DNA of 62,863 nt. Source: Rhizaria sp. SCN 62-66 (lineage: Eukaryota). The notes below the pieces were generated by a model. It was not told the origin of the DNA. It made no database searches and worked only from the letters and a program-made list of their open reading frames with translations. Below are positions 1 to 62,863 of this stretch, in pieces. Each line of letters starts with the position of its first letter. Position 1 is the first letter of the stretch. The stretch spans positions 1 to 62,863 of the forward strand of contig MEDY01000146.1 of NCBI GenBank assembly GCA_001724265.1, written 5' to 3'. A program made the position numbers and the translations under genes.

Positions 1-1
1 T

Positions 2-3000
2 GGTTACCAGTCTCAACTTGTGCTGGCAACTGTGACGCCAAACCGTAGGGTTCATTTTCGTGTTCTAACGCGCATTGATGGCGCAGGCCGCTACGGACGC
101 CAGTCGGAAGATGTCACGCACGTCTCAATAACAAACATTATTGATCTGAGCGACATTCAAGTCCATTTTGACGCCACGCGCTCAAACATCTTCTACACAG
201 CACCTGACTGCAACCTAACGTATCTCTCGGCGCTGCCGCGGCTGTATGACGTGGTGACACTGGACGGGGCGCGGACCCGCGCCAGTGTTGACTGGCCGCT
301 TCTCTGGCACTCGTGACGTTGAAACGCTGCCAATTTCAAACGCGACGCATCTTTACTTCGATATTTTCCCGAGTGAGTCAAATTCCCTGTTGGCTGTCAA
401 CGTGATAAACCCGCTGACAACGCAAATAGACGCCGGCCTTGTTGGCAACGTTGCTTTACGCATTGTTTTTCACACTTCGTACCCCGACAAATATACTGTG
501 TCTGCAGTGCTTGATGTCACCAACTCATCGCCGTCGCCTATTTTACTGACTCTTCGGCGTATCGCACTCCAGTCACGTGTGTCAGGATTACAGACAAAGC
601 TTGCCGTGTCGTTTAAAGCTGATCTTGGAGGGTGGGACACGGCGGGCTTTAATGTAAAGATTGAGGGGCCATTTGATTTTCTTACAGGAAATGGAAGCGG
701 CAGGTCAATTAATGGGATTGAGTTTATATTTGAGTGTTTCCCTGAGTCGGCGAACTGTGCGTTTTCCACGCAACAGCCCCAGTTTGCGCGTTTCGACGAG
801 TACCGTTTTGAGACGCTTGTAAAAGTGCACTCTATCGTATCGGCCTTTAGTAGCGGCGGCTCTCCGACTCTAGCTACAACTCTCACCAACGTGGCCTGTA
901 ATGCCGGTCCCGAATGTACGAGCATCGCTGAGCACGAGGTGAACGACTTACTCCCAGTGCTTCCACCAGCACTGCCGGTTTCTTTGCCGACTTCAATTGT
1001 GGCAGCGAACCCTGGGTTCGCGGAGAACTTGAAAGCATACAGCGCGGTGAACTGGCTTCACTCAACCTACTCAACCTGCGCCGTGCTGTACGAGCACATT
1101 TACTGTTTCAGCGTTAACGCCAACTCAATATTCCAAGGCAATGGAATGATGGAGTACAACGACGTCCAAGTCCGTGCCACACGCCCTCTAAACAGCATGC
1201 TTCCCAGCAAGCTCAAAATCATGGCGACGTCTCCTGACGCAGCACTGTTGTTTGTTGGAAATTCAATGCCGTCATACGTTTCAAGTAATATTGACATGGT
1301 TGAACACACGGACTTGGACATGGGCTCCTTTTACTTAACCTACAACTCTGACTCGGTGTCAGAGTTGTCGGCGCCAGAGTACGTGTACATCACGACTTCG
1401 CTCTTCAAGAGCGCAAATCTCGCGTATATATTCGGGAAGAATCTCGCCCTTCTTGCTGTGCGCCGCGTCAACGGCGGCGAAGCTTTCCGCACACAGTCTG
1501 TCTCCGGGTTAGACTCACTCACGGGCGCGTTTCTCGACGCTTACAGCGCGACTGATATTCTTAATCAGGGCCAAATGACCGTTGAAGTGGCGACGTCTGA
1601 TACGGGTAACGTTCTTGCCGGTGTCGCCGATTTCGCTAAGTTTAATGAAAAGCAAGTTTTCCCTGGTGAGCAAACCGCCATCCTCGTCTTTGCTTTCCGC
1701 AGCGGTTACGTGCGTCTCTGTACGAGCGCCAGCTCCAGCGCTGACGTCATCACCGAGACGGACCCTCATATGCTGCTGCAGTGCGAGAACGCTGTGTTGG
1801 TGTCACCCCGCTCTGAGATTACCGCCATTACCGCGCTAAGCGGCAACGCTGTGGCGTACGTAGCGACGGCCAGTGGTGACTTCTTTATCCTTACGCCCGA
1901 CTCAGCTGCGCCAGGTCTGCTGAATGCCACCAAGTCGCCCATCAACGCTGGCTGTCACGTTCGCTCTCTTGCGCTGCACCCGGCACAGACGCAGCTGACA
2001 TTTTCCTGTAGTAGCCCGCGTATTGCTTCCATTGCTGTTGACCCCGAGACCGGAGTGCTAAGCGAGCTCTCATTCATCGGCAGCGCTGGTCGTGTTTGGA
2101 CCGAGTTCCCCTCACGGAACCTTTATTCAATTTCCTACTCGCGCTTTGGCACACATCTGATAATGATTGGCGCAACTGATGACGAAGCAGTCGCAGTACC
2201 GCTCCCTGTCGCATCTCTTGCGACTGTTCTTACCGGTGCGTCTATGCCAGGAGCTGGAGTTAAGGGATCAGCCTCATTTCAGCTTCAGTCGCCGCCCCTC
2301 AAGATCTTGAACACAATTTTAGTCGCAATTACGTTTCCGCTGTCGACTACGTTTGACAGCCTTACGCAACTTGTGATACTGTCTATTTGGGACTGTACAA
2401 GCGCAGTGTACGTCTTTGACAACGTCGTATACGGGTCGATTCCTCCTAGCTGCATTGACCTCAGTTTGCCGCTTACTGTGACTGTTACCGCCATAGTGGC
2501 AAGTGCTGCCACTATGGCGGAGGAAACAGCTTTGTTCGCGGAGTTCCGACTCTCGAGCGAGACTACTGTGGTCTCTGTTTCACCTGAAATGTGGGAGGTG
2601 GCGCCGACATTGTTTAATTCCCCGCGCATGCCGATTGCACGCCAAGCCATCAACATTACAATTGTCGATTGCGCCACTGGCGCAGCCGTGCCCGCCGCGC
2701 TCACCGCGCTCACGGAGTACTCGTTCTGCCTGCGCTCGTACACGGCCACGTTAGTCATGATGTACATCGATCTCAGCATAGGGCGAGTAGGCGACGGTGA
2801 TGGGCCTGGTATCGATCCTGACGATTACTTTGCGCCGTGTCTGTTCACGCCAGTGCGCTCGCGTTACCTCAATGGTTTTATTCTCAACGCGGGCACTACA
2901 CTATCGGCCCCACTTACCATTCGCTGCACAGAGGCGTCTGAGTCATCTGGAAATTTGATGCATATTATCCGGATGGTGGTCACAGGTTTCAACACAAAAT

Positions 3001-6000
3001 GGCAGTCTGAAGCTTTTTCTGTTGCACCATCAGTGAATGTTGCACTCCGCGTAGTACAAGGATCTACGGTGAAAATTGATCCCCCCACACTTCCAGCTAG
3101 CTTAGCGATCATCATTCAGTCAACTTGGAGCGTGAAACCTGTCGAGAATATTACCATTCAATTGGCTTTATCAAGCCCGGACTGTATCTTTTCCACTGGG
3201 AATAGCATCACAGTTTCTCCAACACAACTTGCCAATAATGTATCCACAGTTGATATTTCAAGTGTAATTTGCGCAACGCCCGACGCTGATGGTGTATCTT
3301 TTACAGCAGCTGTATTACTGCCACACAGTGGTGCTGCAATTGTGTCAATGAATTCTGCATTGCGCCCAGTTATTGGTACGGTCTTTCTGCAAGGCAGCTC
3401 TAGCAACGAGCCATTTATCTTCTCTGCCGACAGCGAGTACGACATCACCCTTGTTGCCAGCCCTACGCCTGCCATTGCACTGAACGTTGATTTGACCATG
3501 ACACGCTACGGCATCCCACTTCCAAATATGGCTTGTCACCTCGTTCCGAGTAACGTATCCACTCTATCGTTATCTTTGACAAGCCCACAGCCTCTCAAAA
3601 TTAAGTGCTTACGCCCTGTGGCACACGAGGAGCACGTTGAACTCCAAATCGCCGCCCCAGATGCTGTTGCAAGTGGCTATGATGTGCTCTCTGGCGATAT
3701 TATCACTGCTTATATTGACGTAACAAAAAGTATTTGGCCGACAAATGGCCTTTTAGCTGCGTTCACAGTCGCTCGCTTGTCGTTGGTGCCAGCGCGCCGT
3801 TTGTCGCACAAGACAACTGTGCTGTATGAGGTACTTAGTGATAACGTGCGGTGTGCACTTTCCGCAGATAAAACGCTGCTTGACCCGCTTACTGTTGGGG
3901 GTGATTTACAAGCGGCATTCACTAATGGCTCTATTGGTAGTGGGATTGGCCTCAATATCTACTCAAGTGAGACGCCAATTGAAGCGGCCGCTCTCACTGT
4001 TTATGCGCTGTGCGACATCACCGCAGTGTTGTATACCGTGCGGTTGCGCTACACGGTGCTAAAGGGCACGCCGCTGCGCGAATTTTCTATTGGCACTGGT
4101 GTATTCGAGCTCACGGTGCGCAACCGCATGCATGTGCGTTCGCTTGTGCAGCCGTCAGGTGATAGTCTGGTTGAAAGCGTTGTTTTCCAAGAACAACCAA
4201 CATTGGTTCGTGTTGAGTACGCGTTTTACACGGCTGTGGGAGCATCTATTTACGTCACTACTAACCACAACAGCGTTTGTAAGCTGAGCAACGCTGCTGG
4301 CAGCGTAGTCGGTGGCGGGATTGATGTTGCTGTGCTGTCTCTAACCGGCGTTGAGAACATTTACATCGAGTGCTTTCAACCAATTGCAAACATCTCCTTT
4401 ATTGTGAGTCGCCTGGGCGCAAACAACACTGTAATTGAAGAACACTCTGGTCCATTCCACGTATATGGCATGATTGTGATGAGTTTGCAGGCGGATCGGA
4501 GCTCTAGTTCAACGTTGATTGCAGGACCAGGTGCTGCTGCCATAGCATCAGTTCCACTGTCCGTGTTGCACACACTCAACATTTCAACAGAACCCGCAAC
4601 TGCAAATGCGACTCTCGTTGCAGATATTTCTAACCAGAGTGGTAAGTGTTTACTCACAAACGGAGTTAATTACTGTGTGACCAATTCTAGTGGCGTATGC
4701 ACGCTGACTCTAACATGCAGCGCGCCGGCACAAACACCACCATCAGTTATTGTTTTCAGTGAAGGACTATTCGCGTTTTCCAGGACAGTGTCCGCGCCTC
4801 TTCAAACAAAGGGTATAATGGAAGCAGAGCAGCTAGACCTTGACGATGGAAACCGTCCTTACTACTTGGCAGGCGAATACTACCGGGTTCGGGTGACTTT
4901 TTTGCCTTTGCCTGAGGATCCTGTTGTTGTGCGTGTGTCCCAAACAACAACAATGTCGAGTTGTCTTTTTTCTCTGACCGGTGACCTTTCGCGAATGCAG
5001 CGTACAATCCAATGGCAGCATACTGATTTGGCGAACTCGTTTGTGTTTGGCCTTGTATGCAGCCGCCCGCATTCGATTGGATCCCTCATAGCGCTAGAGA
5101 CAACTGCGTACATGCCATACAACCTTGGGCCTACAGTCACGTATGGCCGAATGTCACTCGAGTTTAGGCTGCCCACTGGGATTGTGGGAACCTCCCTTGA
5201 TGTGACTGATATGGCAGCACGTCTTCAACTCTCAAGCACGCCTGTCGAGCAGAAATCAGCTCTTGGAAAGCCATATTACCTGCGGGCGCCGCTGACAAAC
5301 CTGACGACGTTTCGTCTTCGGATGCAGCCCGCTGTAGTCGTACCTACTTTGATTAACATTAAGATGACCTCTGCAGCGTCAGGCTGTCAGTTTTCTGTCG
5401 GGAAAACTGGCGGTGGTAGCGAAATACTCGGAGCGTCGACACAAATCTTGGCTGTGTTAGGTGAGACTGAGCGCGACATAATGGTCTCTTGTGAACTCCC
5501 AAAGATTGAGGGCTTTTCGATTCTTGCTGAAATCTCTTCTGGCAGCCCATACGTACCTTTAGTGTCGCTGCCAATGCAGCCGCGTGGTGCAGTAATCATG
5601 ACCACGTCTGGCGTTTCCGCCACATCAGTCTTTTCTGGCGAAATATTTTCGCTGCGCCGGTGGGTTATGCGCTTTATACTTAGTCCCTTGCCTCCTGAAT
5701 CTGTAACACTTACCTTTGTTGTTGTTACAGGTCCGACTATGGTGACTGTACCAAACTGCCGGTTTTACGGCGAGACCGACGCTGATGCTGCTGTTGACGG
5801 GCTCGAAAACACGTTGTTATTTACATCGTCGATGATTATAATTGGTGTTGCGATGATATGTGACGATTCACTACCTAACAACGCGTATATCCGAGTTCAC
5901 AACAACGAGAACCTCTATGATACATTCTCATCCGCGCCATTCCGTGTGCGCGGCGCTGTGTGGACTGAAGACGCAGCATTACCAACATACAGCGAGTTCC

Positions 6001-9000
6001 CAGGTACTGCATCGACTTACAGCAATGTTGCTGTCGCGGTTCCGCACGCTCTCCGCGTTCGCGTGGTGCCGACCTGGCCCCAGGACGCTGTCCTAACGCT
6101 ATCCGTCAACGTCACTAGCTGTGGCGTCGGGTTTGCCTACTTGAGTAGCGACGCTTAGCCCGCAGTCCTTGACGATGCGACGCCGTATACGGGCACGTTG
6201 ACGACGCCCAGTGGAGTTCTTATTCCTGTGGGTGCTGATTTCTTTCCGCGCATCAACGTTACAGTTCCAGCTGGCATTGATACAGTCTACGCATTCCTAA
6301 GCTGCGTCACTGTTGCGCATTACATTGCGGTGACGTTGGGTCCTAGTGACTCAAGTACACTTTTCACAAGTATGCACATTACAGGTGCATTTTCTGCGCG
6401 CAACCGATTTGAATTACTCAACCCTCCTGAGAAGTTACATGCACGTGAGCCCGTTCTAATGGAGCTCGGTATACTACCTCTAGGCGCAATTACAGGCGCT
6501 GGTCAGTCGACTGTGGTGCGTGCGTCAACAAACTCGGCGTTTGCCAATTGTTCCGTTGCACGCGTGTCAGGTTCGAGCTCCATGGTACCTGCAGAAGCAC
6601 TGTGGGCACAGGTTAATAACACAGCATCAGTTCTGCTCACGATCAGCTCCGCTAACGCTTTCTTGCTGTGGGTGCGCTGCTGGCAGCACACCGTCACCAG
6701 CGCGGGAATTCATGTTGAAGGCGCAGTTAAGCCACAGTTTAAGTTTGAGTATTCAAGTGGAATTGCATTTCTGCCTTCATTCAGCGCTGAGTTTGAGGTG
6801 GTGTATATTGATTGCGGTATGATGTCTAAAATGACTCATGGTAACATTGTCTATGAGGACAACGGCTTTGGTTCAATGGCGTTTCTTGCACGAGCTACTG
6901 CATACTGTGAAACTGGCTACGATTTGGTGACATATCTTGGAAACGTGGTGACTTGTGCGATGCCGCCGTGCACGTGGAGCACTGTGTGTCAGGCCACAGG
7001 GTGGAGTCAGACCGCGCCAACATGCATAATCCACAACTGCGGGACAACGCCAGTGGCGGACAACAAGACGGCATCGGGGCCCGTGTCCGCAGCCACTGGC
7101 GATGACGGTGGCAAAACAACTTACGGTGCAGTGTTAACGTATGGTTGCGTGGAGGGCTTTGAACCCACAAGCACTACGACGTCGTTGCGCTGCACCGCCA
7201 CGGGCTGGTCGCAGTCCACTGTACCGACATGCACTCCCGTGACATGCCCGGCGCTGACAGCTGGCGCGAATACGCTTCAGCCGATATATAGCACGAATCC
7301 TAACGGTATGCCTCGCTATCTCTCCGTCGCGACGTATGAGTGCTTACCAGGTCATACACTGAGCTCAGGCAGTCTGACCGCCACATGCCGCGCTGATCGC
7401 ACATGGAGCGGCTCATTACCTGTATGCCGCACGAACATGTGTCTGTTAATCTCACATGAAACAGCGTCGCAAAAGCCAATCAGCTTTACGCTTAATGATA
7501 AGGCTACAACTGTAGACAAGACCACCGGGTTTTTCTTTGTAGGCACGATTGCAGAGTACAGTTGTGCCGATGGTTATAGCTGGATTGATCCCACTGCGTC
7601 GCATACGCGCACGTGTGTATACAACGAAGGTTGGCTACCGATAGCAGCGCCGCGCTGTCAGCCGGTGTCGTGTCCGTCTCTTGAGTCAATATTTCACGGC
7701 TCAATCAAGCAGGAACCTGCAGAACTTCTGAACCTTTACGGGGTGACTGCAACGTACACATGTGACTACGGCGCCACTATTATACCTCAGGGCAACAGCA
7801 TTATGTGCAATGCTAATGGCACATGGTCTTCAGTGCCACGCACCTGTCAACCGTATCAGTGTCCTACTCCAGCTGCGTTTGTAAGCGGTCAGGTGCAAGA
7901 GATTATAACTGGTTCTAACGGACAGTTTTCCAACAACTCAATAATTGAATACCGCTGTAACGCGGGACAAAATCTCATATATCCTGGTGTCAACCTCGAT
8001 ACAAAGTATTTTGTCTCTCTTATTACGAGTACAGGTGTGACAATTGAAGTTGGCCGCCGTGAGTGCACGCCCAGTGGTTGGTTCCCCACAACTCTACCGC
8101 AATGCCGTATCAACGAGTGTAGCGCGCTAGCAGGCACAAGCAACGTCGCATCTATTTCATACTTTAACGTTAATGGTGCCCCGACGCCGCAATACGGTAC
8201 CGTTGCAACCTATGCCTGCTCCCCAGGTTACGAGACACGTGACAGCAGTGACAATATTGTCGACAACACGCGTCTCTGCGGCTCACGTGATCAGGGCTGG
8301 TTGCCAATCGATCCTCCCCGCTGCCTCCCGATTGACTGCGGTAAAGTGTCGAACACCGTAATCAATAATGGGTTACCGATCGAGTTAACATGGGACGAAC
8401 TTGCAGTCAAGGGTCCCACGCGACTTGGTGCTACAGTCACCTACACCTGTGAATTAGGTTTCGCCTTCGTTAACGGGAATGGCAGCTTTACGCGTTCATG
8501 TAGCGCTACAAGACAGTGGGTTCCTGCTGAACCAACTTGCTCTGACATAAACGAATGTAATCCCGCAGCTTTCAATGGAAAGTATTTTGTCAATTGCACA
8601 CAGTTGCATGGCGCGCATTCGCAGTGTATTAACACTTTTGGAAGTTACATTTGTATTCCAACAGTAACAACCACGCCATATTTGCCCTACGCACCCTCTG
8701 GCGGTGCATCATTTAACGCGCTTGAAAATGTGTTCACTCCTAGCAACACCGCCGGCGGCCAGCACATCAAGTTTGCCGTGCGCTCCGGTGCAGGTCTTGT
8801 GGAGCCATACTTTAACCGCGTGCGCTACATGAACCCTGACAAGGCGCTATATGACGACCCATTATGGCTCCAGTATGAGTGCACAAATGTCCAAGTTACT
8901 GTAGCAACTACAGCTGCGCGCGCTGCTGTCGGATTTGATTACTACGACGTATCATGTAAGTTGTCACCTGGTCAGGGTGAAGGGCTGTTTGTTTCAGTAC

Positions 9001-12000
9001 AGTACTGTGTTGCCGTGCATGACAGCGACACTCCGGACTGCTCACGCTGGAACTGGGACTGGCAAGGTACTCGCAGCGCCCTTGATATTGAGCAAGTTCC
9101 GATCAACAAGCGCCTGCGCGTTACATACCCAATGACTGCGTTTGTCCCACGCTCGCTTCAAAGTGTAACGGTGAACGGACTTACACAAATGACATCAGAC
9201 TATGTTAGTCAGACCTCGCTTGGTGAGGACATTATAATGTCTCTGGGTAACTTTTACTTGGACAGACCGCAGCTAATCTCGATCTACTATGGTGAAGCAA
9301 AGACAGAAACAGACTTCCTCTACATTTGCGATTTTAACTATAACCTGGCAGTGAGATACAGCAACTACGCGCTTGTTGTCGCGTGCCACACTCAGGACCG
9401 CGTGAACTTAATTGATCTCCGCTTCAGGCTTTGCATTGCAGGGCGTTGCACAGTGTCTACTGATATGTACTCATACCCTCAGATTCCTGAAGTTACGGCT
9501 GTCTATGGCTGTGCCATCGACGACCTTATCAACGGCCGGACTTACGGCTGCCCCACTGACGGTAGCAATGTGCGTCTCACAGTTACTGGCTCAGGTTTTC
9601 TTGAACCCCTGACAACGATTATTAGCGGCCGCCAGTGTGAGTCTCTTGAGCGCGCTAACAACACGTACTTCACGTGTTTATTGCCTGTTAGCGCTGGTGA
9701 GGCGTTGACCGTTACTGTTAAGGCAGGCTCACAGCGCACGGACTCTCGCAACCGCTTATCGTACGCTGGTCCTACTATCACAGGCATTCGTGGGTGTGAG
9801 CCCGTTTCTGATGTGTATATTCGCGAGTGTAACCGTCTTGGCGGCAACAGGATTGAACTTACTGGTCAGAACTTTGGAGCCTCTGGGTCGAACATAATGG
9901 TTGGTGGTCAGACATGTTACAACGTCATTCATGACTCAATGCGTCCACACGAGCGTGTAACCTGTGTTACACCCAGCGGTTTTGCTAGTGAGCGTACAGT
10001 CACGTTACTGCAGCGCTATGGCACAATGTCTCTTCAAAACATCTTGTTGTCGTACGTGCAATGCCCTCCTGGCCAGTTTAGTGTGGACATTTTATGCATG
10101 TCATGCAAGGTGGGCAACTTCAATGACCTCTGGTCACAGAGCGCTCGCCGTCAGTGTGCGCCTGGGCTTTATGCAAACACAACAGGCTCCATTAGCTGCT
10201 CGGTCTGTCCCGCTGGCCAATACTCTGTTCTCGGTGCAGGGTCTTGCAAGGTGTGCCCGCGCGGGAGCTTTTCTGGTGCCCGTTCTGGTTCGTGCTCACA
10301 GTGCCCACCTGGTACCTTCGCTCAGTATGAGGGCTCTTCAGTCTGCGAAGCTTGTCCACTCGGTGCTGAGAGCAACGAAGACTATACTTTTTGTCGTTGC
10401 AGTGTGGGCACATATATGGATGTCAACGGGACGTGCGTTGATTGCATGCTTGGTGGCGACTGCACATCTCCCGGAACCACCATCTATAACATTGAATCAC
10501 TACAAGGCTATGCGCCGGCGGTAATCCGGTATGAGCGCGACAGCGTCGTACGCATGCAAATTTACGTTTCGACAAATAGTACAAATGACGATGCACGTAA
10601 GATTTCACGCGCTACTGTAATTAAACTGTTGTACGATAACACTGAGTTACCGTTGGAGCGTATCTTGCTTGTAGATCTCGAGTTTTCAACAGTAGACAAG
10701 ATCAATGTAGCTTTAATGGCTACAAACAATATCATAGAAAGCTCTTCTGGCAAAATTAGCACTGCACGTTTTAGCAGCAACAACAACAACAACAACAGCA
10801 ACAGCAGCAATGATAGTAAAAACTCTCGTTTCACCGCGTCGAGTAATGATGCTGTTATAATATCCGCGCCACATGGGTTGGTTGCAATTGTCGATGTTGA
10901 CGTATACCCGAGCGCATCTGGCGCTTACACGCTCGAGAACTCGAGTGATGCGCTGTACCAAAGCATGGTTGATCAGATTAACAAAAACGCAGCTTCGATG
11001 TTATCAACTAACGGAGTAGCCGTTCTAACCGGCGCTGGAATAGCCCGCAACTCTGAGTTCAAACGCTATGCAACGCCATCATTTGAGTTGTGTATTAACA
11101 ATGCGTGCCGCGGCAAAAATGTATGCCTCGAGGGTCACACAGGTAACCTCTGTGCAGTCTGCCTTCCTGGCTACGGCAAGACCTCTTCGTTTGAGTGTGC
11201 GCGCTGTAACTCACCAGCTTTGCGAACGTTCCTGTTAGTACTCGCAGTTGTGGGGGCAATTGCAATTTGCACAGTTCTGGTCTGGAAGCAGATCGTGGAT
11301 GGCAAGCAATCAATGAACGAACTCCCCGCGCCGGCTGTACCGTTGTTGCTTAAAGTTGCTACCTCTGGTCTGCAGGTGATGTCGATTGCCGCGCGCTATG
11401 ACTTGCAGTGGCCTGGTTTCCTTGCCGATGTCTTTGAGACTGCTGACACAGCCGGAGGCGTCGGTACAGCGTTCTTATCACTTGACTGTTTCCTGGCCGA
11501 CGATCCGATTGTTCATCCTTTCTGGGTGACTACAATTAGCATCATGGTGCTACCGCTGGCGGGCGTCTTGCTTCCAGCAATAGTGTTTGTGCCGATGTAT
11601 TTTAGCACACGCCGCCGCTACCGCAGAGAGCTAATAGCGCAGGCTGTGGAGGAGCGCGCGCTGTCAGCCGAAGTTGTATTGGAGCTTAAAGCAAACCAAA
11701 AACGTGACCGCGGTGAGAAGTTAAAGCAGCGCCGAGCAGAGGCGGAGCGTGAAAATAAGCTTGTATGGGAACTAGTTGACGAGAAGGTTGGAATTCTTAT
11801 CAAAGACGCACCTACCCTTGATTCCACCCCCAAAAAGGCCACCGCTCAAAGCACACACAATGTTAACAGCACAAAATGCGGAGCGTCCTTGGTGCCCACC
11901 ACTGCTCGCACGCTGCAGCATGGTGGTTACGTTAGCAAGAGCTCTCTTCAACGGACAAAAAGTTCTAGTGTTGGTGATGGTGACAGCAACACTCGCACAG

Positions 12001-15000
12001 TGAGTGGTGGTAAGAGGCGTCGCGTTATTTCGAAGCTGCGCACAGTTAGCTCTGTAGGCGATGCCGAAAGGTTTCCGCTACCGCCGCCAATTCTTCCGCC
12101 GGCTCACATTTATGCTGACCAAGACGAGGCAGACGAGGAGTGTGATAATAATTTGAGTGAGTTTGAGAACATGCATGTAGCTGCTTCTGAAACTATGTGC
12201 GGCTCCAAGCCCACACCCACGGCAAATAACTTTGACACCGGCTCCGGAGCTACTAAGCTCCAGAGTAGATATGCATCGCCTGTTTTTGGTGCAGTGACCA
12301 TTTTGGATGAGAGTTTGTCGCATCTGCCAACATCTCCTGGCCGTGACAGTCAGCGTCAGGCGCTGCTTGCGGCAAAAGCAAACGCGCCTTTCATGCGTCC
12401 AAGTCTCCGTTGGCCCACAACAACCACGATCAAGACGGCAGTTAGAAGCAACAGTCCGTTAACACAGCAGCAACAACTGCAGCAATTGCCGCATCAAAGA
12501 CAGTCACCATCAGTTAAACCGTTCTTACATCCGCAACAACATTATTATCCGCACTCGCTTGATGTGAGTCGTCCCGACGACGATACCAGTAGTATAAGCC
12601 GTCCCAGCGCTCAAGGGAATGCATTTTCTCCGAATGATGAAGTATCATGGCGTAATGAACGTGCAATGCGTGCGTCAGCGCATCTTACGACACTGTCATC
12701 CTGTGCTAGTACCGCTGACATTAATCAATGCAAGACTTCTAACCTTGTGGTAAATCCACTTGCACTAAGAACAAACAATGTGGCTTCTGTTGACTCAATT
12801 GCGCCTGAACCTGAGTTTGAGCCCAATGTTTATGCTGATACTAGAAATGAAGATAGCCACGATGACGGAAAAGATGGTGGTGTCAACGCAAATTCATCAC
12901 CGTCTACTATTATGGACAGTGATGACGCAGATGGTCTACATATTCCTTCCAGTATCATCGAACATGATGAGAATAATGAACATAGCATGAGCGGCAATGG
13001 TGATGCCTCTCACCGTGCCCGCAAGACTGTATCTTCTTCTGACAACCATGAATCATTTGCAACCCCAGTGATGCTGCAGGTACGGCAGCCAGAGGAAGAG
13101 CCAGCAGCTTCAACAACGCAATTCTCAAACACCCGCATTATTGTTCCGTGTTAAGCCTTCCGGGAGTAGCCACAACTAATACGCGAGGTGACAAACCATC
13201 GTTTGCGGATGAGGACGGCACTGATTTAGCCCTATGTAAGTTTGAACCAATCGACGTGTGCGACCCTGCCCTCATTCTCGATGATTTTGCTGTGGACATG
13301 CGTTACAGGCTTGACAACGCTGACATGGCAGAGGGCGTGTACGCAGCCGAGCTTGCAGCGGCCACGCGCGGCAAAGAGCATGAGCTGACCGTTTGCGCGA
13401 AGTGGGTTGCACTCTTTAGCCACTATCGAACAAGCGGTGGCGACTTTGACGACGCGCGTATTAAGGCAGCCGCCAAAAAGCATGTGGCTGCGGCCGACTC
13501 AAGCTACGAAATTGCAAACGTGCTGCAGGACGCGGCTGACATGGAGAACGCTTTCTCAGTCTCTTGTGAGTCTGCGGAAACATTATATGATGCCGAGATA
13601 TTGCGAGAACAGACAATCCGCTATGAACGCACACTCGAGCGTGCGCGGGCCCACAAGCAACTTATGTGGTACCTTGCGACATACGGTGACAAGAAAGGCA
13701 AGGAGATGTTTGAAGTTGCCCGAGAACAGCGCGCAAACGCTGTGAAGCCGCGTCTTACGCGCGCTGAAATGCGCAAACAGCTTTATGCTGCAGAACATGC
13801 ACTAAACAACGTCTTTTCTGAATTTGCTGGATACATCATCACTGCAACCACCGTCGTTATGTTCATGATTCACCCGAACATCACGAGACAATTCTTTATG
13901 GTTTTGTCCTGCAAGAGCATCGGTGGCACCGCAGATCCTGGAGCCAAGTTTATGTTGGGCGACCTTAGCGAGCCATGTTACTCGTCATATCATGTATTGT
14001 TCATTCTTGTCCTGGGCGTGCCCATGCTCATCCTTTGGGTCATCGGGATTCCGCTGTTTACCTGGGGCATTTTGTATCGCAACCGCGCACTTATCCAGAC
14101 ACCACCCACCGGTGCGTCAGACATTATGCGGGCACAAAAGAAAGTGTTCGAGTCGCAGATGGCGTTCCTGTACCGAGGTTACAAACCCACGCGTTACTAC
14201 TGGTTCCTACTCGAAATGTTCCGCAAAGCTGCACTTGTTGCTATCGCGGTATTTTTCCCTGGCGCGCTGCACACACAGCTTATGATGGCGTCACTGCTCA
14301 TTTTTGTATGTATTCTTGCGCAAATCTTTGCCAAGCCGTTTGAGAATCGCATTCCAGGTGCCGTAGAGTTTCTCTCGCTGGGTACATCTTTTATGATCTT
14401 CTTTCTTGCCAACTTCCTCTTTGTTGACACAATCTCACACACTGCCAAGGTTGTGGCGACAATTCTAATTTGCGTGCTTGTTATCTCTTTCTTTGTCATC
14501 GTTGTTGCAGCGTTTGTGGTTCTTCAGCGTGAGGAGCTGCAACTGGCACCGTTACGCCGTCAGCTACGCGAAGCATACATTCTCGGCCATGATATCCCAC
14601 AAGTGATGCGCAGGTGGCGACAAGACCAGCTCCGTGAGCGCAAGGAACGCGAGACTAAGAAAGCTCTTGCTGCTACCAAGCACACCACGTCCACAGCCGC
14701 AGCTGTTGTCGCTGCGGCCGCCACGGTCACAAGTATAATGAACGGGCATACATCTGAGAATGAGGCTAAGGCCGTTGCGCGCCGCGGCCACGACGAGGTG
14801 CTTGTGCTTGGCACTGGCGCCACCCTTGCTTGGGCCCGTACGCTTGACCTCGTCCGTGACGATGCCACGCATGCGAGCGTCGGCGTGGAGGCGCTGATGC
14901 GCGAGGCGACGTTGACTGCGGCAGCAGATGCGGCGAATCGGGCCACTGGCGAAGGCCGCGAGCTTGGCGCCAGCGACGGTGGTAATGCAGCGGAAGATGC

Positions 15001-15091
15001 AATTGCAACCGCAAAACTGAGGCGTTACCAGCAGGATGCCAACCCAGAGATTGTTGTGAATCTCGCATCACCGCCTCTGTATCTACCCTAA
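2..15091 (+). CDS. Giant multi-pass membrane/cell-surface protein (about 5,000 aa, 5'-truncated): beta-rich region, two-Cys repeats, 8 Sushi/CCP, Ca-binding EGF, IPT/TIG, Cys-rich CxxC repeats, multi-TM C-terminus; has one in-frame TAG and two apparent frameshifts
   Basis: ORFs 20..316, 285..6158, 6198..13154 and 13148..15091 form one continuous coding-like run. 285 and 6198 share a frame and are separated only by TAG 6156-6158. Sushi C..YxC..C...W....P.C x8 (~6810-8540); CSDINEC...CINTFGSYIC (~8540-8655); IPT-like LTVTGSGF and IELTGQNFG; CxxCPxG repeats (~10060-10450); GHTGNLCAVC then TMs (~11230-11600 and ~13820-14525) with FLYRGYK..YYW. Ends TAA. Confidence 0.85.
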
Positions 15092-16725
15092 ATCGAACAT
15101 GACAACCACCACATTAAAGGTATCCATAGATTTATCCTTCTACATGCATCGTCGAGTGTGTTTGTTTGTGTAATTTCGAACAATAAGGAGTTTGTTGCCG
15201 AATGTAAATTGTTGCATGCTGCGCGGCATTACACATATATATCGCGTTATTCTGTTTTGGATGTTGTTTTCTATTTGTTTTATCAAAAAATAATAGTCAT
15301 TCGCTGACTGTTTTGAATTATTCTGGGTTCAATACTTATTCTTGATCGCCTCCTTTGTGGCCTAACTGTACATGAAGCTTGAAATCACTCAAGTGTTTGT
15401 TTGCGTTCCAACGAAGATTGTATTTGCTATGAACTCGTTTTTAATTTCTTATGTAAGAATCATCAATCGGCCTAAGCTGTGCCAGTGCGTATAAGTGCTA
15501 TTCGTGTTGACAAGATACGCTATTCTTGCACAACATAAACGGCTGGCGCACACCACACCACACCACACCACTCCACACGTCGCTGCTTTCATGCATTGCG
15601 GTATATTGTTTATTGTTTGTTCGTTTGTTTTTGTCTAAATGTTGTGTCGTCTGGCAGTATATACGTATTGCTCCTGCTTTCCTTCCATCATGCTGGTTTG
15701 TTGTTTGTTTGATTTTTCCCCCTTACAAGTTTGTTTATAATGACAGGTACCTTCGATCACTATGTGGAAATCGCTTCATTCTCAACGTAACTACGTGTAG
15801 GTATAAATGGTTTCTGAGTTCCATGGTATGCTGTTGCTGCATTTGATATGTTCCTGTAACCGGACGAATCCTTATTGAGCATCAAATGTTGCTTTCCGTC
15901 ATCTCGTAGACTGTATTTTCTATTGTTGTCTGTATATTTTTTCATGACATTTTCTTGTGTCCAAATTTTCTCAATGACTTTAAGTTTACGTTATTTAGTG
16001 AAAATTACAAATATTCTCTCCGCCTGTGCAGCCGCTGCACCACGTCAAGGTGAACTGAAAATACATTTTTGTACACCAATATGTGTAATCATCAAGCGAA
16101 GCGTAATATTCCTGAGGGTATATACGGATATATTACATACTTTTCACCCCGAACTGTCGGCTATTGGTGTGCTTCATGACACTGATGTGACGATCACATG
16201 GTCATAGGTTACGAACAAAAACAAGTCGTAACGCGGAACCAATCAAATCGAAGAGATATGATGTGAAGAGCTAAGGTATATGCAGCTAATACACATTGTT
16301 TACGTTTTAAAATAATCTGTCATATAAGAAAACACTGCTTAATTTTGTGTCGCCCGCTGGCAAAACGTCGGCAAAATTCGAAAGTCCTTGTTTTGAAATC
16401 CTCTTGTTGATGTCTGGTGGTGCGAGGCGAGGCTGATCACGACTGATAGTCGCTGACGTGACGTGACCAAACCAATGGGCGAGATATGGCGATTCCAGAG
16501 TCGGAATAATGGCCAACTTCTACGCGTCATTACAGAGATTCTGAATGATGTTAAGAGTCTAAACTAAACGGGATGTATTAATCATAAATTAGATTTTAAT
16601 TTCAACATGATAAACCTTGTCAACGAAGGGTCCGAAATCTTACCACCAACGCATCGCGCGACCCGACCACCCTCTCATCCGCTGCATCTTGTCATCTTTT
16701 TCCCCTTCATTGTCTTCCTGCTCAG

Positions 16726-19700
16726 ATGGACTTACCGCCCCGCGGACCCCCTCGGGACGGCGCGACTTCGGATCACCCCACCGCGACCGACACCTCCGAT
16801 CTCTCCTCTTTACTGCGCGTTGATAGCGCGCTCCATTTCTTCGGCTCTGCCCCTGCCCCTGACGTCCGCAACGCCGCCACAGACGCATCCGCGCCCGCCG
16901 CCGCTGCTGCAGCCGTCGCGGGCATGTCCCCAGCGCTCCGCCGCAAGGCCTCGACACAGGACTTGACCCGTCTCGGTGTGAACCTCGGCTTCGCCAATCT
17001 GCCCTCGGCCGCGTCAGTCTCAATCCCAGCCGCGCTCGCCTCGAGCGCTGCCAGCAGCAGCGCCAGCGCGGCCAACGGGGGTTCGATCTCCAACGCCGGC
17101 TTTGTCAATGCAGCGGGGTCCTCGCTGGGCGTGCCACCCGCGGCTTTCCCGCCGAGTGTCACTGGAGGTTTCCAGGTCATTCCCCCTTCTGCTTCTTTCT
17201 CCACCCCTGTCTTCAACAGCACCAGCAGCATGCTGCCCCCGACCGTCGTCGCCCCCTTTGGCAGCGCCGTGAAGCCCTCGCGCCCCACCCTTAGCGTGAG
17301 CACCTGCGCCGGTCCCGGCCTCGCTGGCGGGCTCGGCTCCCCTGTCTACGGCCCTACCGCCGCCGCCACAGACTCCGATCCTTACCAGCTGCAGTACCAA
17401 CAGATCCAGCAGCAACAACAGCAGCAGCTGCAGCAACAGCAGGCCGTCGCCAACGCAGCCATCGCGCTGGAGCGCAAGGCCCTCTCGCTGCGGCAACGCA
17501 TCACTCACGCTTTCCCCCAGGTCGCCCCGACGCTGCGCACCAACGTGTACGTAGCGGACCGCGTCGGCAACATCCTCACGCGCGACACCATCCTCAAGTC
17601 GGACCACGTGCCTCAGGCTGCGCTGGACCTAGTGGGCGCAGATGACGGCGACGGCGCCTCCGCCCCCGCGGCCGCCGCCGCCGCCGCTGCGGGCAAGAAT
17701 GCTGCGTCTAAGGGCAGCAAGAGCAGCAGCCGCCACGGCGACGACGACGACGACAACGACGACAACCCGCGCAAGGGCACCGACGTAGCTGACAACAGTA
17801 ACAGCAGCAGCGGCATTGGCAGCGGCACCGCCAGCGCGGGCGGCGTGGCCGGCAAAAGCAAGGGCGCCCGCAAGCTCGCTCTCAACACGAGCGCGGGCGT
17901 CACCGCCGCCGCCGCAGCCGTGGCCGCAGCCGCCAGCGCCAACATGCAGGAGGTCTGGGGCGCGCCCAACTTCCGCCAGCTACCCGGCTCAGCGATCGCG
18001 GCGACTGCGCAGCCCACGGCGGCGGGCGTGCGCGCCGTACTCAACATGATCCGCGTGCAGCAGCGCCGGCTCGCGCGGCAGAAGCGCCAGGAGGACGAGG
18101 CCGCCGCGGAGGCCGCCGCGGAGGCCGCCGAGCTCGCCCAGTCCGGCGCCAGCGCCGACGCCACCGCAGCGGGCGCGGGCGCGGGGTTGAGCCGCGGGAA
18201 CATACACAGCAGCAGCAGCGCGAGCATTCGCAGCACGCGCAGCGCCCGCGGCGGCGGCGGCGGCGGCGGGCGGCGCCTGCCGACGCGGCTGCGCGTGCAG
18301 TGGATCAACGTGCGCGAGGAGCCCGTGCTGTACATCGCGGACCGGCCGTTCGTGCTGCGCGAGCTGGAACACCCGCTGCGCAACCTGGCCGACTTCCAGG
18401 GCATCAACCCGGCGCGCCTCAACAAGGTCGAGGGCTCGCTGTGCGCCGACGTCATCGCTGAGGCGGCCGAGCGCGGCGGCAACGTCATGATTCACGACGA
18501 GGACGAGAAAGGCAACATCAAGCCCTGCTGGGCCGCCATCGGCGCCTTCGAGGAGGTCGGTTCCGGCTCCGACTCTGACCGCGACCCCGACGACGGCCCC
18601 CACGACGACGATGAGGATGGCGCGCGCTACGACGACCGCTCCGGACCCGGACACGTCACCACGCCGCACCGCGCCGGACTCAGCGCGCACGCGCGGCCGT
18701 TCGCGAACCTCTGGGGCAGCGGCGCGAACCTCGCCGCGCTCGCCGCCGCGGCGACCCCGGCCCGGCCTCCGCACCAAGGCCAGGGCCACCACGCGCAGCA
18801 CCTGCCCGCGAGCGTCTCCCGCGGCGCGAGCGCGAGCTCCAGCTTCGGCGGCCCCACACCGTCGCGCGTGCGCGGTGAGCGCTCGGTGTTGCCCGACGCG
18901 TCTGCGAGCCGCATCGCCAAGACGGGGCTCAAGCCGGTCGGCAAGCTGCAGGTGCAAACTGCGGGACAGATGTTCGAGACGCTCTCGCGCGAGGAAGGCT
19001 ACAACGTGTTCCTGACGCGCGTGCCGCTGACAGCGGACTCGGCGCCGCGCCCGCGCGACTTCGACCGGCTTGTGGCGACGTTCCTGCAGCCGTTCAAGAC
19101 CATGACAGCGGACGAGGAGGTGTTTTACGTGTTTAACTGCCAGATGGGCCGCGGACGCTCCACCACGGGCATGATCGTGCTCGTCCTGCTGCAGTCGTGC
19201 ATCATCGGCTTCCCCGAGAACGTGTGGCCGCACGACACGGCCATCGCGCCCTCGCTCGACGCCTTCCTGCCGCTGCACACGGCCGCCAACAGCGCTATCG
19301 CCACCGCTGCCGCGGCCGCTGCCGCGGCCACCGCGGCGGGCGCCGCGCCCGAGGTCGCTGCGGCCGCTGCGCGCGCGCACACGCTGGCCGGCGCGATGGC
19401 CGCGACGACGGCGCGCCGCAACAGCCTAAAGGGCGCCGGCGCGGCCGCCGCCGAGGCGGGCGCGATCTCCACCACTGGAACCGCCACCGGCGCGAGCGTG
19501 GGTGCAAGCCCGAGTGTGGTGAGCAGTAACGCCACGGGCATCAGCGCCGACGGCAGTGCGGTGGACGCCATTGCCGCGGCCTCGGCAATGGCCAACCCTG
19601 CGCTGCCGCTGCCGCCCTGGATGGTCCCCAAGCAGCAACAACACGGTGACGCCAGCGCTGGCGCGGACGCTAGCGGCGGCGACAAGGGCGGCGGCGGCAA

Positions 19701-22700
19701 GGCGGGTATCAAGAAGAAGGGCAAGAAGGCCACCGCCGCCACCGCCGCCGCGACCGCTGCGGCCGATTGCGCGAGAGAGGCCGAGTCCAGCCGCGGCGCG
19801 GCGACGATGCGCGAGTTCACCGCGATCGACACACTGCTGCGCCTGCTGCGGTACGGCACGGCCGTGCAGGCCGAGGTGGACCTCGCCGTCACGCTCTGTG
19901 GCGGCGTCGTCGACATCCGCAAGGACGTGTACCGCTACGTGCGCCGCGTCGAAGAGTGCCAGTCGGTCGAGCAGCGCGCCGTGCTGCAGGTCAAAGCGCA
20001 GGCGCGGCTGCGGCGCTACATGGCCATGCTGTGCTTCCACGAGTATCTGCGCGAGATGCAGCTCACCGTGCTCACCGTCGCCAAGACAGAGCTCTGTGAC
20101 AGCACCGCGGCGGCTGCTGGCGACGTGGCCGCCGCGGGTGACGAGAGCTGCGGTGCGGTGCCGCTGCTGATCCGCTTCATCCCGATGTTCTTCGCGGCGC
20201 TGCACGCGACGAGCTTCGAGACGTGGCTCAAGAGGCGGCCCGAGGTCGAGCGGCTGCTGCAGACGGCGGACATCACGGTGGACCCGACGCCGAGCCAGCT
20301 GCACACCTTGACGCCCGCGGACAAGCTCGTGTTCCAGCGCACGGGCTCGGTACTCTCGGCCAAGGCGGTGCTCAAGCACGACGGCGCACCGCTGCGCTCG
20401 CACCTGCCGCCGGCCGCGCTGCTCGCACACTGCCTGGGCGAGGAGCCCTCGCCCGTGGGGCTGCCTGCCGTAGGCCGCGAGAGCAACCTGCTGCGCGGCG
20501 CGTCCGTGCTGGTGTCGAGCGGGAACCCTTCGCTGCTGGCTAGCGTGTTCCTCAACCCGACGATCCCGCGCCCGCTCGCGCGCGTGCTGCGCCGCAGCGA
20601 CGACGACCTGCTCACGCTCGCTGGGCTCCCCGTGCTGCGCGCGCTGTCGATCCTGCCCTTCGCGGCTCTCGCTCAGCCCTCGGCGCGCGGCGTTGCCACG
20701 CTGCTGGCACTGGCGTGCGGCGCGGCCACCTTCGTCGAGTCGAAGCGCAACGACCACGCGGTCACGCTCGTGGTCGCCAGCGACTGCGGCACCGAGTGCG
20801 TCCGCAGCCACAACAAGGCCATCCTCGCGGCCGCCGCGGCGACGGCCAGCGCTAGCTCCCACTCGGAGCACGATGCCACGAGCGGCGCCCTCCCCGGCGC
20901 GGTCGGCGCGGGCGCGGGCGCGGGAGCCGACGCGGGCCCGGGCCCCAGCGTGCTGCTCGAGCGCCGGCCCTCGCTGGGCAGCCCCGCGAGCGAGACGCCG
21001 CTGGTGCCCGGCGCGCTCTCCGCCGCGGCCTCCGCGGCCAGCACCGCTGGCGGCCCCGCCTCCGCCGCCACAAGCGGCGCTGCGGCGTTACCGCAGTTCG
21101 GGCTGTCGCACATGCCCAGTCTGCTCACCACCTTCACCAACAACACCATCGCCCACAACGCCATCGCCAGCAGCACCAGCAGCGGTAACAACAGCAGCAG
21201 CGGCGGCTTCGGCGTCGGCGTTAACGGCAGCGCGGACGGCGTGCACAGCGAGCTGCCCCAGTCGGCCGTTCGCGCGCTGCAAGACCTCTCGCAGGCGCCT
21301 AGCACAATCTGGATCAACGTGCGCGAGGAGCCCGTGGTGTTCATCATGGGCGAGCCCTTCGTGCTGCGCGGCGTCATGCATCCGTTCCAGCCCATGAAGG
21401 AGTTCGAGGTCGGCGTGCGCGCGCCCGTGGCCGAGGCCGTCGAGGCGCGCCTCAAGCAGGACGTGCTCGCGGAGGCTTCGGAGACGGCGAACCGGCTCGT
21501 CGCCAACGCCAATGTCGGCACCAACATCAACTGCAACAACGCGGAGGAGAGCAAGAGTGATACCGACGCGCGGCAGTCCGAGGGTGGCAACAACAAGAAC
21601 GCTAAGCCCGACGCGGACCGCGCGGTCTCGGGCGCTAGCTACTCCAGCTCCAGCTCGAGCTCGAGTGAGAACGCCGCGGTGACCGAGGTCTCTGCCTCCT
21701 CACCGATTACTGCGACGGCGCAGACTGCGACCGCTAGTCTGAGCACGGGCGCGCTGCTGGTGCACGAGGAGCTCCCGGGCCGCGTGGTGCACCCCGTGCT
21801 GTTGTCGCAACTGCCCACGGCCGACGCCGTGCAGACGCCGCGCGAATTGTTCGAGTCGCTCAAGGCGCGCGGCATGGCAGTTGACTACCACCGCGTCCCG
21901 CTCCACGTCGAGGACACGCCCGGCGTTGGCTCCTTTGACTCGCTCTTCGACATCCTCGACGGCGCGTTGGGCGGCGCGCGCTGCGAGCGGGTCCCGCGGT
22001 CGGTCGACGCCGGAGACGAGACGCCCACGCCCAACGTCGTCATTAACTGCCACCAGGTACGAGAGCCAAAGAGTTCATATGAATGAACACATTTCAAGTT
22101 GATCGATCATAGGAGGTCGTATTCTTTAAACACCCTGTATCTTCGCTGTGTATCTTTTTGTTTCTTAAAATCACCCACTGTTCCTTATTTGTATTCGCAT
22201 ATATTTTTTCTCTAGGGCGGACGCCGCTCGACCATCGGCCTGGTTGTGGCGACTTTGATTGCTCTGCACAACCGCCGCTTCGCCGTTGTGCAAAAGGACT
22301 CCGAGGGCCGCGTCATCTCGACCTCGGCGGACTCGGCCACGCAGCCCACGTCGACCGCGGCCGACGCCGCCGCGGACGCCGCCGCCGCCGTGGCCGCCGC
22401 CGCCGCCGCGACCGCGGCCGCTGTGGTGGTGAGCACCGACAGCAACGCTATCGACGTGGCGACGCTGCCGCCCGTGGCCGCTCCCACGGTCTCCCAGCCC
22501 GTTCACAGCGCCCACGCGCACGGCCACGCGCCCCACGGCCTCGGCCACAGCCACAGACTCTCCGGCTCCGGCGCCGCCGCCCTCAACGCCACCGCCGCAG
22601 CCGCGACTACCGCCGGCAGCGTCAGCACCAGCAGCGGCAGCGGCAGCGCGCCTCCGTCGCCGGCCATCGGCGGCCGCCACGGCGCCGCGGTGACGGCGGC

Positions 22701-25700
22701 GCACCAGCGCTCGAAGTCGCCCACGCCGTACCGCCGCTACAGCATCGACGCCAACGCGGCCGAGCTCGACACCCCCGTCGGCACGAACGTGGACCTCTTC
22801 GCATGCCCGCTGACCGTGGGCGGCAACCCCAACGCCGGCGGCGGCGGCAGCGGCAGCGGCAGCGGCAGTGGTAGCGCAGCGGACCCGGCGGCGCGCACGC
22901 TTGCGCGGGCGAGCGGAAGTCCGCTGTTAGCGGGTGCGCGGGCGCGGTTGCTGCAGGCCACCAGCGACGACAACATCGCCGCCACCGCGCAGAACACCAT
23001 GACGACGAGCATCACTCTGGAGGACGTCACCTCGGCCGAGGACGCCAACGGCGAGTCTTTCCTGCTCCCGATGCTGCCGCTGCCCGCCTCCTCCAGCGCC
23101 AGCGCCGCCGCCGCTGCCCGCGCGACCGCGGCGAACATGTCCCCTTCCGCGGGGATCCGTTCCTACTACGCCACGTCCGCGGCCACGCCCAAGTTCTCGT
23201 CCTCGTCCTTCTCGGTCCCCTTCGTGCCCGCCAGCAGCCCGGCGCCCAGCCCCCCGCTGGCGCCCGCCGTGCCCGCCGCGGTGTCGCTGCCCGGCTCGGC
23301 CTCGGCCACCCCCGCCGACGTCTCCGCCGCCTCCACCGCCGCCGCCACTGCGGCGGCGCACGGCCATCACGTCAAGCGCGGGGTGGGCAGCCCGGACCTG
23401 CTGCCGCTGCCCGTCGCCGCAGTGCACATCACCACGCCCGCCGTGCGCGGCGCTCGCTCGCGGCCGATGACCAGCAGCCTCACCTTCGCCGCGCCCGGAA
23501 GCAGCGACAGCGCGGCGGCTGGCAGCGGCGACGCGCTGCCCGCGATGCCGTCGTTGTCGCTCGCTATCACGGAGCCCGACGCCGCGTCTCCGAACGCCGC
23601 CACTGGCAGCGGCGCTGACCTGGGCGGCAACACCGACGCCGCCCACGCGGCGCTCGCCGACGCGGGCAGCAACAGCAGCAGCAGCAGTGCGAACGCTCTG
23701 GCCCCCGCGACTGCGACGTCCGCGGCGGCGGGCAGCACGAGCGCCGCCGCGTCGCCGATGGCCGCGCTGGCGTCGCCGACAACACTGGCGCACTTCAACT
23801 CGCCGGGCGGCAGCGAGACGCTGGAGCGCTCGCGGCGCGGCATGCACCGCGCGATTCTGCAGCTGACGCGCGTGCTGCGGCGCGGGCGCGCGGTCAAGGA
23901 GGAGCTTGACCTGGTTGTGGACATCTGCGGCGAGCGCTGCAACCTGCGCGACTCGATTGCCACGGCCATGGCCGAGGAGTCGTCGCTAGCCGGCCGCGAG
24001 AGCGAGGAACGCACGCTGCGCGCCGCCAAATACCTCGAGAGCTACGCCATTCTGATCATCTTCAACGCGTATCTGCGCGAGCGTAGCTACGCGCGCGAGG
24101 CCTTCGCCACTGCGCACGCCGAGGCCGTGTACCTCGGACTGCACCCGGAGCTCGTCGTCGCCAAGAGCAACAGCAACATCGCCGTGCACATCGAGGGCAA
24201 GACTGTGGTGACGCTCGAGAAACTTCACAAGCTCATGGCTGAGGTACGATGCGAAGCAATTCCAATTATCTCCTTCGACTATCACCCTAAAATTGTATTA
24301 TTTTTTTTTTTGTTGCGTAATGTCTGCTCTTTTATCTTATCTTGACATTGTCTCATTATAACTCCTCGTATTTCTCGATTGTACTTTGTATTCCTATAGG
24401 ACGAGACCGGCGACTTCGCCCGCGCTCTGGAGCTCACCGTTAGCACCAACAACGTCACCGCCACCGCGATCAACAAGACCACTCTCGAAGGCATCGCCAT
24501 GAGCGCGTTCGCCTACCCCAGCTTCTCCCAGTGGCTCGCGGGCCGCGCCGAGCTGTCGGGGATCATGGAGCACGCGCGCGCCTACCCGGCCGCTGCGGTG
24601 GCTATGGACCCGGGCTACGCACAGGACCCCTTCGCGCCTATCTACGAGTCGCGCAACGGACACGTACTTGGCCGCGGCAGCATCCTCAAGTCGGACATCT
24701 TCGCAGGCATCAACAACGACAAGCTGGAGCTCATCTGCCGCGGCTCTTGCAACTTCCGCCGCGCGCAGCCCTTCCCCGTCTGCGGCACCGGCATCCCCAC
24801 GCTCGAGGGCCTCGAAGGATTGCTCTCGTACTTCACGGCGCTGCTGCCCGATGGCACGCCGCCCGCGCTGGCGCCGCTGGGCACGTCCCCGCGGCAGCCG
24901 CTGCAGTTCACGCACGTCGTGTGGCTCAACTTGCGCGAGGAGCCCATCGTGTACGTCGAGGGCCGTCCGTTCGTGCTGCGCGATCACGCGCGGCCGTACG
25001 CGAACCTTGAGCACACGGGCATTAATGTGCGGCGCGTCGAGGCGATGGAGAAGCAGCTGAAGCGCGACACGCTGCGCGAGGCGCAGCGCTGGGACGGGCG
25101 CATCCTGCTGCACGACGAAGACGCCGGCGGTAGCATGTACGCCGACTGGGTGACGGTGCCCGGCGAGCAGGTGATGAAGAGCAGCAAGTGCGAGGTCGAG
25201 GCCATCGCCAAGGCACAGTCGACGCCTTACGTGTCCACCGACGATGACGAGGACGACGACAGCAACGACAACGAGGACGACGACGACGCCAACGCGGATG
25301 GGACCGCGAAGAAGCACTCCCGCAACCCGTCGATGCACCGCTCTACCTCTGCGGCGGGCCAGGCCAAGAGCCCGTCGCCGAGCGCGGCTTTTCCCGTCAT
25401 CTCTGCGCTGGCGGGGCCGCGCGCGCTGCTGCTGCCTGAGCAGTACAGCGGCGTGCTCACGGCGTCGGACGCCTGGACCGTCCAGATCGCCCGCGTGCAG
25501 GTACGTTGGAAAGATCAATATCTCCCAATGATATGTGCACATCTTGAATTTATTATGCTTAATCATGTTTTTTGTTGTGTTCTAATTCCATTTTTTGTAA
25601 TTTACTTCTAATGTCACTTCTCTAACCCTCTTATCGTTCTCTTATTCACTTGTATCGCATTATTTTGTTTCCCCCCGACTGCAGGCCCGTCTGCGCGCGC

Positions 25701-26536
25701 TGAATGACGGCATCACGCGCGAGATCACGTACTGCCGCACGCCGATCACGGACGAGCAGGCGCCGATCCCCGAGATCGTGGACCAGATGATCGAGCACCT
25801 CCAGGCCGTAGGCGCCGCGGTGGACGCCGCTAAGGCCGCGGGCAACCCCAACGCGCGCATGCTCGTGGTGACCAACTGCCAGATGGGCCGCGGCCGGACG
25901 ACGACGGGCATGGTCGTCGCCTGTCTTTGGTTCCACGTGACGGGCCGCGTCAAGGTCAAGATCGACGAGCTGGAGGCGGCCGAGGCACCCGAGATGCTGG
26001 AGCTGAGGCAGGCCAAGGCCGCCGCGGCCGCTAACGGCACGCACCACCACGGCGTTGCCGTCGGCGACGCAGACGACGACGAGGATGACGACGACGACGA
26101 GGATGACGAGATGAGCCTGCACCGCGCCGCGCTGCTCAACGAGCGCGAGGAGGCCCGTGCGCGCCACAACGCCGCGCTCAAAAACGGCTGGTATAGCGTC
26201 GTCAAGGCCCTCACGCGTGTGCTCCCCGAAGGTGCGTTCATCAAGCACTTGACGGACCGCGTGATCGATCTGTGCGCCAAGATGCAGAACCTGCGCGAGG
26301 TGGTGTTCGATATGCAGCTGCAGCTCGAGACCGGGCTGCTGCGCGAGCATGCGCGCACCGTTGCCAAGGGCAAGAACTTCCTCATCAGGTACTTTTTCCT
26401 CATCTGCATCTGCGGCTATTTGGTCGAGTGCAAGCACGACGGGTACAAGACCAAGTTCTCGCAGTGGATGCGCGAGCGCCAGGAGATCGTCAACCTGCTC
26501 GAGGGCGTCACTTTCCCTCAGCCCTTCGCTAAGTAA
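16726..26536 (+). CDS. Paladin-like protein with three PTP-like phytase (inositol/phosphoinositide phosphatase-type) domains, about 3,103 aa
   Basis: Exons 16726-22056, 22216-24243, 24400-25500 and 25685-26536 join in frame. Three copies of W[IL]N[VL]REEP[VI].[YF]....PFVLR, ILKSD/APNFR motifs, and CX5R loops NCQMGRGR (~19135), NCHQ|GGRR (exon 1/2 junction) and NCQMGRGR (~25875). Ends TAA. Confidence 0.9.
22057..22215 (+). other. Spliceosomal intron (159 nt), paladin-like gene
   Basis: GTACGA...TCTAG, AT-rich; removal restores the CX5R loop CHQGGRR. Confidence 0.92.
24244..24399 (+). other. Spliceosomal intron (156 nt), paladin-like gene
   Basis: GTACGA...TATAG, AT-rich, phase 0, frame preserved. 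Confidence 0.88.
25501..25684 (+). other. Spliceosomal intron (184 nt), paladin-like gene
   Basis: GTACGT...TGCAG, AT-rich; joins to the frame encoding YCRTPITDEQAP. Confidence 0.9.
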
Positions 26537-26975
26537 AGCGTGAGTGTTCTACACTTGTTTGCATGCGCGGAGGAAAGGAAGTTCAAACTATGAAATGTAT
26601 ATGGATCAATTTGATTTAGTGGAGATGAGATATGATACCTGACTAACACTCTGAATGTGACCCAATATATGCCTTAAAGCTGTTTTTACAACAATAAAAG
26701 AAACGTACTTTTTATTTTTCAACGACCTCTTCGAAGTTGTATCATTGTGCTGAGTGATCCAAATGTTGATGTATTGAAACAGATACAATTTGGATATAGA
26801 TCGAAACAATGGCACTACGTAGTCCGTCATAAGAGCCTTGTTTCACTATTAAATAATGTCTTGAAAAAAAAATAAAAGTCTCACCGATGATAAAATAAAC
26901 AAGCAAGTTGTGCCACATAAAACATTGTGTGACAACGACCTCCCGAGGATAGACCGCGTTTGCCGTCTGCTTTGC

Positions 26976-29245
26976 TCACATGTTCGGCGGCGGATTGTTC
27001 TCCGGCAGCGCCTGGTTGGGCGCGTAGGCCCTCTCGAGGATCTTGCCCTTGACGCGGTCCTTACCCTTGGCCTTGGTCTTGGCCGTGATGAGCTCCTGCT
27101 TCGCCTTGGCGTCGTTGATGAATTTATAGTACGCCGGGTTGCACTCGACCACCAGCGTCGGGTTGCGGCCCTCGCCCACGGTCACGATGCGACCGTAGCG
27201 CGCAGAGTTGTCGGGCCCGAACCCGGGGTACGGGATCGGGTCAGGCAAGTCGTAGCTCGCCGAGGTGAAGAGCGAGCCGTCGTTGGCGACGAGCACTGTG
27301 TTGTCTTCGCCGATGACGATGGACCGCAGCGGCGGGTCCATGCCGCGCAGGTACTTGTTCATCACCGGCGTGCTGCGGCCCGCGCCGAAGCGCACCATGT
27401 TGTTGTCCTTGCCGGCACTAAGCGTCACAGTGATGTGGCTCGCCGCGAGGTACTGCTGCGCAGTCGCAGTCACCTTGCACGCCAAGGGCTTGAGAGACTG
27501 CCAGATCTGCTTGTTGCGGCCGCCCGTGGTCGACTCGGCGGTGTGGCCAAGCTGGCCCTTCTGGTTCAGGCCCCAGAGGTAGAGCTTGCCGTCTTCGCTG
27601 ATAAAGCCGTGGTGGTGCTTGCCAGCGGACATGAGCCGCACAGCCTGCGTGGGACCGAAGGAAAACAGATGACAATTTTTTGAAGTGAGATAGATGGGGA
27701 AGACAAATGAGACATACCTCAATACAGATGTGCGCGCATCCATGATTGAGCTAAAAATTGCTTCATACAAATGATATTTCGTCGCGTGATATTGATCCGT
27801 ACCTTTTCGATCTGAGGCTCGTCCTCCTCGTCTACATCTCTACTCTTCTTGGGTGCAACCAGGGGCTTGCCGTCGAGGCCAAGAGCGCCCTCCGCCGCAG
27901 CAGCAGCGGCGTCGCCCTCTGCGGCCTCAGCACCAACAGCAGCAGCAGCAGCAGCAGCACCGTCGGCGTCGCCGGTCTTGGCCTTGCCGTCCTTATCCTT
28001 TTCAGCCTTGCCCGCATCCCCAGTCTTCGAGCCCTTGGCGCCGCTGGACTTGGCCTTCTCCTCCATCTTTGCCGTGGTCTCGCGGGCCTTGGCCTGCTCC
28101 TCCAGGATCGCCTTGGTGACGCCCCACTTGATCTGCTTCGGTTTCGTCGCCCCCTTGCGGCCGATGTTGCTTAGCGCGTTAGTCTGCCAGCGGTACAGCA
28201 TCCCGTCCTCTAGCAGCACTTGTGCAAAGAGCCGGTTGACCACGATGTCCGTCACCTTGGCCGTGGTGGGCAGCGACACGCCCTGCTGGAACCGCGGGCG
28301 CCGCGCGGACGGCCGCAGCCAGTCTGTCGCGCGCCAGGCCCCGGTGTAGTAGACCATGCCCTCGGTGGTGAGAAACGCGGTGTAGTTGGGCGCCACAACG
28401 ACCTTGCACACGGGCGCCGGAATGCCCTTGATCTCGGTGTAGTTGTGCGCGTACAGCGTCAGAGGGCCGAGGCCGAGCTGGCCCGTAATGCCGAGCCCGC
28501 GCGCAAAGACCTTGCCCGAGAGCGTGACCACAAAGGAGCGGTTGCGCTGCCACGCCGTCGTCACGATCGGGTCGGCGGGACCCGCCGGGGACGGCAGGTG
28601 GTCCAGGAACACGGTTGGGTTCATGCGCTTGTACTTGAACGGCTTGACAACGAATGTTTCCATCAGGTTCGGTGCGGCGCCCATCAGCATGGCCTCGTTA
28701 GGGGCAGGAACGTCGGGCACCCACTCCCACTCGTCGTCGTCGTCCTCCACAGCCGCCGGCGCAGTCGCTGCAGCAGTCGCGGTCGCTGGACCAGTCCCAG
28801 TCGCAGTCGTGGTCGTGGTATACTTGTTGTCTGTCGTCGCAGTGGTAGCGTCGATGGCGTCAGACTTCGTCGCCGCGGCGGCGCTGTCAGCGGTATTAGC
28901 CGCAGTCGTAGTCGCAGCGTCGGGAGCTACCGCAGCGGCGGCGTCAGAGTCCGGCTTCTTCGCGGCAGTCTCGCCCTTGCTCTTGAACAGGCGACTGAAG
29001 AAGGAGAGCTCAGCGCAGGGCACCGCAGTAACGGTGGAAGTGACTGCAAGGCGCGAGGCAATCTGCGGCGCGCTGATGAGGCTGTGTGAGGCCGCAGCGC
29101 CGCTGGTGAAGCTGGAGCTGCTGCTTGAGCTCGAAGCCAGTGATGCGGCGAAGCGCGCAGCACTAGAAGTCGACACAGTGGTTCCAGGAACCGCGGAAGT
29201 CACGTTGCGCGCAAGCCGCGTAGCAAGCCTGGTGCGGGAAAGCAT
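26976..29245 (-). CDS. RCC1-repeat (beta-propeller) protein, probably mitochondrial, about 703 aa
   Basis: Exons 29245-27803 and 27644-26976. RCC1 motifs VVTLSGKVFARGLGITGQLGLG, AFLTTEGMVYYTG and AGKHHHGFISEDGKLYLWGLNQKGQLGH. N-terminus MLSRTRLATRLARN is Arg-rich and acid-free, like a presequence. Ends TGA. Confidence 0.8.
27645..27802 (-). other. Spliceosomal intron (158 nt), RCC1-repeat gene
   Basis: Minus-strand GTACGG...CGCAG, AT-rich, phase 0. Confidence 0.88.
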
Positions 29246-29930
29246 CGGCAGAGAGAAGGGCAGCGACTGAGGCGCGCGGCAGAGTGTGAAGTGGCAGCAA
29301 GACAAGCTCTCAGCGTATGGTCCAAAGGCAGTGCGACCGCAAGGTGGAATAGAACGACTTCCGGGAAACCTATAAAAAAGCAAAAGGACTAAACAAAACA
29401 AATGCGCTATTAGCGGCTATTCGTGCGTTGTCGGCGTGCAGCGATGAATATATTGCGAGTTATGACATCGGCAAGTTGAACCCAGAGACCAGCATTTCGA
29501 GGGCCGCGGACACTATTTGCTCGGCCACCGTCAAGTTTCCGTCCGCTATCGCGAACCAACCACAACTTGTCTCGCCAGTAAAGCAAGTTTTCATCGACAT
29601 ACGCAAATGTTTTTGGGATGCCTTAACTGTTTAACGCACGCAGTGCTGATTTTACATATAGTTGTCTTATCACGCGCGATGTACTCCTGGGCATTTGACC
29701 ATTTCGTCGGTGCAGGGAGGAAGATTCGAGCCTCTCCTAGTCTCCTCTCGGGAGTCCTCCACCGCGTCCTGCCGCTCACCAGCTCACATCCGGCGATTTA
29801 TGTTTTGTTACGCATGCAGGCTCGCTCCTTCTGCGCGCCTTCCTCTCTTTGTGGCCCCTTTATCGGCGGCCTATTTCTTCTTCCGCCCCCTTGCAGCCCC
29901 TCCTGTCTCATCACAGAGTACCTCTTTTTG

Positions 29931-32590
29931 ATGCAGCCACCGTCTGCGGCCGCACTCGGTGCCGCCGCACACACCCCACAACACAGTGACGACACCACCT
30001 ACACCGGGCTTCCGCCGCTTTCCAGTTCGAGCGCGGTCATGAACGGCACCAAGGCTGGTGCAGTCTCCGTCCCTCATCCCACCACAAACGTCTTCAGAGC
30101 TGCTGTCTCGACTCATTCTGCCAAGCACGGGCTCCACAGAGACAATTCTGGGGTGCCCGTGCTCTCGTCCACTGGGCTTGGGGGTTCGAGCAATATCTCC
30201 GCCTCCGATGCCGCCGCCGCCGCCGCCTCTACCGCTGCCGCCGCCGCCGCCGCCGCTGCCGCCGCTAGAGCAAGCGGACCGCCTCAGTTCCTCGCCTCTG
30301 CCTCGGCCTCAGTCTCAAGCACTGTCGCGACAACGATCGCGCCCGTATCTGCCGGCACGCCCGCGATGACGCACACCAGCATCTCAAACCTCTCGCCCAC
30401 GGGATCGTCGAGCAACAACTACCACTTCCCCAGCAACGGCAGCAACGGCGGTAACGGCTACGGGGGCAACGGCAGTGTGTTGACCGCCAGCGCGCACAAC
30501 CCGTCCGCGGTGCTCCCCGGCACTGTCAACGTGTCCGGTCTGCTCACGTCCTCGGCCCCCGTGCAGCGGCGTGTGCGGCCCTCGACGCCCACGGCGGCCT
30601 ACAGCACGATCACGGCGCTCAACGACATGGTCAAGTACGCTTGTTTAACAAAATGATAGATATATCCTTCAAATCGAATTGCGAGGCTAGAAATAAGATA
30701 TGAATGTATATTCATGCATGTTGTATACTCTTATGTCTAATATATATTTAAACTGTGATTATATCAGTCAGTTTTAACTCATCTGCTTACCCGTACTTTT
30801 CTCCTTTTTATGACAGCGTCGGTGACGGCTCTGGCAGCGGTGCCCTCCCGGCCGGCGCTTCGCCCTTTACGCTGGCCTTTGCTCGGCCGAGCCTCAGCGG
30901 CGGTCAGGGCGTGCCCGGTAACACCGGTGTGTCCTCGGCGCACGGCATGAGTCCGCGCAACGGCCCCGGCCTCAGCCCCAGAAACGGGCCCGGTCTCAGT
31001 CCCCGGAACGGTCCCGTGCTGAGCCCCAGAAACGGCGGCGCCCAGCAGCAGCAGCAGCAGCTCTCCGGCATGCCCGCGCTCGGTCTGTCATACGCGCAGC
31101 TCCTGTCGACCTCGGCGCCCGGCTCCGTCAGCGCGAAGGGCCTGAACGGTATCTCCGGCAGCAGTCCGTTTGAGCACGTGAGCGTGACTGGGAGCAGCTC
31201 CGACTCGAGCTCGGCCGCGGCCTCGGCGGCCGGCTCGACGCAGATGCTGACCCGCAACCTGAACTCTCTGAGCTTGAGCAACAACAACCAGAACAACAAC
31301 AACAGTAACGCCAATGACAGCACTCGCTTCTACAACTTGGCCTCGTCCTCGTCCGCCTCGACCCCGCGCTTCGGCAGCGTCGACCACCAGGGCAGCCACG
31401 GCACCGGCGTGCCCGCGCCTGTGCCTGCGCCGCCCGTCCATGCCGCCTCGAGCCCGGGCCACCTGGTGGTGTCCCCGCGCACTTCGGTCTTCAGCAACAG
31501 CGCCGCCGCCGCCGCGCCCGGCATCAGCCCCGTCGCTCTCGCGAACGGCGGCAGCGGCGTCAACGGCAACGGCAACGGCACGAGTTCCGGCCCCTCGAGT
31601 GCCCGCGGCGTCATGAGCGGGCTGAGAGTGGCCGTGCCGGGACAACGCGTCCCGCAGCCGCCTAACGCGCCCTCGCCATACACCAACAGCCACGGCAGCA
31701 GCGCCAGCAACGGCGGGACCTCTCCGCCCGTCACCGGTGCCATGGGTGCCGCAGGGATCCCCATGGGTTCCGTTGGCCCTGCCGGCAACGGCGCGGCCAC
31801 GACGGGGCCATACGACGACTTGCAGGACTACAGCTACGCCACCGCACGCGGCGCCCACGTCTTCGGCGGCAGCAACAACAACGTCAACGCCAACACGAAC
31901 AACACAAGCGGCCGGTCGAGCGTGAGCTCATCCAGCGCCGCCGTCTCGGCCGCCGTCTCGGCCGCCGCCGCCTCCCAGGGCGCCGCTGCCGGTGCCGTGG
32001 CGCCGCAGCCGCCCCAGGGCCAGCGGTCGGTGCCGACCCCCACGCGCCGCGTCCTGGCGCCCCTGGACCCCCAGTCGGCCCGCGGCCACGGCCATGGCAA
32101 CGGCAACGCCGGCAGCAGCACGGCTCCCGATGCAGACGCCAACGCGGACGCCAAGGTGAACAACGCTGGCGCGGAGGCCGGAAGGAACGCCGCTGGCCTC
32201 CGTGGCGTCACGCTGGCGCCCGTGCTGCTGTCGGGCGGTGACTCGGTGAGCAGCCCCCCGCCGCACTCGCTCATGACGCCCTCCAGCCCCAGCGCGAGCA
32301 TCGGCAGCAACGGGGGGCCCGCCGCCGCGCCAGCCGGCACCGAGGGCATCGGCCACAGGCGCTCGCTCACTGTCGGCGACGTCGACACGCAGGACGCGCG
32401 GGCGACGACGAGGGCTGGCAACAACAGCAACGGCGCCAAGAGCGGCGCCGGGAACCACACGGCTGGCGACGCCGCTGTTGCTGTTGCAGTGCTGAATGGC
32501 TCGCTGTCGCCGACATTTGCGGATCGGCAGAGCATGGCTCTGGCGCAAATCGAGCACTACAACAACACGCACGCTCACAATCATCACCAG

Positions 32591-32622
<32 letters not shown>

Positions 32623-33282
32623 CCAACATCAGAAAGATGCGAGTGATGTGACTCCTGGAAGTGCTCACGGTCCCCTCCACCACAGCCACAGCTTCGCCCC
32701 TCGCGTGCACACGCACACGCACAACAACGGGCACACCAGCGCCCGCGGCCGCGCGCAGCCTGCGCGCGGACATCACAGTAGGCCCGGGTCCGGTAGAGGC
32801 CACAGCATCAGCATCACCGACACCGCTGCGGCCGATGACTGCGGCTGTGACGCTGATGATAACGGCAGCAGCAGCAACGACGACGCCGGCGACGACGCCG
32901 GTAGAAGCGACGACGAGGACGCTTACGACGCGGATATGTACAAGTACAACAACAACATCAACAGCAGTAGCAGCGTCGGCCGGTCAGCTGGCTTCAGTTC
33001 GTTCACGCCCGGTAGCAGCAACAACATGACCGTGAACAATACCGTGAACATGAATCCCACCGTGAGTGCTCACAGCGCTTCGGCGGCCCCTAACGTCTAC
33101 ATGGGCGCCCCCGGCCGCGGCAGCGTCAGCAGCGTCATGAGCAGCAGCAGCAGCAGCGCCGCCAGCGCCGGGATCGCTGGCAACAGCGTCACCAGCAGCG
33201 GCGCAATTGCGCCCCGGCGTCTCGCGCCCTCCGCCGCAGCCGCTGCCGCTGAGGCCGCCTCAGCCGCCGCAGCCGCGAACAC

Positions 33283-33317
<35 letters not shown>

Positions 33318-34230
33318 CATCTCTGCCTCTGTCTCTGCAGCAGGGCCTCGTGAACAACGGCGTCGGTATCAGCCCCTGTGGCGCCACCGCGAGCAGCCAG
33401 CTCACCGGCGCGCTGTCTAGCCACTCGGACGCCCCCAGTTGCGCGCACAGCATCTTCACCAGCAACCCTAACGCGCCGGCGCCGCTGCTGATGGCGTCGG
33501 TGGGCGCGGGCGCCGGCAGCAGGTGCGCCAGCCCGGCCGCGGGCCGCTCGCTTTCCCCGACGTTCGGCACTGGGTGCCGCTCGCCGCGACAGAGCGACCG
33601 CGGCGTCGTCGGCGACCGCGCCTCCGCTGCCGCCGCCGCTGCCGCCGCTGCCTCGAACGGCAGCGGCAACGGTAACGGTAACGGCGCGGTGAGCGTGAAC
33701 GCCGGCTTCAGTGCCCACGTGACGGCACCACGCCTGACCTCGCACCACACCGCCGACGCGCTGGCACGCATCAGCTCCAACCTGCTGTCCGCGGCCTCCC
33801 CGTCGCCGTCGCCGTCCCCGCCGCTGCCCTCCGCGCACCTCCACCCGCCAGGCCACGGCCTCGGGCTCGGCTCCAGTGGCTTCTCCGCTTTGCCGTCACC
33901 GGCGCGTTCCCCCACACCGCTGCAGCAACAGCCGACGATCCCGATGCCGTTCGTGCACCCGCTCCGCGTCGCCGCGTCGCCGCGCAACGTCCTCGCCGCC
34001 AACGCCGCCGCTGTGATCTCCGGCAGCAACGGCGCCGTGTCGCCGCGCAACAGCGTGTTCCTGGCGCCGCACTCGGCCGCCGGCAGCGCGGCCAACGCGC
34101 CGTGCGGCAGCGTCGCCGGACAGGCCCACGCGCAGGCCGCGGCCGCGGCGGCGCTGGCGCACCACCACAGCTTCAGCAGCAGCGGCGGCAGCAGCGGCTC
34201 GAACGCCAACGCGAGCTTCAACGCGGGCGC

Positions 34231-34265
<35 letters not shown>

Positions 34266-35341
34266 TTCAGCAGGCGTTTGCGAGCGAGTACCCGCACAAC
34301 GGCACGGTCGCCGTGTCACTGTCCGCCTTCTCGGGCCAGCTGCCCCCGCTGTACATCTCCCCGTCGATGCCGCAGTCAATATCGCACTCGCAGGCCCCGT
34401 CGCAGGCCCCGTCGCGCTCCTCGTCCCGCGCGTCACAGCACCCTGTCTCGCAGCACCCCGCGCTCGGCGGCGGCCTGGGCTCCATCGCCGCCGGCTTGCC
34501 TGTCTCGGTGACGCTCAGCGCGGGCGCGGCACTCGGCGGCGGGCTGGGGCTCGGTGCGGGCGCGGGCCTGGGGACTTCCGTCTCGGGAGCGACGACGCCC
34601 CGCCAGCGCGGCCGCAGTCTGGCCGACTCTCCCTTCACGCCCGCGCTCCCCGCGGCTTTGGCCTCGGCCTCTGCGCTCCCAGGCAGTGGCGAAAATGACA
34701 GCAGCTATTACCAGCACGCGTCCCCGTACAACCTCAGCGTCTCCGGCCCGCCCAGCGGTGTCCACGGCCCCCTGGCGAGCGCGGGCTACTCGAGCGTGAC
34801 CAACGTGCTTGCGGCGTCGATGGCGCACGGCGGCGCGGGCGGCAGCTGCCCGCAGGTCCAGTACCTGGCTGTCGGCAACGGCGTTGCGCCCGGCACGATC
34901 GTTGGTGTCGGCGGCGCCGTGGTCAACGGCAGCTACTATGCGTCGCGCACTGCGACGCACACGCCTGACATTACGCGCATACACTCGCCCGCCGCGTCCG
35001 TCAGCTCCGCGACCACGCCCGCCTCGTTCTCGACCTCCTCAGCGTCAGCGTCAACGTCAGCGTCGGCGTCGGCGTCGGCATCCTCTTCCGCGACGACGTC
35101 GGCGTTGGCGTCGATGTCGGCCTCCCCGGCGGCTTTCGCGCTCGGCGCCAGCGCCGCGCTGCCCCCGCTCGCGGCCCACGGCCACGGCCACGCCCTCGGG
35201 CACGGCCACGGCCACACCCTCGGGCTCGGGAAGGTGACGACGCCGCGCTCGATGGTCGCGTCGCCGATGCCCATGGCCCCCGGCGCGATCTTCGAGGACG
35301 ACGAGGAGGGCGATGCGCTCGAGTCGCTCGTCAACCGGTAA
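29931..35341 (+). CDS. Large intrinsically disordered Ser/Ala/Gly/Gln-rich protein with many SP/SPR motifs, about 1,742 aa
   Basis: Exons 29931-30634 and 30817-35341 join in frame (AA|C). GC-rich codon usage like neighbouring genes; no recognisable folded domain. Ends TAA. Confidence 0.75.
30635..30816 (+). other. Spliceosomal intron (182 nt)
   Basis: GTACGC...GACAG, AT-rich, phase 2, frame preserved. Confidence 0.85.
30949..31033 (+). repeat. Coding 24-bp tandem repeat (SPRNGP[GV]L x3 plus SPRN)
   Basis: SPRNGPGL-SPRNGPGL-SPRNGPVL-SPRN; units differ mainly at synonymous positions. Confidence 0.85.
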
Positions 35342-38300
35342 ACAAGGCATAAAAGACACTAAGAACAACGCGCAAAACTAACAAAATAGCGAAATATGAG
35401 TCATCTCTTCTGTTCAATTGGACAGAACTCTGTGCTGTTTTGCCTGCTTCCGCGAAGAACTTGTGCGTTATCCGACAAAAGGCTACACGTCGGAGCAATG
35501 TTGTTCAATTGGACAGCGCAATGCTTTGAACTGGCCTTCTTATACGCTCTATGTGTGACGCGTGTGTACTCGCTCACTGTATACACGTGATCTCGCGTGG
35601 TATTTTATTTGTGTATGAGTGTGCTCCTCGTAACAAGTGCGTAGAGCCACACAACAAGAACAACATTAGAAACACCAGTGTCACTCATTATTGTAACAAC
35701 AACAGTAAGAAATACCAAAGAATGGCCCCCTTAAAAATGAAAGAAACGCAACGCGATTTCTATTTCTTTTTTGAGGTTCGCGTTTAAATCAACAAATTCC
35801 AGCGTTTGGAAACGTACTCTTGTTTCCGTCATTGCTGCCAAAGCGTTGATACCAAAAATTCATCCCGCCCCCTTCTTCTCTCATTCTCTCAATTAAGTCT
35901 TCCGTTAATCAACAGTACGGTGATCCACCCGTGGATCGCTGTTTCCTTCTCGACTAATGCACTTCATTTACATTTACAACTACAACTCAGTTTCTTTTTT
36001 AAAATAACATTGTTACAAGCTGTGCGATTTCAAATACTTTAAGTTTTCCGCGTCAATTGCTCTTGCTGCTGCTACGCTTCGTACAAGTAGAGCCACAACT
36101 GCAAACGCGACCCTCGTTTCATCTTCTCAATTCAACAACTTTATTTACAATTCATCTATTTTGTTCTTTCTCGCACTCTTTAGTCTTGTTGCTTGATATG
36201 GCAGTTCCTATCTGTCTTTTTTTCTTTTTTCATGTGTCTCATCTCCCTGCGTCTCTCCGTGTGTGTGCCTGTCTCTGACTTGTATTGTCTGTGCCATTTT
36301 CCTTTTTCCTGACTGTCTTACGTACAGCAAGTTACGAATAGGAGTTATAATGATGTTGTTTTTTGTGATTTTGTAGTTTTCATCGCGTTATTGTTAGCAT
36401 CCTAACGACTTGGAGTGTGTATCAGTAAGTATGTTACACGTACTCAGTGTACTGTCGTCGCCTGAGTTGTAGTTCAGACCATTTTGGATTCTTCCTGCTG
36501 TTGGTATCATCGCTGGCTTTGCTGAAGAACCAACAACACGACGCATCCAACATATTAGGTCTTGTACTGCACATGGACATCATTACACGACCATCGCCGC
36601 ACATGTGAACAAACAGATGATAACACAGCAGGTCTCACTTACGAAGTGTTGCGCATTCTGCCGTGGTGTCCTGTGCTGTGCTGTGATGTTTTCGTTGTCG
36701 GTCTAAGTATTTATTGGCACACCTACGTTGCTTTTTTTTGTTGTCGCTAAGAAACATTCGAAATATGTATTCTTTCCAATCCTGAGTGTGGTCATGTTTT
36801 GTGCCTGCTTATTGTGCGTTTATGCGTATTTACAGCGTGTTTTGTTGCCCTTGTTCATACGCATAAGCCTCGACACTTACCAGCCGCGACAACACAACAT
36901 ACCACCACACCTCAGACAGCGACGACAGCGTTACCGTGTCATGTGATCGTGTTACTTTGAATGTGACTGTGTCGGGAGCCCCTTCTTTTTTTTTTTTTTT
37001 TGCGTCGACACAAGTATCATATTATCATCTCGTTTGATAATCTTAACGTCATTAATACTAAATTAGTGATCTCTAAGAGTGAAAAGAAAATATCGTCAAA
37101 GCCTGAAAAAAAAATAACCCACCCCCCAAAAAATTCCACATGATCAGCCTCCAGTCTCGTGTAAGCGCCCTCGTGCGCCTCAGCCATTTTGTTGACATCG
37201 GCTTTGCTCCCCGTTTGTTTTCATTGCTCGCCGTTTGGTTACCTTCTTCAGCTTCACATTTTCATTTTCATTTACTCATCTGCTCATTCGTTCTTTTTGC
37301 TTCTCCTTTCTGTTTTTAAGTGTAGCGTGGCAAAGCATGTTGTCGCGCGCTGCCAGTTTCACATTCCGCCTTGCAGTTAAAACCGTTCAAATTGCTCCTT
37401 TCTTCATCTTATTGTTCTTTGTCCTTCTCATCTGTATGTTTCCTTGGTTGTTTGCTCTGTTCTTTCATGGTCTTTCCGTTGGTGTGGCATCACTCGTCTC
37501 AACGTTTGGCCGTTGACTCCTCGAGTTGTCTACACCAGCACTGCTGTAACCACGCGTTTAGTTACGCGTGTCGTCTTCTTTATTAGGAAATCCACATGTT
37601 TCCACACATCAATTGTGTTCTTTGTTCATCACTCGTATCCTTTAATTTATTTTTTGTCATCGTCACTGTTCTGCATCTTTCATTGTTCTCCACCATTATA
37701 AGACAATAGCATGCCTCATTTCCCGTTCGCATCCACAACAACTGTCACAACAACAGCGGCAACAGCAGTCGCAGAACTGTCTTGCTTTAGCACAGATAAT
37801 AGTGCTGTTGAAGTGTGTCTTCATGTCATAACCATTCATTGTGGCACTGACGAGCGCTCGACAAGACAGTATTGTATGTTTCTCATGTTATCCTCGTACC
37901 GACTGCTTGATGGTTTGCTGCCTGAATACGTTGCTGGTTTGTCATATGTGTGCACGTTTACTGTCCGTGTTTTATTGTCTCCTAATGTGTGGCTGATGGC
38001 TGCTTGTGTTTGTTGCGCTGTTTGGCGCCGTTGCTGTTGCCGCCGTCACTCAGGTTGACGGTGGCGATGGATGCGTGCTGCCCTTTGTTGTTTGTTGTAT
38101 TGTCAACGCATGTTGGCAATGTTCAGTTGAACAAATCAACGCAAACACTTCCCCTTTTTGCGCGTGCCCTTCTTCTTCTTCTTTTTTTGCTACAACCATG
38201 AGCAAGCACCGCCATCGCTCCTTAACTCGCCACTTGGCCTCTCCCTATTTGTATACGTACCTCGTGTTTTATTTATGCGTTTTTCATTTATTTTCCTTCC

Positions 38301-39085
38301 CCGCCGTTGCTGTTGTTGTGTCCTGAATATTAAAAGTTACATTCGCGAATTAATTGTTTTAATTAATCAATGATGTACCAGACTTTTGACTGGGGTTACA
38401 ACAACGGGGGTTACAACTAATTGTTGCGACTGGCGTTGCTGTTTGAAACTGTTGCTTGCTCAGTTTCTTTCTTTTCTAAGTCTTTACGTTTTAACAATCT
38501 CACCACCGCGCAAACACTCGCTTGTGTGCTTTGTGTCTGCGTGATCATTTCTCGTGGATGTGTGTGTGGTGTCTCCAACAGGTCTCCAATACATGTAATG
38601 TTTTGAGCTCAGGAACTTCTTCATCTGATGCATATCATCGCAAAATTAAAAACATGAAGAATGGTGTGTTTGTGATTATGTCGGTATACATTGTGAAACA
38701 AGTTAACATTACTTTTCGCAGAAATCCCTCCTATAAGTTGCTATCATCGTAAATGTGTAACTCTCGAGTCACCGACCATCGCTGATCGCGGTCACCAGTC
38801 TGCAGGCGAACCGCCTCATCGGTCAAGCCCAGGAACCAAATAAAACGAGGGACACGAACATCAAATTCAACATGATCGAACTATAATTTAAAGATTCCAT
38901 TCAATAATGTCGAAATTATTAAATATTTCACATATGTCTCGCCTGACGATCAAATACTCTCGCAATATCTGTTTTCTTAATTCGTCCTTGTAGGGTAACG
39001 GCTTTTGCCCATTTGCCTCCAACCAACCTCCCTGGCCACACATTCAACATCGGTCTCCTGTAACTGACACGCGCGTACAGTCCGC

Positions 39086-42000
39086 ATGCGATCGTCTACT
39101 GGGGACAAGCCCGTGCCGCGGCCTGCGCCCCCCGCGGCGCCCGGCAAGGGCTGGTCTGCCTCCCTCGCGTCCTCCTCACCTGCTCAGACCGCCGGTGCGC
39201 TCAACTCCACGGCCTCGCTCCCCACGGCCGACCCCGCGTCAGGCCGCGTCTCCGCGCTCGCCGCTCAGGGTGCCCGCGCTGTCGCGGCCGCCAAGGCGTC
39301 TACGATGCGCCCCTCCGACGCCCGCAACTACATCAAGCGCCTCCCGCCGACGGTGCAGTCGTACCTGGCTGCGAACCCTTCCTTCGACGCCAATAGCGGC
39401 GCGTGGACGGGCCCGCCCGTCGCTTCGGCCGCGCTCGCCGCACCGCACCACCAGGAGTACACGCCCAACGGCCGGCGCCACGACTTGCCGCGCGCCTACC
39501 AGGCCGCCCCCGCGTTCCACGAGTTCGAGCAGCAGGCCGCGATGTTGCCCGTGGCCTCCGCGATCCTCATCCAGCGGCAGGCCAGCGAGCTGCTACGCCG
39601 CGCCAACGACGCCGCCGGCGGGGCAAACGCCGCGAGCAACGCCGCGGCGGACGGAAATGGCGACTCTAGTCTGTTCTCCCCCTCCTCGCGCCCTCCCTCG
39701 AGCTCGCACCCGAGCTCTAGCGCCAGCGCCAACGGCACCTCCGACTCGTTCAGCGGCGCTGCGAGCGCGTTGGGTCCCGGCCGCAGGCCCGCGTCCGGTG
39801 TGCGCGCCTCGGCGCACTCGTCTGCGCTGCTGTCGGACGCGGCGGCGGCCGCGGCAGCCGTGGTGGAGGCCGCCAGCAGCGCCAGCAGCGGCACTGGCGG
39901 CAGCCGCGTCATAGCGCAGCTCACGCGGCGCACCGACTCGAGCCTCGCGAATAACAATAACAACAACACGAGTTCTAGCGTGAATAACAATTACGCGATT
40001 TCTTCAAACAATGGCAAGTCTGGCGTCATGATGCATGGCCCTGCCCAAACCTCGCGCTTCAACGCGAACAACAGTCTCAACCAGCCTCTCTCGTCCTCAT
40101 CATCGTCGTCGTCATCGTCGTCGGGCGGTGGCACTGCGACCGCCGCGGTGCTCTCCGCGCTGGCGACCCCGGCCGCGCCGTACGCCCCCAGTCTCTACTA
40201 CTCCTTCGACGTGGGTGCGCCTTCGCTGACGGACCCCGCCTCTTCACTATCGGCCGCCCGCACCCACGCGCTGCGCGGCGCGGTCCGCGAGTCGGCCTCG
40301 TGTTCGGCGCCGCAGAAGACGCTGCTGCTGGCCGACGCGCGCCGGCGCCGCGGCGAGGCCCTGCTGGCCGCGATTGCGCCCCGCGCCACGCTGGCCGAGC
40401 TCACGGTCCCGGTCACGTCCTCGCTCGGCGCGCACACGGCCACGTTGTCGCTGCTGCAGACGCTCGCGGCGCTGCGGCGCGACCTGGACGCGACCTTCGC
40501 CAGCGTGAGCGCGCGCGCGCCGGTCAAGGCGCAGAGCGGGCGGCTCGCGCGGCGGTTGGCGCGCGTGTGGGAGCAACAACACCCGCTGGTGCGCGACGCG
40601 CTCGCGGGCGAGGCTGCGCGGGAGCTGGCCACGCGCGACGCCAGGACCGCCGCCGCGGCGCGGGCGCGCGCGGAGCGGCGGGAGCGGCGGCGCATTCCGG
40701 GCGTGCTGGCGGGCTCGCTGGCGGCGCGATTGCTGGTGACGGCGCACGGCATCTCGCTCACCGGCGACGGTGACGGCGCCGGGAACAGCGGCGGCAAAGG
40801 GCTGAGCGAGCTGAGTGAGAGCGAGGCCGCGGGTGGCGAGAGCGACAGCGACTACGTTAACACTGCGAACGGCGACGGTGATGACGATGATGGCGATGAG
40901 GATGGTTTCGGTAACGGCAGCGATACAAGCAGCCTTGAGGAATCCAAGTTAGGCCGCGTCAGCACCGGTCGTAGTGGCCGTCGCTCGCGTCACCACGGCA
41001 AGTCTAAGGGTACGGCCAGTCTAAGTGGCGGCAGCGGCGGTGCGCTGGACCTGAACCCCGGCGCGCGCACCGTCGGCCCCAACGGCGAGAGCATGGAGCA
41101 GTGGCTCCTCCGCCAAATCAACAGCTCCACCGCCAACACCAATGCAAACACTATGTTCAACAAAAGCGCGACTGCGACTGGCAACGTTAGCAGCAGCAGC
41201 CACCCGCCCTCGAGCGGCACGAGCACCGGCGCGGGTGTGGAGGGCGACATCCTGTGGCTGACGCAGCCGGACCCCACGCTGCTGCGCGGCGTCCACTACG
41301 TCCACCAGGCGCTCGGCAAGATTATCAACTTCGCGCTCGCGCCCTCCACCGCCGGCCCCAGCACCGCTGGCGCTGGTCCCGCAGTATCTGCGGCTGACGC
41401 CGGCTCAATCAAGACGGCGGCGCGCGACGGCACCGGCGGCCTCGACATTAGCCCCAGCGGCATCACCGTCACCGCCACCCTCTCGGGCAACCCTCTCAGC
41501 AGCGGCGACAAGACCGCAGCCAGTGCTCCTGCGAGCGGCGGCGCGAGCGGTGGCGGGTAGAACCCGTTCCTGACAGAGCTGGCGGCGCACGACGGCGAGA
41601 CAGTCTCGCTCTCGCTCGCAGTGCTGCTGGAGCAGCTGTCGCGCGTCATCGTGCTGCTCTTCGAGGCCTCGTTCGCGACCCAGCGCGAGACGATCCGCCG
41701 GCTGCTGCAGCGGCTGCAGCTGCGCGAGCAGGAGCGGTACGCGCGCACCGGCGCCTCGGGGGCGCTCCGCTTCAGCAACTCCAACGCCAACGCCGGCGGC
41801 GATGGTGCGAGTGGGGCGAACGGCGGCAGCAGCGACGCAGCGTCGGAGTCGACGTCAGCCCACCTGCAGCAGCTGCAGCAGCACCGCCAGCGGTCCCAGT
41901 TCAACATGACCAACGACCCCTGGGCGGCGGGCGTGTTTGACGACCCGGCATATAACTACACGCCGCCGCCGCCCACCGTCGTCAACAGCGAGGGCACCGC

Positions 42001-45000
42001 GTCTGCTGCTGCCGGTGGTGGTGTCGCGTCCGCAGTCGCAATGTCTAACAACACCTATAGCCGTCAGAGCATCGGTAACGCTAACGCCACTGGGGCCGGC
42101 TTTGTGCCCCTCGGTGGCGGCAACAGCGACCCGTTCGCGTCCTCGTCCGCGCTCAGCCCACACCCCGCCACTCTGACCCAGCGCGGCTTCGTCAACGCCA
42201 ACGCCAACGCCGCGATGTCCCTCACGACCGCGGACCCGCTGGCGCTGGGCCCCGACCTCCTCGCGCCGCATGACCCCGCCGCCGACCCCTACGCCGCCAG
42301 CGCCGGCTCTGGCGCGGCCGGAGAGAGTAATCCTTTCTTCGGCGTCGGCGAGGCGCTCTCAGCCGCGATCCTGAAGCGTCAGAACGCGGACCTGCAGCGG
42401 CAGGTCGAGGAGCTCCAGGGCTCGGTGCGCCGGCTGGAGCGTCTGGCAGGCGCCTACCGCACCGTCACCACGGGCGCAGTTAACGCCATCAACTCCGCAT
42501 ACAGCAGCAACGGCGGCATCGCCGGCAGGAGTGTTGGTGCGATCGGCGCTGTGGGCGACGAGGGCGAGGTCGCGGTCGTCGGCTCTGCGCTGCTCGCTTC
42601 GCTGGATGATCTCGAGGCGACACTGGTCGGGTCTGACGACTCGCGCGAAGAGCAGCTCAAGCTCCTCGGCGAGCTCGACAGCCTGGTCCAGAAGACGATG
42701 CGGCAGCACGCGCTAGCCGTCACCACGGTCGCCATGAGCGAGTTCGAGATCAAGACGCGCACCGAGGCCGCCGTGAGCGCCATTGTCGGGCGCGAGCGCG
42801 CAGACTTCCGCCGCCAGCGCTACAAGCTCGTGACGGCCGCGCGCGACAACCTGCGGTCCGCCCGTACCGGCGGCGCTTTGACCGCCACGCAAGGTGTCGG
42901 CTCCGGCGCGATCAGCGCCGCGGGCACCAGTCTGGTGGGTCCCGGCAGCTCCATGACACCGTTCGGCAGCGCCAGTCCGTACGACGAAGAGGACGAGGGC
43001 GCGGTCGAGGGCGACGCCGGGCTGTACGGCCACGCCGCTAGCCTGACAAACGCCAACTCCAACGGGCCGATGGACCTCTTGAGCTTCGGTGACAGTGTCG
43101 ACAACGGAAACAACAGTGCCACATTTGGCCAGCTGACCGTGGGCAGCGTCGGTGGCAGCGCGAGAGGCAAAGGGCGCAAGTACCGCGGCATCGGCAGCTC
43201 GGCTGACGCGGGCAGCGGCGCCGACAGCGCCGACCAGGAAACCACCGACGAAGACTCCGCGGGCTCCGACGCCAACGCCGATGGCGCCAGCGACGGCGAC
43301 GGCGAGGGCGGCGACGCCGGCGACGGGTATAGCGCGCGCGGCGCGCTCAACGGGCTCGTCTCTGGCCGCGTCGCCGCCGCCGTGGGCTCGGTGCTGGCCA
43401 CGACTGGCGGTGAGCGCCAGGGCCGGCCCGTTCAGCTCGCGCTCGCGTCCGGCGAGTCCGCGAAGCGCGCGTTCGCGCTGCGGTCTGGCGCCGCCGCCGC
43501 CGCGGGCGCCGCTGCCGGTGCGGCGTCGGTGCTCGCCAACTCGGCCGTCAGTCCTAGCTCCGCCGCCGCGGGCAGCAGCGGCGCTGCTGGCGCGGGCGCC
43601 GGGAGTGCCGGAGCGGGAGCTGGGTCCACCGGAGGCGTGGGCCTGAGTGCGGACGACCGCGAGGAGGCGCTGACGCACGCGCAGATCCTTGCGCAGCACC
43701 TGGTGGACATGCGCGACGCCGTGCTGTGCGAGGACTCGCTACCGCGCGCCAAGGGCGTCGTGCTGGAGCGCGTTGATGCCGTGCTGCGCGCGCTCGGCGT
43801 CAGCACGCGGGCCGCGACCACCATCCCAGGCATTGCCGCCGCGAGCTCGGGCTTCAGCTCGCAGGCGGGCGCCAGCGGCGCCGGTGGCCGCCGCAGGCAC
43901 AAGAGCAAGGGCGCCGCGTCGGCGGGCTCTGGCACTGGGACGGCCAGCGAGCTCAGGGGTGCGGTCGCCGCCGCGGATGCGGGCGTGCTGACCAAGGCCG
44001 CGACCACGGGCGTGCTGACCGGCACCGTCACGCTGGGCCCGTTCGGCCGCACCGGCACGCTGCGCGACGCCACCGCCGCAGTCTCGGGCCGCCCCACCGC
44101 GCTCAACTCCTCTAGTACAAGCGCCGGCTCTGCCACGGGCGCGATCACAGCCGGCGCTGGCTCCAGTGCCAGCGCGAGCGCGGGCGCGGGCGGTGGCGGC
44201 GGCGTCGCCGGCGCGGACGGCGCGATGACGGCCGCGGCGGGCGCCGTGGTGGTGCGTCGCCGCCGCAACACGCCGGGTCTGCTGCGCGCCGTGCTGCGCG
44301 CCACGCCGCGCGCGGGCGCGGGCGGGGAGTTCCGCGTCGACGTGCCCGCGCGCAGCATGTTCGCGCCGGGCGCCGAGGGCTTCCTCGTGAGCGCCGCCAC
44401 TACGACAATGACGACGACGACGACAACGACGACGACGACGACGATGACGCACGCGCTCGCCCACCAGTCGCAGTCTTTGCAGTCGCAATCGCACACCGGC
44501 AGCGCCGGCGCTGGCGACGCCGCGCCGACTGTGACGCGCGTGAACCTGCTATCCCTGGGACTGTTCTTGCGCCGCATGATGCTCTCCAAAGTCCTGGTCG
44601 ACGTGGGCACGCGCCAGGCGGGCACGGCGCACTGGCCTCTACAGCGTTTCCTGCTTGAGATGTGCGGCCGCTCCAAGACCCCCACGGTCAAGGCGCCCTC
44701 GACGCTGCTGCAGCTGTACGCTCCCACCGCCAATGCGCGCGGCGGCGGCTACGGCGGCGACCGCGACCGGCTGTCGAGCGGCGGCAGCGGGCTGTCCGTG
44801 CCGGGCAGCGGCGGCGTCAGCGCCAACAGCAGCGGTGGCTCCCGTCCCTCGAGCACCACGAACTCTGCCCCGAGCAGCAGTGGCGGCACCGGCCCCAGCT
44901 CTTCCGCCGCCGCCGCCGCCGCCGCCGCCGCTGGGGCGCACGGCGCGCTGGCCCCGTCGCCCGCGACGACGGCCGCGGCGCTGCGCGTGCACCCCGGCGC

Positions 45001-47440
45001 CTGCGCGCTGCCGCTGGCCGTGATCCCGGACGTGTCGTCGCTGCCCGCGCTCTTCGCGGGCCCGTCCACGGCGCCGTTGCTCACCGTCGCGCCGGCCGCC
45101 TCCAGCGCCGCCACCGCGGCGACCACGACGGCCACGACGACTGCGGTAACCACGACGACGACGACCACGACGGTGGCCGTGCCCGTGGTGGGCAACGGCA
45201 GCAACAACGGCCCGACCCCGCTGGCGCTGCACCGGTTTGCGGGGCTGCTCCGAGACGTGGTCCACGGCCTGCGCGACTCGCTCACGGGCCCCGTCGCGTT
45301 TGCCCGGTTACTCGTCGTGCAGCGTTCGCTGAGTCTGTTCCCCGACGCGCCCGTGCCGGCGCAATGGGGCGATGTCGTGGCCGTGGCGCTACAGAGCGTG
45401 TTCGACGTGCTGCACGAGCGCGCGCACGTCTACCTCTCGGGCGTCCGGCTCAAGATGACCGACGAGAGCAGCATGCAGGCCGCGCTAGACGTGCTGCACT
45501 CGCGCTGCAACATGCGCGGTCGCGTCATGCAGCAGCAGCAGCAACAGCAACAGCAGCAGGGGCAGGCGGGCGCGCAGTCGCAGCACCCTGCGGGGCCGCT
45601 GGCGGCCGCGTCGCCGTTCAGCCCCAACGCCACCAAGTCGCTCGTCAGAACTGCGAGCGGCAGCAGTAGTGGGAGTGGGAGTAACTTCGGTGGCTCTATG
45701 ATCGCAGCGCACGCGCTGGCGACCCGCAGCTTCCGCCACAATCTGTCCTCGCTGACCGACTCGCCGTACGACCCCTCGCTGGCCGACGCGGCGCTGTCCA
45801 CTTTGATCCCGGCCACGCTGGCGATCGCGGCTGTGCAGTCTCTGTTCCGCTCGGGCGGGTACCCCGAGACCGTGACGACCTACTGCCTCACGCTGATCGA
45901 CGCCGCACTGCTCGTGCGGCTCGCGGGCGGCGGGCTCATTCCCCCGCCCTCGCTGCCGGGCCCCGGCACCGCGGCGGCAGCGTCCCTGCTTGCCGTGCTG
46001 CCCACGGTCAACCCCGGAGACTCCTTCACACCTGCCGCGCCCTGGGCCGCGGCCGGTGGCGGCGAGGCGGCCTTTGCGGCCCGCGTCCGCGCGGCGCAGC
46101 ACCAGGCCGCCGCAGCCGCAGCCTCCGCCGCCGCGCCCGGCGGGAATACAGGCGGCGCGAGCGGCGGCGGCAGCGCTGCCGCGGGCGGCTTCGGCGCGAC
46201 CGGCGGCGACGTCACCGGAGGTGTGTTTGGCGCCGACCGGTACAACCACTCAGCGGCATCGGTCGCGGCGGCCGCCAACACCGCAACGGCGGCGCTTCTG
46301 CCGCCGCCGTCGCCCGCGGCCCAGGCGCAGCGCCTGCGCGTGATCGCGACGCAGCACGTCCTGGCCTACTGCGAGGCGCTGGCGGCCGAGCGCGGGCTCG
46401 AGCGGGGCGGCAAGGATGACCTTTTCGTGCACTTGTTCGCGATGGGCACCGACGAGCCCCCCGCCGCACCGCTACACCGCCGCCGCTCCTCCGCGGCCAC
46501 CGCCGCCGCCTTTGTTGCCAACGTCAACAACACCAGCCACGGCAGCGCCGGCGCTGGGGCGGCGGCGACCGAGGGCGACAACGTCGCGTCGTCTGCGCTG
46601 CTCTCGCCGTACGCCACGGGATCGATTAGCACTGTGGAGCTGCGCCGCCGCATTGCGGCCGTGCCGGCGCTGCGTTCTGCGCTCGGCGACGACAGCATCG
46701 CGGCACTGGCCGGCGCCTTCGACCTAGACGGCAGCGGCCGGCTGAACCCACGCCAATTCGCGCGCGTGTTCGCCCCCGAGGCGCTCTCGCTGGCCATGGT
46801 CGAGCTGGACGTCGTGCTGCTGTGCGTTGGCGCTGCCTGGCAGCAATGGCGCTGCCTGCTGCACGCGCAGCTGGCCGAGCTCTTCGCCGCCGCCGACGGC
46901 GACAAGGACGGGCAGTTGGGGCTCGACGAGTTCACGCTCGTCGTCACTCGCGTCGCCGGCGGCGGGGACAAGAGCAACAGGCAAGTCCTGCTCATGTTTA
47001 CCGAGGCGGTCCGCCTGGGCGACGTCGGCTTCGACGCTGTCGACTCGCCTGAGCCCTTCCTGTACGCACAGCAGCAGCTCGGCGGGAGAAACGGCGCCGG
47101 CGGCGGCAGCGCGCGCGCGGGCCCCGTCACGACCACGCAGGGCCTGGAGACCCTCGGCGACGGGCTCGTGGCCAGCATGCGCGCTGACAGCAGCAGCAGC
47201 GACGCTGCGGGCGCCGGCGACGGGGACGGGGACGGCATCAGCAGCTCCGACCGCGTGCGCTTGCCTGCGCTGCTGCTGGTGGCGGACCGCTACCGCCTCG
47301 GGCTCTCGGCCACCGCGACAGCGCCGACCAACGCAGGGCTGCAGGGCATGGTCGACCGCGTCGCCGGGCTCGTGGCAGAGGCCGCGGAGGCCGAGGGCGC
47401 GGCGGCGGCCGCCGCGGCGGGTGGGGCGCGGCGCCGGTAA
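39086..47440 (+). CDS. Giant low-complexity coiled-coil protein with C-terminal EF-hands, about 2,784 aa, with one in-frame TAG (41558-41560)
   Basis: ORFs 39086..41560 and 41621..47440 share a frame, with open GC-rich codons between them (xNPFLTELAAHDGETVSLSLAV). EF loops DLDGSGRLNPRQF (46721) and DGDKDGQLGLDEF (46895); coiled coil LKRQNADLQRQVEELQGSVRRLE. Ends TAA. Confidence 0.75.
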
Positions 47441-47650
47441 AGGCGTGGCCAAAGCGCAAGCAAGAACGAAAACATAATAACTTAAAGCAAATATCATTAG
47501 TTTAGTTTTCTCTCGTATAATTACGAGCTACCTTGTCATTTGTGTAATTTTGAATACAAATTCATTCTTTTTCTCTCAGCCTTAAATCGAAGCCTTGTGT
47601 TGAATTGAAAGTATCACTTTGTATTTGTTTATAGCGAAGTTCATACGTAT

Positions 47651-47678
47651 ACATTATAAAGTCTACATTATAAAGTCT
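47651..47678. repeat. Perfect 14-bp tandem duplication (ACATTATAAAGTCT x2)
   Basis: Read directly, in the spacer between convergent genes. Confidence 0.9.
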
Positions 47679-47893
47679 AACTGTGCGAATATATTGCGCG
47701 TCGTCGTTGCTGCTTCAACTCGCAGCAACAACAGCACGACGTACGTAGCTTACGATATTCATTGTTTGTTATTTTGAGTTTTTCCTTTGTAACCAATCAG
47801 GGGAATGACGAGCCCACGCAAACAGGCGCGCGCTCATCTTAGTCCTCTTTTGCTTTGCTCATAGTCGCCTGGCGTTCGATGCCGTTCTCGCAC

Positions 47894-48524
47894 TTACTGG
47901 TGGGTGGCGGAGCGGCGGGGCACGAGGATATCCTTGATCTTGTCCAGCGGCTGGCCCTTGATCAGCGACGCGATCTTGGCGCAGCCCAGGTGCAGCAGCC
48001 CAGGGATGTGAAGGTAGAGTGCGCCCATGGTGACGTCGTACAGCAGCTGGATGCTGCGCTCGTGGATGCCGTCCATGAAGACGGCGTCGTTGGCGTCGGG
48101 GCACACCTCCTGCAGCAGACGGCTGCGAAGCGGCTTCTCGACGTAGGGCGCCTCGGTGCCGTTGTGGCGGTTGACGTAGGACGTGATGGCGTCGAGCACC
48201 TCGCCGTCCAGGTCCACCTCGATGTCCACAGCGTTGGGGTCTGGAAGCGCAACACAAAACAAAAAGGGAGATCAAAAATGCAAATTAAAGTGTGTTTGAA
48301 CAGTGGTGAGTAAGTGAGGTGGGGATGGGGTTCGATGGGGAGGCATGCGTAAGTGGAAATATGGAAAGGATCTGTGGGCCTGAGGTGGGATGGTGAGGGG
48401 ACATACCTTGCTCAAGAGCAGAGACGACGAAGCCAGAGATGGAGGCAGCGCGGCGGGAGATGGTGTACGAGGCACCGTTACGCTTGGAAACAAGGCGGAT
48501 CGGCGGCTGGTTCTCCTTAGACAT
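47894..48524 (-). CDS. Skp1-family protein (BTB/POZ-like plus partial dimerisation region), 154 aa
   Basis: Exons 48524-48407 and 48240-47894. IRLVSK..ISRRAASISGFV, VEKPLRS, LYDVTMGALYLHIPGLLHLGCAKIASLIKG match the Skp1 pattern (AANYLxIxxLLxxxCxxVAxxIKG). Ends TAA. Confidence 0.88.
48241..48406 (-). other. Spliceosomal intron (166 nt), Skp1-like gene
   Basis: Minus-strand GTATGT...TCCAG, phase 1 (G|AC), joins the two Skp1 halves in frame. Confidence 0.88.
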
Positions 48525-48982
48525 GCAGGCGAGCGGTCTGAAGGAAAGAATGATTGGAAGGGAGGACGAAACGAGTAAGGGTGAGAAAAGCAAGCGAATT
48601 GTGGCACTAAAATAGCTTTCTACTGCAAAACAAATTTGAATTGGATAGACCAACTCATTAATGCAAATTCTACATCCGTCTCAGTTTAATTCAACGTCTG
48701 CAAGGGGTCGAATTCCTTGTCTCAAGTTGACTATCCTTTGATTCCCCCTCTAGAGCTGTTGTTACTCTCAGTCTCGGTCAGTCGCTCAATCAATCGTGTC
48801 TGACTGGACTAGCCACAAGACGTCCCCTTGTCGACAGATTTTCAAAGATTGGGCGAGATTGACTCACAAGTTAAAATTGTCACTTAAAGGGTAAAAAAAT
48901 AGGTTTATTAAACAGAAAAATTATGATAAGTTTTGTTAAATAAAGTTAAATTCACATTGGGCAAGGATATCACGGGAAAATG

Positions 48983-51013
48983 TCAATTCTCTTCTGTGTT
49001 CTTGTCCGCGGCTGCCGCCGCCGCCGCCGCCACCGCCGCCGTGGCCGCCACCTTGTTCGCCACCTTGTTCGCGCGCCCCATCTCCATCTTGACCGCGGCG
49101 ACCGTTTTCGCGGTCTCGATAAGCCTCTGCACGCCCGCCGAAGCGCCGGCGCGCGCGTCCTCGGCCGCCGCGAAGGGGATCACCTGCGGCGTCTCGCCGA
49201 AAACGCGCCGGAAGTCGCGCAGAGGCACGGTGAAAAAGGGCTCAGAGAAGAATGAGTAGTGGGAGTTCTTGAGCGCGTAGCGGGCGCGGGAAGGGATGAC
49301 GTGCGCCACAGGGGCCGCCACAGCGCTGTTTTCAGCGCTAGCCGTGAAGTTGCTGTGTGCGTTGTGTGTGTTGTGTGTGTTGTGTGTGTTGATGCGTTGA
49401 GGCTTGTTCTTGTTGGCGTTGCTATGAAGGTTGTGACTCGCATTCTGCGCTTTCTTAGCGTTGTTAGCGCTGCTGTTGTTGCCTTGGTTGTGAGCCTTGC
49501 TGTCGTCATCATTATCATCATCGTCGCCGTCGCCGTCGTCACCATCGTCGTCGTCGACACTGTCAGAGTCATCAAGCATACTCTGCAGCATGTCCATCGC
49601 GCGCCTCTTGGCCCGCACAACTTCGTCGACATCACCATTGCCAACACCGTTACCACCAGCAGTACTCGCCCCCGCCTCCGTTGTCTTGCCACGCATCTTC
49701 GATGCAGCGGCAACAGCGATAGACCCAGTTCCAGCGGCTTTGGCGGCATCGGCGCTCGATAGCGACTGCAAACAGTGCGCTGCACAGTGCGCCGCACATT
49801 GCGCTGCTGCGAAGTCGGCGTTGCGGCGCAGCACGTCGCGCACAGTGCCGGACAAGCCCACGGACACGGGCTCCGCGTGGCGGGTACCGGTGAGGCTCGC
49901 TCGGACGGTGAGCGCGCTCGCGCTGAAGCCTTCACAGCCAACGACGGGGGCAATGCCCGCGAGGCTTAAGCCGTCCCTGCTGCTGATGTCACTGCGACCG
50001 TGGGAGGCTGATGCGACAGCGGAGTCGAACGCGCGAACTAAAGCCGTGGTTACGGACGCGGGCACTGGGATGAGCGAATCGTGCGGGAGACCATCTGAGG
50101 CGGCGGCGCCGCTCGTGGTAACATATGAGGCGCTGGCGTGGTGCTGCACCACATAAAGCTGCTGTTGTTGCTGCTGGTGGTGGTGCTGGTGTTGCTGCTG
50201 GCGCTGGTGGTGGCGAGAGTGCTGTGGCGCGGTGCTGACGAACAGCAGTGTGGGCACTGAACACTGCGAGCGGGCACAGTCGAGTGTGACGAGCGTCGTG
50301 TAGCCGCTCACGGTCACCGCAACACCACCAAGCGCCGCAACCGCGGTTATAGTTATAGCCGCAGCCGCAGTCGCCGACGCTGCTTGGCGAGCGGGGTGGT
50401 GGGTGTGCCACAAGGTGCAGCTGAGGAGGCCGTCATGGCTGAGACCAGGGGCTGCACTTGCACTGTCGTCGGTTTCACTGGCGGACGCATCCGTGGACGC
50501 GACGGTGCTGCTGTGTGTTGGAATTCGGTGATACATGCTGAGATACACTCGCAGCACGTTCTTCTCACTGTCACCAATGACGCTCGCACGTGCACATCCA
50601 CTGCTACTGGTCGCGGTCGTGGTCGCGCCATTGTTGTTGCCACACAGGGTACTCCACGCGACCTCGCTGTCCAGGGCCGCGCTGGCCCCGTCGACGCTCA
50701 GGCCGGTAACCACCGCCGTGCGCACAGTGTCTGCCGACTGTGAGAGGAGCGGGGCGAGCGCGTAGCCGGCGAAGGTGGCGCGGTGACGGGTGTAGACGGC
50801 CAGGCAGAGCGCGGCGACATCGGCCCACAGCACACGCACGGGCGGGGGCACGCTGGGAGCGAATGCGGGGGCGGCGGGGGTGGCGGCCGTGGCGGGAGCT
50901 GCGGCGGCAGGAATTGCGAAGGTTGCGGACAGACGCCAGCTCTGGGGGATACTGCAGAGCATGACAGGACTTGAAACCGTGCCAGTGACCAACTGAAAAC
51001 GAAATGAGTCCAT
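48983..51013 (-). CDS. Hypothetical protein, 676 aa, low complexity
   Basis: Long ATG-initiated ORF with GC-rich coding composition, bounded by AT-richer spacers; ends TGA; no family recognised. Confidence 0.7.
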   Translation of the reverse strand: MDSFRFQLVTGTVSSPVMLCSIPQSWRLSATFAIPAAAAPATAATPAAPAFAPSVPPPVRVLWADVAALCLAVYTRHRATFAGYALAPLLSQSADTVRTAVVTGLSVDGASAALDSEVAWSTLCGNNNGATTTATSSSGCARASVIGDSEKNVLRVYLSMYHRIPTHSSTVASTDASASETDDSASAAPGLSHDGLLSCTLWHTHHPARQAASATAAAAITITAVAALGGVAVTVSGYTTLVTLDCARSQCSVPTLLFVSTAPQHSRHHQRQQQHQHHHQQQQQQLYVVQHHASASYVTTSGAAASDGLPHDSLIPVPASVTTALVRAFDSAVASASHGRSDISSRDGLSLAGIAPVVGCEGFSASALTVRASLTGTRHAEPVSVGLSGTVRDVLRRNADFAAAQCAAHCAAHCLQSLSSADAAKAAGTGSIAVAAASKMRGKTTEAGASTAGGNGVGNGDVDEVVRAKRRAMDMLQSMLDDSDSVDDDDGDDGDGDDDDNDDDSKAHNQGNNSSANNAKKAQNASHNLHSNANKNKPQRINTHNTHNTHNAHSNFTASAENSAVAAPVAHVIPSRARYALKNSHYSFFSEPFFTVPLRDFRRVFGETPQVIPFAAAEDARAGASAGVQRLIETAKTVAAVKMEMGRANKVANKVAATAAVAAAAAAAADKNTEEN

Positions 51014-51248
51014 GTTTGCGGAGTAAAGACGCCTGTTGGCGCGGACGGGGTGACACGAGAGAAGGTTTTGTAGAGCTTGCTGTGGGGACTGGACTCTGCT
51101 TGTGGCTGTGGATGAGGTGGAAAGAGGCGAGACAGAAAATAAGCGATTATGACTTATAACAGTGTTTAGATTGAATTTCTAAATTAATTCATATAGATCT
51201 CTCAATTTTACACTTGTTTCTCTTTTTGAATTTTCAGTACACGGACGA

Positions 51249-54200
51249 ATGGACCAATTTGGACGGTCTCTTCGATTCTCGTCAGGCACTGCCACGGCAG
51301 CTGGCGCGCGAAACGGCGGACACAATCTTCCGTTCCCAAGCTCTTCCACAGTCTCAAACCCGCCAATGCACTTTACCACCGCCTCTGCGACGGTGCCTCC
51401 CAACAATTCGACGTCGTTATACGGCCCGTTTCGCGCGTCCAACACCGTGCCGGTCGCTTCCGCGTTTCCCCTCGCCACGGAGCGCGCGCCCCTCTCCCCG
51501 TCCTCCTCCTCCGCCCTCGCCTGCTCTGCCATAGCTCCCGCCCGCGGCGCCAGCCAGCATCGCGGCCTGTTTGCCACCCCCGCGGCCGTCACCATTGCCC
51601 CGCAGCACCCGTACCCCGTGCTGCCCGCGTACGCGCAGGTCTCTTCCCGCCCTTTGCAAGACAGCGCCACATCTGCCGCCTTCCCGTTCGCCGCCGCTGC
51701 GACCGACAGAGCGTCCCCGCACGGCCCTCACCCATACCAGCAGCAGTCCTGCGTTGTGGGGCTTGGCCAGAGAGGCACGGGCGCGCGCGCTGGCGCTGTT
51801 ATCGGCGCGTACGTGACGCCATACGACGTCGACGTGCCTCCCGTCTTTGCTCCCAGCAACACTGGCGGCCACGCGCGCGCTCTGAGCGATGACGCTGCCG
51901 CTGGCGCTGGTGCCGGCCACGTCGAGGCTAGCGGGAGTGTCGGCGTTGCTGGCGTTGGAGAGTTGACCACCGGTGCACTGTTCCAACCTCAAAGCAGCAA
52001 CTCTAGCAGCATAGGTCACAGCCACCGTCACGGACCGAGCTGCAGTCCCAGTCATAAGAGTGCTGCCAGCGCTGGCATCTTCCATGCCAGCCAGCAGCAG
52101 CAGCCGATGCTGATGCCGTCGCCGACCGAGGTCGAGAGTGAGGACTGTTACCTCATCCACAGCCCCAGCCGCGCAAGTGCGAGCCCCAAGACCCGCCGCA
52201 GCAGCAGCAACAGTAGCGCGGGCATGCGCGCGAGTGCGAGCGGTGCGACCACTGGCGCCGCCGCGACTGGCGCTGCCGCGAGTGACTACGACGAGGACGA
52301 AGGCAGGGACACGTTTTACCCCAACCCCGACCAGTCCGCCTTTGGGTCCCCCTTTTCACCCCTCAACAACAACAACACAATAATCCCCACTCACAGTAGA
52401 CTCAAGGGTTCTGGCACGAAGGCGGAGCAACAGAAGCAGCAACAGCAGCAGCAACAGCAGCAGAAGCAGCAGCAGCAGCAGCAGCAGCAGCAGTCTACTA
52501 CCCCCGCGTCTGTCTCCTCCACGACGAGTAGCAGTCCTGCCGAGCGGCCCCCGCAGCCGCCAATGTTCTGGTCCCCGCTGCCGGAGCCGCTGGCCTCTGC
52601 CCCGCGCCACCGGCCCCCGCTCACCCACTACCACCTGCGGCCCTCGCTCTCCGCGTCGGGCACGGACGTGCTCACTGTCATCACGACCCACTTCCCGCTG
52701 CTCACGGTCACGCTCGCGGTGCCGCGCACAGTCACGCACACGCGCGCCGTGCCAACCTTGGTCCCCGTCGCCGTCCCGGCCACCAAGTACGTCGCCGTGC
52801 CCTGCCGCAGCAACAGCACTGCGGCCAGCGCTAGTGCGGGTGCCGGTGCGCGCAGTGTCAACGGGGGCGCGGCGGTGGTCCGCGAAACGACTGTGGTGCC
52901 TACGGTCAACAGCCGGTGGGTGCAGCGGCTCGTGCCGGGCCGCCACACGGGCCGCTGGAAGGCCGCCACCGTGCAGGAGTTTTATGTTAAGCCGCGCAGT
53001 GTGACCACGCAGCGCGTCGTCAACACCAATTTCGGCAGCGATAGCCCGACTGCGAGCGGCCAGGCGACGACGGCGAGCGTTGAGGCGCGGTTCCACAGCA
53101 ACAATGGCTTCCGCATGGAGCCGGTGCAGGGGTGGGACTTGTCTGTGACCGAGGTGACGCAGCAGGTGACCGTGAGCGGCGTTGAGCTGGCCCAGGAGCA
53201 GCGTGTGCAGCCGCTCGTGGTGCAGGAGGTGCGCAAGGTGCGGCTGCCGGCGGGGAGCTTCGTCGTCCCGGAAGGGCTCGACTGGGAAGGCGCGCTGTGC
53301 TACGACGACAACAACAACAACAGCAACAATAACAATAGCCCGACTGGTAATCACCCTGATAATGCAGTCATTATCCCTGCTAGCCGCAGTCGGAGGAACA
53401 GTGTGACCCACGATTACTTCAGCAGCGAGACCGACAGCGTTAGTGCGAGTGCGAGCGCGAGCGGCCGTAGTGGCAGCGGCGGCGGCGGTGCTCAGCATAA
53501 CGCGGAGGAAGGCTGGTTTGATGTGTACCGTGACATTGAGAGGCAGCAGCAGCGTGAGCGCGAGCAGCATCAACGGTATATCGAACAACAACAACAACAG
53601 CAACAACAACAGCAACTTCTTCAGACTCAGCAACAGCAGCAGCTGGCTCGGGCTCTTCAGTCACAACCGTCGCCCGAGTCGCCCAATACTGCGGCCAGCG
53701 ACTTGACCCTGTCAGTGCATAGCTCCAACTCTAACAGCGCTGAGCGCGATGCTGCTCTTGCCACCCACCAGCATCAACAGCATCAACAGGCACATGAACA
53801 TCACATGCTGCTGCAGCAACAAGAGCGTGAGCTCCGGGAGCGCGAGCGTGAGCATCAGCAGCAACAGCAACAACAGCAACGTGAGCGTGACCGTGAGCGT
53901 GAGCACGGCTGGCAGCGCGTCTCCCGCGGCTCGCCAGCGTCGAAGTTAAGCCGCCCCGACTTTTCACTGATTGCACGGCCTGACGTCGATCTGACTGGAG
54001 ACAACGCTGGCGCTGCTGCCCATGCACACAGTCACTCTGCTTCTGCGCACAGTCACCCGGTGTCGATCTCAATATACACTGGCAATAGCACACATGTGAA
54101 CAATTCGAAGACGGTGTCTCACACCAGCTCGAATAGCCACAATGGCAACAAGGGCTGCTACAACAAGAGCAACAACGACGGCGGACGCGCTTCTCACGGT

Positions 54201-56891
54201 CACGGCCACGGTCACGGCCACGGCCACGGCCACGACCACGGTCACGGACGCGCTCACACTTGTAGTCACATTCGCAGTCGGAGCCGCAGTCGCCATGGCC
54301 GCAAGCACACGGGCCGTTATGAGTGTAGCTGTGATGGCAACGGCGAGCGCGAGGGCGACCGCAGCAGCAAGAGCGTGGCCACTTCTTGTCCCGACGGCTG
54401 CACTTGCGCTCAGTCTCCTGTTGCGGCTGCTGCTGCAGCAGCTGCGACCGCTCCTGTGACGGCGTCTGCGACTGCACCTGCTAACGCAACTGCGCGTACG
54501 TTTTCTGCTGTGCCCACAGTTGCGCCTGCAGCTGTGCCTGCGACACCAATGCGTGCGTTCCCCGCCCCAGTCTCTCTTCACACACCCGTCTCTGCCCCTG
54601 TTGCTGTCCCCGCTTCGTCTCTCGTCACTGCCCCGACCTCTGTCCCGGCCTCAGACTCTGCACCTGCATCTACCATTTCTGCTGCTGCTCCTGCTCCTCC
54701 TGCTGCTGCTGCTGCTGCCCCGACCAACGCCTCCTTGCAGCTCCCATGTGACGTCCGCATCGCCGGCTGCGGCTGCGCGTGCCACCCGCCGGACGCCGCG
54801 GCCGTAGCGTTGGCGACCGTTGACGTCGCCGCCGTGGACGCGGCGGCGACGCAGAGGGCCTTCGAGGACAAGTGGCTCAGCGACAAGCTGCTCTTTAGCA
54901 GTGGCAAAGCTGAGGCGGGGCTCCGTGAGAAGCCTGCATGTGCAAGTGATGTGAAGCCTGACGATGGTGGTAACGCCGACGCTGCTAGTGCCTCTGAGCG
55001 CAAGGACGACACCACCGCTGGTGTTGCTGCTGTTCACGACGATGAAGACGATGGCGATGACGATGTTCCTATTATGAAGACGGTGAAGGCAACGATCCGT
55101 CTTCCGACCAATCCCAACACGAAAACAAACGTTGACACTAACAGTAACAGCGTTTGCAGTGCAACTCGTGCGGCTGGTGTGAGCAGCAAACACTATGACA
55201 CAGAGCCGGCTCCGCTGCCTCTCAAGAATGCAACTGTTATCGCTACCCCAGCTCCTGCTGCTGCCTCTGTTGCTCAAGTTGCGACTGCGAATCCCGGCAC
55301 CAGTAAGACGAATGTTGCTTACAAAGTGGCCCATCCTGCGTATGCTTCGCATCTCGGCGCGAAGCACGGCCGTCTCAGCGCTCCTTACACGGCCGCCGCG
55401 CTGTCGAGCCTGACTGCGACGCACGTCGACTTAGGCCCTCCCCCGGCCGGTCTCCTCCCTGACACCGGCATGAACGTCAATACTCAGAAGGAGGACAACA
55501 CGGTTCATCGTCGTGCTCGTCGCATGAACATGGACAAGGTCAGCGACTGCGATTGTGGTGTCGGCTCAGGCCGTGGCGGTGGCCACCGAGGCTGCGGCTG
55601 TGGCCACGGTGGAATTGTGATCACCTCTCAGTTCACGACGACGACAGCATCAGCCCAGAGTGCTGCGCCTGAGGCACCGCCCGGTGCTGTTCCATCCCAG
55701 GTGACCTCGAACTCTGCTAGTACTGAGAACTCGAGCAGCTCCACCAACACTGTCGCAGCGACTGCAGCAGCCGCGTCAGAGGTAGCACTCAAGGCCCGCG
55801 CGTTCGTGCCCCCGCCGCCCCACGTGGCCACGGCCTTGGGCCTCATGGACCACGGGCTGCTCTACCACGGCGGCGGCCGCGGCTTGACTTCCGACGCAAC
55901 CACCGCAACCGCAGCGAGCGGCTTGACTTTGGACCAACTGCAACAGCAGCGCCAGCGTGAGATCACTGTGCGTCTGCCATCTGTCGCGGTGGACGCCGCG
56001 CTGTACCACGACGTGTCGCTGTCGCCCACGGTCACCTCGAGCACGATCCCGTCACTGCCGCCGAGCGCGCGGTCCCACTTACACGCTTACTTAGACGAGC
56101 AGGACCGCTTAGACGGGGAGCTGAACTAGTACCTAGAAGAGAGCGGGTACTTAGATGGCAGTAGGTACTTGGACAGCAACAACGCTGGCGGCAGTCACAG
56201 TGCACGGGTCTACTCTGCGAGCACTCCCAGCGGCAGCGCCAATGCTGGCGCGGGCGCTGCTGGCGCTGGCGCTGGCGCTGGTTCTGTGGTTACAGGCCCT
56301 GGCCTTACGCCAATCAAGCCGCCCACTGCGCCGTACTCGTACTACCACCCGTCAGTGCCTGCAACTGCAAGGACGAACACGAACACTGGCACCGCCGCTG
56401 CGGAGCCGGCGATTGCGAGCGGTGGTCCTTCAGTGCAGGAACTGCTGTATGAGTCCAATCTTGCGCTCAGCAAACGGATCGAGGAGCTGACTGAGAAGCT
56501 GAGCCAACATAAGACCCGTCAGGGCCAAACTGCAACTGCTCAGGCCGCCGCTCTGGCGACGGACGCAAGTTCGAGCGCCAGCGGCAGCAACATATCTGCG
56601 GCAAACGCCTTTCGCAGTGCTTCGGTGAGCAACAGCAGTGCGACTGTTTACTCTCGTTTGAGCAATAGTGCGAGCTCGCATTCCAACAACCACAGCGGTG
56701 ACGTCAATGCGACTGCGATGTCAGGGCCATCTTCATCTTCATCTTCACTCACTCAGCCGCAGTCGTCTTTTTTGAACCTTTCTTCAGAGCTGTCGTCGTC
56801 TCTCGCTGCGATGCTGAGCGACAACGCTGCGCTTGCACAGCAGGCCAATGACAGAGCTGCTGCGCTCCGTGCGGGACTGCAACGTAACTGA
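51249..56891 (+). CDS. Large low-complexity protein with a Val/Pro/Thr-rich beta segment, about 1,880 aa, with one in-frame TAG (56127-56129)
   Basis: ORFs 51249..56129 and 56169..56891 share a frame with open codons between them. A YL[DE] motif recurs on both sides of the TAG. C-terminal coiled coil VQELLYESNLALSKRIEELTEKL. Ends TGA, followed by an AT-rich spacer. Confidence 0.75.
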
Positions 56892-57332
56892 AGAGCCTTG
56901 CCACCACGTAAAGGTATGGCTTGCAACAATGACGTGAGCTCACAGAAACATATTTTCCATGTGTATGTCTATCCACATAATTGAATGAACTATTGAATCC
57001 AATGTTCCATCAAAACTTGCTCTATTACAATAGCTTGTTTTATTTCCATAAGCTTACATCAAATACAATGCTTATATCCTATCAGTAAAACAAACAACAA
57101 GTCCAACTACACTTCACAAACTCGTTTTCTTGATCGTGTCGCGAGATCGGGGAAAAAGTCAAATAAATATGGTTGTTTTTATTTCACACGAGACACGAGA
57201 CACTTTTCTGCCAAACTGAGTTCTTATGTGCATTCCACAACCAGTGGTTTAAACATCACACAAACCAAATAATACGTCAAAAACTTATATCAAAACTTTG
57301 TAACATTTCGTTTCTTCCCGAACCTGGCGTAT

Positions 57333-59087
57333 TTAGCAGTTGAGCACAAAACGCACGATCTTCTGGCACGTGCTCATCTTCCTGAGCCTGCGCTGCGTCG
57401 TTGCGTCGGCAAACACGTCCACATCGACCACGCGCGCCGCCACCGCGGCCTCGTCGTCGAAGGCGTACCCCACGGGCCCCGCGCCGGCCCGTCCCGCGCC
57501 AGCGGCCCCGCGCGCGCGCGCCCCATAGCCGCCTGCGGCGGCCGCGGCGGTGAGCGAGGACAGTGGCCCCACGGCGCCCAGGTCGGCCGCAAACGCGCCC
57601 GCGCCCGGGCAGTCGATGCCGCTGATGGAGCCATCGCCGCCGCCGAGGCCCGCGCCGCCGGTGCCCAGCTCGCCGCTGCGGGCGGCGAGGACAACCGCGG
57701 CGCCCGCGTGCGCGGAGGCGAGCGCCGTGGCCGCTCCGTGCGCCGAGACGCCCGTGTGCGCGGGGAGAAACGGCTGCACGCCGATGACGCGGCCGGCGAC
57801 AGTGAGGCGGCCGGACCGGGCCAGCGCGGCGCGCGCGGCCGCGGGGGAGGCGAAGGTCACCACGGCCCAGTTGGACATCGCGGCGGTCATCGTCGTCGCC
57901 GTGACAGGACCGAAAAACTCGAGCGCGGCGCGGACCTGCGGGAGCAGCGCCGAGTCGAAGCCGAACGCGGTGACGCGATGGCTATCATGCGAGGGCAACG
58001 CCGACCCGGAAGCCACGGCCCACGCCGGGACGGGCGTGGATTCGTACAGCGACACGGCGGTGGCAGCGGTCGACGAGTCGGCGACAGTTGTCAGCGCAGT
58101 GCTGCTCGAGCTTGCGGTTGCAGAGTCGCTGTTGTTGTAATAGTAGCTGTCTGCGCTTGCAGCGCTGCTGGGGCGCGCGGGCGTGTACGAGCTCGACAGG
58201 GTGCCGGTGAGCACCTCGGCGGCCAGAGGCTTGCTCCCCATTGCGCTCGCACTCGCGTCATGAGCGTTGGCAGAGCTAGCGTGAGTCGGGGGCGACATGG
58301 GGAAGAAGCCGTTACTGTCGGCGCTCTCTGCAGCAGCGGCATCAGCGGCGGCGGCGGCACGGGTGCGGGCGCGCGCGGCGCCCGCAGTGGCGGGGGCCTG
58401 CGCAGGGGAAGAAAAGTCGAACGCACGACGCGGTGTGGGAAACGTGTCATGCTCTTCCTCTTCTCCATGCCCAGCCGCACTAGAGTTCGCACTGTGACCG
58501 AATCGAGGGTTATTGGCGTTGGGATCGCAGCTCTGGAGGTACTCAGCACACGTCTCGCTGTCGTAGTCGTGCCAAACGGCAATAAACTGGTCCACGTCGC
58601 TGGGCTGCAGCTCCATCAGCCCGCTGGCCGAGCTTGCGGCGCGGCGGTTGAGCTCCTGCAGCAGATTCGTCCAAAAGGGCGTCGTGAAGCTGGGGCACGA
58701 AGACAAAGACGCGACCCAGCTGCCCCAGCGCGCCGCGCCGACCAACGCGGAAAGGCTGGAGACGCGCGCGGACTCGGCGCGGGACGGGTACCACGCGCCG
58801 ACCGCGGCGGCGTCGCCGGCGCCCGACGCCGAAGACGAGGACGACGCGGAGAGTGTGCTGGGGCTGTTGTGGTGCTGAGTGAGGCAGGCCACGACGAGGG
58901 GCACGAACGTGTCGTTCAGCGCATGTAAGTGTGACGCGGGCGCGGCGGGGGTCGCGGCAGCGGTGCGGGCGGTGAAGGCGGAGCTCGGGGCCGTGGTTGG
59001 AACCTTGAGGGCAGACGCGAAGCCACGCGCTGGGCCCGCAGCGGTCATCGGGGTGCGCAGGCGTGATGTGAAGGATCCATGCATCAT
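57333..59087 (-). CDS. NUP35: Nucleoporin Nup35/Nup53-like, about 584 aa
   Basis: MPPN-type RRM: VTAFGF...FGPV...SNWAVVTFASPAAARAALARSG...VIGVQP; terminal amphipathic helix STCQKIVRFVLNC. First ATG at 59087. Ends TAA. Confidence 0.78.
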   Translation of the reverse strand: MMHGSFTSRLRTPMTAAGPARGFASALKVPTTAPSSAFTARTAAATPAAPASHLHALNDTFVPLVVACLTQHHNSPSTLSASSSSSASGAGDAAAVGAWYPSRAESARVSSLSALVGAARWGSWVASLSSCPSFTTPFWTNLLQELNRRAASSASGLMELQPSDVDQFIAVWHDYDSETCAEYLQSCDPNANNPRFGHSANSSAAGHGEEEEHDTFPTPRRAFDFSSPAQAPATAGAARARTRAAAAADAAAAESADSNGFFPMSPPTHASSANAHDASASAMGSKPLAAEVLTGTLSSSYTPARPSSAASADSYYYNNSDSATASSSSTALTTVADSSTAATAVSLYESTPVPAWAVASGSALPSHDSHRVTAFGFDSALLPQVRAALEFFGPVTATTMTAAMSNWAVVTFASPAAARAALARSGRLTVAGRVIGVQPFLPAHTGVSAHGAATALASAHAGAAVVLAARSGELGTGGAGLGGGDGSISGIDCPGAGAFAADLGAVGPLSSLTAAAAAGGYGARARGAAGAGRAGAGPVGYAFDDEAAVAARVVDVDVFADATTQRRLRKMSTCQKIVRFVLNC

Positions 59088-59723
59088 TGTAAAGGGTTTA
59101 GGAAACAATACTCAGCTGGGAAATAAATTCACACACAATCTGCGCTAGGATACGGTTCGATTGTGTTTAGGGTTCGAAGGTTGACCTGTAGCGCTGTGGG
59201 AAGGGAAGATGGGGGGAGGCGCGAAAGGACAGATGAGTGAGGCAACTTTGGAGACGTATAGCACAAGCAAGGCAAGCACAGGTGCAAATATCACAGCAAA
59301 TCCAAAGAGTTTTGTGAGTTAAAACATTAGAAATACCGTCACAATTACATTTGACGACTGGAATACGTCACTCAAGGCAATACAGCGAAGGCGGTCTTCA
59401 ACGGACACACCGCAAACGACCGTGGGCATTGGTGGCTGGCTGACCGAAGCAGCGACAGGGCCGACGCGACGAAGAAGACGCTTAGAAAAGCTAGGTTTAT
59501 TCTATGAACTGAACGTTTTCTAGTTGTATGCAATGCGTTTTCTTGTCTAAGATGTGGCCCATACATGATGCCATTATTAGGCACGCTAAGTCGTTGTTTA
59601 TAGTACTCTCCCACTCACTGCCAACAATTGCATCTTGTCTCAATCCTAACGCACGCCACCTGCACTCCGCCGTCATCTCGTACATTCCCATTTGCATTTA
59701 CGCATGCTGCAGACCGTTGCCCG

Positions 59724-61244
59724 ATGTCGTCTGTGCGCACCGACTTCAGCGCGTACCCGCAGAACGTGGGCATCCTCGCCATGGACATCTTCTTCCCGAA
59801 GCAGTACATCGCCCAGGCCGACCTGGAGGCCCACGACGGCGTGTCGGCGGGCAAGTACGTCATCGGCCTTGGCCAGACGGAGCTGGCGTACTGCTCTCCG
59901 CGCCAGGACATCTACTCGCTTGCGCTCTCGGCTGTGTCGTCCTTCATGGCCAAGAACGCCGCATTGGCGACCTACGCCACCATCGGCCGCCTCGAGGTCG
60001 CCACCGAGACCATCATGGACCACTCCAAGTCGATCAAGACCGTTCTCATGTCGCTCTTCGAGGCTTCGGGCAACAGCGACGTCGAGGGCATCGACTGCAC
60101 CAACGCGTGCTACGGCGGCACCAACGCGCTTTTCAACTCGCTCGCCTGGGTCGAGTCCTCGGCCTGGGACGGACGTCTCGCGCTCGTCGTCTGCGGCGAC
60201 ATTGCCGAGTACGCTAAGGGCCCCGCGCGCCCCACCGGTGGCGCCGGCATTGTCGTCATGCTCGTTGGCCCCAACGCACCCCTTGTCGTCGAGCGCGGCG
60301 TCCGCGCGTCGCACTTTGCGCACGCCTACGACTTTTATAAGCCGCACATGCACTCGCCCTTCCCTGTCGTCGATGGCGCGCTGAGCCAAACGTGTTACCT
60401 CGACTCGCTGGACCGCTGCTACAAGGGCTACTGCGCCAAGTTTGCCAAGCAGAACGACGGCAAGCAGTTCCAGTTCGCCGACGCCTCTTACCTCGCTGCT
60501 CCCGCTGAGGCTGAGGCTGCCGCTGCCGAGGCTGAGTCTGCGGCTGCCAGTGCCAAGTACTTCGTGTTCCACGCGCCCTACAACAAGCTCGTCCAGAAGT
60601 CGTTCGCGCGCCTCTACTACACCGACTCGCTTCTGCGCGCCGCCAATGACAGCGGCGCCAGCAAGTCCGCTGCGAACGCCGCGATCGACGCGGTCTTCGC
60701 TCCCTTCGCGGGACTCGAGGCTGCTGCGTCGCTGACGAGCCGCGAGCTGGAGCAGGCCGCGGTGGGGCTATCCAAGGCGGGCTACAAGGCCCACGTTGCG
60801 CCAGGCACGCTCCTGCCGCAGTCGCTCGGCAACATGTACACCGCGTCGCTGTACGCGGGCATTCTGTCCTTGGTCTCCAACGCCGCTGCCCGCGCCGCTC
60901 TGCCTGGCCAGCGCGTCATGTGCTTCAGCTACGGCTCCGGGCTCGCGGCGTCGCTCTTCTCGCTCACCGTGCCCGACACGGCCGACGCCGCCGCCGGGCT
61001 GGCGCGCATCGCCGAGTCCGCCAACGTCGCGCAGCGCCTCGCGGCCGAGCGCACCAAGCGCACGCCCGCCGAGATGCACGAGACGCTGGGCGTGCGCGAG
61101 GCGCTGCACGGCAGCGACGAGGCCTACGTACCCGACACGCCCGTCGACGCCGAGACCTTTGCCGAGGGCGAGTACTACCTCACCGAGAGGGACGCCAAGG
61201 GCAAGCGGCAGTACAATCAGTTCTCTGCTACTGCTGCTCAGTAA
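59724..61244 (+). CDS. HMGCS: Hydroxymethylglutaryl-CoA synthase (eukaryotic type, mevalonate pathway), 506 aa
   Basis: IGRLEVATET..DHSKSIKT, catalytic NACYGGT, ARPTGGAG, FHAPYNKLVQKS, GNMYTASLY, FSYGSG. Ends TAA. Confidence 0.97.
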   Translation: MSSVRTDFSAYPQNVGILAMDIFFPKQYIAQADLEAHDGVSAGKYVIGLGQTELAYCSPRQDIYSLALSAVSSFMAKNAALATYATIGRLEVATETIMDHSKSIKTVLMSLFEASGNSDVEGIDCTNACYGGTNALFNSLAWVESSAWDGRLALVVCGDIAEYAKGPARPTGGAGIVVMLVGPNAPLVVERGVRASHFAHAYDFYKPHMHSPFPVVDGALSQTCYLDSLDRCYKGYCAKFAKQNDGKQFQFADASYLAAPAEAEAAAAEAESAAASAKYFVFHAPYNKLVQKSFARLYYTDSLLRAANDSGASKSAANAAIDAVFAPFAGLEAAASLTSRELEQAAVGLSKAGYKAHVAPGTLLPQSLGNMYTASLYAGILSLVSNAAARAALPGQRVMCFSYGSGLAASLFSLTVPDTADAAAGLARIAESANVAQRLAAERTKRTPAEMHETLGVREALHGSDEAYVPDTPVDAETFAEGEYYLTERDAKGKRQYNQFSATAAQ

Positions 61245-61577
61245 GTTCTCCAACGAGGCGTACAAGAAGTCGGTCATGGTGTTGCTAGGTGAGTTTTGGG
61301 AAAATAATGAATGTATTTTGAGTTTTTACAGTAGTATTTGTGTAACAAAAAATATTAACAATACATAAATAACGTTGTTCAGTCTGTTGTATATCTTAAA
61401 ACAAGGTTCTTTAGGTCTTAAAGAGCAGCTATTCAATGATATATCGACTTTTCATGATCTAAAAACGTTTTTTTGATCTAAATGATTGAATTACATGACA
61501 TACTTCAAAATGATGTCGACTAGAGATTATCATGGTTGTGCTCAACTTGAGACCAGACCCGCTGGGCTGGCTGACCA

Positions 61578-61646
61578 CATTCGCGAACACAGGGCGGTTT
61601 GAACCGCCTTGTTAAGACAAGCCGCGGATATTCGCGAAGATCCTTC
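61578..61646 (+). promoter_or_regulatory. Putative heat-shock elements upstream of HSP70
   Basis: TTCgcGAA inverted nGAAn pairs at 61580-61587 and 61631-61638, about 460-515 nt upstream of the HSP70 ATG. Confidence 0.45.
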
Positions 61647-62095
61647 TTCGCACTCAGTCCGAGGCCCTGGAATCAGGAACTCTTAAGGACCTTAAATACG
61701 CAACGCATGAGTGTTTGAAAGTGCTGATGGTTGCGAAGATAAATTTAATGTTGATACTATTTGTGGTTTATTTCCTTGATGCAAAACCGCGAAGATCTAT
61801 GCCGAGATGTGGGTTGCAAAGGTGTAGCCACGTCAGCGTCCATGCAACCCAAGCTCCGGATGGTACTACCTATTGCGCGATCATGATGATCCCGTGGGCG
61901 TTCTTCTTGGTTATACTGCTTATGATAGAGCCGCATATGTGCTGTATACGCTAGATCTTCCCGATATCTTTATGTGCGTGTTTATGCTGTGCTTGACATC
62001 TTTTTCATGTCGGGCCTCCCCAGACTGTCCGATGCTCACTTCCTTTGTCTCCGTTGTTCGCCTCTTTCTTTGGCTTTGTTTGTTGCTTTGTGTAG

Positions 62096-62512
62096 ATGTC
62101 CACTACTGGTGTCTCCGTCGGTATCGACCTCGGTACCACGTACTCGTGCGTCGGCGTGATGCGCAACAACCGCGTTGAAATCATCGCCAACGACCAGGGT
62201 AACCGCACCACCCCTTCCTACGTCGCCTTCACTGAGACTGAGCGTCTCGTTGGTGAGGCTGCCAAGAACCAGGCTGCCATGAACCCTAAGAACACTATCT
62301 TCGATGCTAAGCGCATGATCGGCCGTGAGTTCGACTCCAAGGAGATCCAGAGCGACATGAAGCTCTGGCCCTTCAAGGTCGTTCGCGATGGCAAGAAGCC
62401 CGCCGTCGAGGTTGAGTTTAAGGGCCAGACCCAGGTCTTCAAGCCCGAGGAGATCTCCGCCATGATCCTCACCAAGATGAAGGGTGTTGCCGAGGAGTTC
62501 CTTGGCGAGCCC

Positions 62513-62553
<41 letters not shown>

Positions 62554-62863
62554 TTCCCAGCGTCAGGCTACCAAGGACGCCGGCACCATTTCCGGCCTCA
62601 ATGTCCAGCGTATCATCAACGAGCCCACCGCCGCCGCTATCGCGTACGGCCTCGACAAGGCTTCCAAGACCGAGCAGAACGTCCTCATCTTCGACCTCGG
62701 TGGCGGCACCTTCGACGTCTCCCTCCTCTCCATCGACTCCGGTGTGTTCGAGGTCAAGTCCACCGCCGGTGACACCCACCTCGGTGGCGAGGACTTCGAC
62801 CACCGCCTCATGGACTACCTCGTCAAGGAGTTCAAGAAGAAGGAGAAGAAGGACATCACCACC
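62096..62863 (+). CDS. HSP70: Cytosolic-type HSP70, 3'-truncated by the window end (absent from the ORF track because it has no stop)
   Basis: [20 protein letters not shown]...[17 protein letters not shown]...[18 protein letters not shown]...[16 protein letters not shown]...[12 protein letters not shown]...[11 protein letters not shown]; no signal or transit peptide; strongly biased codons. Confidence 0.98.

Follow-up and report, generated by a model that had tools for sequence, protein, structure and literature searches.

The three in-frame TAG codons of this locus raise the question whether UAG terminates translation in the genome it comes from or is read as an amino acid. The stretch of DNA analysed here as a whole, hereafter the window, is 62,863 nucleotides long, and all three codons lie on its plus strand: TAG1 (6156-6158) in the giant gene A, TAG2 (41558-41560) in the orphan gene E (2790 codons) and TAG3 (56127-56129) in the orphan gene H (1902 codons). 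At each of them two stop-to-stop open reading frames (ORFs) abut in the same frame, namely 258..6158 and 6159..13154 in gene A (1966 + 2331 aa), 39068..41560 and 41561..47440 in gene E (830 + 1959 aa), and 51183..56129 and 56130..56891 in gene H (1648 + 253 aa). The share of the protein encoded 3' of the TAG amounts to 55% in A, 70% in E and 13% in H. The positions and long open frames given in the initial annotation were recovered as the same ORFs, and its estimate of 3 in roughly 17,400 codons is borne out by the modelled coding sequence of the window (16 exon pieces, 17,433 codons), which holds three in-frame TAG, no TAA and no TGA codons, or approximately 0.17 TAG per 1000 codons. Such same-frame continuity past three TAGs is far beyond chance. 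The sites themselves are unconstrained low-complexity stretches and one lineage-specific insertion, and no in-frame TAG occurs in the two conserved genes of the window, HMG-CoA synthase (gene J) and the N-terminal 256 codons of Hsp70 (gene K).

The window is DNA of the eukaryotic nuclear type, with GC-rich exons, AT-rich GT..AG introns and a strong AG|GTACG donor. Six introns of 134-184 nt with this donor are recognisable, five of them AT-rich, and the apparent frame changes at 13080, 22057, 24244, 25501, 30635 and 27802 (minus strand) are ordinary introns. Gene A (1..15091, plus strand, its 3' two thirds) encodes a giant protein of the Sushi/TIG/Ephrin_rec_like type whose C-terminus is TRP-like, and it contains an intron at 13080-13213 or 13080-13240. 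It is followed by gene B (16600..26536, plus), a multi-domain PTPlike_phytase protein with introns 22057-22215, 24244-24399 and 25501-25684; the RCC1-like gene C (26976..29416, minus; intron 27802-27645); gene D (29466..35341, plus; intron 30635-30816), a low-complexity orphan; gene E (39068..47440, plus), a low-complexity orphan whose C-terminus weakly matches an EF-hand; the last exon of gene F (47894..48271, minus), a small gene whose match to Skp1 is weak and below threshold; the orphan gene G (48983..51178, minus); the low-complexity orphan gene H (51183..56891, plus); gene I (57333..59111, minus), with a weak Nup35-type RRM match; gene J (59604..61244, plus); and the cytosolic-type Hsp70 gene K (62096..62863, plus), which leaves the window. 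The window contains no tRNA gene and no Rfam match, and eRF1 is not among its genes. The source organism is an intron-poor, GC-rich microbial eukaryote that occurs in wastewater and bioreactor metagenomes; searches for additional DNA from it gave no match. Because the window encodes HMG-CoA synthase and chlorophytes are not known to have the mevalonate pathway, a chlorophyte origin is unlikely.

None of the ten gene ends recognisable in the window uses TAG. Seven are TAA (15089-15091 in A, 26536 in B, 35341 in D, 47440 in E and 61244 in J on the plus strand; 47894 in F and 57333 in I on the minus strand) and three are TGA (56891 in H, plus; 26976 in C and 48983 in G, minus), exactly as initially listed. 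UAA is thus the dominant terminator despite a GC content at third codon positions (GC3) of approximately 0.85. If TAG is assumed to end 20-25% of genes, the probability of finding none among ten is approximately 0.06-0.11. An unbiased scan for stops at which coding sequence is followed by a drop in GC returned 15 candidates (TGA 7, TAA 6, TAG 2), among which were 8 of the 10 known terminators and no genuine TAG end. Both TAG candidates came from ORFs that run antisense within genes B and D and were rejected as artefacts. The earlier observation that the spacer typical of gene ends is missing after the TAGs was also upheld: an AT-rich spacer lies behind all ten terminators, where the GC content of the next 150 nt is 0.29-0.48, but behind none of the in-frame TAGs, where it is 0.55-0.68.

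Across each TAG the codon-usage log-likelihood of the uninterrupted frame remains positive, and in gene H it drops only past the TGA at 56891. The first in-frame ATG after the three TAGs is reached after 71, 115 and 196 codons, respectively, and these ATG-free stretches score +4.9, +78.8 and +100.3 bits in the frame of the gene, compared with values between -38 and -156 bits for the remaining frames. Since stretches of 71-196 codons that contain no ATG score as coding, the sequence 3' of the TAGs cannot consist of separate ATG-initiated genes.

For gene A, two relatives are available for comparison, P0004 (7463 aa) and P0005 (7487 aa), and both are continuous through the TAG1 region. TAG1 itself lies within a 12-codon (36-nt) insertion specific to the lineage of the window, so no residue can be aligned to it. 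The conserved domains and the membrane part of the protein are encoded downstream of TAG1, where identity to P0004 is 73% versus 59% upstream. With P0005 as outgroup, 130 lineage-specific changes were counted downstream of TAG1 in the window and 105 in P0004 (upstream, 131 and 127), which is no significant excess and amounts to no significant decay or acceleration. GC3 in gene A is approximately 0.5. The claim that only TAG breaks the frames holds for the modelled codons, but the genes are not otherwise entirely unbroken: gene A changes frame at 302-317, with a frame-2 TGA at 314-316, a change that the initial annotation had missed and for which no explanatory intron was found. Taken with TAG1, this frameshift may indicate a young pseudogene.

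No relatives of genes E and H were detected, so that homology provides no confirmation that each is a single gene. Contigs from two studies, X1 (40800-44258) and X3 (40861-42103), span TAG2 with 0 differences, and an X1 contig covering 54201-57400 (one run) spans TAG3, again with 0 differences. The agreement of these independent contigs across TAG2, and of the X1 contig across TAG3, speaks against assembly errors at the two codons. Among database predictions, the ORF P0007 ends at TAG2 and P0006, which is present on four contigs, starts 22 codons later. A contig from a third study (X5, one polyA RNA library) carries T at 41867, so that a CAG (Gln) codon in gene E (41867..41869, plus strand) becomes TAG, at a depth of 2.8 of 4.8. 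This is one of the four single-base differences seen over 16.6 kb, and such a variant, from a single contig of an RNA library at depth 2.8, fits a nonsense allele and a sense TAG equally. TAG2 is flanked on either side by RNA contigs, and none of the 32 pieces listed, of 7,723, bridges a TAG.

Taken together, these observations are best explained if UAG is translated as an amino acid and genes end at UAA and UGA, a reading to which we assign a probability of approximately 0.6 on the basis of one window with three sites and ten terminators. The initial annotation had made the same proposal. The coding signal that continues without an ATG, the continuity of P0004 and P0005 through TAG1, the lack of a TAG terminator, the identity of TAG2 in two studies and the CAG/TAG difference in the RNA contig speak for it without establishing it, whereas the orphan status of E and H and the frameshift of gene A, which fits a pseudogene, speak against it. 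UAG would then be an ineffective terminator, with UAA and UGA keeping their role as stops. The simplest mechanism would be a tRNA whose anticodon is CUA, which pairs with UAG and not with UAA; an eRF1 that recognises UAG poorly may contribute, probably alongside such a tRNA. The rarity of UAG (three occurrences, and none in the two conserved genes) is in keeping with codon capture at an early stage or at a low level. As initially stated, the sites do not allow an amino acid to be assigned, except for a weak pointer in the single CAG/TAG strain difference, which together with precedent makes Gln the leading guess. Whether the window records stop-codon capture at its very beginning in a previously unsampled eukaryotic lineage, with UAG out of the terminator set, just entering genes and still polymorphic with CAG, is a more tentative proposal that we consider possible but doubtful. 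In the boldest form, internal stops would generally not be read as stops: the frame change of gene A falls at UCG-UGA-C, a weak context, where shifting by +1 would bring back the conserved frame.

Under the standard code, A, E and H would instead be young nonsense alleles or pseudogenes, recently cut by point mutation and not yet decayed. Single-step nonsense paths from the codon usage of the window yield TAG in 58-62% of cases, which makes it the commonest outcome, and the probability that all three mutations give TAG is 0.19-0.24 under random nonsense mutation. Because chance alone reaches approximately 0.2, the exclusive occurrence of TAG is a weak argument for reassignment, and the same applies to the initial argument from the missing TAA and TGA, although its count was correct. 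The frameshift at 302-317, the fast evolution of E and H as low-complexity orphans, the further TAG variant of gene E in another sample and the slightly higher number of window-lineage changes downstream of TAG1 would all suit such alleles. However, three of approximately 11 genes would have died this recently, with 2331 + 606, 1959 and 253 downstream codons free of a second stop or frameshift and with undiminished codon bias; gene A is best conserved downstream of TAG1, TAG2 is fixed in samples from two studies, and the window holds no older, multiply broken gene. Of the marks by which pseudogenes are recognised, repeated disruption was not found in E and H, which have one TAG each and no frameshift; codon bias is unchanged past the TAGs, and the protein of gene A shows no significant acceleration downstream, although this gene has the one extra frameshift. 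Nonsense alleles are an unlikely explanation, if the likeliest one after a sense UAG.

Similarly unlikely is site-specific or leaky readthrough, in which UAG would be a normal terminator elsewhere and a near-cognate tRNA would read the three sites as an ambiguous stop/sense codon, frequently enough for selection to maintain the extensions. The 3' contexts, TAG-CCC (TAG1), TAG-AAC (TAG2) and TAG-TAC (TAG3), confirm the +4 nucleotides reported previously, and the pyrimidine after two of the three TAGs (TAG-C, TAG-T), as against a purine after nine of the ten real terminators, would suit such a process; a sample of ten ends is also compatible with TAG terminators elsewhere. Yet the sites carry neither a 3' motif nor the stable downstream structure typical of programmed readthrough: the contexts match neither CARYYA nor CUAG according to the initial annotation, and predicted structure in the 130 nt that follow each TAG does not exceed that of shuffled sequences (z -0.92, +1.15, +1.01). 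Moreover, the extensions are large and include the conserved domains and membrane part of gene A, which requires near-complete rather than leaky decoding.

Repair at the RNA level, for example A-to-I editing that would convert UAG to UIG, read as UGG (Trp), is improbable. The ascomycete system, as described, repairs only premature stops of the UAG/UAA type in otherwise intact genes; editing of this type expects the target A within a hairpin loop and preceded by U at -1, and in the local fold of TAG2 the A and G form part of a 3-nt hairpin loop that the U closes. Such a loop placement is found at only one of the three sites, however, and no local fold around the TAGs is better than those of shuffles (z +1.04, -0.96, -0.96). 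No A>G difference is reported in the RNA library, of which no listed contig covers the sites, and the sole RNA difference touching a stop runs in the opposite direction, from CAG to TAG. In addition, the system is described from ascomycetes only, and the giant Sushi/TIG/Ephrin_rec_like gene is, we presume, unlike an ascomycete. Very short, non-canonical in-frame introns or consensus-assembly artefacts are the least probable explanation, for although GT..AG segments divisible by three (21 or 33 nt) can be drawn by inspection around TAG1, which lies in a window-specific insertion, no AG|GTACG donor or AT-rich tract like those of the six known introns lies near any TAG, the flanks are GC-rich with coding signal, excising the 33-nt candidate would take out residues that the relatives conserve, and independent assemblies agree at TAG2.

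UAA and UAG are nearly always reassigned together, and according to the accounts in PMC5304391 and PMC11687900, UAG-only nuclear codes are known from a handful of lineages. If UAG is indeed sense here, the case would be unusual in its organism, a free-living environmental eukaryote that is GC-rich and not a ciliate, and also in the extreme rarity of sense UAG and its possible polymorphism with CAG. It would provide a natural test of codon capture, in which a codon first leaves stop use and is later captured by a mutated tRNA. Since public protein predictions break genes at these codons, as with P0007 and P0006 on either side of TAG2, the proteome would be mis-annotated wherever TAG occurs.

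Among known systems, programmed readthrough in viruses and animals shares the in-frame UAG followed by an open frame, but the window has no downstream structure or known motif, and its extensions run to hundreds or thousands of codons with conserved domains. The ambiguous stop/sense codes described for Condylostoma, Parduczia, karyorelicts, Blastocrithidia and Amoebophrya, with context-dependent termination, likewise place stop codons inside genes; as described, theirs include UAA and/or UGA, in contrast to UAG alone in the window. In filamentous ascomycetes, dozens of genes with a premature UAG are reported to be repaired by A-to-I editing at a specific life stage (PMC10776026, PMC11156358, PMC4817773). 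Intact genes broken only by UAG-type stops are common to both, whereas the loop placement occurs at one of three window sites and an ascomycete is an unlikely source of this DNA. The green alga Scotinosphaera, for which UAG = Ser is reported (PMC11687900), combines sense UAG with UAA as a stop, as proposed here, but differs from the window, which encodes HMG-CoA synthase.

A further UAG-only code is that of the sainouroid rhizarian exLh, with UAG = Leu. In the account given, its genes end in UAA (56) or UGA (15) only, its in-frame stops are UAG only, and 384 in-frame UAGs occur in 71 genes, more scarcely in highly expressed ones (PMC5304391). The window resembles it in having only UAG in frame and UAA-dominant ends (UAA 7, UGA 3) and differs in having three UAGs instead of 384; nothing at its TAGs supports Leu, and its sequence gave no evidence for a position within Rhizaria. 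Sainouroids are described as coprophilic, and a paper on wastewater plants discusses Rosculus. Reassignment of UAG alone to Gln is reported for Iotanema spirale, Protocruzia tuzeti and two phyllopharyngean ciliate lineages, with a tRNA-Gln(CUA) derived from tRNA-Gln(CUG) as the predicted mechanism (PMC5304391, PMC11687900). As described, their sense UAGs are common and stand at conserved Gln positions in conserved genes, unlike the three in 17,433 codons found here, and the window genome is GC-rich and intron-poor with giant genes. What these lineages and the window would have in common is a sense UAG with UAA kept as a stop, and the CAG/TAG difference of gene E hints at Gln here as well.

The window holds no N in its 62,863 bases and contains about 11 genes, predominantly on the + strand, with very GC-rich exons and AT-rich introns and spacers. 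Gene A (1-15091) encodes a giant Sushi/TIG/Ephrin_rec_like protein with a TRP-like C terminus, gene B (16600-26536) a PTPlike_phytase protein with several domains, gene C (26976-29416, - strand) an RCC1-like protein, gene J (59604-61244) an HMG-CoA synthase and gene K (62096-62863) an Hsp70, and gene I (57333-59111, - strand) gives a weak Nup35-type match. The long, low-complexity genes D (29466-35341), E (39068-47440), G (48983-51178, - strand) and H (51183-56891) are orphans. Most genes have an exon GC3 of 0.82-0.88; genes C, G and H fall to 0.69-0.73, and gene A, at about 0.5, scores near zero under a codon-usage model of the other genes, though it is clearly coding and conserved. A 3.7-kb AT-rich tract at 35341-39015 (GC about 0.35-0.43; AT skew -0.28, T exceeding A on the + strand) far exceeds the other spacers in length and has no long open reading frame and no Rfam match. 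A tRNA scan and an Rfam search of the window gave no matches.

The majority of the frame changes noted initially are ordinary spliceosomal introns. These lie on the + strand in gene B (22057-22215, 24244-24399 and 25501-25684), gene D (30635-30816) and gene A (13080-13213 or 13080-13240), and on the - strand in gene C (27802-27645). The donor AG/GTACG (CAA/GTACG at 30635) is common to all six recognisable introns, which are 134-184 nt long and sparse, at about six per 52 kb of coding sequence. With spliceosomal introns of this kind, one of which (25501-25684) splits a PTPlike_phytase domain exactly, the DNA is eukaryotic and nuclear.

The initial annotation had reported single in-frame TAG codons at 6156-6158 in gene A (TAG1), 41558-41560 in gene E (TAG2) and 56127-56129 in gene H (TAG3). 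Their positions are correct, and the frames beyond them stay open for 2331, 1959 and 253 codons, respectively. Across 17,433 codons in 16 exon pieces, these three TAGs are the only in-frame stop codons (TAA 0, TGA 0); off frame, the same pieces contain 222 TAA, 184 TAG and 617 TGA. The ten terminators were confirmed as seven TAA and three TGA, nine of them directly followed by a purine. The absence of TAG among ten is only mildly unusual. The reported AT-rich spacers were also borne out, with a GC content of 0.29-0.48 in the 150 nt past all ten terminators versus 0.55-0.68 past the in-frame TAGs. A scan of all stop codons on both strands, requiring a minimum of 60 open codons that show coding signal and then a drop in GC, yielded 15 sites, comprising eight of the ten known terminators, two stops just within introns and five antisense artefacts; the two TAGs among the 15 were both antisense, in genes B and D. 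The most likely explanation, with a probability of roughly 0.6, is that UAG specifies an amino acid and UAA and UGA terminate. The case is weakened by the exclusive occurrence of TAG being of little weight: under the codon usage of the window, TAG accounts for 58-62% of single-step nonsense changes, and random nonsense mutation would therefore produce three TAGs out of three with a probability of 0.19-0.24.

Trained on the TAG-free genes, a codon-usage log-likelihood model kept giving positive scores in the reading frame of each gene over all three TAG sites; for gene H, the score dropped only past the TGA at 56891. The first in-frame ATG follows 71, 115 and 196 codons after TAG1, TAG2 and TAG3, and these stretches score +4.9, +78.8 and +100.3 bits in the gene frame, the other frames giving strongly negative values. 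The parts past the TAGs thus cannot be ATG-initiated genes in their own right; in gene H, an ATG start past TAG3 would leave only 57 codons. No paralogous copies of the TAG flanks were found. Genes E and H had no relatives in either protein library. The search with region 700-1000 of gene E returned only P0006, the window's own open reading frame, and none of 8000 scored candidates passed for region 1480-1902 of gene H. A full HMMER scan with 601 residues around TAG2 gave three proteins, two of them the window's own; the third, P0008, was rejected as a relative of gene E, being an unrelated repeat protein. Public predictions split gene E at TAG2 into P0007 (824 aa, 39068-41557) and P0006 (1939 aa, 41561-47440), the latter present on four contigs with an assigned GTG start 22 codons past TAG2. 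Proteins of this organism are thus expected to be mis-annotated wherever TAG occurs.

For gene A, the TAG1 region is unbroken in two database relatives: P0004, with 71% identity in the region searched, and P0005, with 50%. TAG1 itself lies inside a 12-codon (36-nt) stretch, 6132-6167, that is missing from both, and hence has no aligned residue. By eye, this stretch partly resembles the next 24 nt and may be an imperfect local duplication. With P0005 as the outgroup, lineage-specific changes in the window versus P0004 numbered 131 versus 127 upstream of TAG1 and 130 versus 105 downstream, and identity with P0004 is 0.73 downstream and 0.59 upstream. These counts and the higher downstream identity imply that purifying selection has acted past TAG1 over practically the whole period since the lineages split.

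That three young pseudogenes have been caught here is unlikely. Three independent and very recent truncations would be required, yet the approximately 5,100 downstream codons carry no second lesion and keep their codon bias, and older gene wrecks are absent from the window. A frame change at 302-317 in gene A (within 296-320), overlooked in the initial annotation, weakens the case for sense UAG and could, with TAG1, mark a young pseudogene. Frame 2 matches P0004 as far as 301 and frame 3 takes over at 318, with no space for an intron between them. Misassembly close to the end of the contig or a genuine frameshift could account for the change; conceivably, it is a +1 shift at the frame-2 TGA at 314-316 (context UCG-UGA-C), where such a shift would restore the conserved frame.

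Leaky readthrough at these particular sites, with TAG still a terminator elsewhere, is likewise improbable. It is compatible with a sample of ten terminators. No downstream RNA structure signal was detected, and the supposed extensions contain conserved domains. Less probable still is editing of UAG to UGG, resembling the restorative editing described for ascomycetes; only one of the three sites lies in a hairpin loop, and the local folds are never better than those of shuffled sequences. Tiny in-frame introns or artefacts, which would be unlike every intron found in the window, are very improbable.

Logan contigs from four sequencing runs (X1, X3, X4 and the polyA RNA library X5) were compared with 40800-57400 of the window (16.6 kb). 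TAG2 is spanned without any difference by contigs from X1 (40800-44258) and X3 (40861-42103), which belong to separate studies. TAG3 lies within an X1 contig (54201-57400) that agrees with the window there. X1 may be the source sample. Among the pieces listed, one from X4 ends 6 nt before TAG2, and none from X3 or X4 crosses TAG3. Contigs from X5 flank TAG2 on both sides, with low spacer depth; the lack of an RNA contig bridging any TAG among the 32 of 7,723 pieces listed reflects a lack of listed cover and is not evidence.

Over the 16.6 kb, the reported differences amount to just four base substitutions and one deletion of 3 nt. Upon translation, the former are AAC>AAT (synonymous), GCG>CCG (Ala to Pro), TCG>CCG (Ser to Pro) and CAG>TAG in gene E. 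The deletion, at 56256, is in frame within a GCN-repeat tract of gene H past TAG3 and occurs in X4 and X5; X1 and X3 lack it. The CAG>TAG change at 41867 is a C in the window and the DNA runs and a T in a single contig of X5 (depth 2.8 of 4.8), and could at this depth be an error. Should TAG encode glutamine, the change would be a silent transition; otherwise, gene E would carry a second nonsense allele. It is the sole hint to the identity of the amino acid, for which glutamine is the leading guess.

The segment 40500-47500 is present in bioreactor, wastewater and activated-sludge metagenomes from several studies. Neither metagenome_contigs nor genome_contigs contained an exact 60-mer of the Hsp70 end, and with the gene A profile none of 198 and none of 38 pattern matches, respectively, was confirmed as a relative. 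In the Atlas, HMG-CoA synthase and Hsp70 placed the organism no more precisely than Eukaryota (commonest Ascomycota/Chordata), and the best Protein Data Bank matches were plant and human. An early impression of a trypanosomatid was abandoned after the introns were found; a sainouroid, a candidate from the literature, is only a lead. Literature searches turned up no relevant account of a variant code in a eukaryote from wastewater.

Decoding of UAG as an amino acid would presumably involve steps at both the tRNA and the release factor. An Amoeboaphelidium-type code, in which UAR encodes glutamine, does not fit, since TAA is a terminator in the window. If UAG is a sense codon, this case joins the few nuclear code variants in which UAG alone is reassigned (PMC5304391, PMC11687900), and its unusual aspect would be that sense UAG is still so rare.

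Follow-up and report, generated by a model that had tools for sequence, protein, structure and literature searches.

How the 5' ends of mRNAs are formed was the question raised by a stretch of DNA in which ten start codons each follow a sequence resembling a 3' splice site. The analysis covered the whole stretch of 62,863 bases, referred to here as the window, with its ten genes for which an acceptor had been claimed, one of them (the 39086 gene) with an alternative site. Trans-splicing of a spliced leader (SL) has a patchy distribution among eukaryotes, and the number of its origins is debated. Each new lineage with the process bears on that count, which Roy infers to be >10 in the portion of the work used here (PMC5619915).

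Data and Site Scoring

Junction data were taken from contigs of public runs. X1 and X2 are RNA-derived runs of the same wastewater sample (S1); they are annotated "RNA? (probably DNA)," and their cDNA nature rests on a spliced contig of the Skp1-like gene. X8 consists of DNA contigs, and X3 is derived from polyA-RNA. Site strength was expressed as the pyrimidine fraction (Y) in the 30 nt that precede the AG together with the length of the AG-free run. For the comparison with chance, ~9.9 kb of non-coding sequence was marked from the list of open reading frames and used on both strands. The test windows were the 120 nt lying sense-upstream of each of the ten ATGs and made up 6.1% of this strand-space.

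Acceptor-like Sites before the Ten Start Codons

A preliminary description of this DNA had assigned an acceptor to each gene. All 11 AGs named there (ten genes plus the alternative of the 39086 gene) proved to be part of a YAG at their coordinates, nine as CAG and two as TAG, and the spacers from AG to ATG agreed with those reported (0, 0, 5 (or 92), 11, 11, 13, 14, 21, 28, and 92 nt). The tract at 38993, noted from the outset as the stronger alternative for the 39086 gene, indeed surpassed the site at 39080 (Y of.70 vs.57). Together with this tract, better sites were present near three of the original choices, the other two being 59194 for Nup35 and 29896 for the 29931 gene, and the two candidate CAGs of the 51013 gene were of about equal quality. 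The positions and scores are collected in Table 1. Pfam confirmed the gene labels Paladin (PTP-like phytase, four matches), Nup35, HMGS, and HSP70. For the labels RCC1 and Skp1, Pfam matches exist, but only below the curated cut-offs.

The Skp1-like gene contains a cis intron that served as a reference. Its joint (48240/48407) is present in contigs of both X1 and X2, whereas X8 retains the intron. The predicted upstream sites resemble the verified acceptor of this intron in that their AG stands behind a long tract free of AG and rich in pyrimidines.

Table 1. Acceptor-like sites and the reference cis intron in the window
Feature	Position	Strand	Element	Y	AG-free run	Status
Paladin acceptor-like site	16684..16725	+	CAG adjoining ATG 16726	.87	95	predicted
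RCC1-like acceptor-like site	29267..29308	-	21 nt to ATG 29245	.70	38	predicted
g29931 acceptor-like sites	29866..29916	+	two CAGs, ends 29896 (stronger) and 29916 (original choice)	.77 (29896);.77 (29916)	75 (29896); 18 (29916)	predicted
g39086 acceptor-like sites	38952..39080	+	TAG ending 38993 (stronger); CAG ending 39080 (weak)	.70 (38993);.57 (39080)	98 (38993); 85 (39080)	predicted
Skp1-like cis intron	48241..48406	-	GT..AG, 166 nt	.80	129	RNA-verified
Skp1-like acceptor	48538..48579	-	tract + CAG, 13 nt to ATG 48524	.87	67	RNA-backed
g51013 acceptor-like sites	51033..51147	-	two candidate CAGs, ends 51106 (original choice, 92 nt to ATG) and 51033 (19 nt to ATG)	.83 (51106);.73 (51033)	45 (51106); 41 (51033)	predicted
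g51249 acceptor-like site	51196..51237	+	11 nt to ATG	.80	39	predicted
Nup35 acceptor-like sites	59116..59235	-	CAG ending 59116 (original choice, weak); CAG ending 59194 (strong)	.57 (59116);.87 (59194)	22 (59116); 50 (59194)	predicted
HMGS acceptor	59671..59712	+	tract + CAG, 11 nt to ATG 59724	.67	107	RNA-backed
HSP70 acceptor	62054..62095	+	tract + TAG adjoining ATG 62096	.77	70	RNA-backed

Enrichment of Strong Sites

The sites might owe their existence to base composition, C/T-rich 5' flanks containing YAGs as a matter of course, with contigs ending there by accident. Plain YAG was indeed present at the level expected by chance: 29 of 464 occurrences fell within the 120-nt windows before the ten ATGs, where 28.1 were expected, so a mere YAG upstream of an ATG carries no meaning. 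When a Y of at least 0.67 and an AG-free run of at least 35 were required, however, 11 of the 15 non-coding sites were located in the 6.1% of the space taken up by these windows (binomial P = 4e-11, an optimistic value given that the thresholds were set after the sites had been viewed). These 11 sites are distributed over nine of the ten genes, and HMGS lies just under the cut (0.667). Strong sites also occur within GC-rich coding sequence and bring the totals for the whole window to 52 on the plus strand and 23 on the minus strand, which favors composition as the explanation. The pyrimidine bias of the sense strand before the ATGs could also be a feature of promoters or 5' UTRs.

RNA Junctions at Three Genes

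Contigs from the two RNA-derived runs extend to the 5' end in three of the ten genes, namely the Skp1-like gene, HMGS, and HSP70. In all three the alignment breaks within the predicted AG, at its A (48539, 59711, and 62094, respectively). At the Skp1-like gene, the spliced contigs of the two runs stop at this base with 23 and 4 non-genomic letters, and at HMGS the contigs of both runs begin there with 4 and 6 such letters. The HSP70 contig of X2 aligns from 62094 onward and is preceded by 20 letters, made up of 14 adapter letters and GTTTTA. X8 DNA contigs are colinear through all three sites (48185-49000, 58822-60043, and 60674-62146), so that only RNA shows the break. The depth of X1 and X2 was near nil upstream of the sites, with 0.4 and 0 in the intergenic bin 58950-59615 compared with 10.8 and 6.2 in the one that follows. 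For chance and composition to account for the junctions, all three contig ends would have to hit precisely the base predicted, and this in both runs and with non-genomic letters beyond; together with the clustering of the strong sites, this makes such an account most improbable.

The preliminary description had proposed trans-splicing for all ten genes and had set against it 5' ends that run colinear through the AGs or are joined in cis to sequence upstream. Neither was found at the three genes in the contigs and the 15 joints listed, and their contig junctions support the proposal. The 51013 gene runs counter to it: an X3 polyA contig (50808-51153) passes through both candidate sites and extends 45 nt beyond the one claimed at 51106. 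Trans-splicing of the full set of ten is an extrapolation from three. The Skp1-like gene is almost uncovered in X3, with a bin depth of 0.22 that is uninformative about its 5' end.

Non-genomic Letters and Their Source

The letters themselves were read for HSP70 and one HSP70-like transcript only; for the Skp1-like gene and HMGS, the data consist of the number of letters. At HSP70, GTTTTA plus AG yields an end of the form ..GTTTTAAG, and thus at most eight letters of a leader are seen. The HSP70-like transcript, from X1, carries 24 non-genomic letters before 62099. They start with TTTAAG, next to which come a UTR of 12 nt unlike that of HSP70 and the ATG, and TTTAAG thus heads two different sequences. 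The two could be paralogues that have an upstream exon in common. The 24 letters also include a ..CTATCAG of their own right before the ATG, and the transcript could represent a paralogue, either unspliced or as genomic sequence, whose start with TTTAAG is due to chance.

On the plus strand, GTTTTAAG is absent from all 62,863 bases, which makes cis-splicing very unlikely as the origin of the HSP70 letters. TTTAAG does not occur on this strand between 37315 and 62417; its nearest occurrence upstream of HSP70 is the one at 37315, which leaves 24.7 kb free. TTTTAAGGT is absent from both strands of the window. A leader that has no cis source upstream is accordingly a statement about HSP70, whose letters were read.

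These observations bear on a second alternative, in which every gene carries a separate intron in its 5' UTR, removed by cis-splicing, and a very short non-coding first exon is joined before the ATG. No difference is seen between these acceptors and those used in cis, and both transcripts headed by TTTAAG are HSP70-like, so that a first exon may have been inherited by duplication. Against this, a joint to an upstream exon at the Skp1-like gene, HMGS, or HSP70 was absent among the 15 joints listed (48 further exist). The contigs stop or meet adapter after 4-6 letters, which implies tiny first exons, and HSP70 would need an intron of >62 kb reaching across many genes, compared with the 166 nt of the verified intron. 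Moreover, the outward-facing acceptors of the divergent pair 51013/51249 are only ~130 nt apart. We regard gene-by-gene introns of this kind as distinctly improbable.

A gene for an SL RNA (leader + GT + Sm site) was not found within the 62.9-kb window, which also contains no Rfam family at gathering score and no tRNA. Two minus-strand candidates were considered and rejected, both occurring at chance frequency. After GTTTTAAG at 61402 comes AT instead of GT, and TTTAAG|GT at 61696 has A rather than T at -7.

HMGS Relatives in Metagenomes

In a metagenome scan with HMGS, five of 48 pattern matches encode relatives (L001-L005), the last three of which are distant and were left out of the comparison. 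L001 is colinear DNA of the same organism without the leader. L002 is DNA of a relative with an HMGS that is 72% identical; it has kept the pyrimidine-rich tract and the CAG 11 nt before the ATG, whereas the remaining upstream sequence has diverged. The scan recovered no mRNA contig with a leader.

This comparison also bears on the possibility that the YAG marks the transcription start, as a Y-A initiator that closes a core promoter rich in pyrimidines, with the extra letters arising as artefacts of library preparation or assembly. RNA cover starts at an A after C or T in all three genes, and the sense strand upstream is rich in pyrimidines, both as expected of an initiator. In addition, the HSP70 contig of X2 has adapter at a distance of only 6 letters from the site, as may the X1 contig of the Skp1-like gene, so the cDNAs end very close to it; true RNA starts cannot be defined from contigs, as distinct from reads. 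However, an initiator calls for no extra sequence, and at HSP70 the templated-looking GTTTTA stands between adapter and genomic A. TTTAAG heads a second transcript as well, and both runs show extra letters at the Skp1-like gene and HMGS. The sites further possess a long AG-free tract like that of the verified cis acceptor. Such a tract is a property of 3' splice sites that initiators are not known to require. Finally, L002 has preserved the position of the CAG and not the sequence around it. On this evidence we consider transcription initiation at the YAG unlikely.

Proposed Mechanism

Taken as a whole, the evidence makes it likely that the organism matures its mRNAs by SL trans-splicing. The process itself is known, and the organism is likely a new member of those using it. 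Transcription of each gene would start upstream, for example within the short intergenic regions between divergent genes. An ordinary spliceosome reaction would follow, with recognition of an ordinary 3' splice site 0-30 nt (sometimes ~100 nt) before the start codon, composed of a long AG-free, pyrimidine-rich tract and a YAG. A short and presumably capped leader from a separate SL RNA would be joined at this site, and the upstream "outron" would be discarded. The leader would end in ..GUUUUAAG. For HSP70 and Paladin, where the AG adjoins the ATG, it would constitute the whole 5' UTR and provide an A at -3.

We infer that the letters read belong to one common leader carried by all genes, that a gene for the SL RNA exists, and that the predicted sites are used at the other seven genes. 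A leader length of 18-30 nt is our guess, made because the distance from junction to adapter is 6-8 nt and further DNA past that point is needed by the enzyme.

If the organism does trans-splice, gene models here and in its wastewater relatives should set mRNA 5' ends at these AGs, and the search for promoters should be directed upstream of the outrons and not beside the ATG. The leader would also be a tag with which mRNAs of this organism could be pulled from mixed metatranscriptomes. The acceptor architecture, read from raw DNA alone, foretold the RNA 5' junctions to the base in all three testable genes.

Comparison with Known SL Systems

The comparisons below draw on portions of the cited papers. 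In Guillardia theta the acceptor is C/TAG after a polypyrimidine tract, the spacers peak at 0 nt with 36.6% at ≤10 nt, 20 SL RNA genes are given, and the portion used describes a system with no operons; the cryptomonad leader (G. theta, Hanusia phi) is CTCGGCGGCTGGTCAAG, has 17 nt, and ends in AAG (PMC5619915). Our sites share with this account the C/TAG after a polypyrimidine tract, the presence of 0-nt spacers, the lack of operon structure, and the AAG end, but the leader end GTTTTAAG is unlike CTCGGCGGCTGGTCAAG (PMC5619915). Guillardia is not among the named relatives of HSP70 or HMGS in the matches listed (best 120 each).

The leader of Paulinella, a member of the Rhizaria, has the conserved part TGGATAATCCGGCTTTTCTG, ends in CTG, and is not contained in the genomic 5' flank; transcription of the calmodulin gene starts ~136-151 nt before the ATG and leaves a short outron (excerpts of PMC6053224). 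As in this free-living amoeboid protist, an AG and a pyrimidine-rich region mark the junction, and the leader is missing from the 5' flank. In contrast to the same excerpts (PMC6053224), the leader end is AAG and not CTG, and the window is compact whereas the Paulinella genome is large and repetitive. "Amoebozoa" are given as a lineage with SL trans-splicing in part of another paper (PMC7346339, citing its reference 4), which, as a guess, we take to mean the Paulinella work.

In eustigmatophyte algae, whose SL trans-splicing came to light late, an AG acceptor is located no more than 100 bp from 48-82% of annotated genes, the leaders are 40-57 nt long, A/C-rich, and end in AACAG, and operons are predicted, according to the sections used (PMC8570151). 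Unlike those algae with their predicted operons (PMC8570151), the window changes gene orientation often, and neighbors on the same strand are ~445-850 nt apart. Leaders of dinoflagellates and Perkinsozoa have 21-28 nt and end in GGCTCAAG, and assembled transcripts of Perkinsozoa mostly keep only the 3' part, as stated in the portion consulted (PMC9399869). Both the AAG end and the retention of only the 3' part of the leader on assembled transcripts are matched here, whereas GTTTTAAG differs from GGCTCAAG (PMC9399869). Named alveolates are absent among the HSP70 and HMGS matches listed. None of the leaders compared, from Paulinella, cryptomonads, eustigmatophytes, and dinozoans as given in the portions cited, has the end seen here. 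A literature search on spliced leaders found no leader with TTTTAAG or UUUUAAG and returned off-topic papers on C. elegans genes; a search combining spliced leader with activated sludge found nothing relevant.

Lineage of the Organism

Tentatively, the organism may belong to a lineage known only from environmental sequence, in which an SL is undescribed. It could then represent a further independent origin, in which nearly every gene is trans-spliced and the leader forms the entire 5' UTR, including the A at -3, in some genes; we hold this combination to be possible rather than probable. The HSP70 and HMGS comparisons, together with the leader end described above, support an environmental lineage only indirectly. 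Neither protein has a close named relative among the matches listed. HSP70 is, among these, ~74-78% identical to proteins of named Dictyostelium, fungi, and animals and ~66-74% identical to those of named plants. A quick tree was computed from residues 1-275 of 97 listed matches (600-720 aa), the other 23 of the 120 being fused or short rows that were dropped. There the HSP70 query nests, through nine successive nodes, exclusively among sequences without an organism name. The homologue search with Paladin returned the protein itself and one weak match. For HMGS, the best named matches among those listed are ~50% identical.

Transcript 5' ends

The region was present in part in eight of the nine public sequencing runs listed, with wastewater, activated sludge or biofilm as sources. 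Four runs (X1, X2, X3 and X8) were aligned to positions 42300-62250. X1 and X2 represent one sample, and junction evidence was taken from contigs, not from reads. Both show clean excision of the Skp1-like intron (joint 48240/48407; GT..AG, minus strand) and therefore contain cDNA-derived contigs. X8 was unspliced at this intron and crossed intergenic regions, and thus behaves as DNA. The 5' ends of three genes were reached by X1 or X2 contigs, and in each case the alignment ended on the A of the acceptor that had been predicted.

Alignment ends of RNA contigs at gene 5' ends (loose letters, unaligned contig end)
Gene	Alignment end	Strand	Loose letters, X1	Loose letters, X2
Skp1-like	48539	-	23	4
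HMGS	59711	+	4	6
HSP70	62094	+		20 (14 adapter, then GTTTTA)

X8 contigs were colinear with the window across all three junctions, and X1 and X2 depth was close to zero upstream of them. In the preliminary description, an acceptor-like YAG before ten start codons was read as a sign of spliced leader (SL) trans-splicing, a reading that colinear 5' ends or a cis-spliced upstream exon would contradict. At the three testable genes the RNA contigs were not colinear and, among the joints listed, showed no upstream exon, in agreement with the SL interpretation. The genes probably mature by SL trans-splicing. Its extension to all ten is less certain, as the 5' RNA contigs cover three genes and the other seven sites are predicted.

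At g51013, the gene starting at 51013, a polyA-RNA contig of X3 from another study (50808-51153) ran across both candidate sites; possible explanations are precursor RNA, carried-over DNA and trans-splicing of only part of this gene's transcripts. A G>A difference at 51014 was common to X3 and X8, both from one study. Compared with the window, X8 DNA contigs also lacked 11 nt at 61540 and had clustered substitutions in HMGS at 60044-60176, a sign that strains or alleles vary in the environment.

Acceptor context

All 11 AGs named in the preliminary description were YAG at their coordinates, and the spacers to the ATG were as described. Site counts within 120 nt upstream of the ten ATGs, on the sense strand, were compared with a background of ~9.9 kb marked non-coding. 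Plain YAG was not enriched (29 of 464 observed, 28.1 expected) and is by itself without information; the distinctive feature is its context, a pyrimidine-rich, AG-free stretch of 40-107 nt with YAG at its end. Strong sites were defined by a pyrimidine fraction (Y) of at least 0.67 over the 30 nt before the AG and an AG-free run of at least 35, thresholds picked after the sites had been seen. The sense-upstream windows account for 6.1% of the space and, with these post hoc thresholds, contained 11 of the 15 non-coding strong sites (binomial 4e-11). These 11 sites serve nine of the ten genes, HMGS being excluded by rounding only (0.667). The one RNA-verified cis intron (48241-48406, minus strand) has the same acceptor type, with Y at.80 and 129 nt free of AG. 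Defined as tract, AG-free zone and YAG, the original observation is real. The picks at 39080, 59116 and 29916 are genuine YAGs, yet weaker than their neighbors at 38993, 59194 and 29896. At g51013, 51106 has an equally plausible alternative in a second site at 51033.

The short 5' UTRs past the acceptor of HMGS (59713-59723, plus strand) and the Skp1-like gene (48537-48525, minus strand) both start with ACCG and are similar in composition, which may be chance or a favored post-junction context.

Leader sequence and rival explanations

The loose letters were available as sequence for two HSP70-like transcripts, and as a number for the Skp1-like gene and HMGS. At HSP70 the 3' end of the leader reads ..GTTTTAAG; because the AG was always part of the alignment, the leader must itself end in AG. 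A further X1 contig matched the HSP70 coding start (loose end at 62099), carried a different 12-nt UTR that is absent from the window, and began with TTTAAG. This second transcript, which apparently has one additional codon past the ATG, is a paralogue or close relative from the same sample. It has its own CAG right before the ATG and, against the SL reading, could be unspliced paralogue sequence. With adapters found 6-8 letters beyond the junction, the cDNA would have to reach some way further, which would be compatible with a leader of ordinary length. Published assemblies mostly retain the 3' part of the leader only (PMC9399869). A full-text literature search for the leader end with "spliced leader" returned nothing relevant.

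A cis-spliced 5' UTR intron in each gene would also place an acceptor before the ATG. GTTTTAAG was absent from the plus strand of the window, and the nearest plus-strand TTTAAG upstream of HSP70 was 24.7 kb off, past several genes on both strands. Among the joints listed (15 of 63), none connected the Skp1-like gene, HMGS or HSP70 to an exon further upstream. The verified intron is 166 nt long, and in the divergent pair 51013/51249 the acceptors face outward and lie only ~130 nt apart. Together, these results make cis introns very unlikely. If transcription began at the A of a Y-A initiator, the abrupt onset of RNA cover would be explained, but the templated-looking letters that separate the adapter from the genome would not, nor would the splice-site-like AG-free tract; this reading is improbable.

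No SL RNA gene was found within the window. A look-alike at 61402 (minus strand) failed on the donor (AT, not GT), and TTTAAG|GT at 61696 (minus strand) differed from the RNA (A, not T, at -7). Beside the latter, several short hairpins with perfect pairing and multiple copies of a TCGCGAA motif occur in the HMGS-HSP70 spacer (61560-61700, minus strand); this region was judged not to be an SL RNA gene.

Relatives and known SL systems

A metagenome scan with HMGS yielded contigs that include L001 and L002. L001 is DNA of the same organism and colinear; L002 belongs to a relative (72% identical protein), whose upstream region is scarcely alignable to the window but keeps a pyrimidine-rich tract and a CAG 11 nt before the ATG. 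Among the matches listed, the best named ones were ~50% identical for HMGS and 77-78% for HSP70 (Dictyostelium, chytrids, Mucorales). In a quick tree of 97 HSP70 hits among the matches listed, the query nested solely among unnamed environmental sequences.

SL trans-splicing is established in Euglenozoa, several animal phyla, dinoflagellates and Perkinsozoa, Paulinella, cryptomonads and eustigmatophytes (PMC5619915, PMC6053224, PMC7346339, PMC8570151, PMC9399869). The cryptomonad system is nearest in behavior: its leader is short and ends in AAG, its spacers are most often 0 nt, a polypyrimidine tract precedes its C/TAG acceptor, and it has no operons (PMC5619915). The leader end itself was unlike any Paulinella, cryptomonad, eustigmatophyte or dinoflagellate/Perkinsozoa leader compared from these papers.

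Gene content

The window is eukaryotic, with coding regions of 60-74% G+C separated by short A+T-richer spacers and with ~50% G+C over the first 16 kb. The gene list of the preliminary description matched the long ORFs. Pfam supported its labels Paladin (four PTP-like phytase domains), Nup35, HMG-CoA synthase and HSP70, whereas "RCC1" and "Skp1" were found only below curated cut-offs. The Skp1-like product (47895-48539, minus strand) matched the first 27 positions of the Skp1 dimerisation domain only (E 5.7e-4, below the gathering score) and stops shortly past this partial match; it is thus, at most, a diverged Skp1-like protein with a short C-terminus.

Positions 1-16700 hold three long plus-strand ORFs: 1146-6158, 6372-13154, a giant cysteine-rich surface-type protein with Sushi, IPT/TIG, ephrin-receptor-like and ELAPOR-like domains, and 13298-15091, with a weak TRP-like channel match. 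No acceptor-like flank was present at their ATGs, so a single larger gene may include all three as exons. A long A+T-rich, ORF-free stretch (35342-39085; 42.5% G+C at 36-38 kb) contains strong plus-strand acceptor-like sites at 36183, 36327 and 37251, distant from called ATGs. Their source could be small genes or exons missing from the annotation; alternatively, they could lie in a long outron, the segment discarded on SL addition, of the gene starting at 39086.
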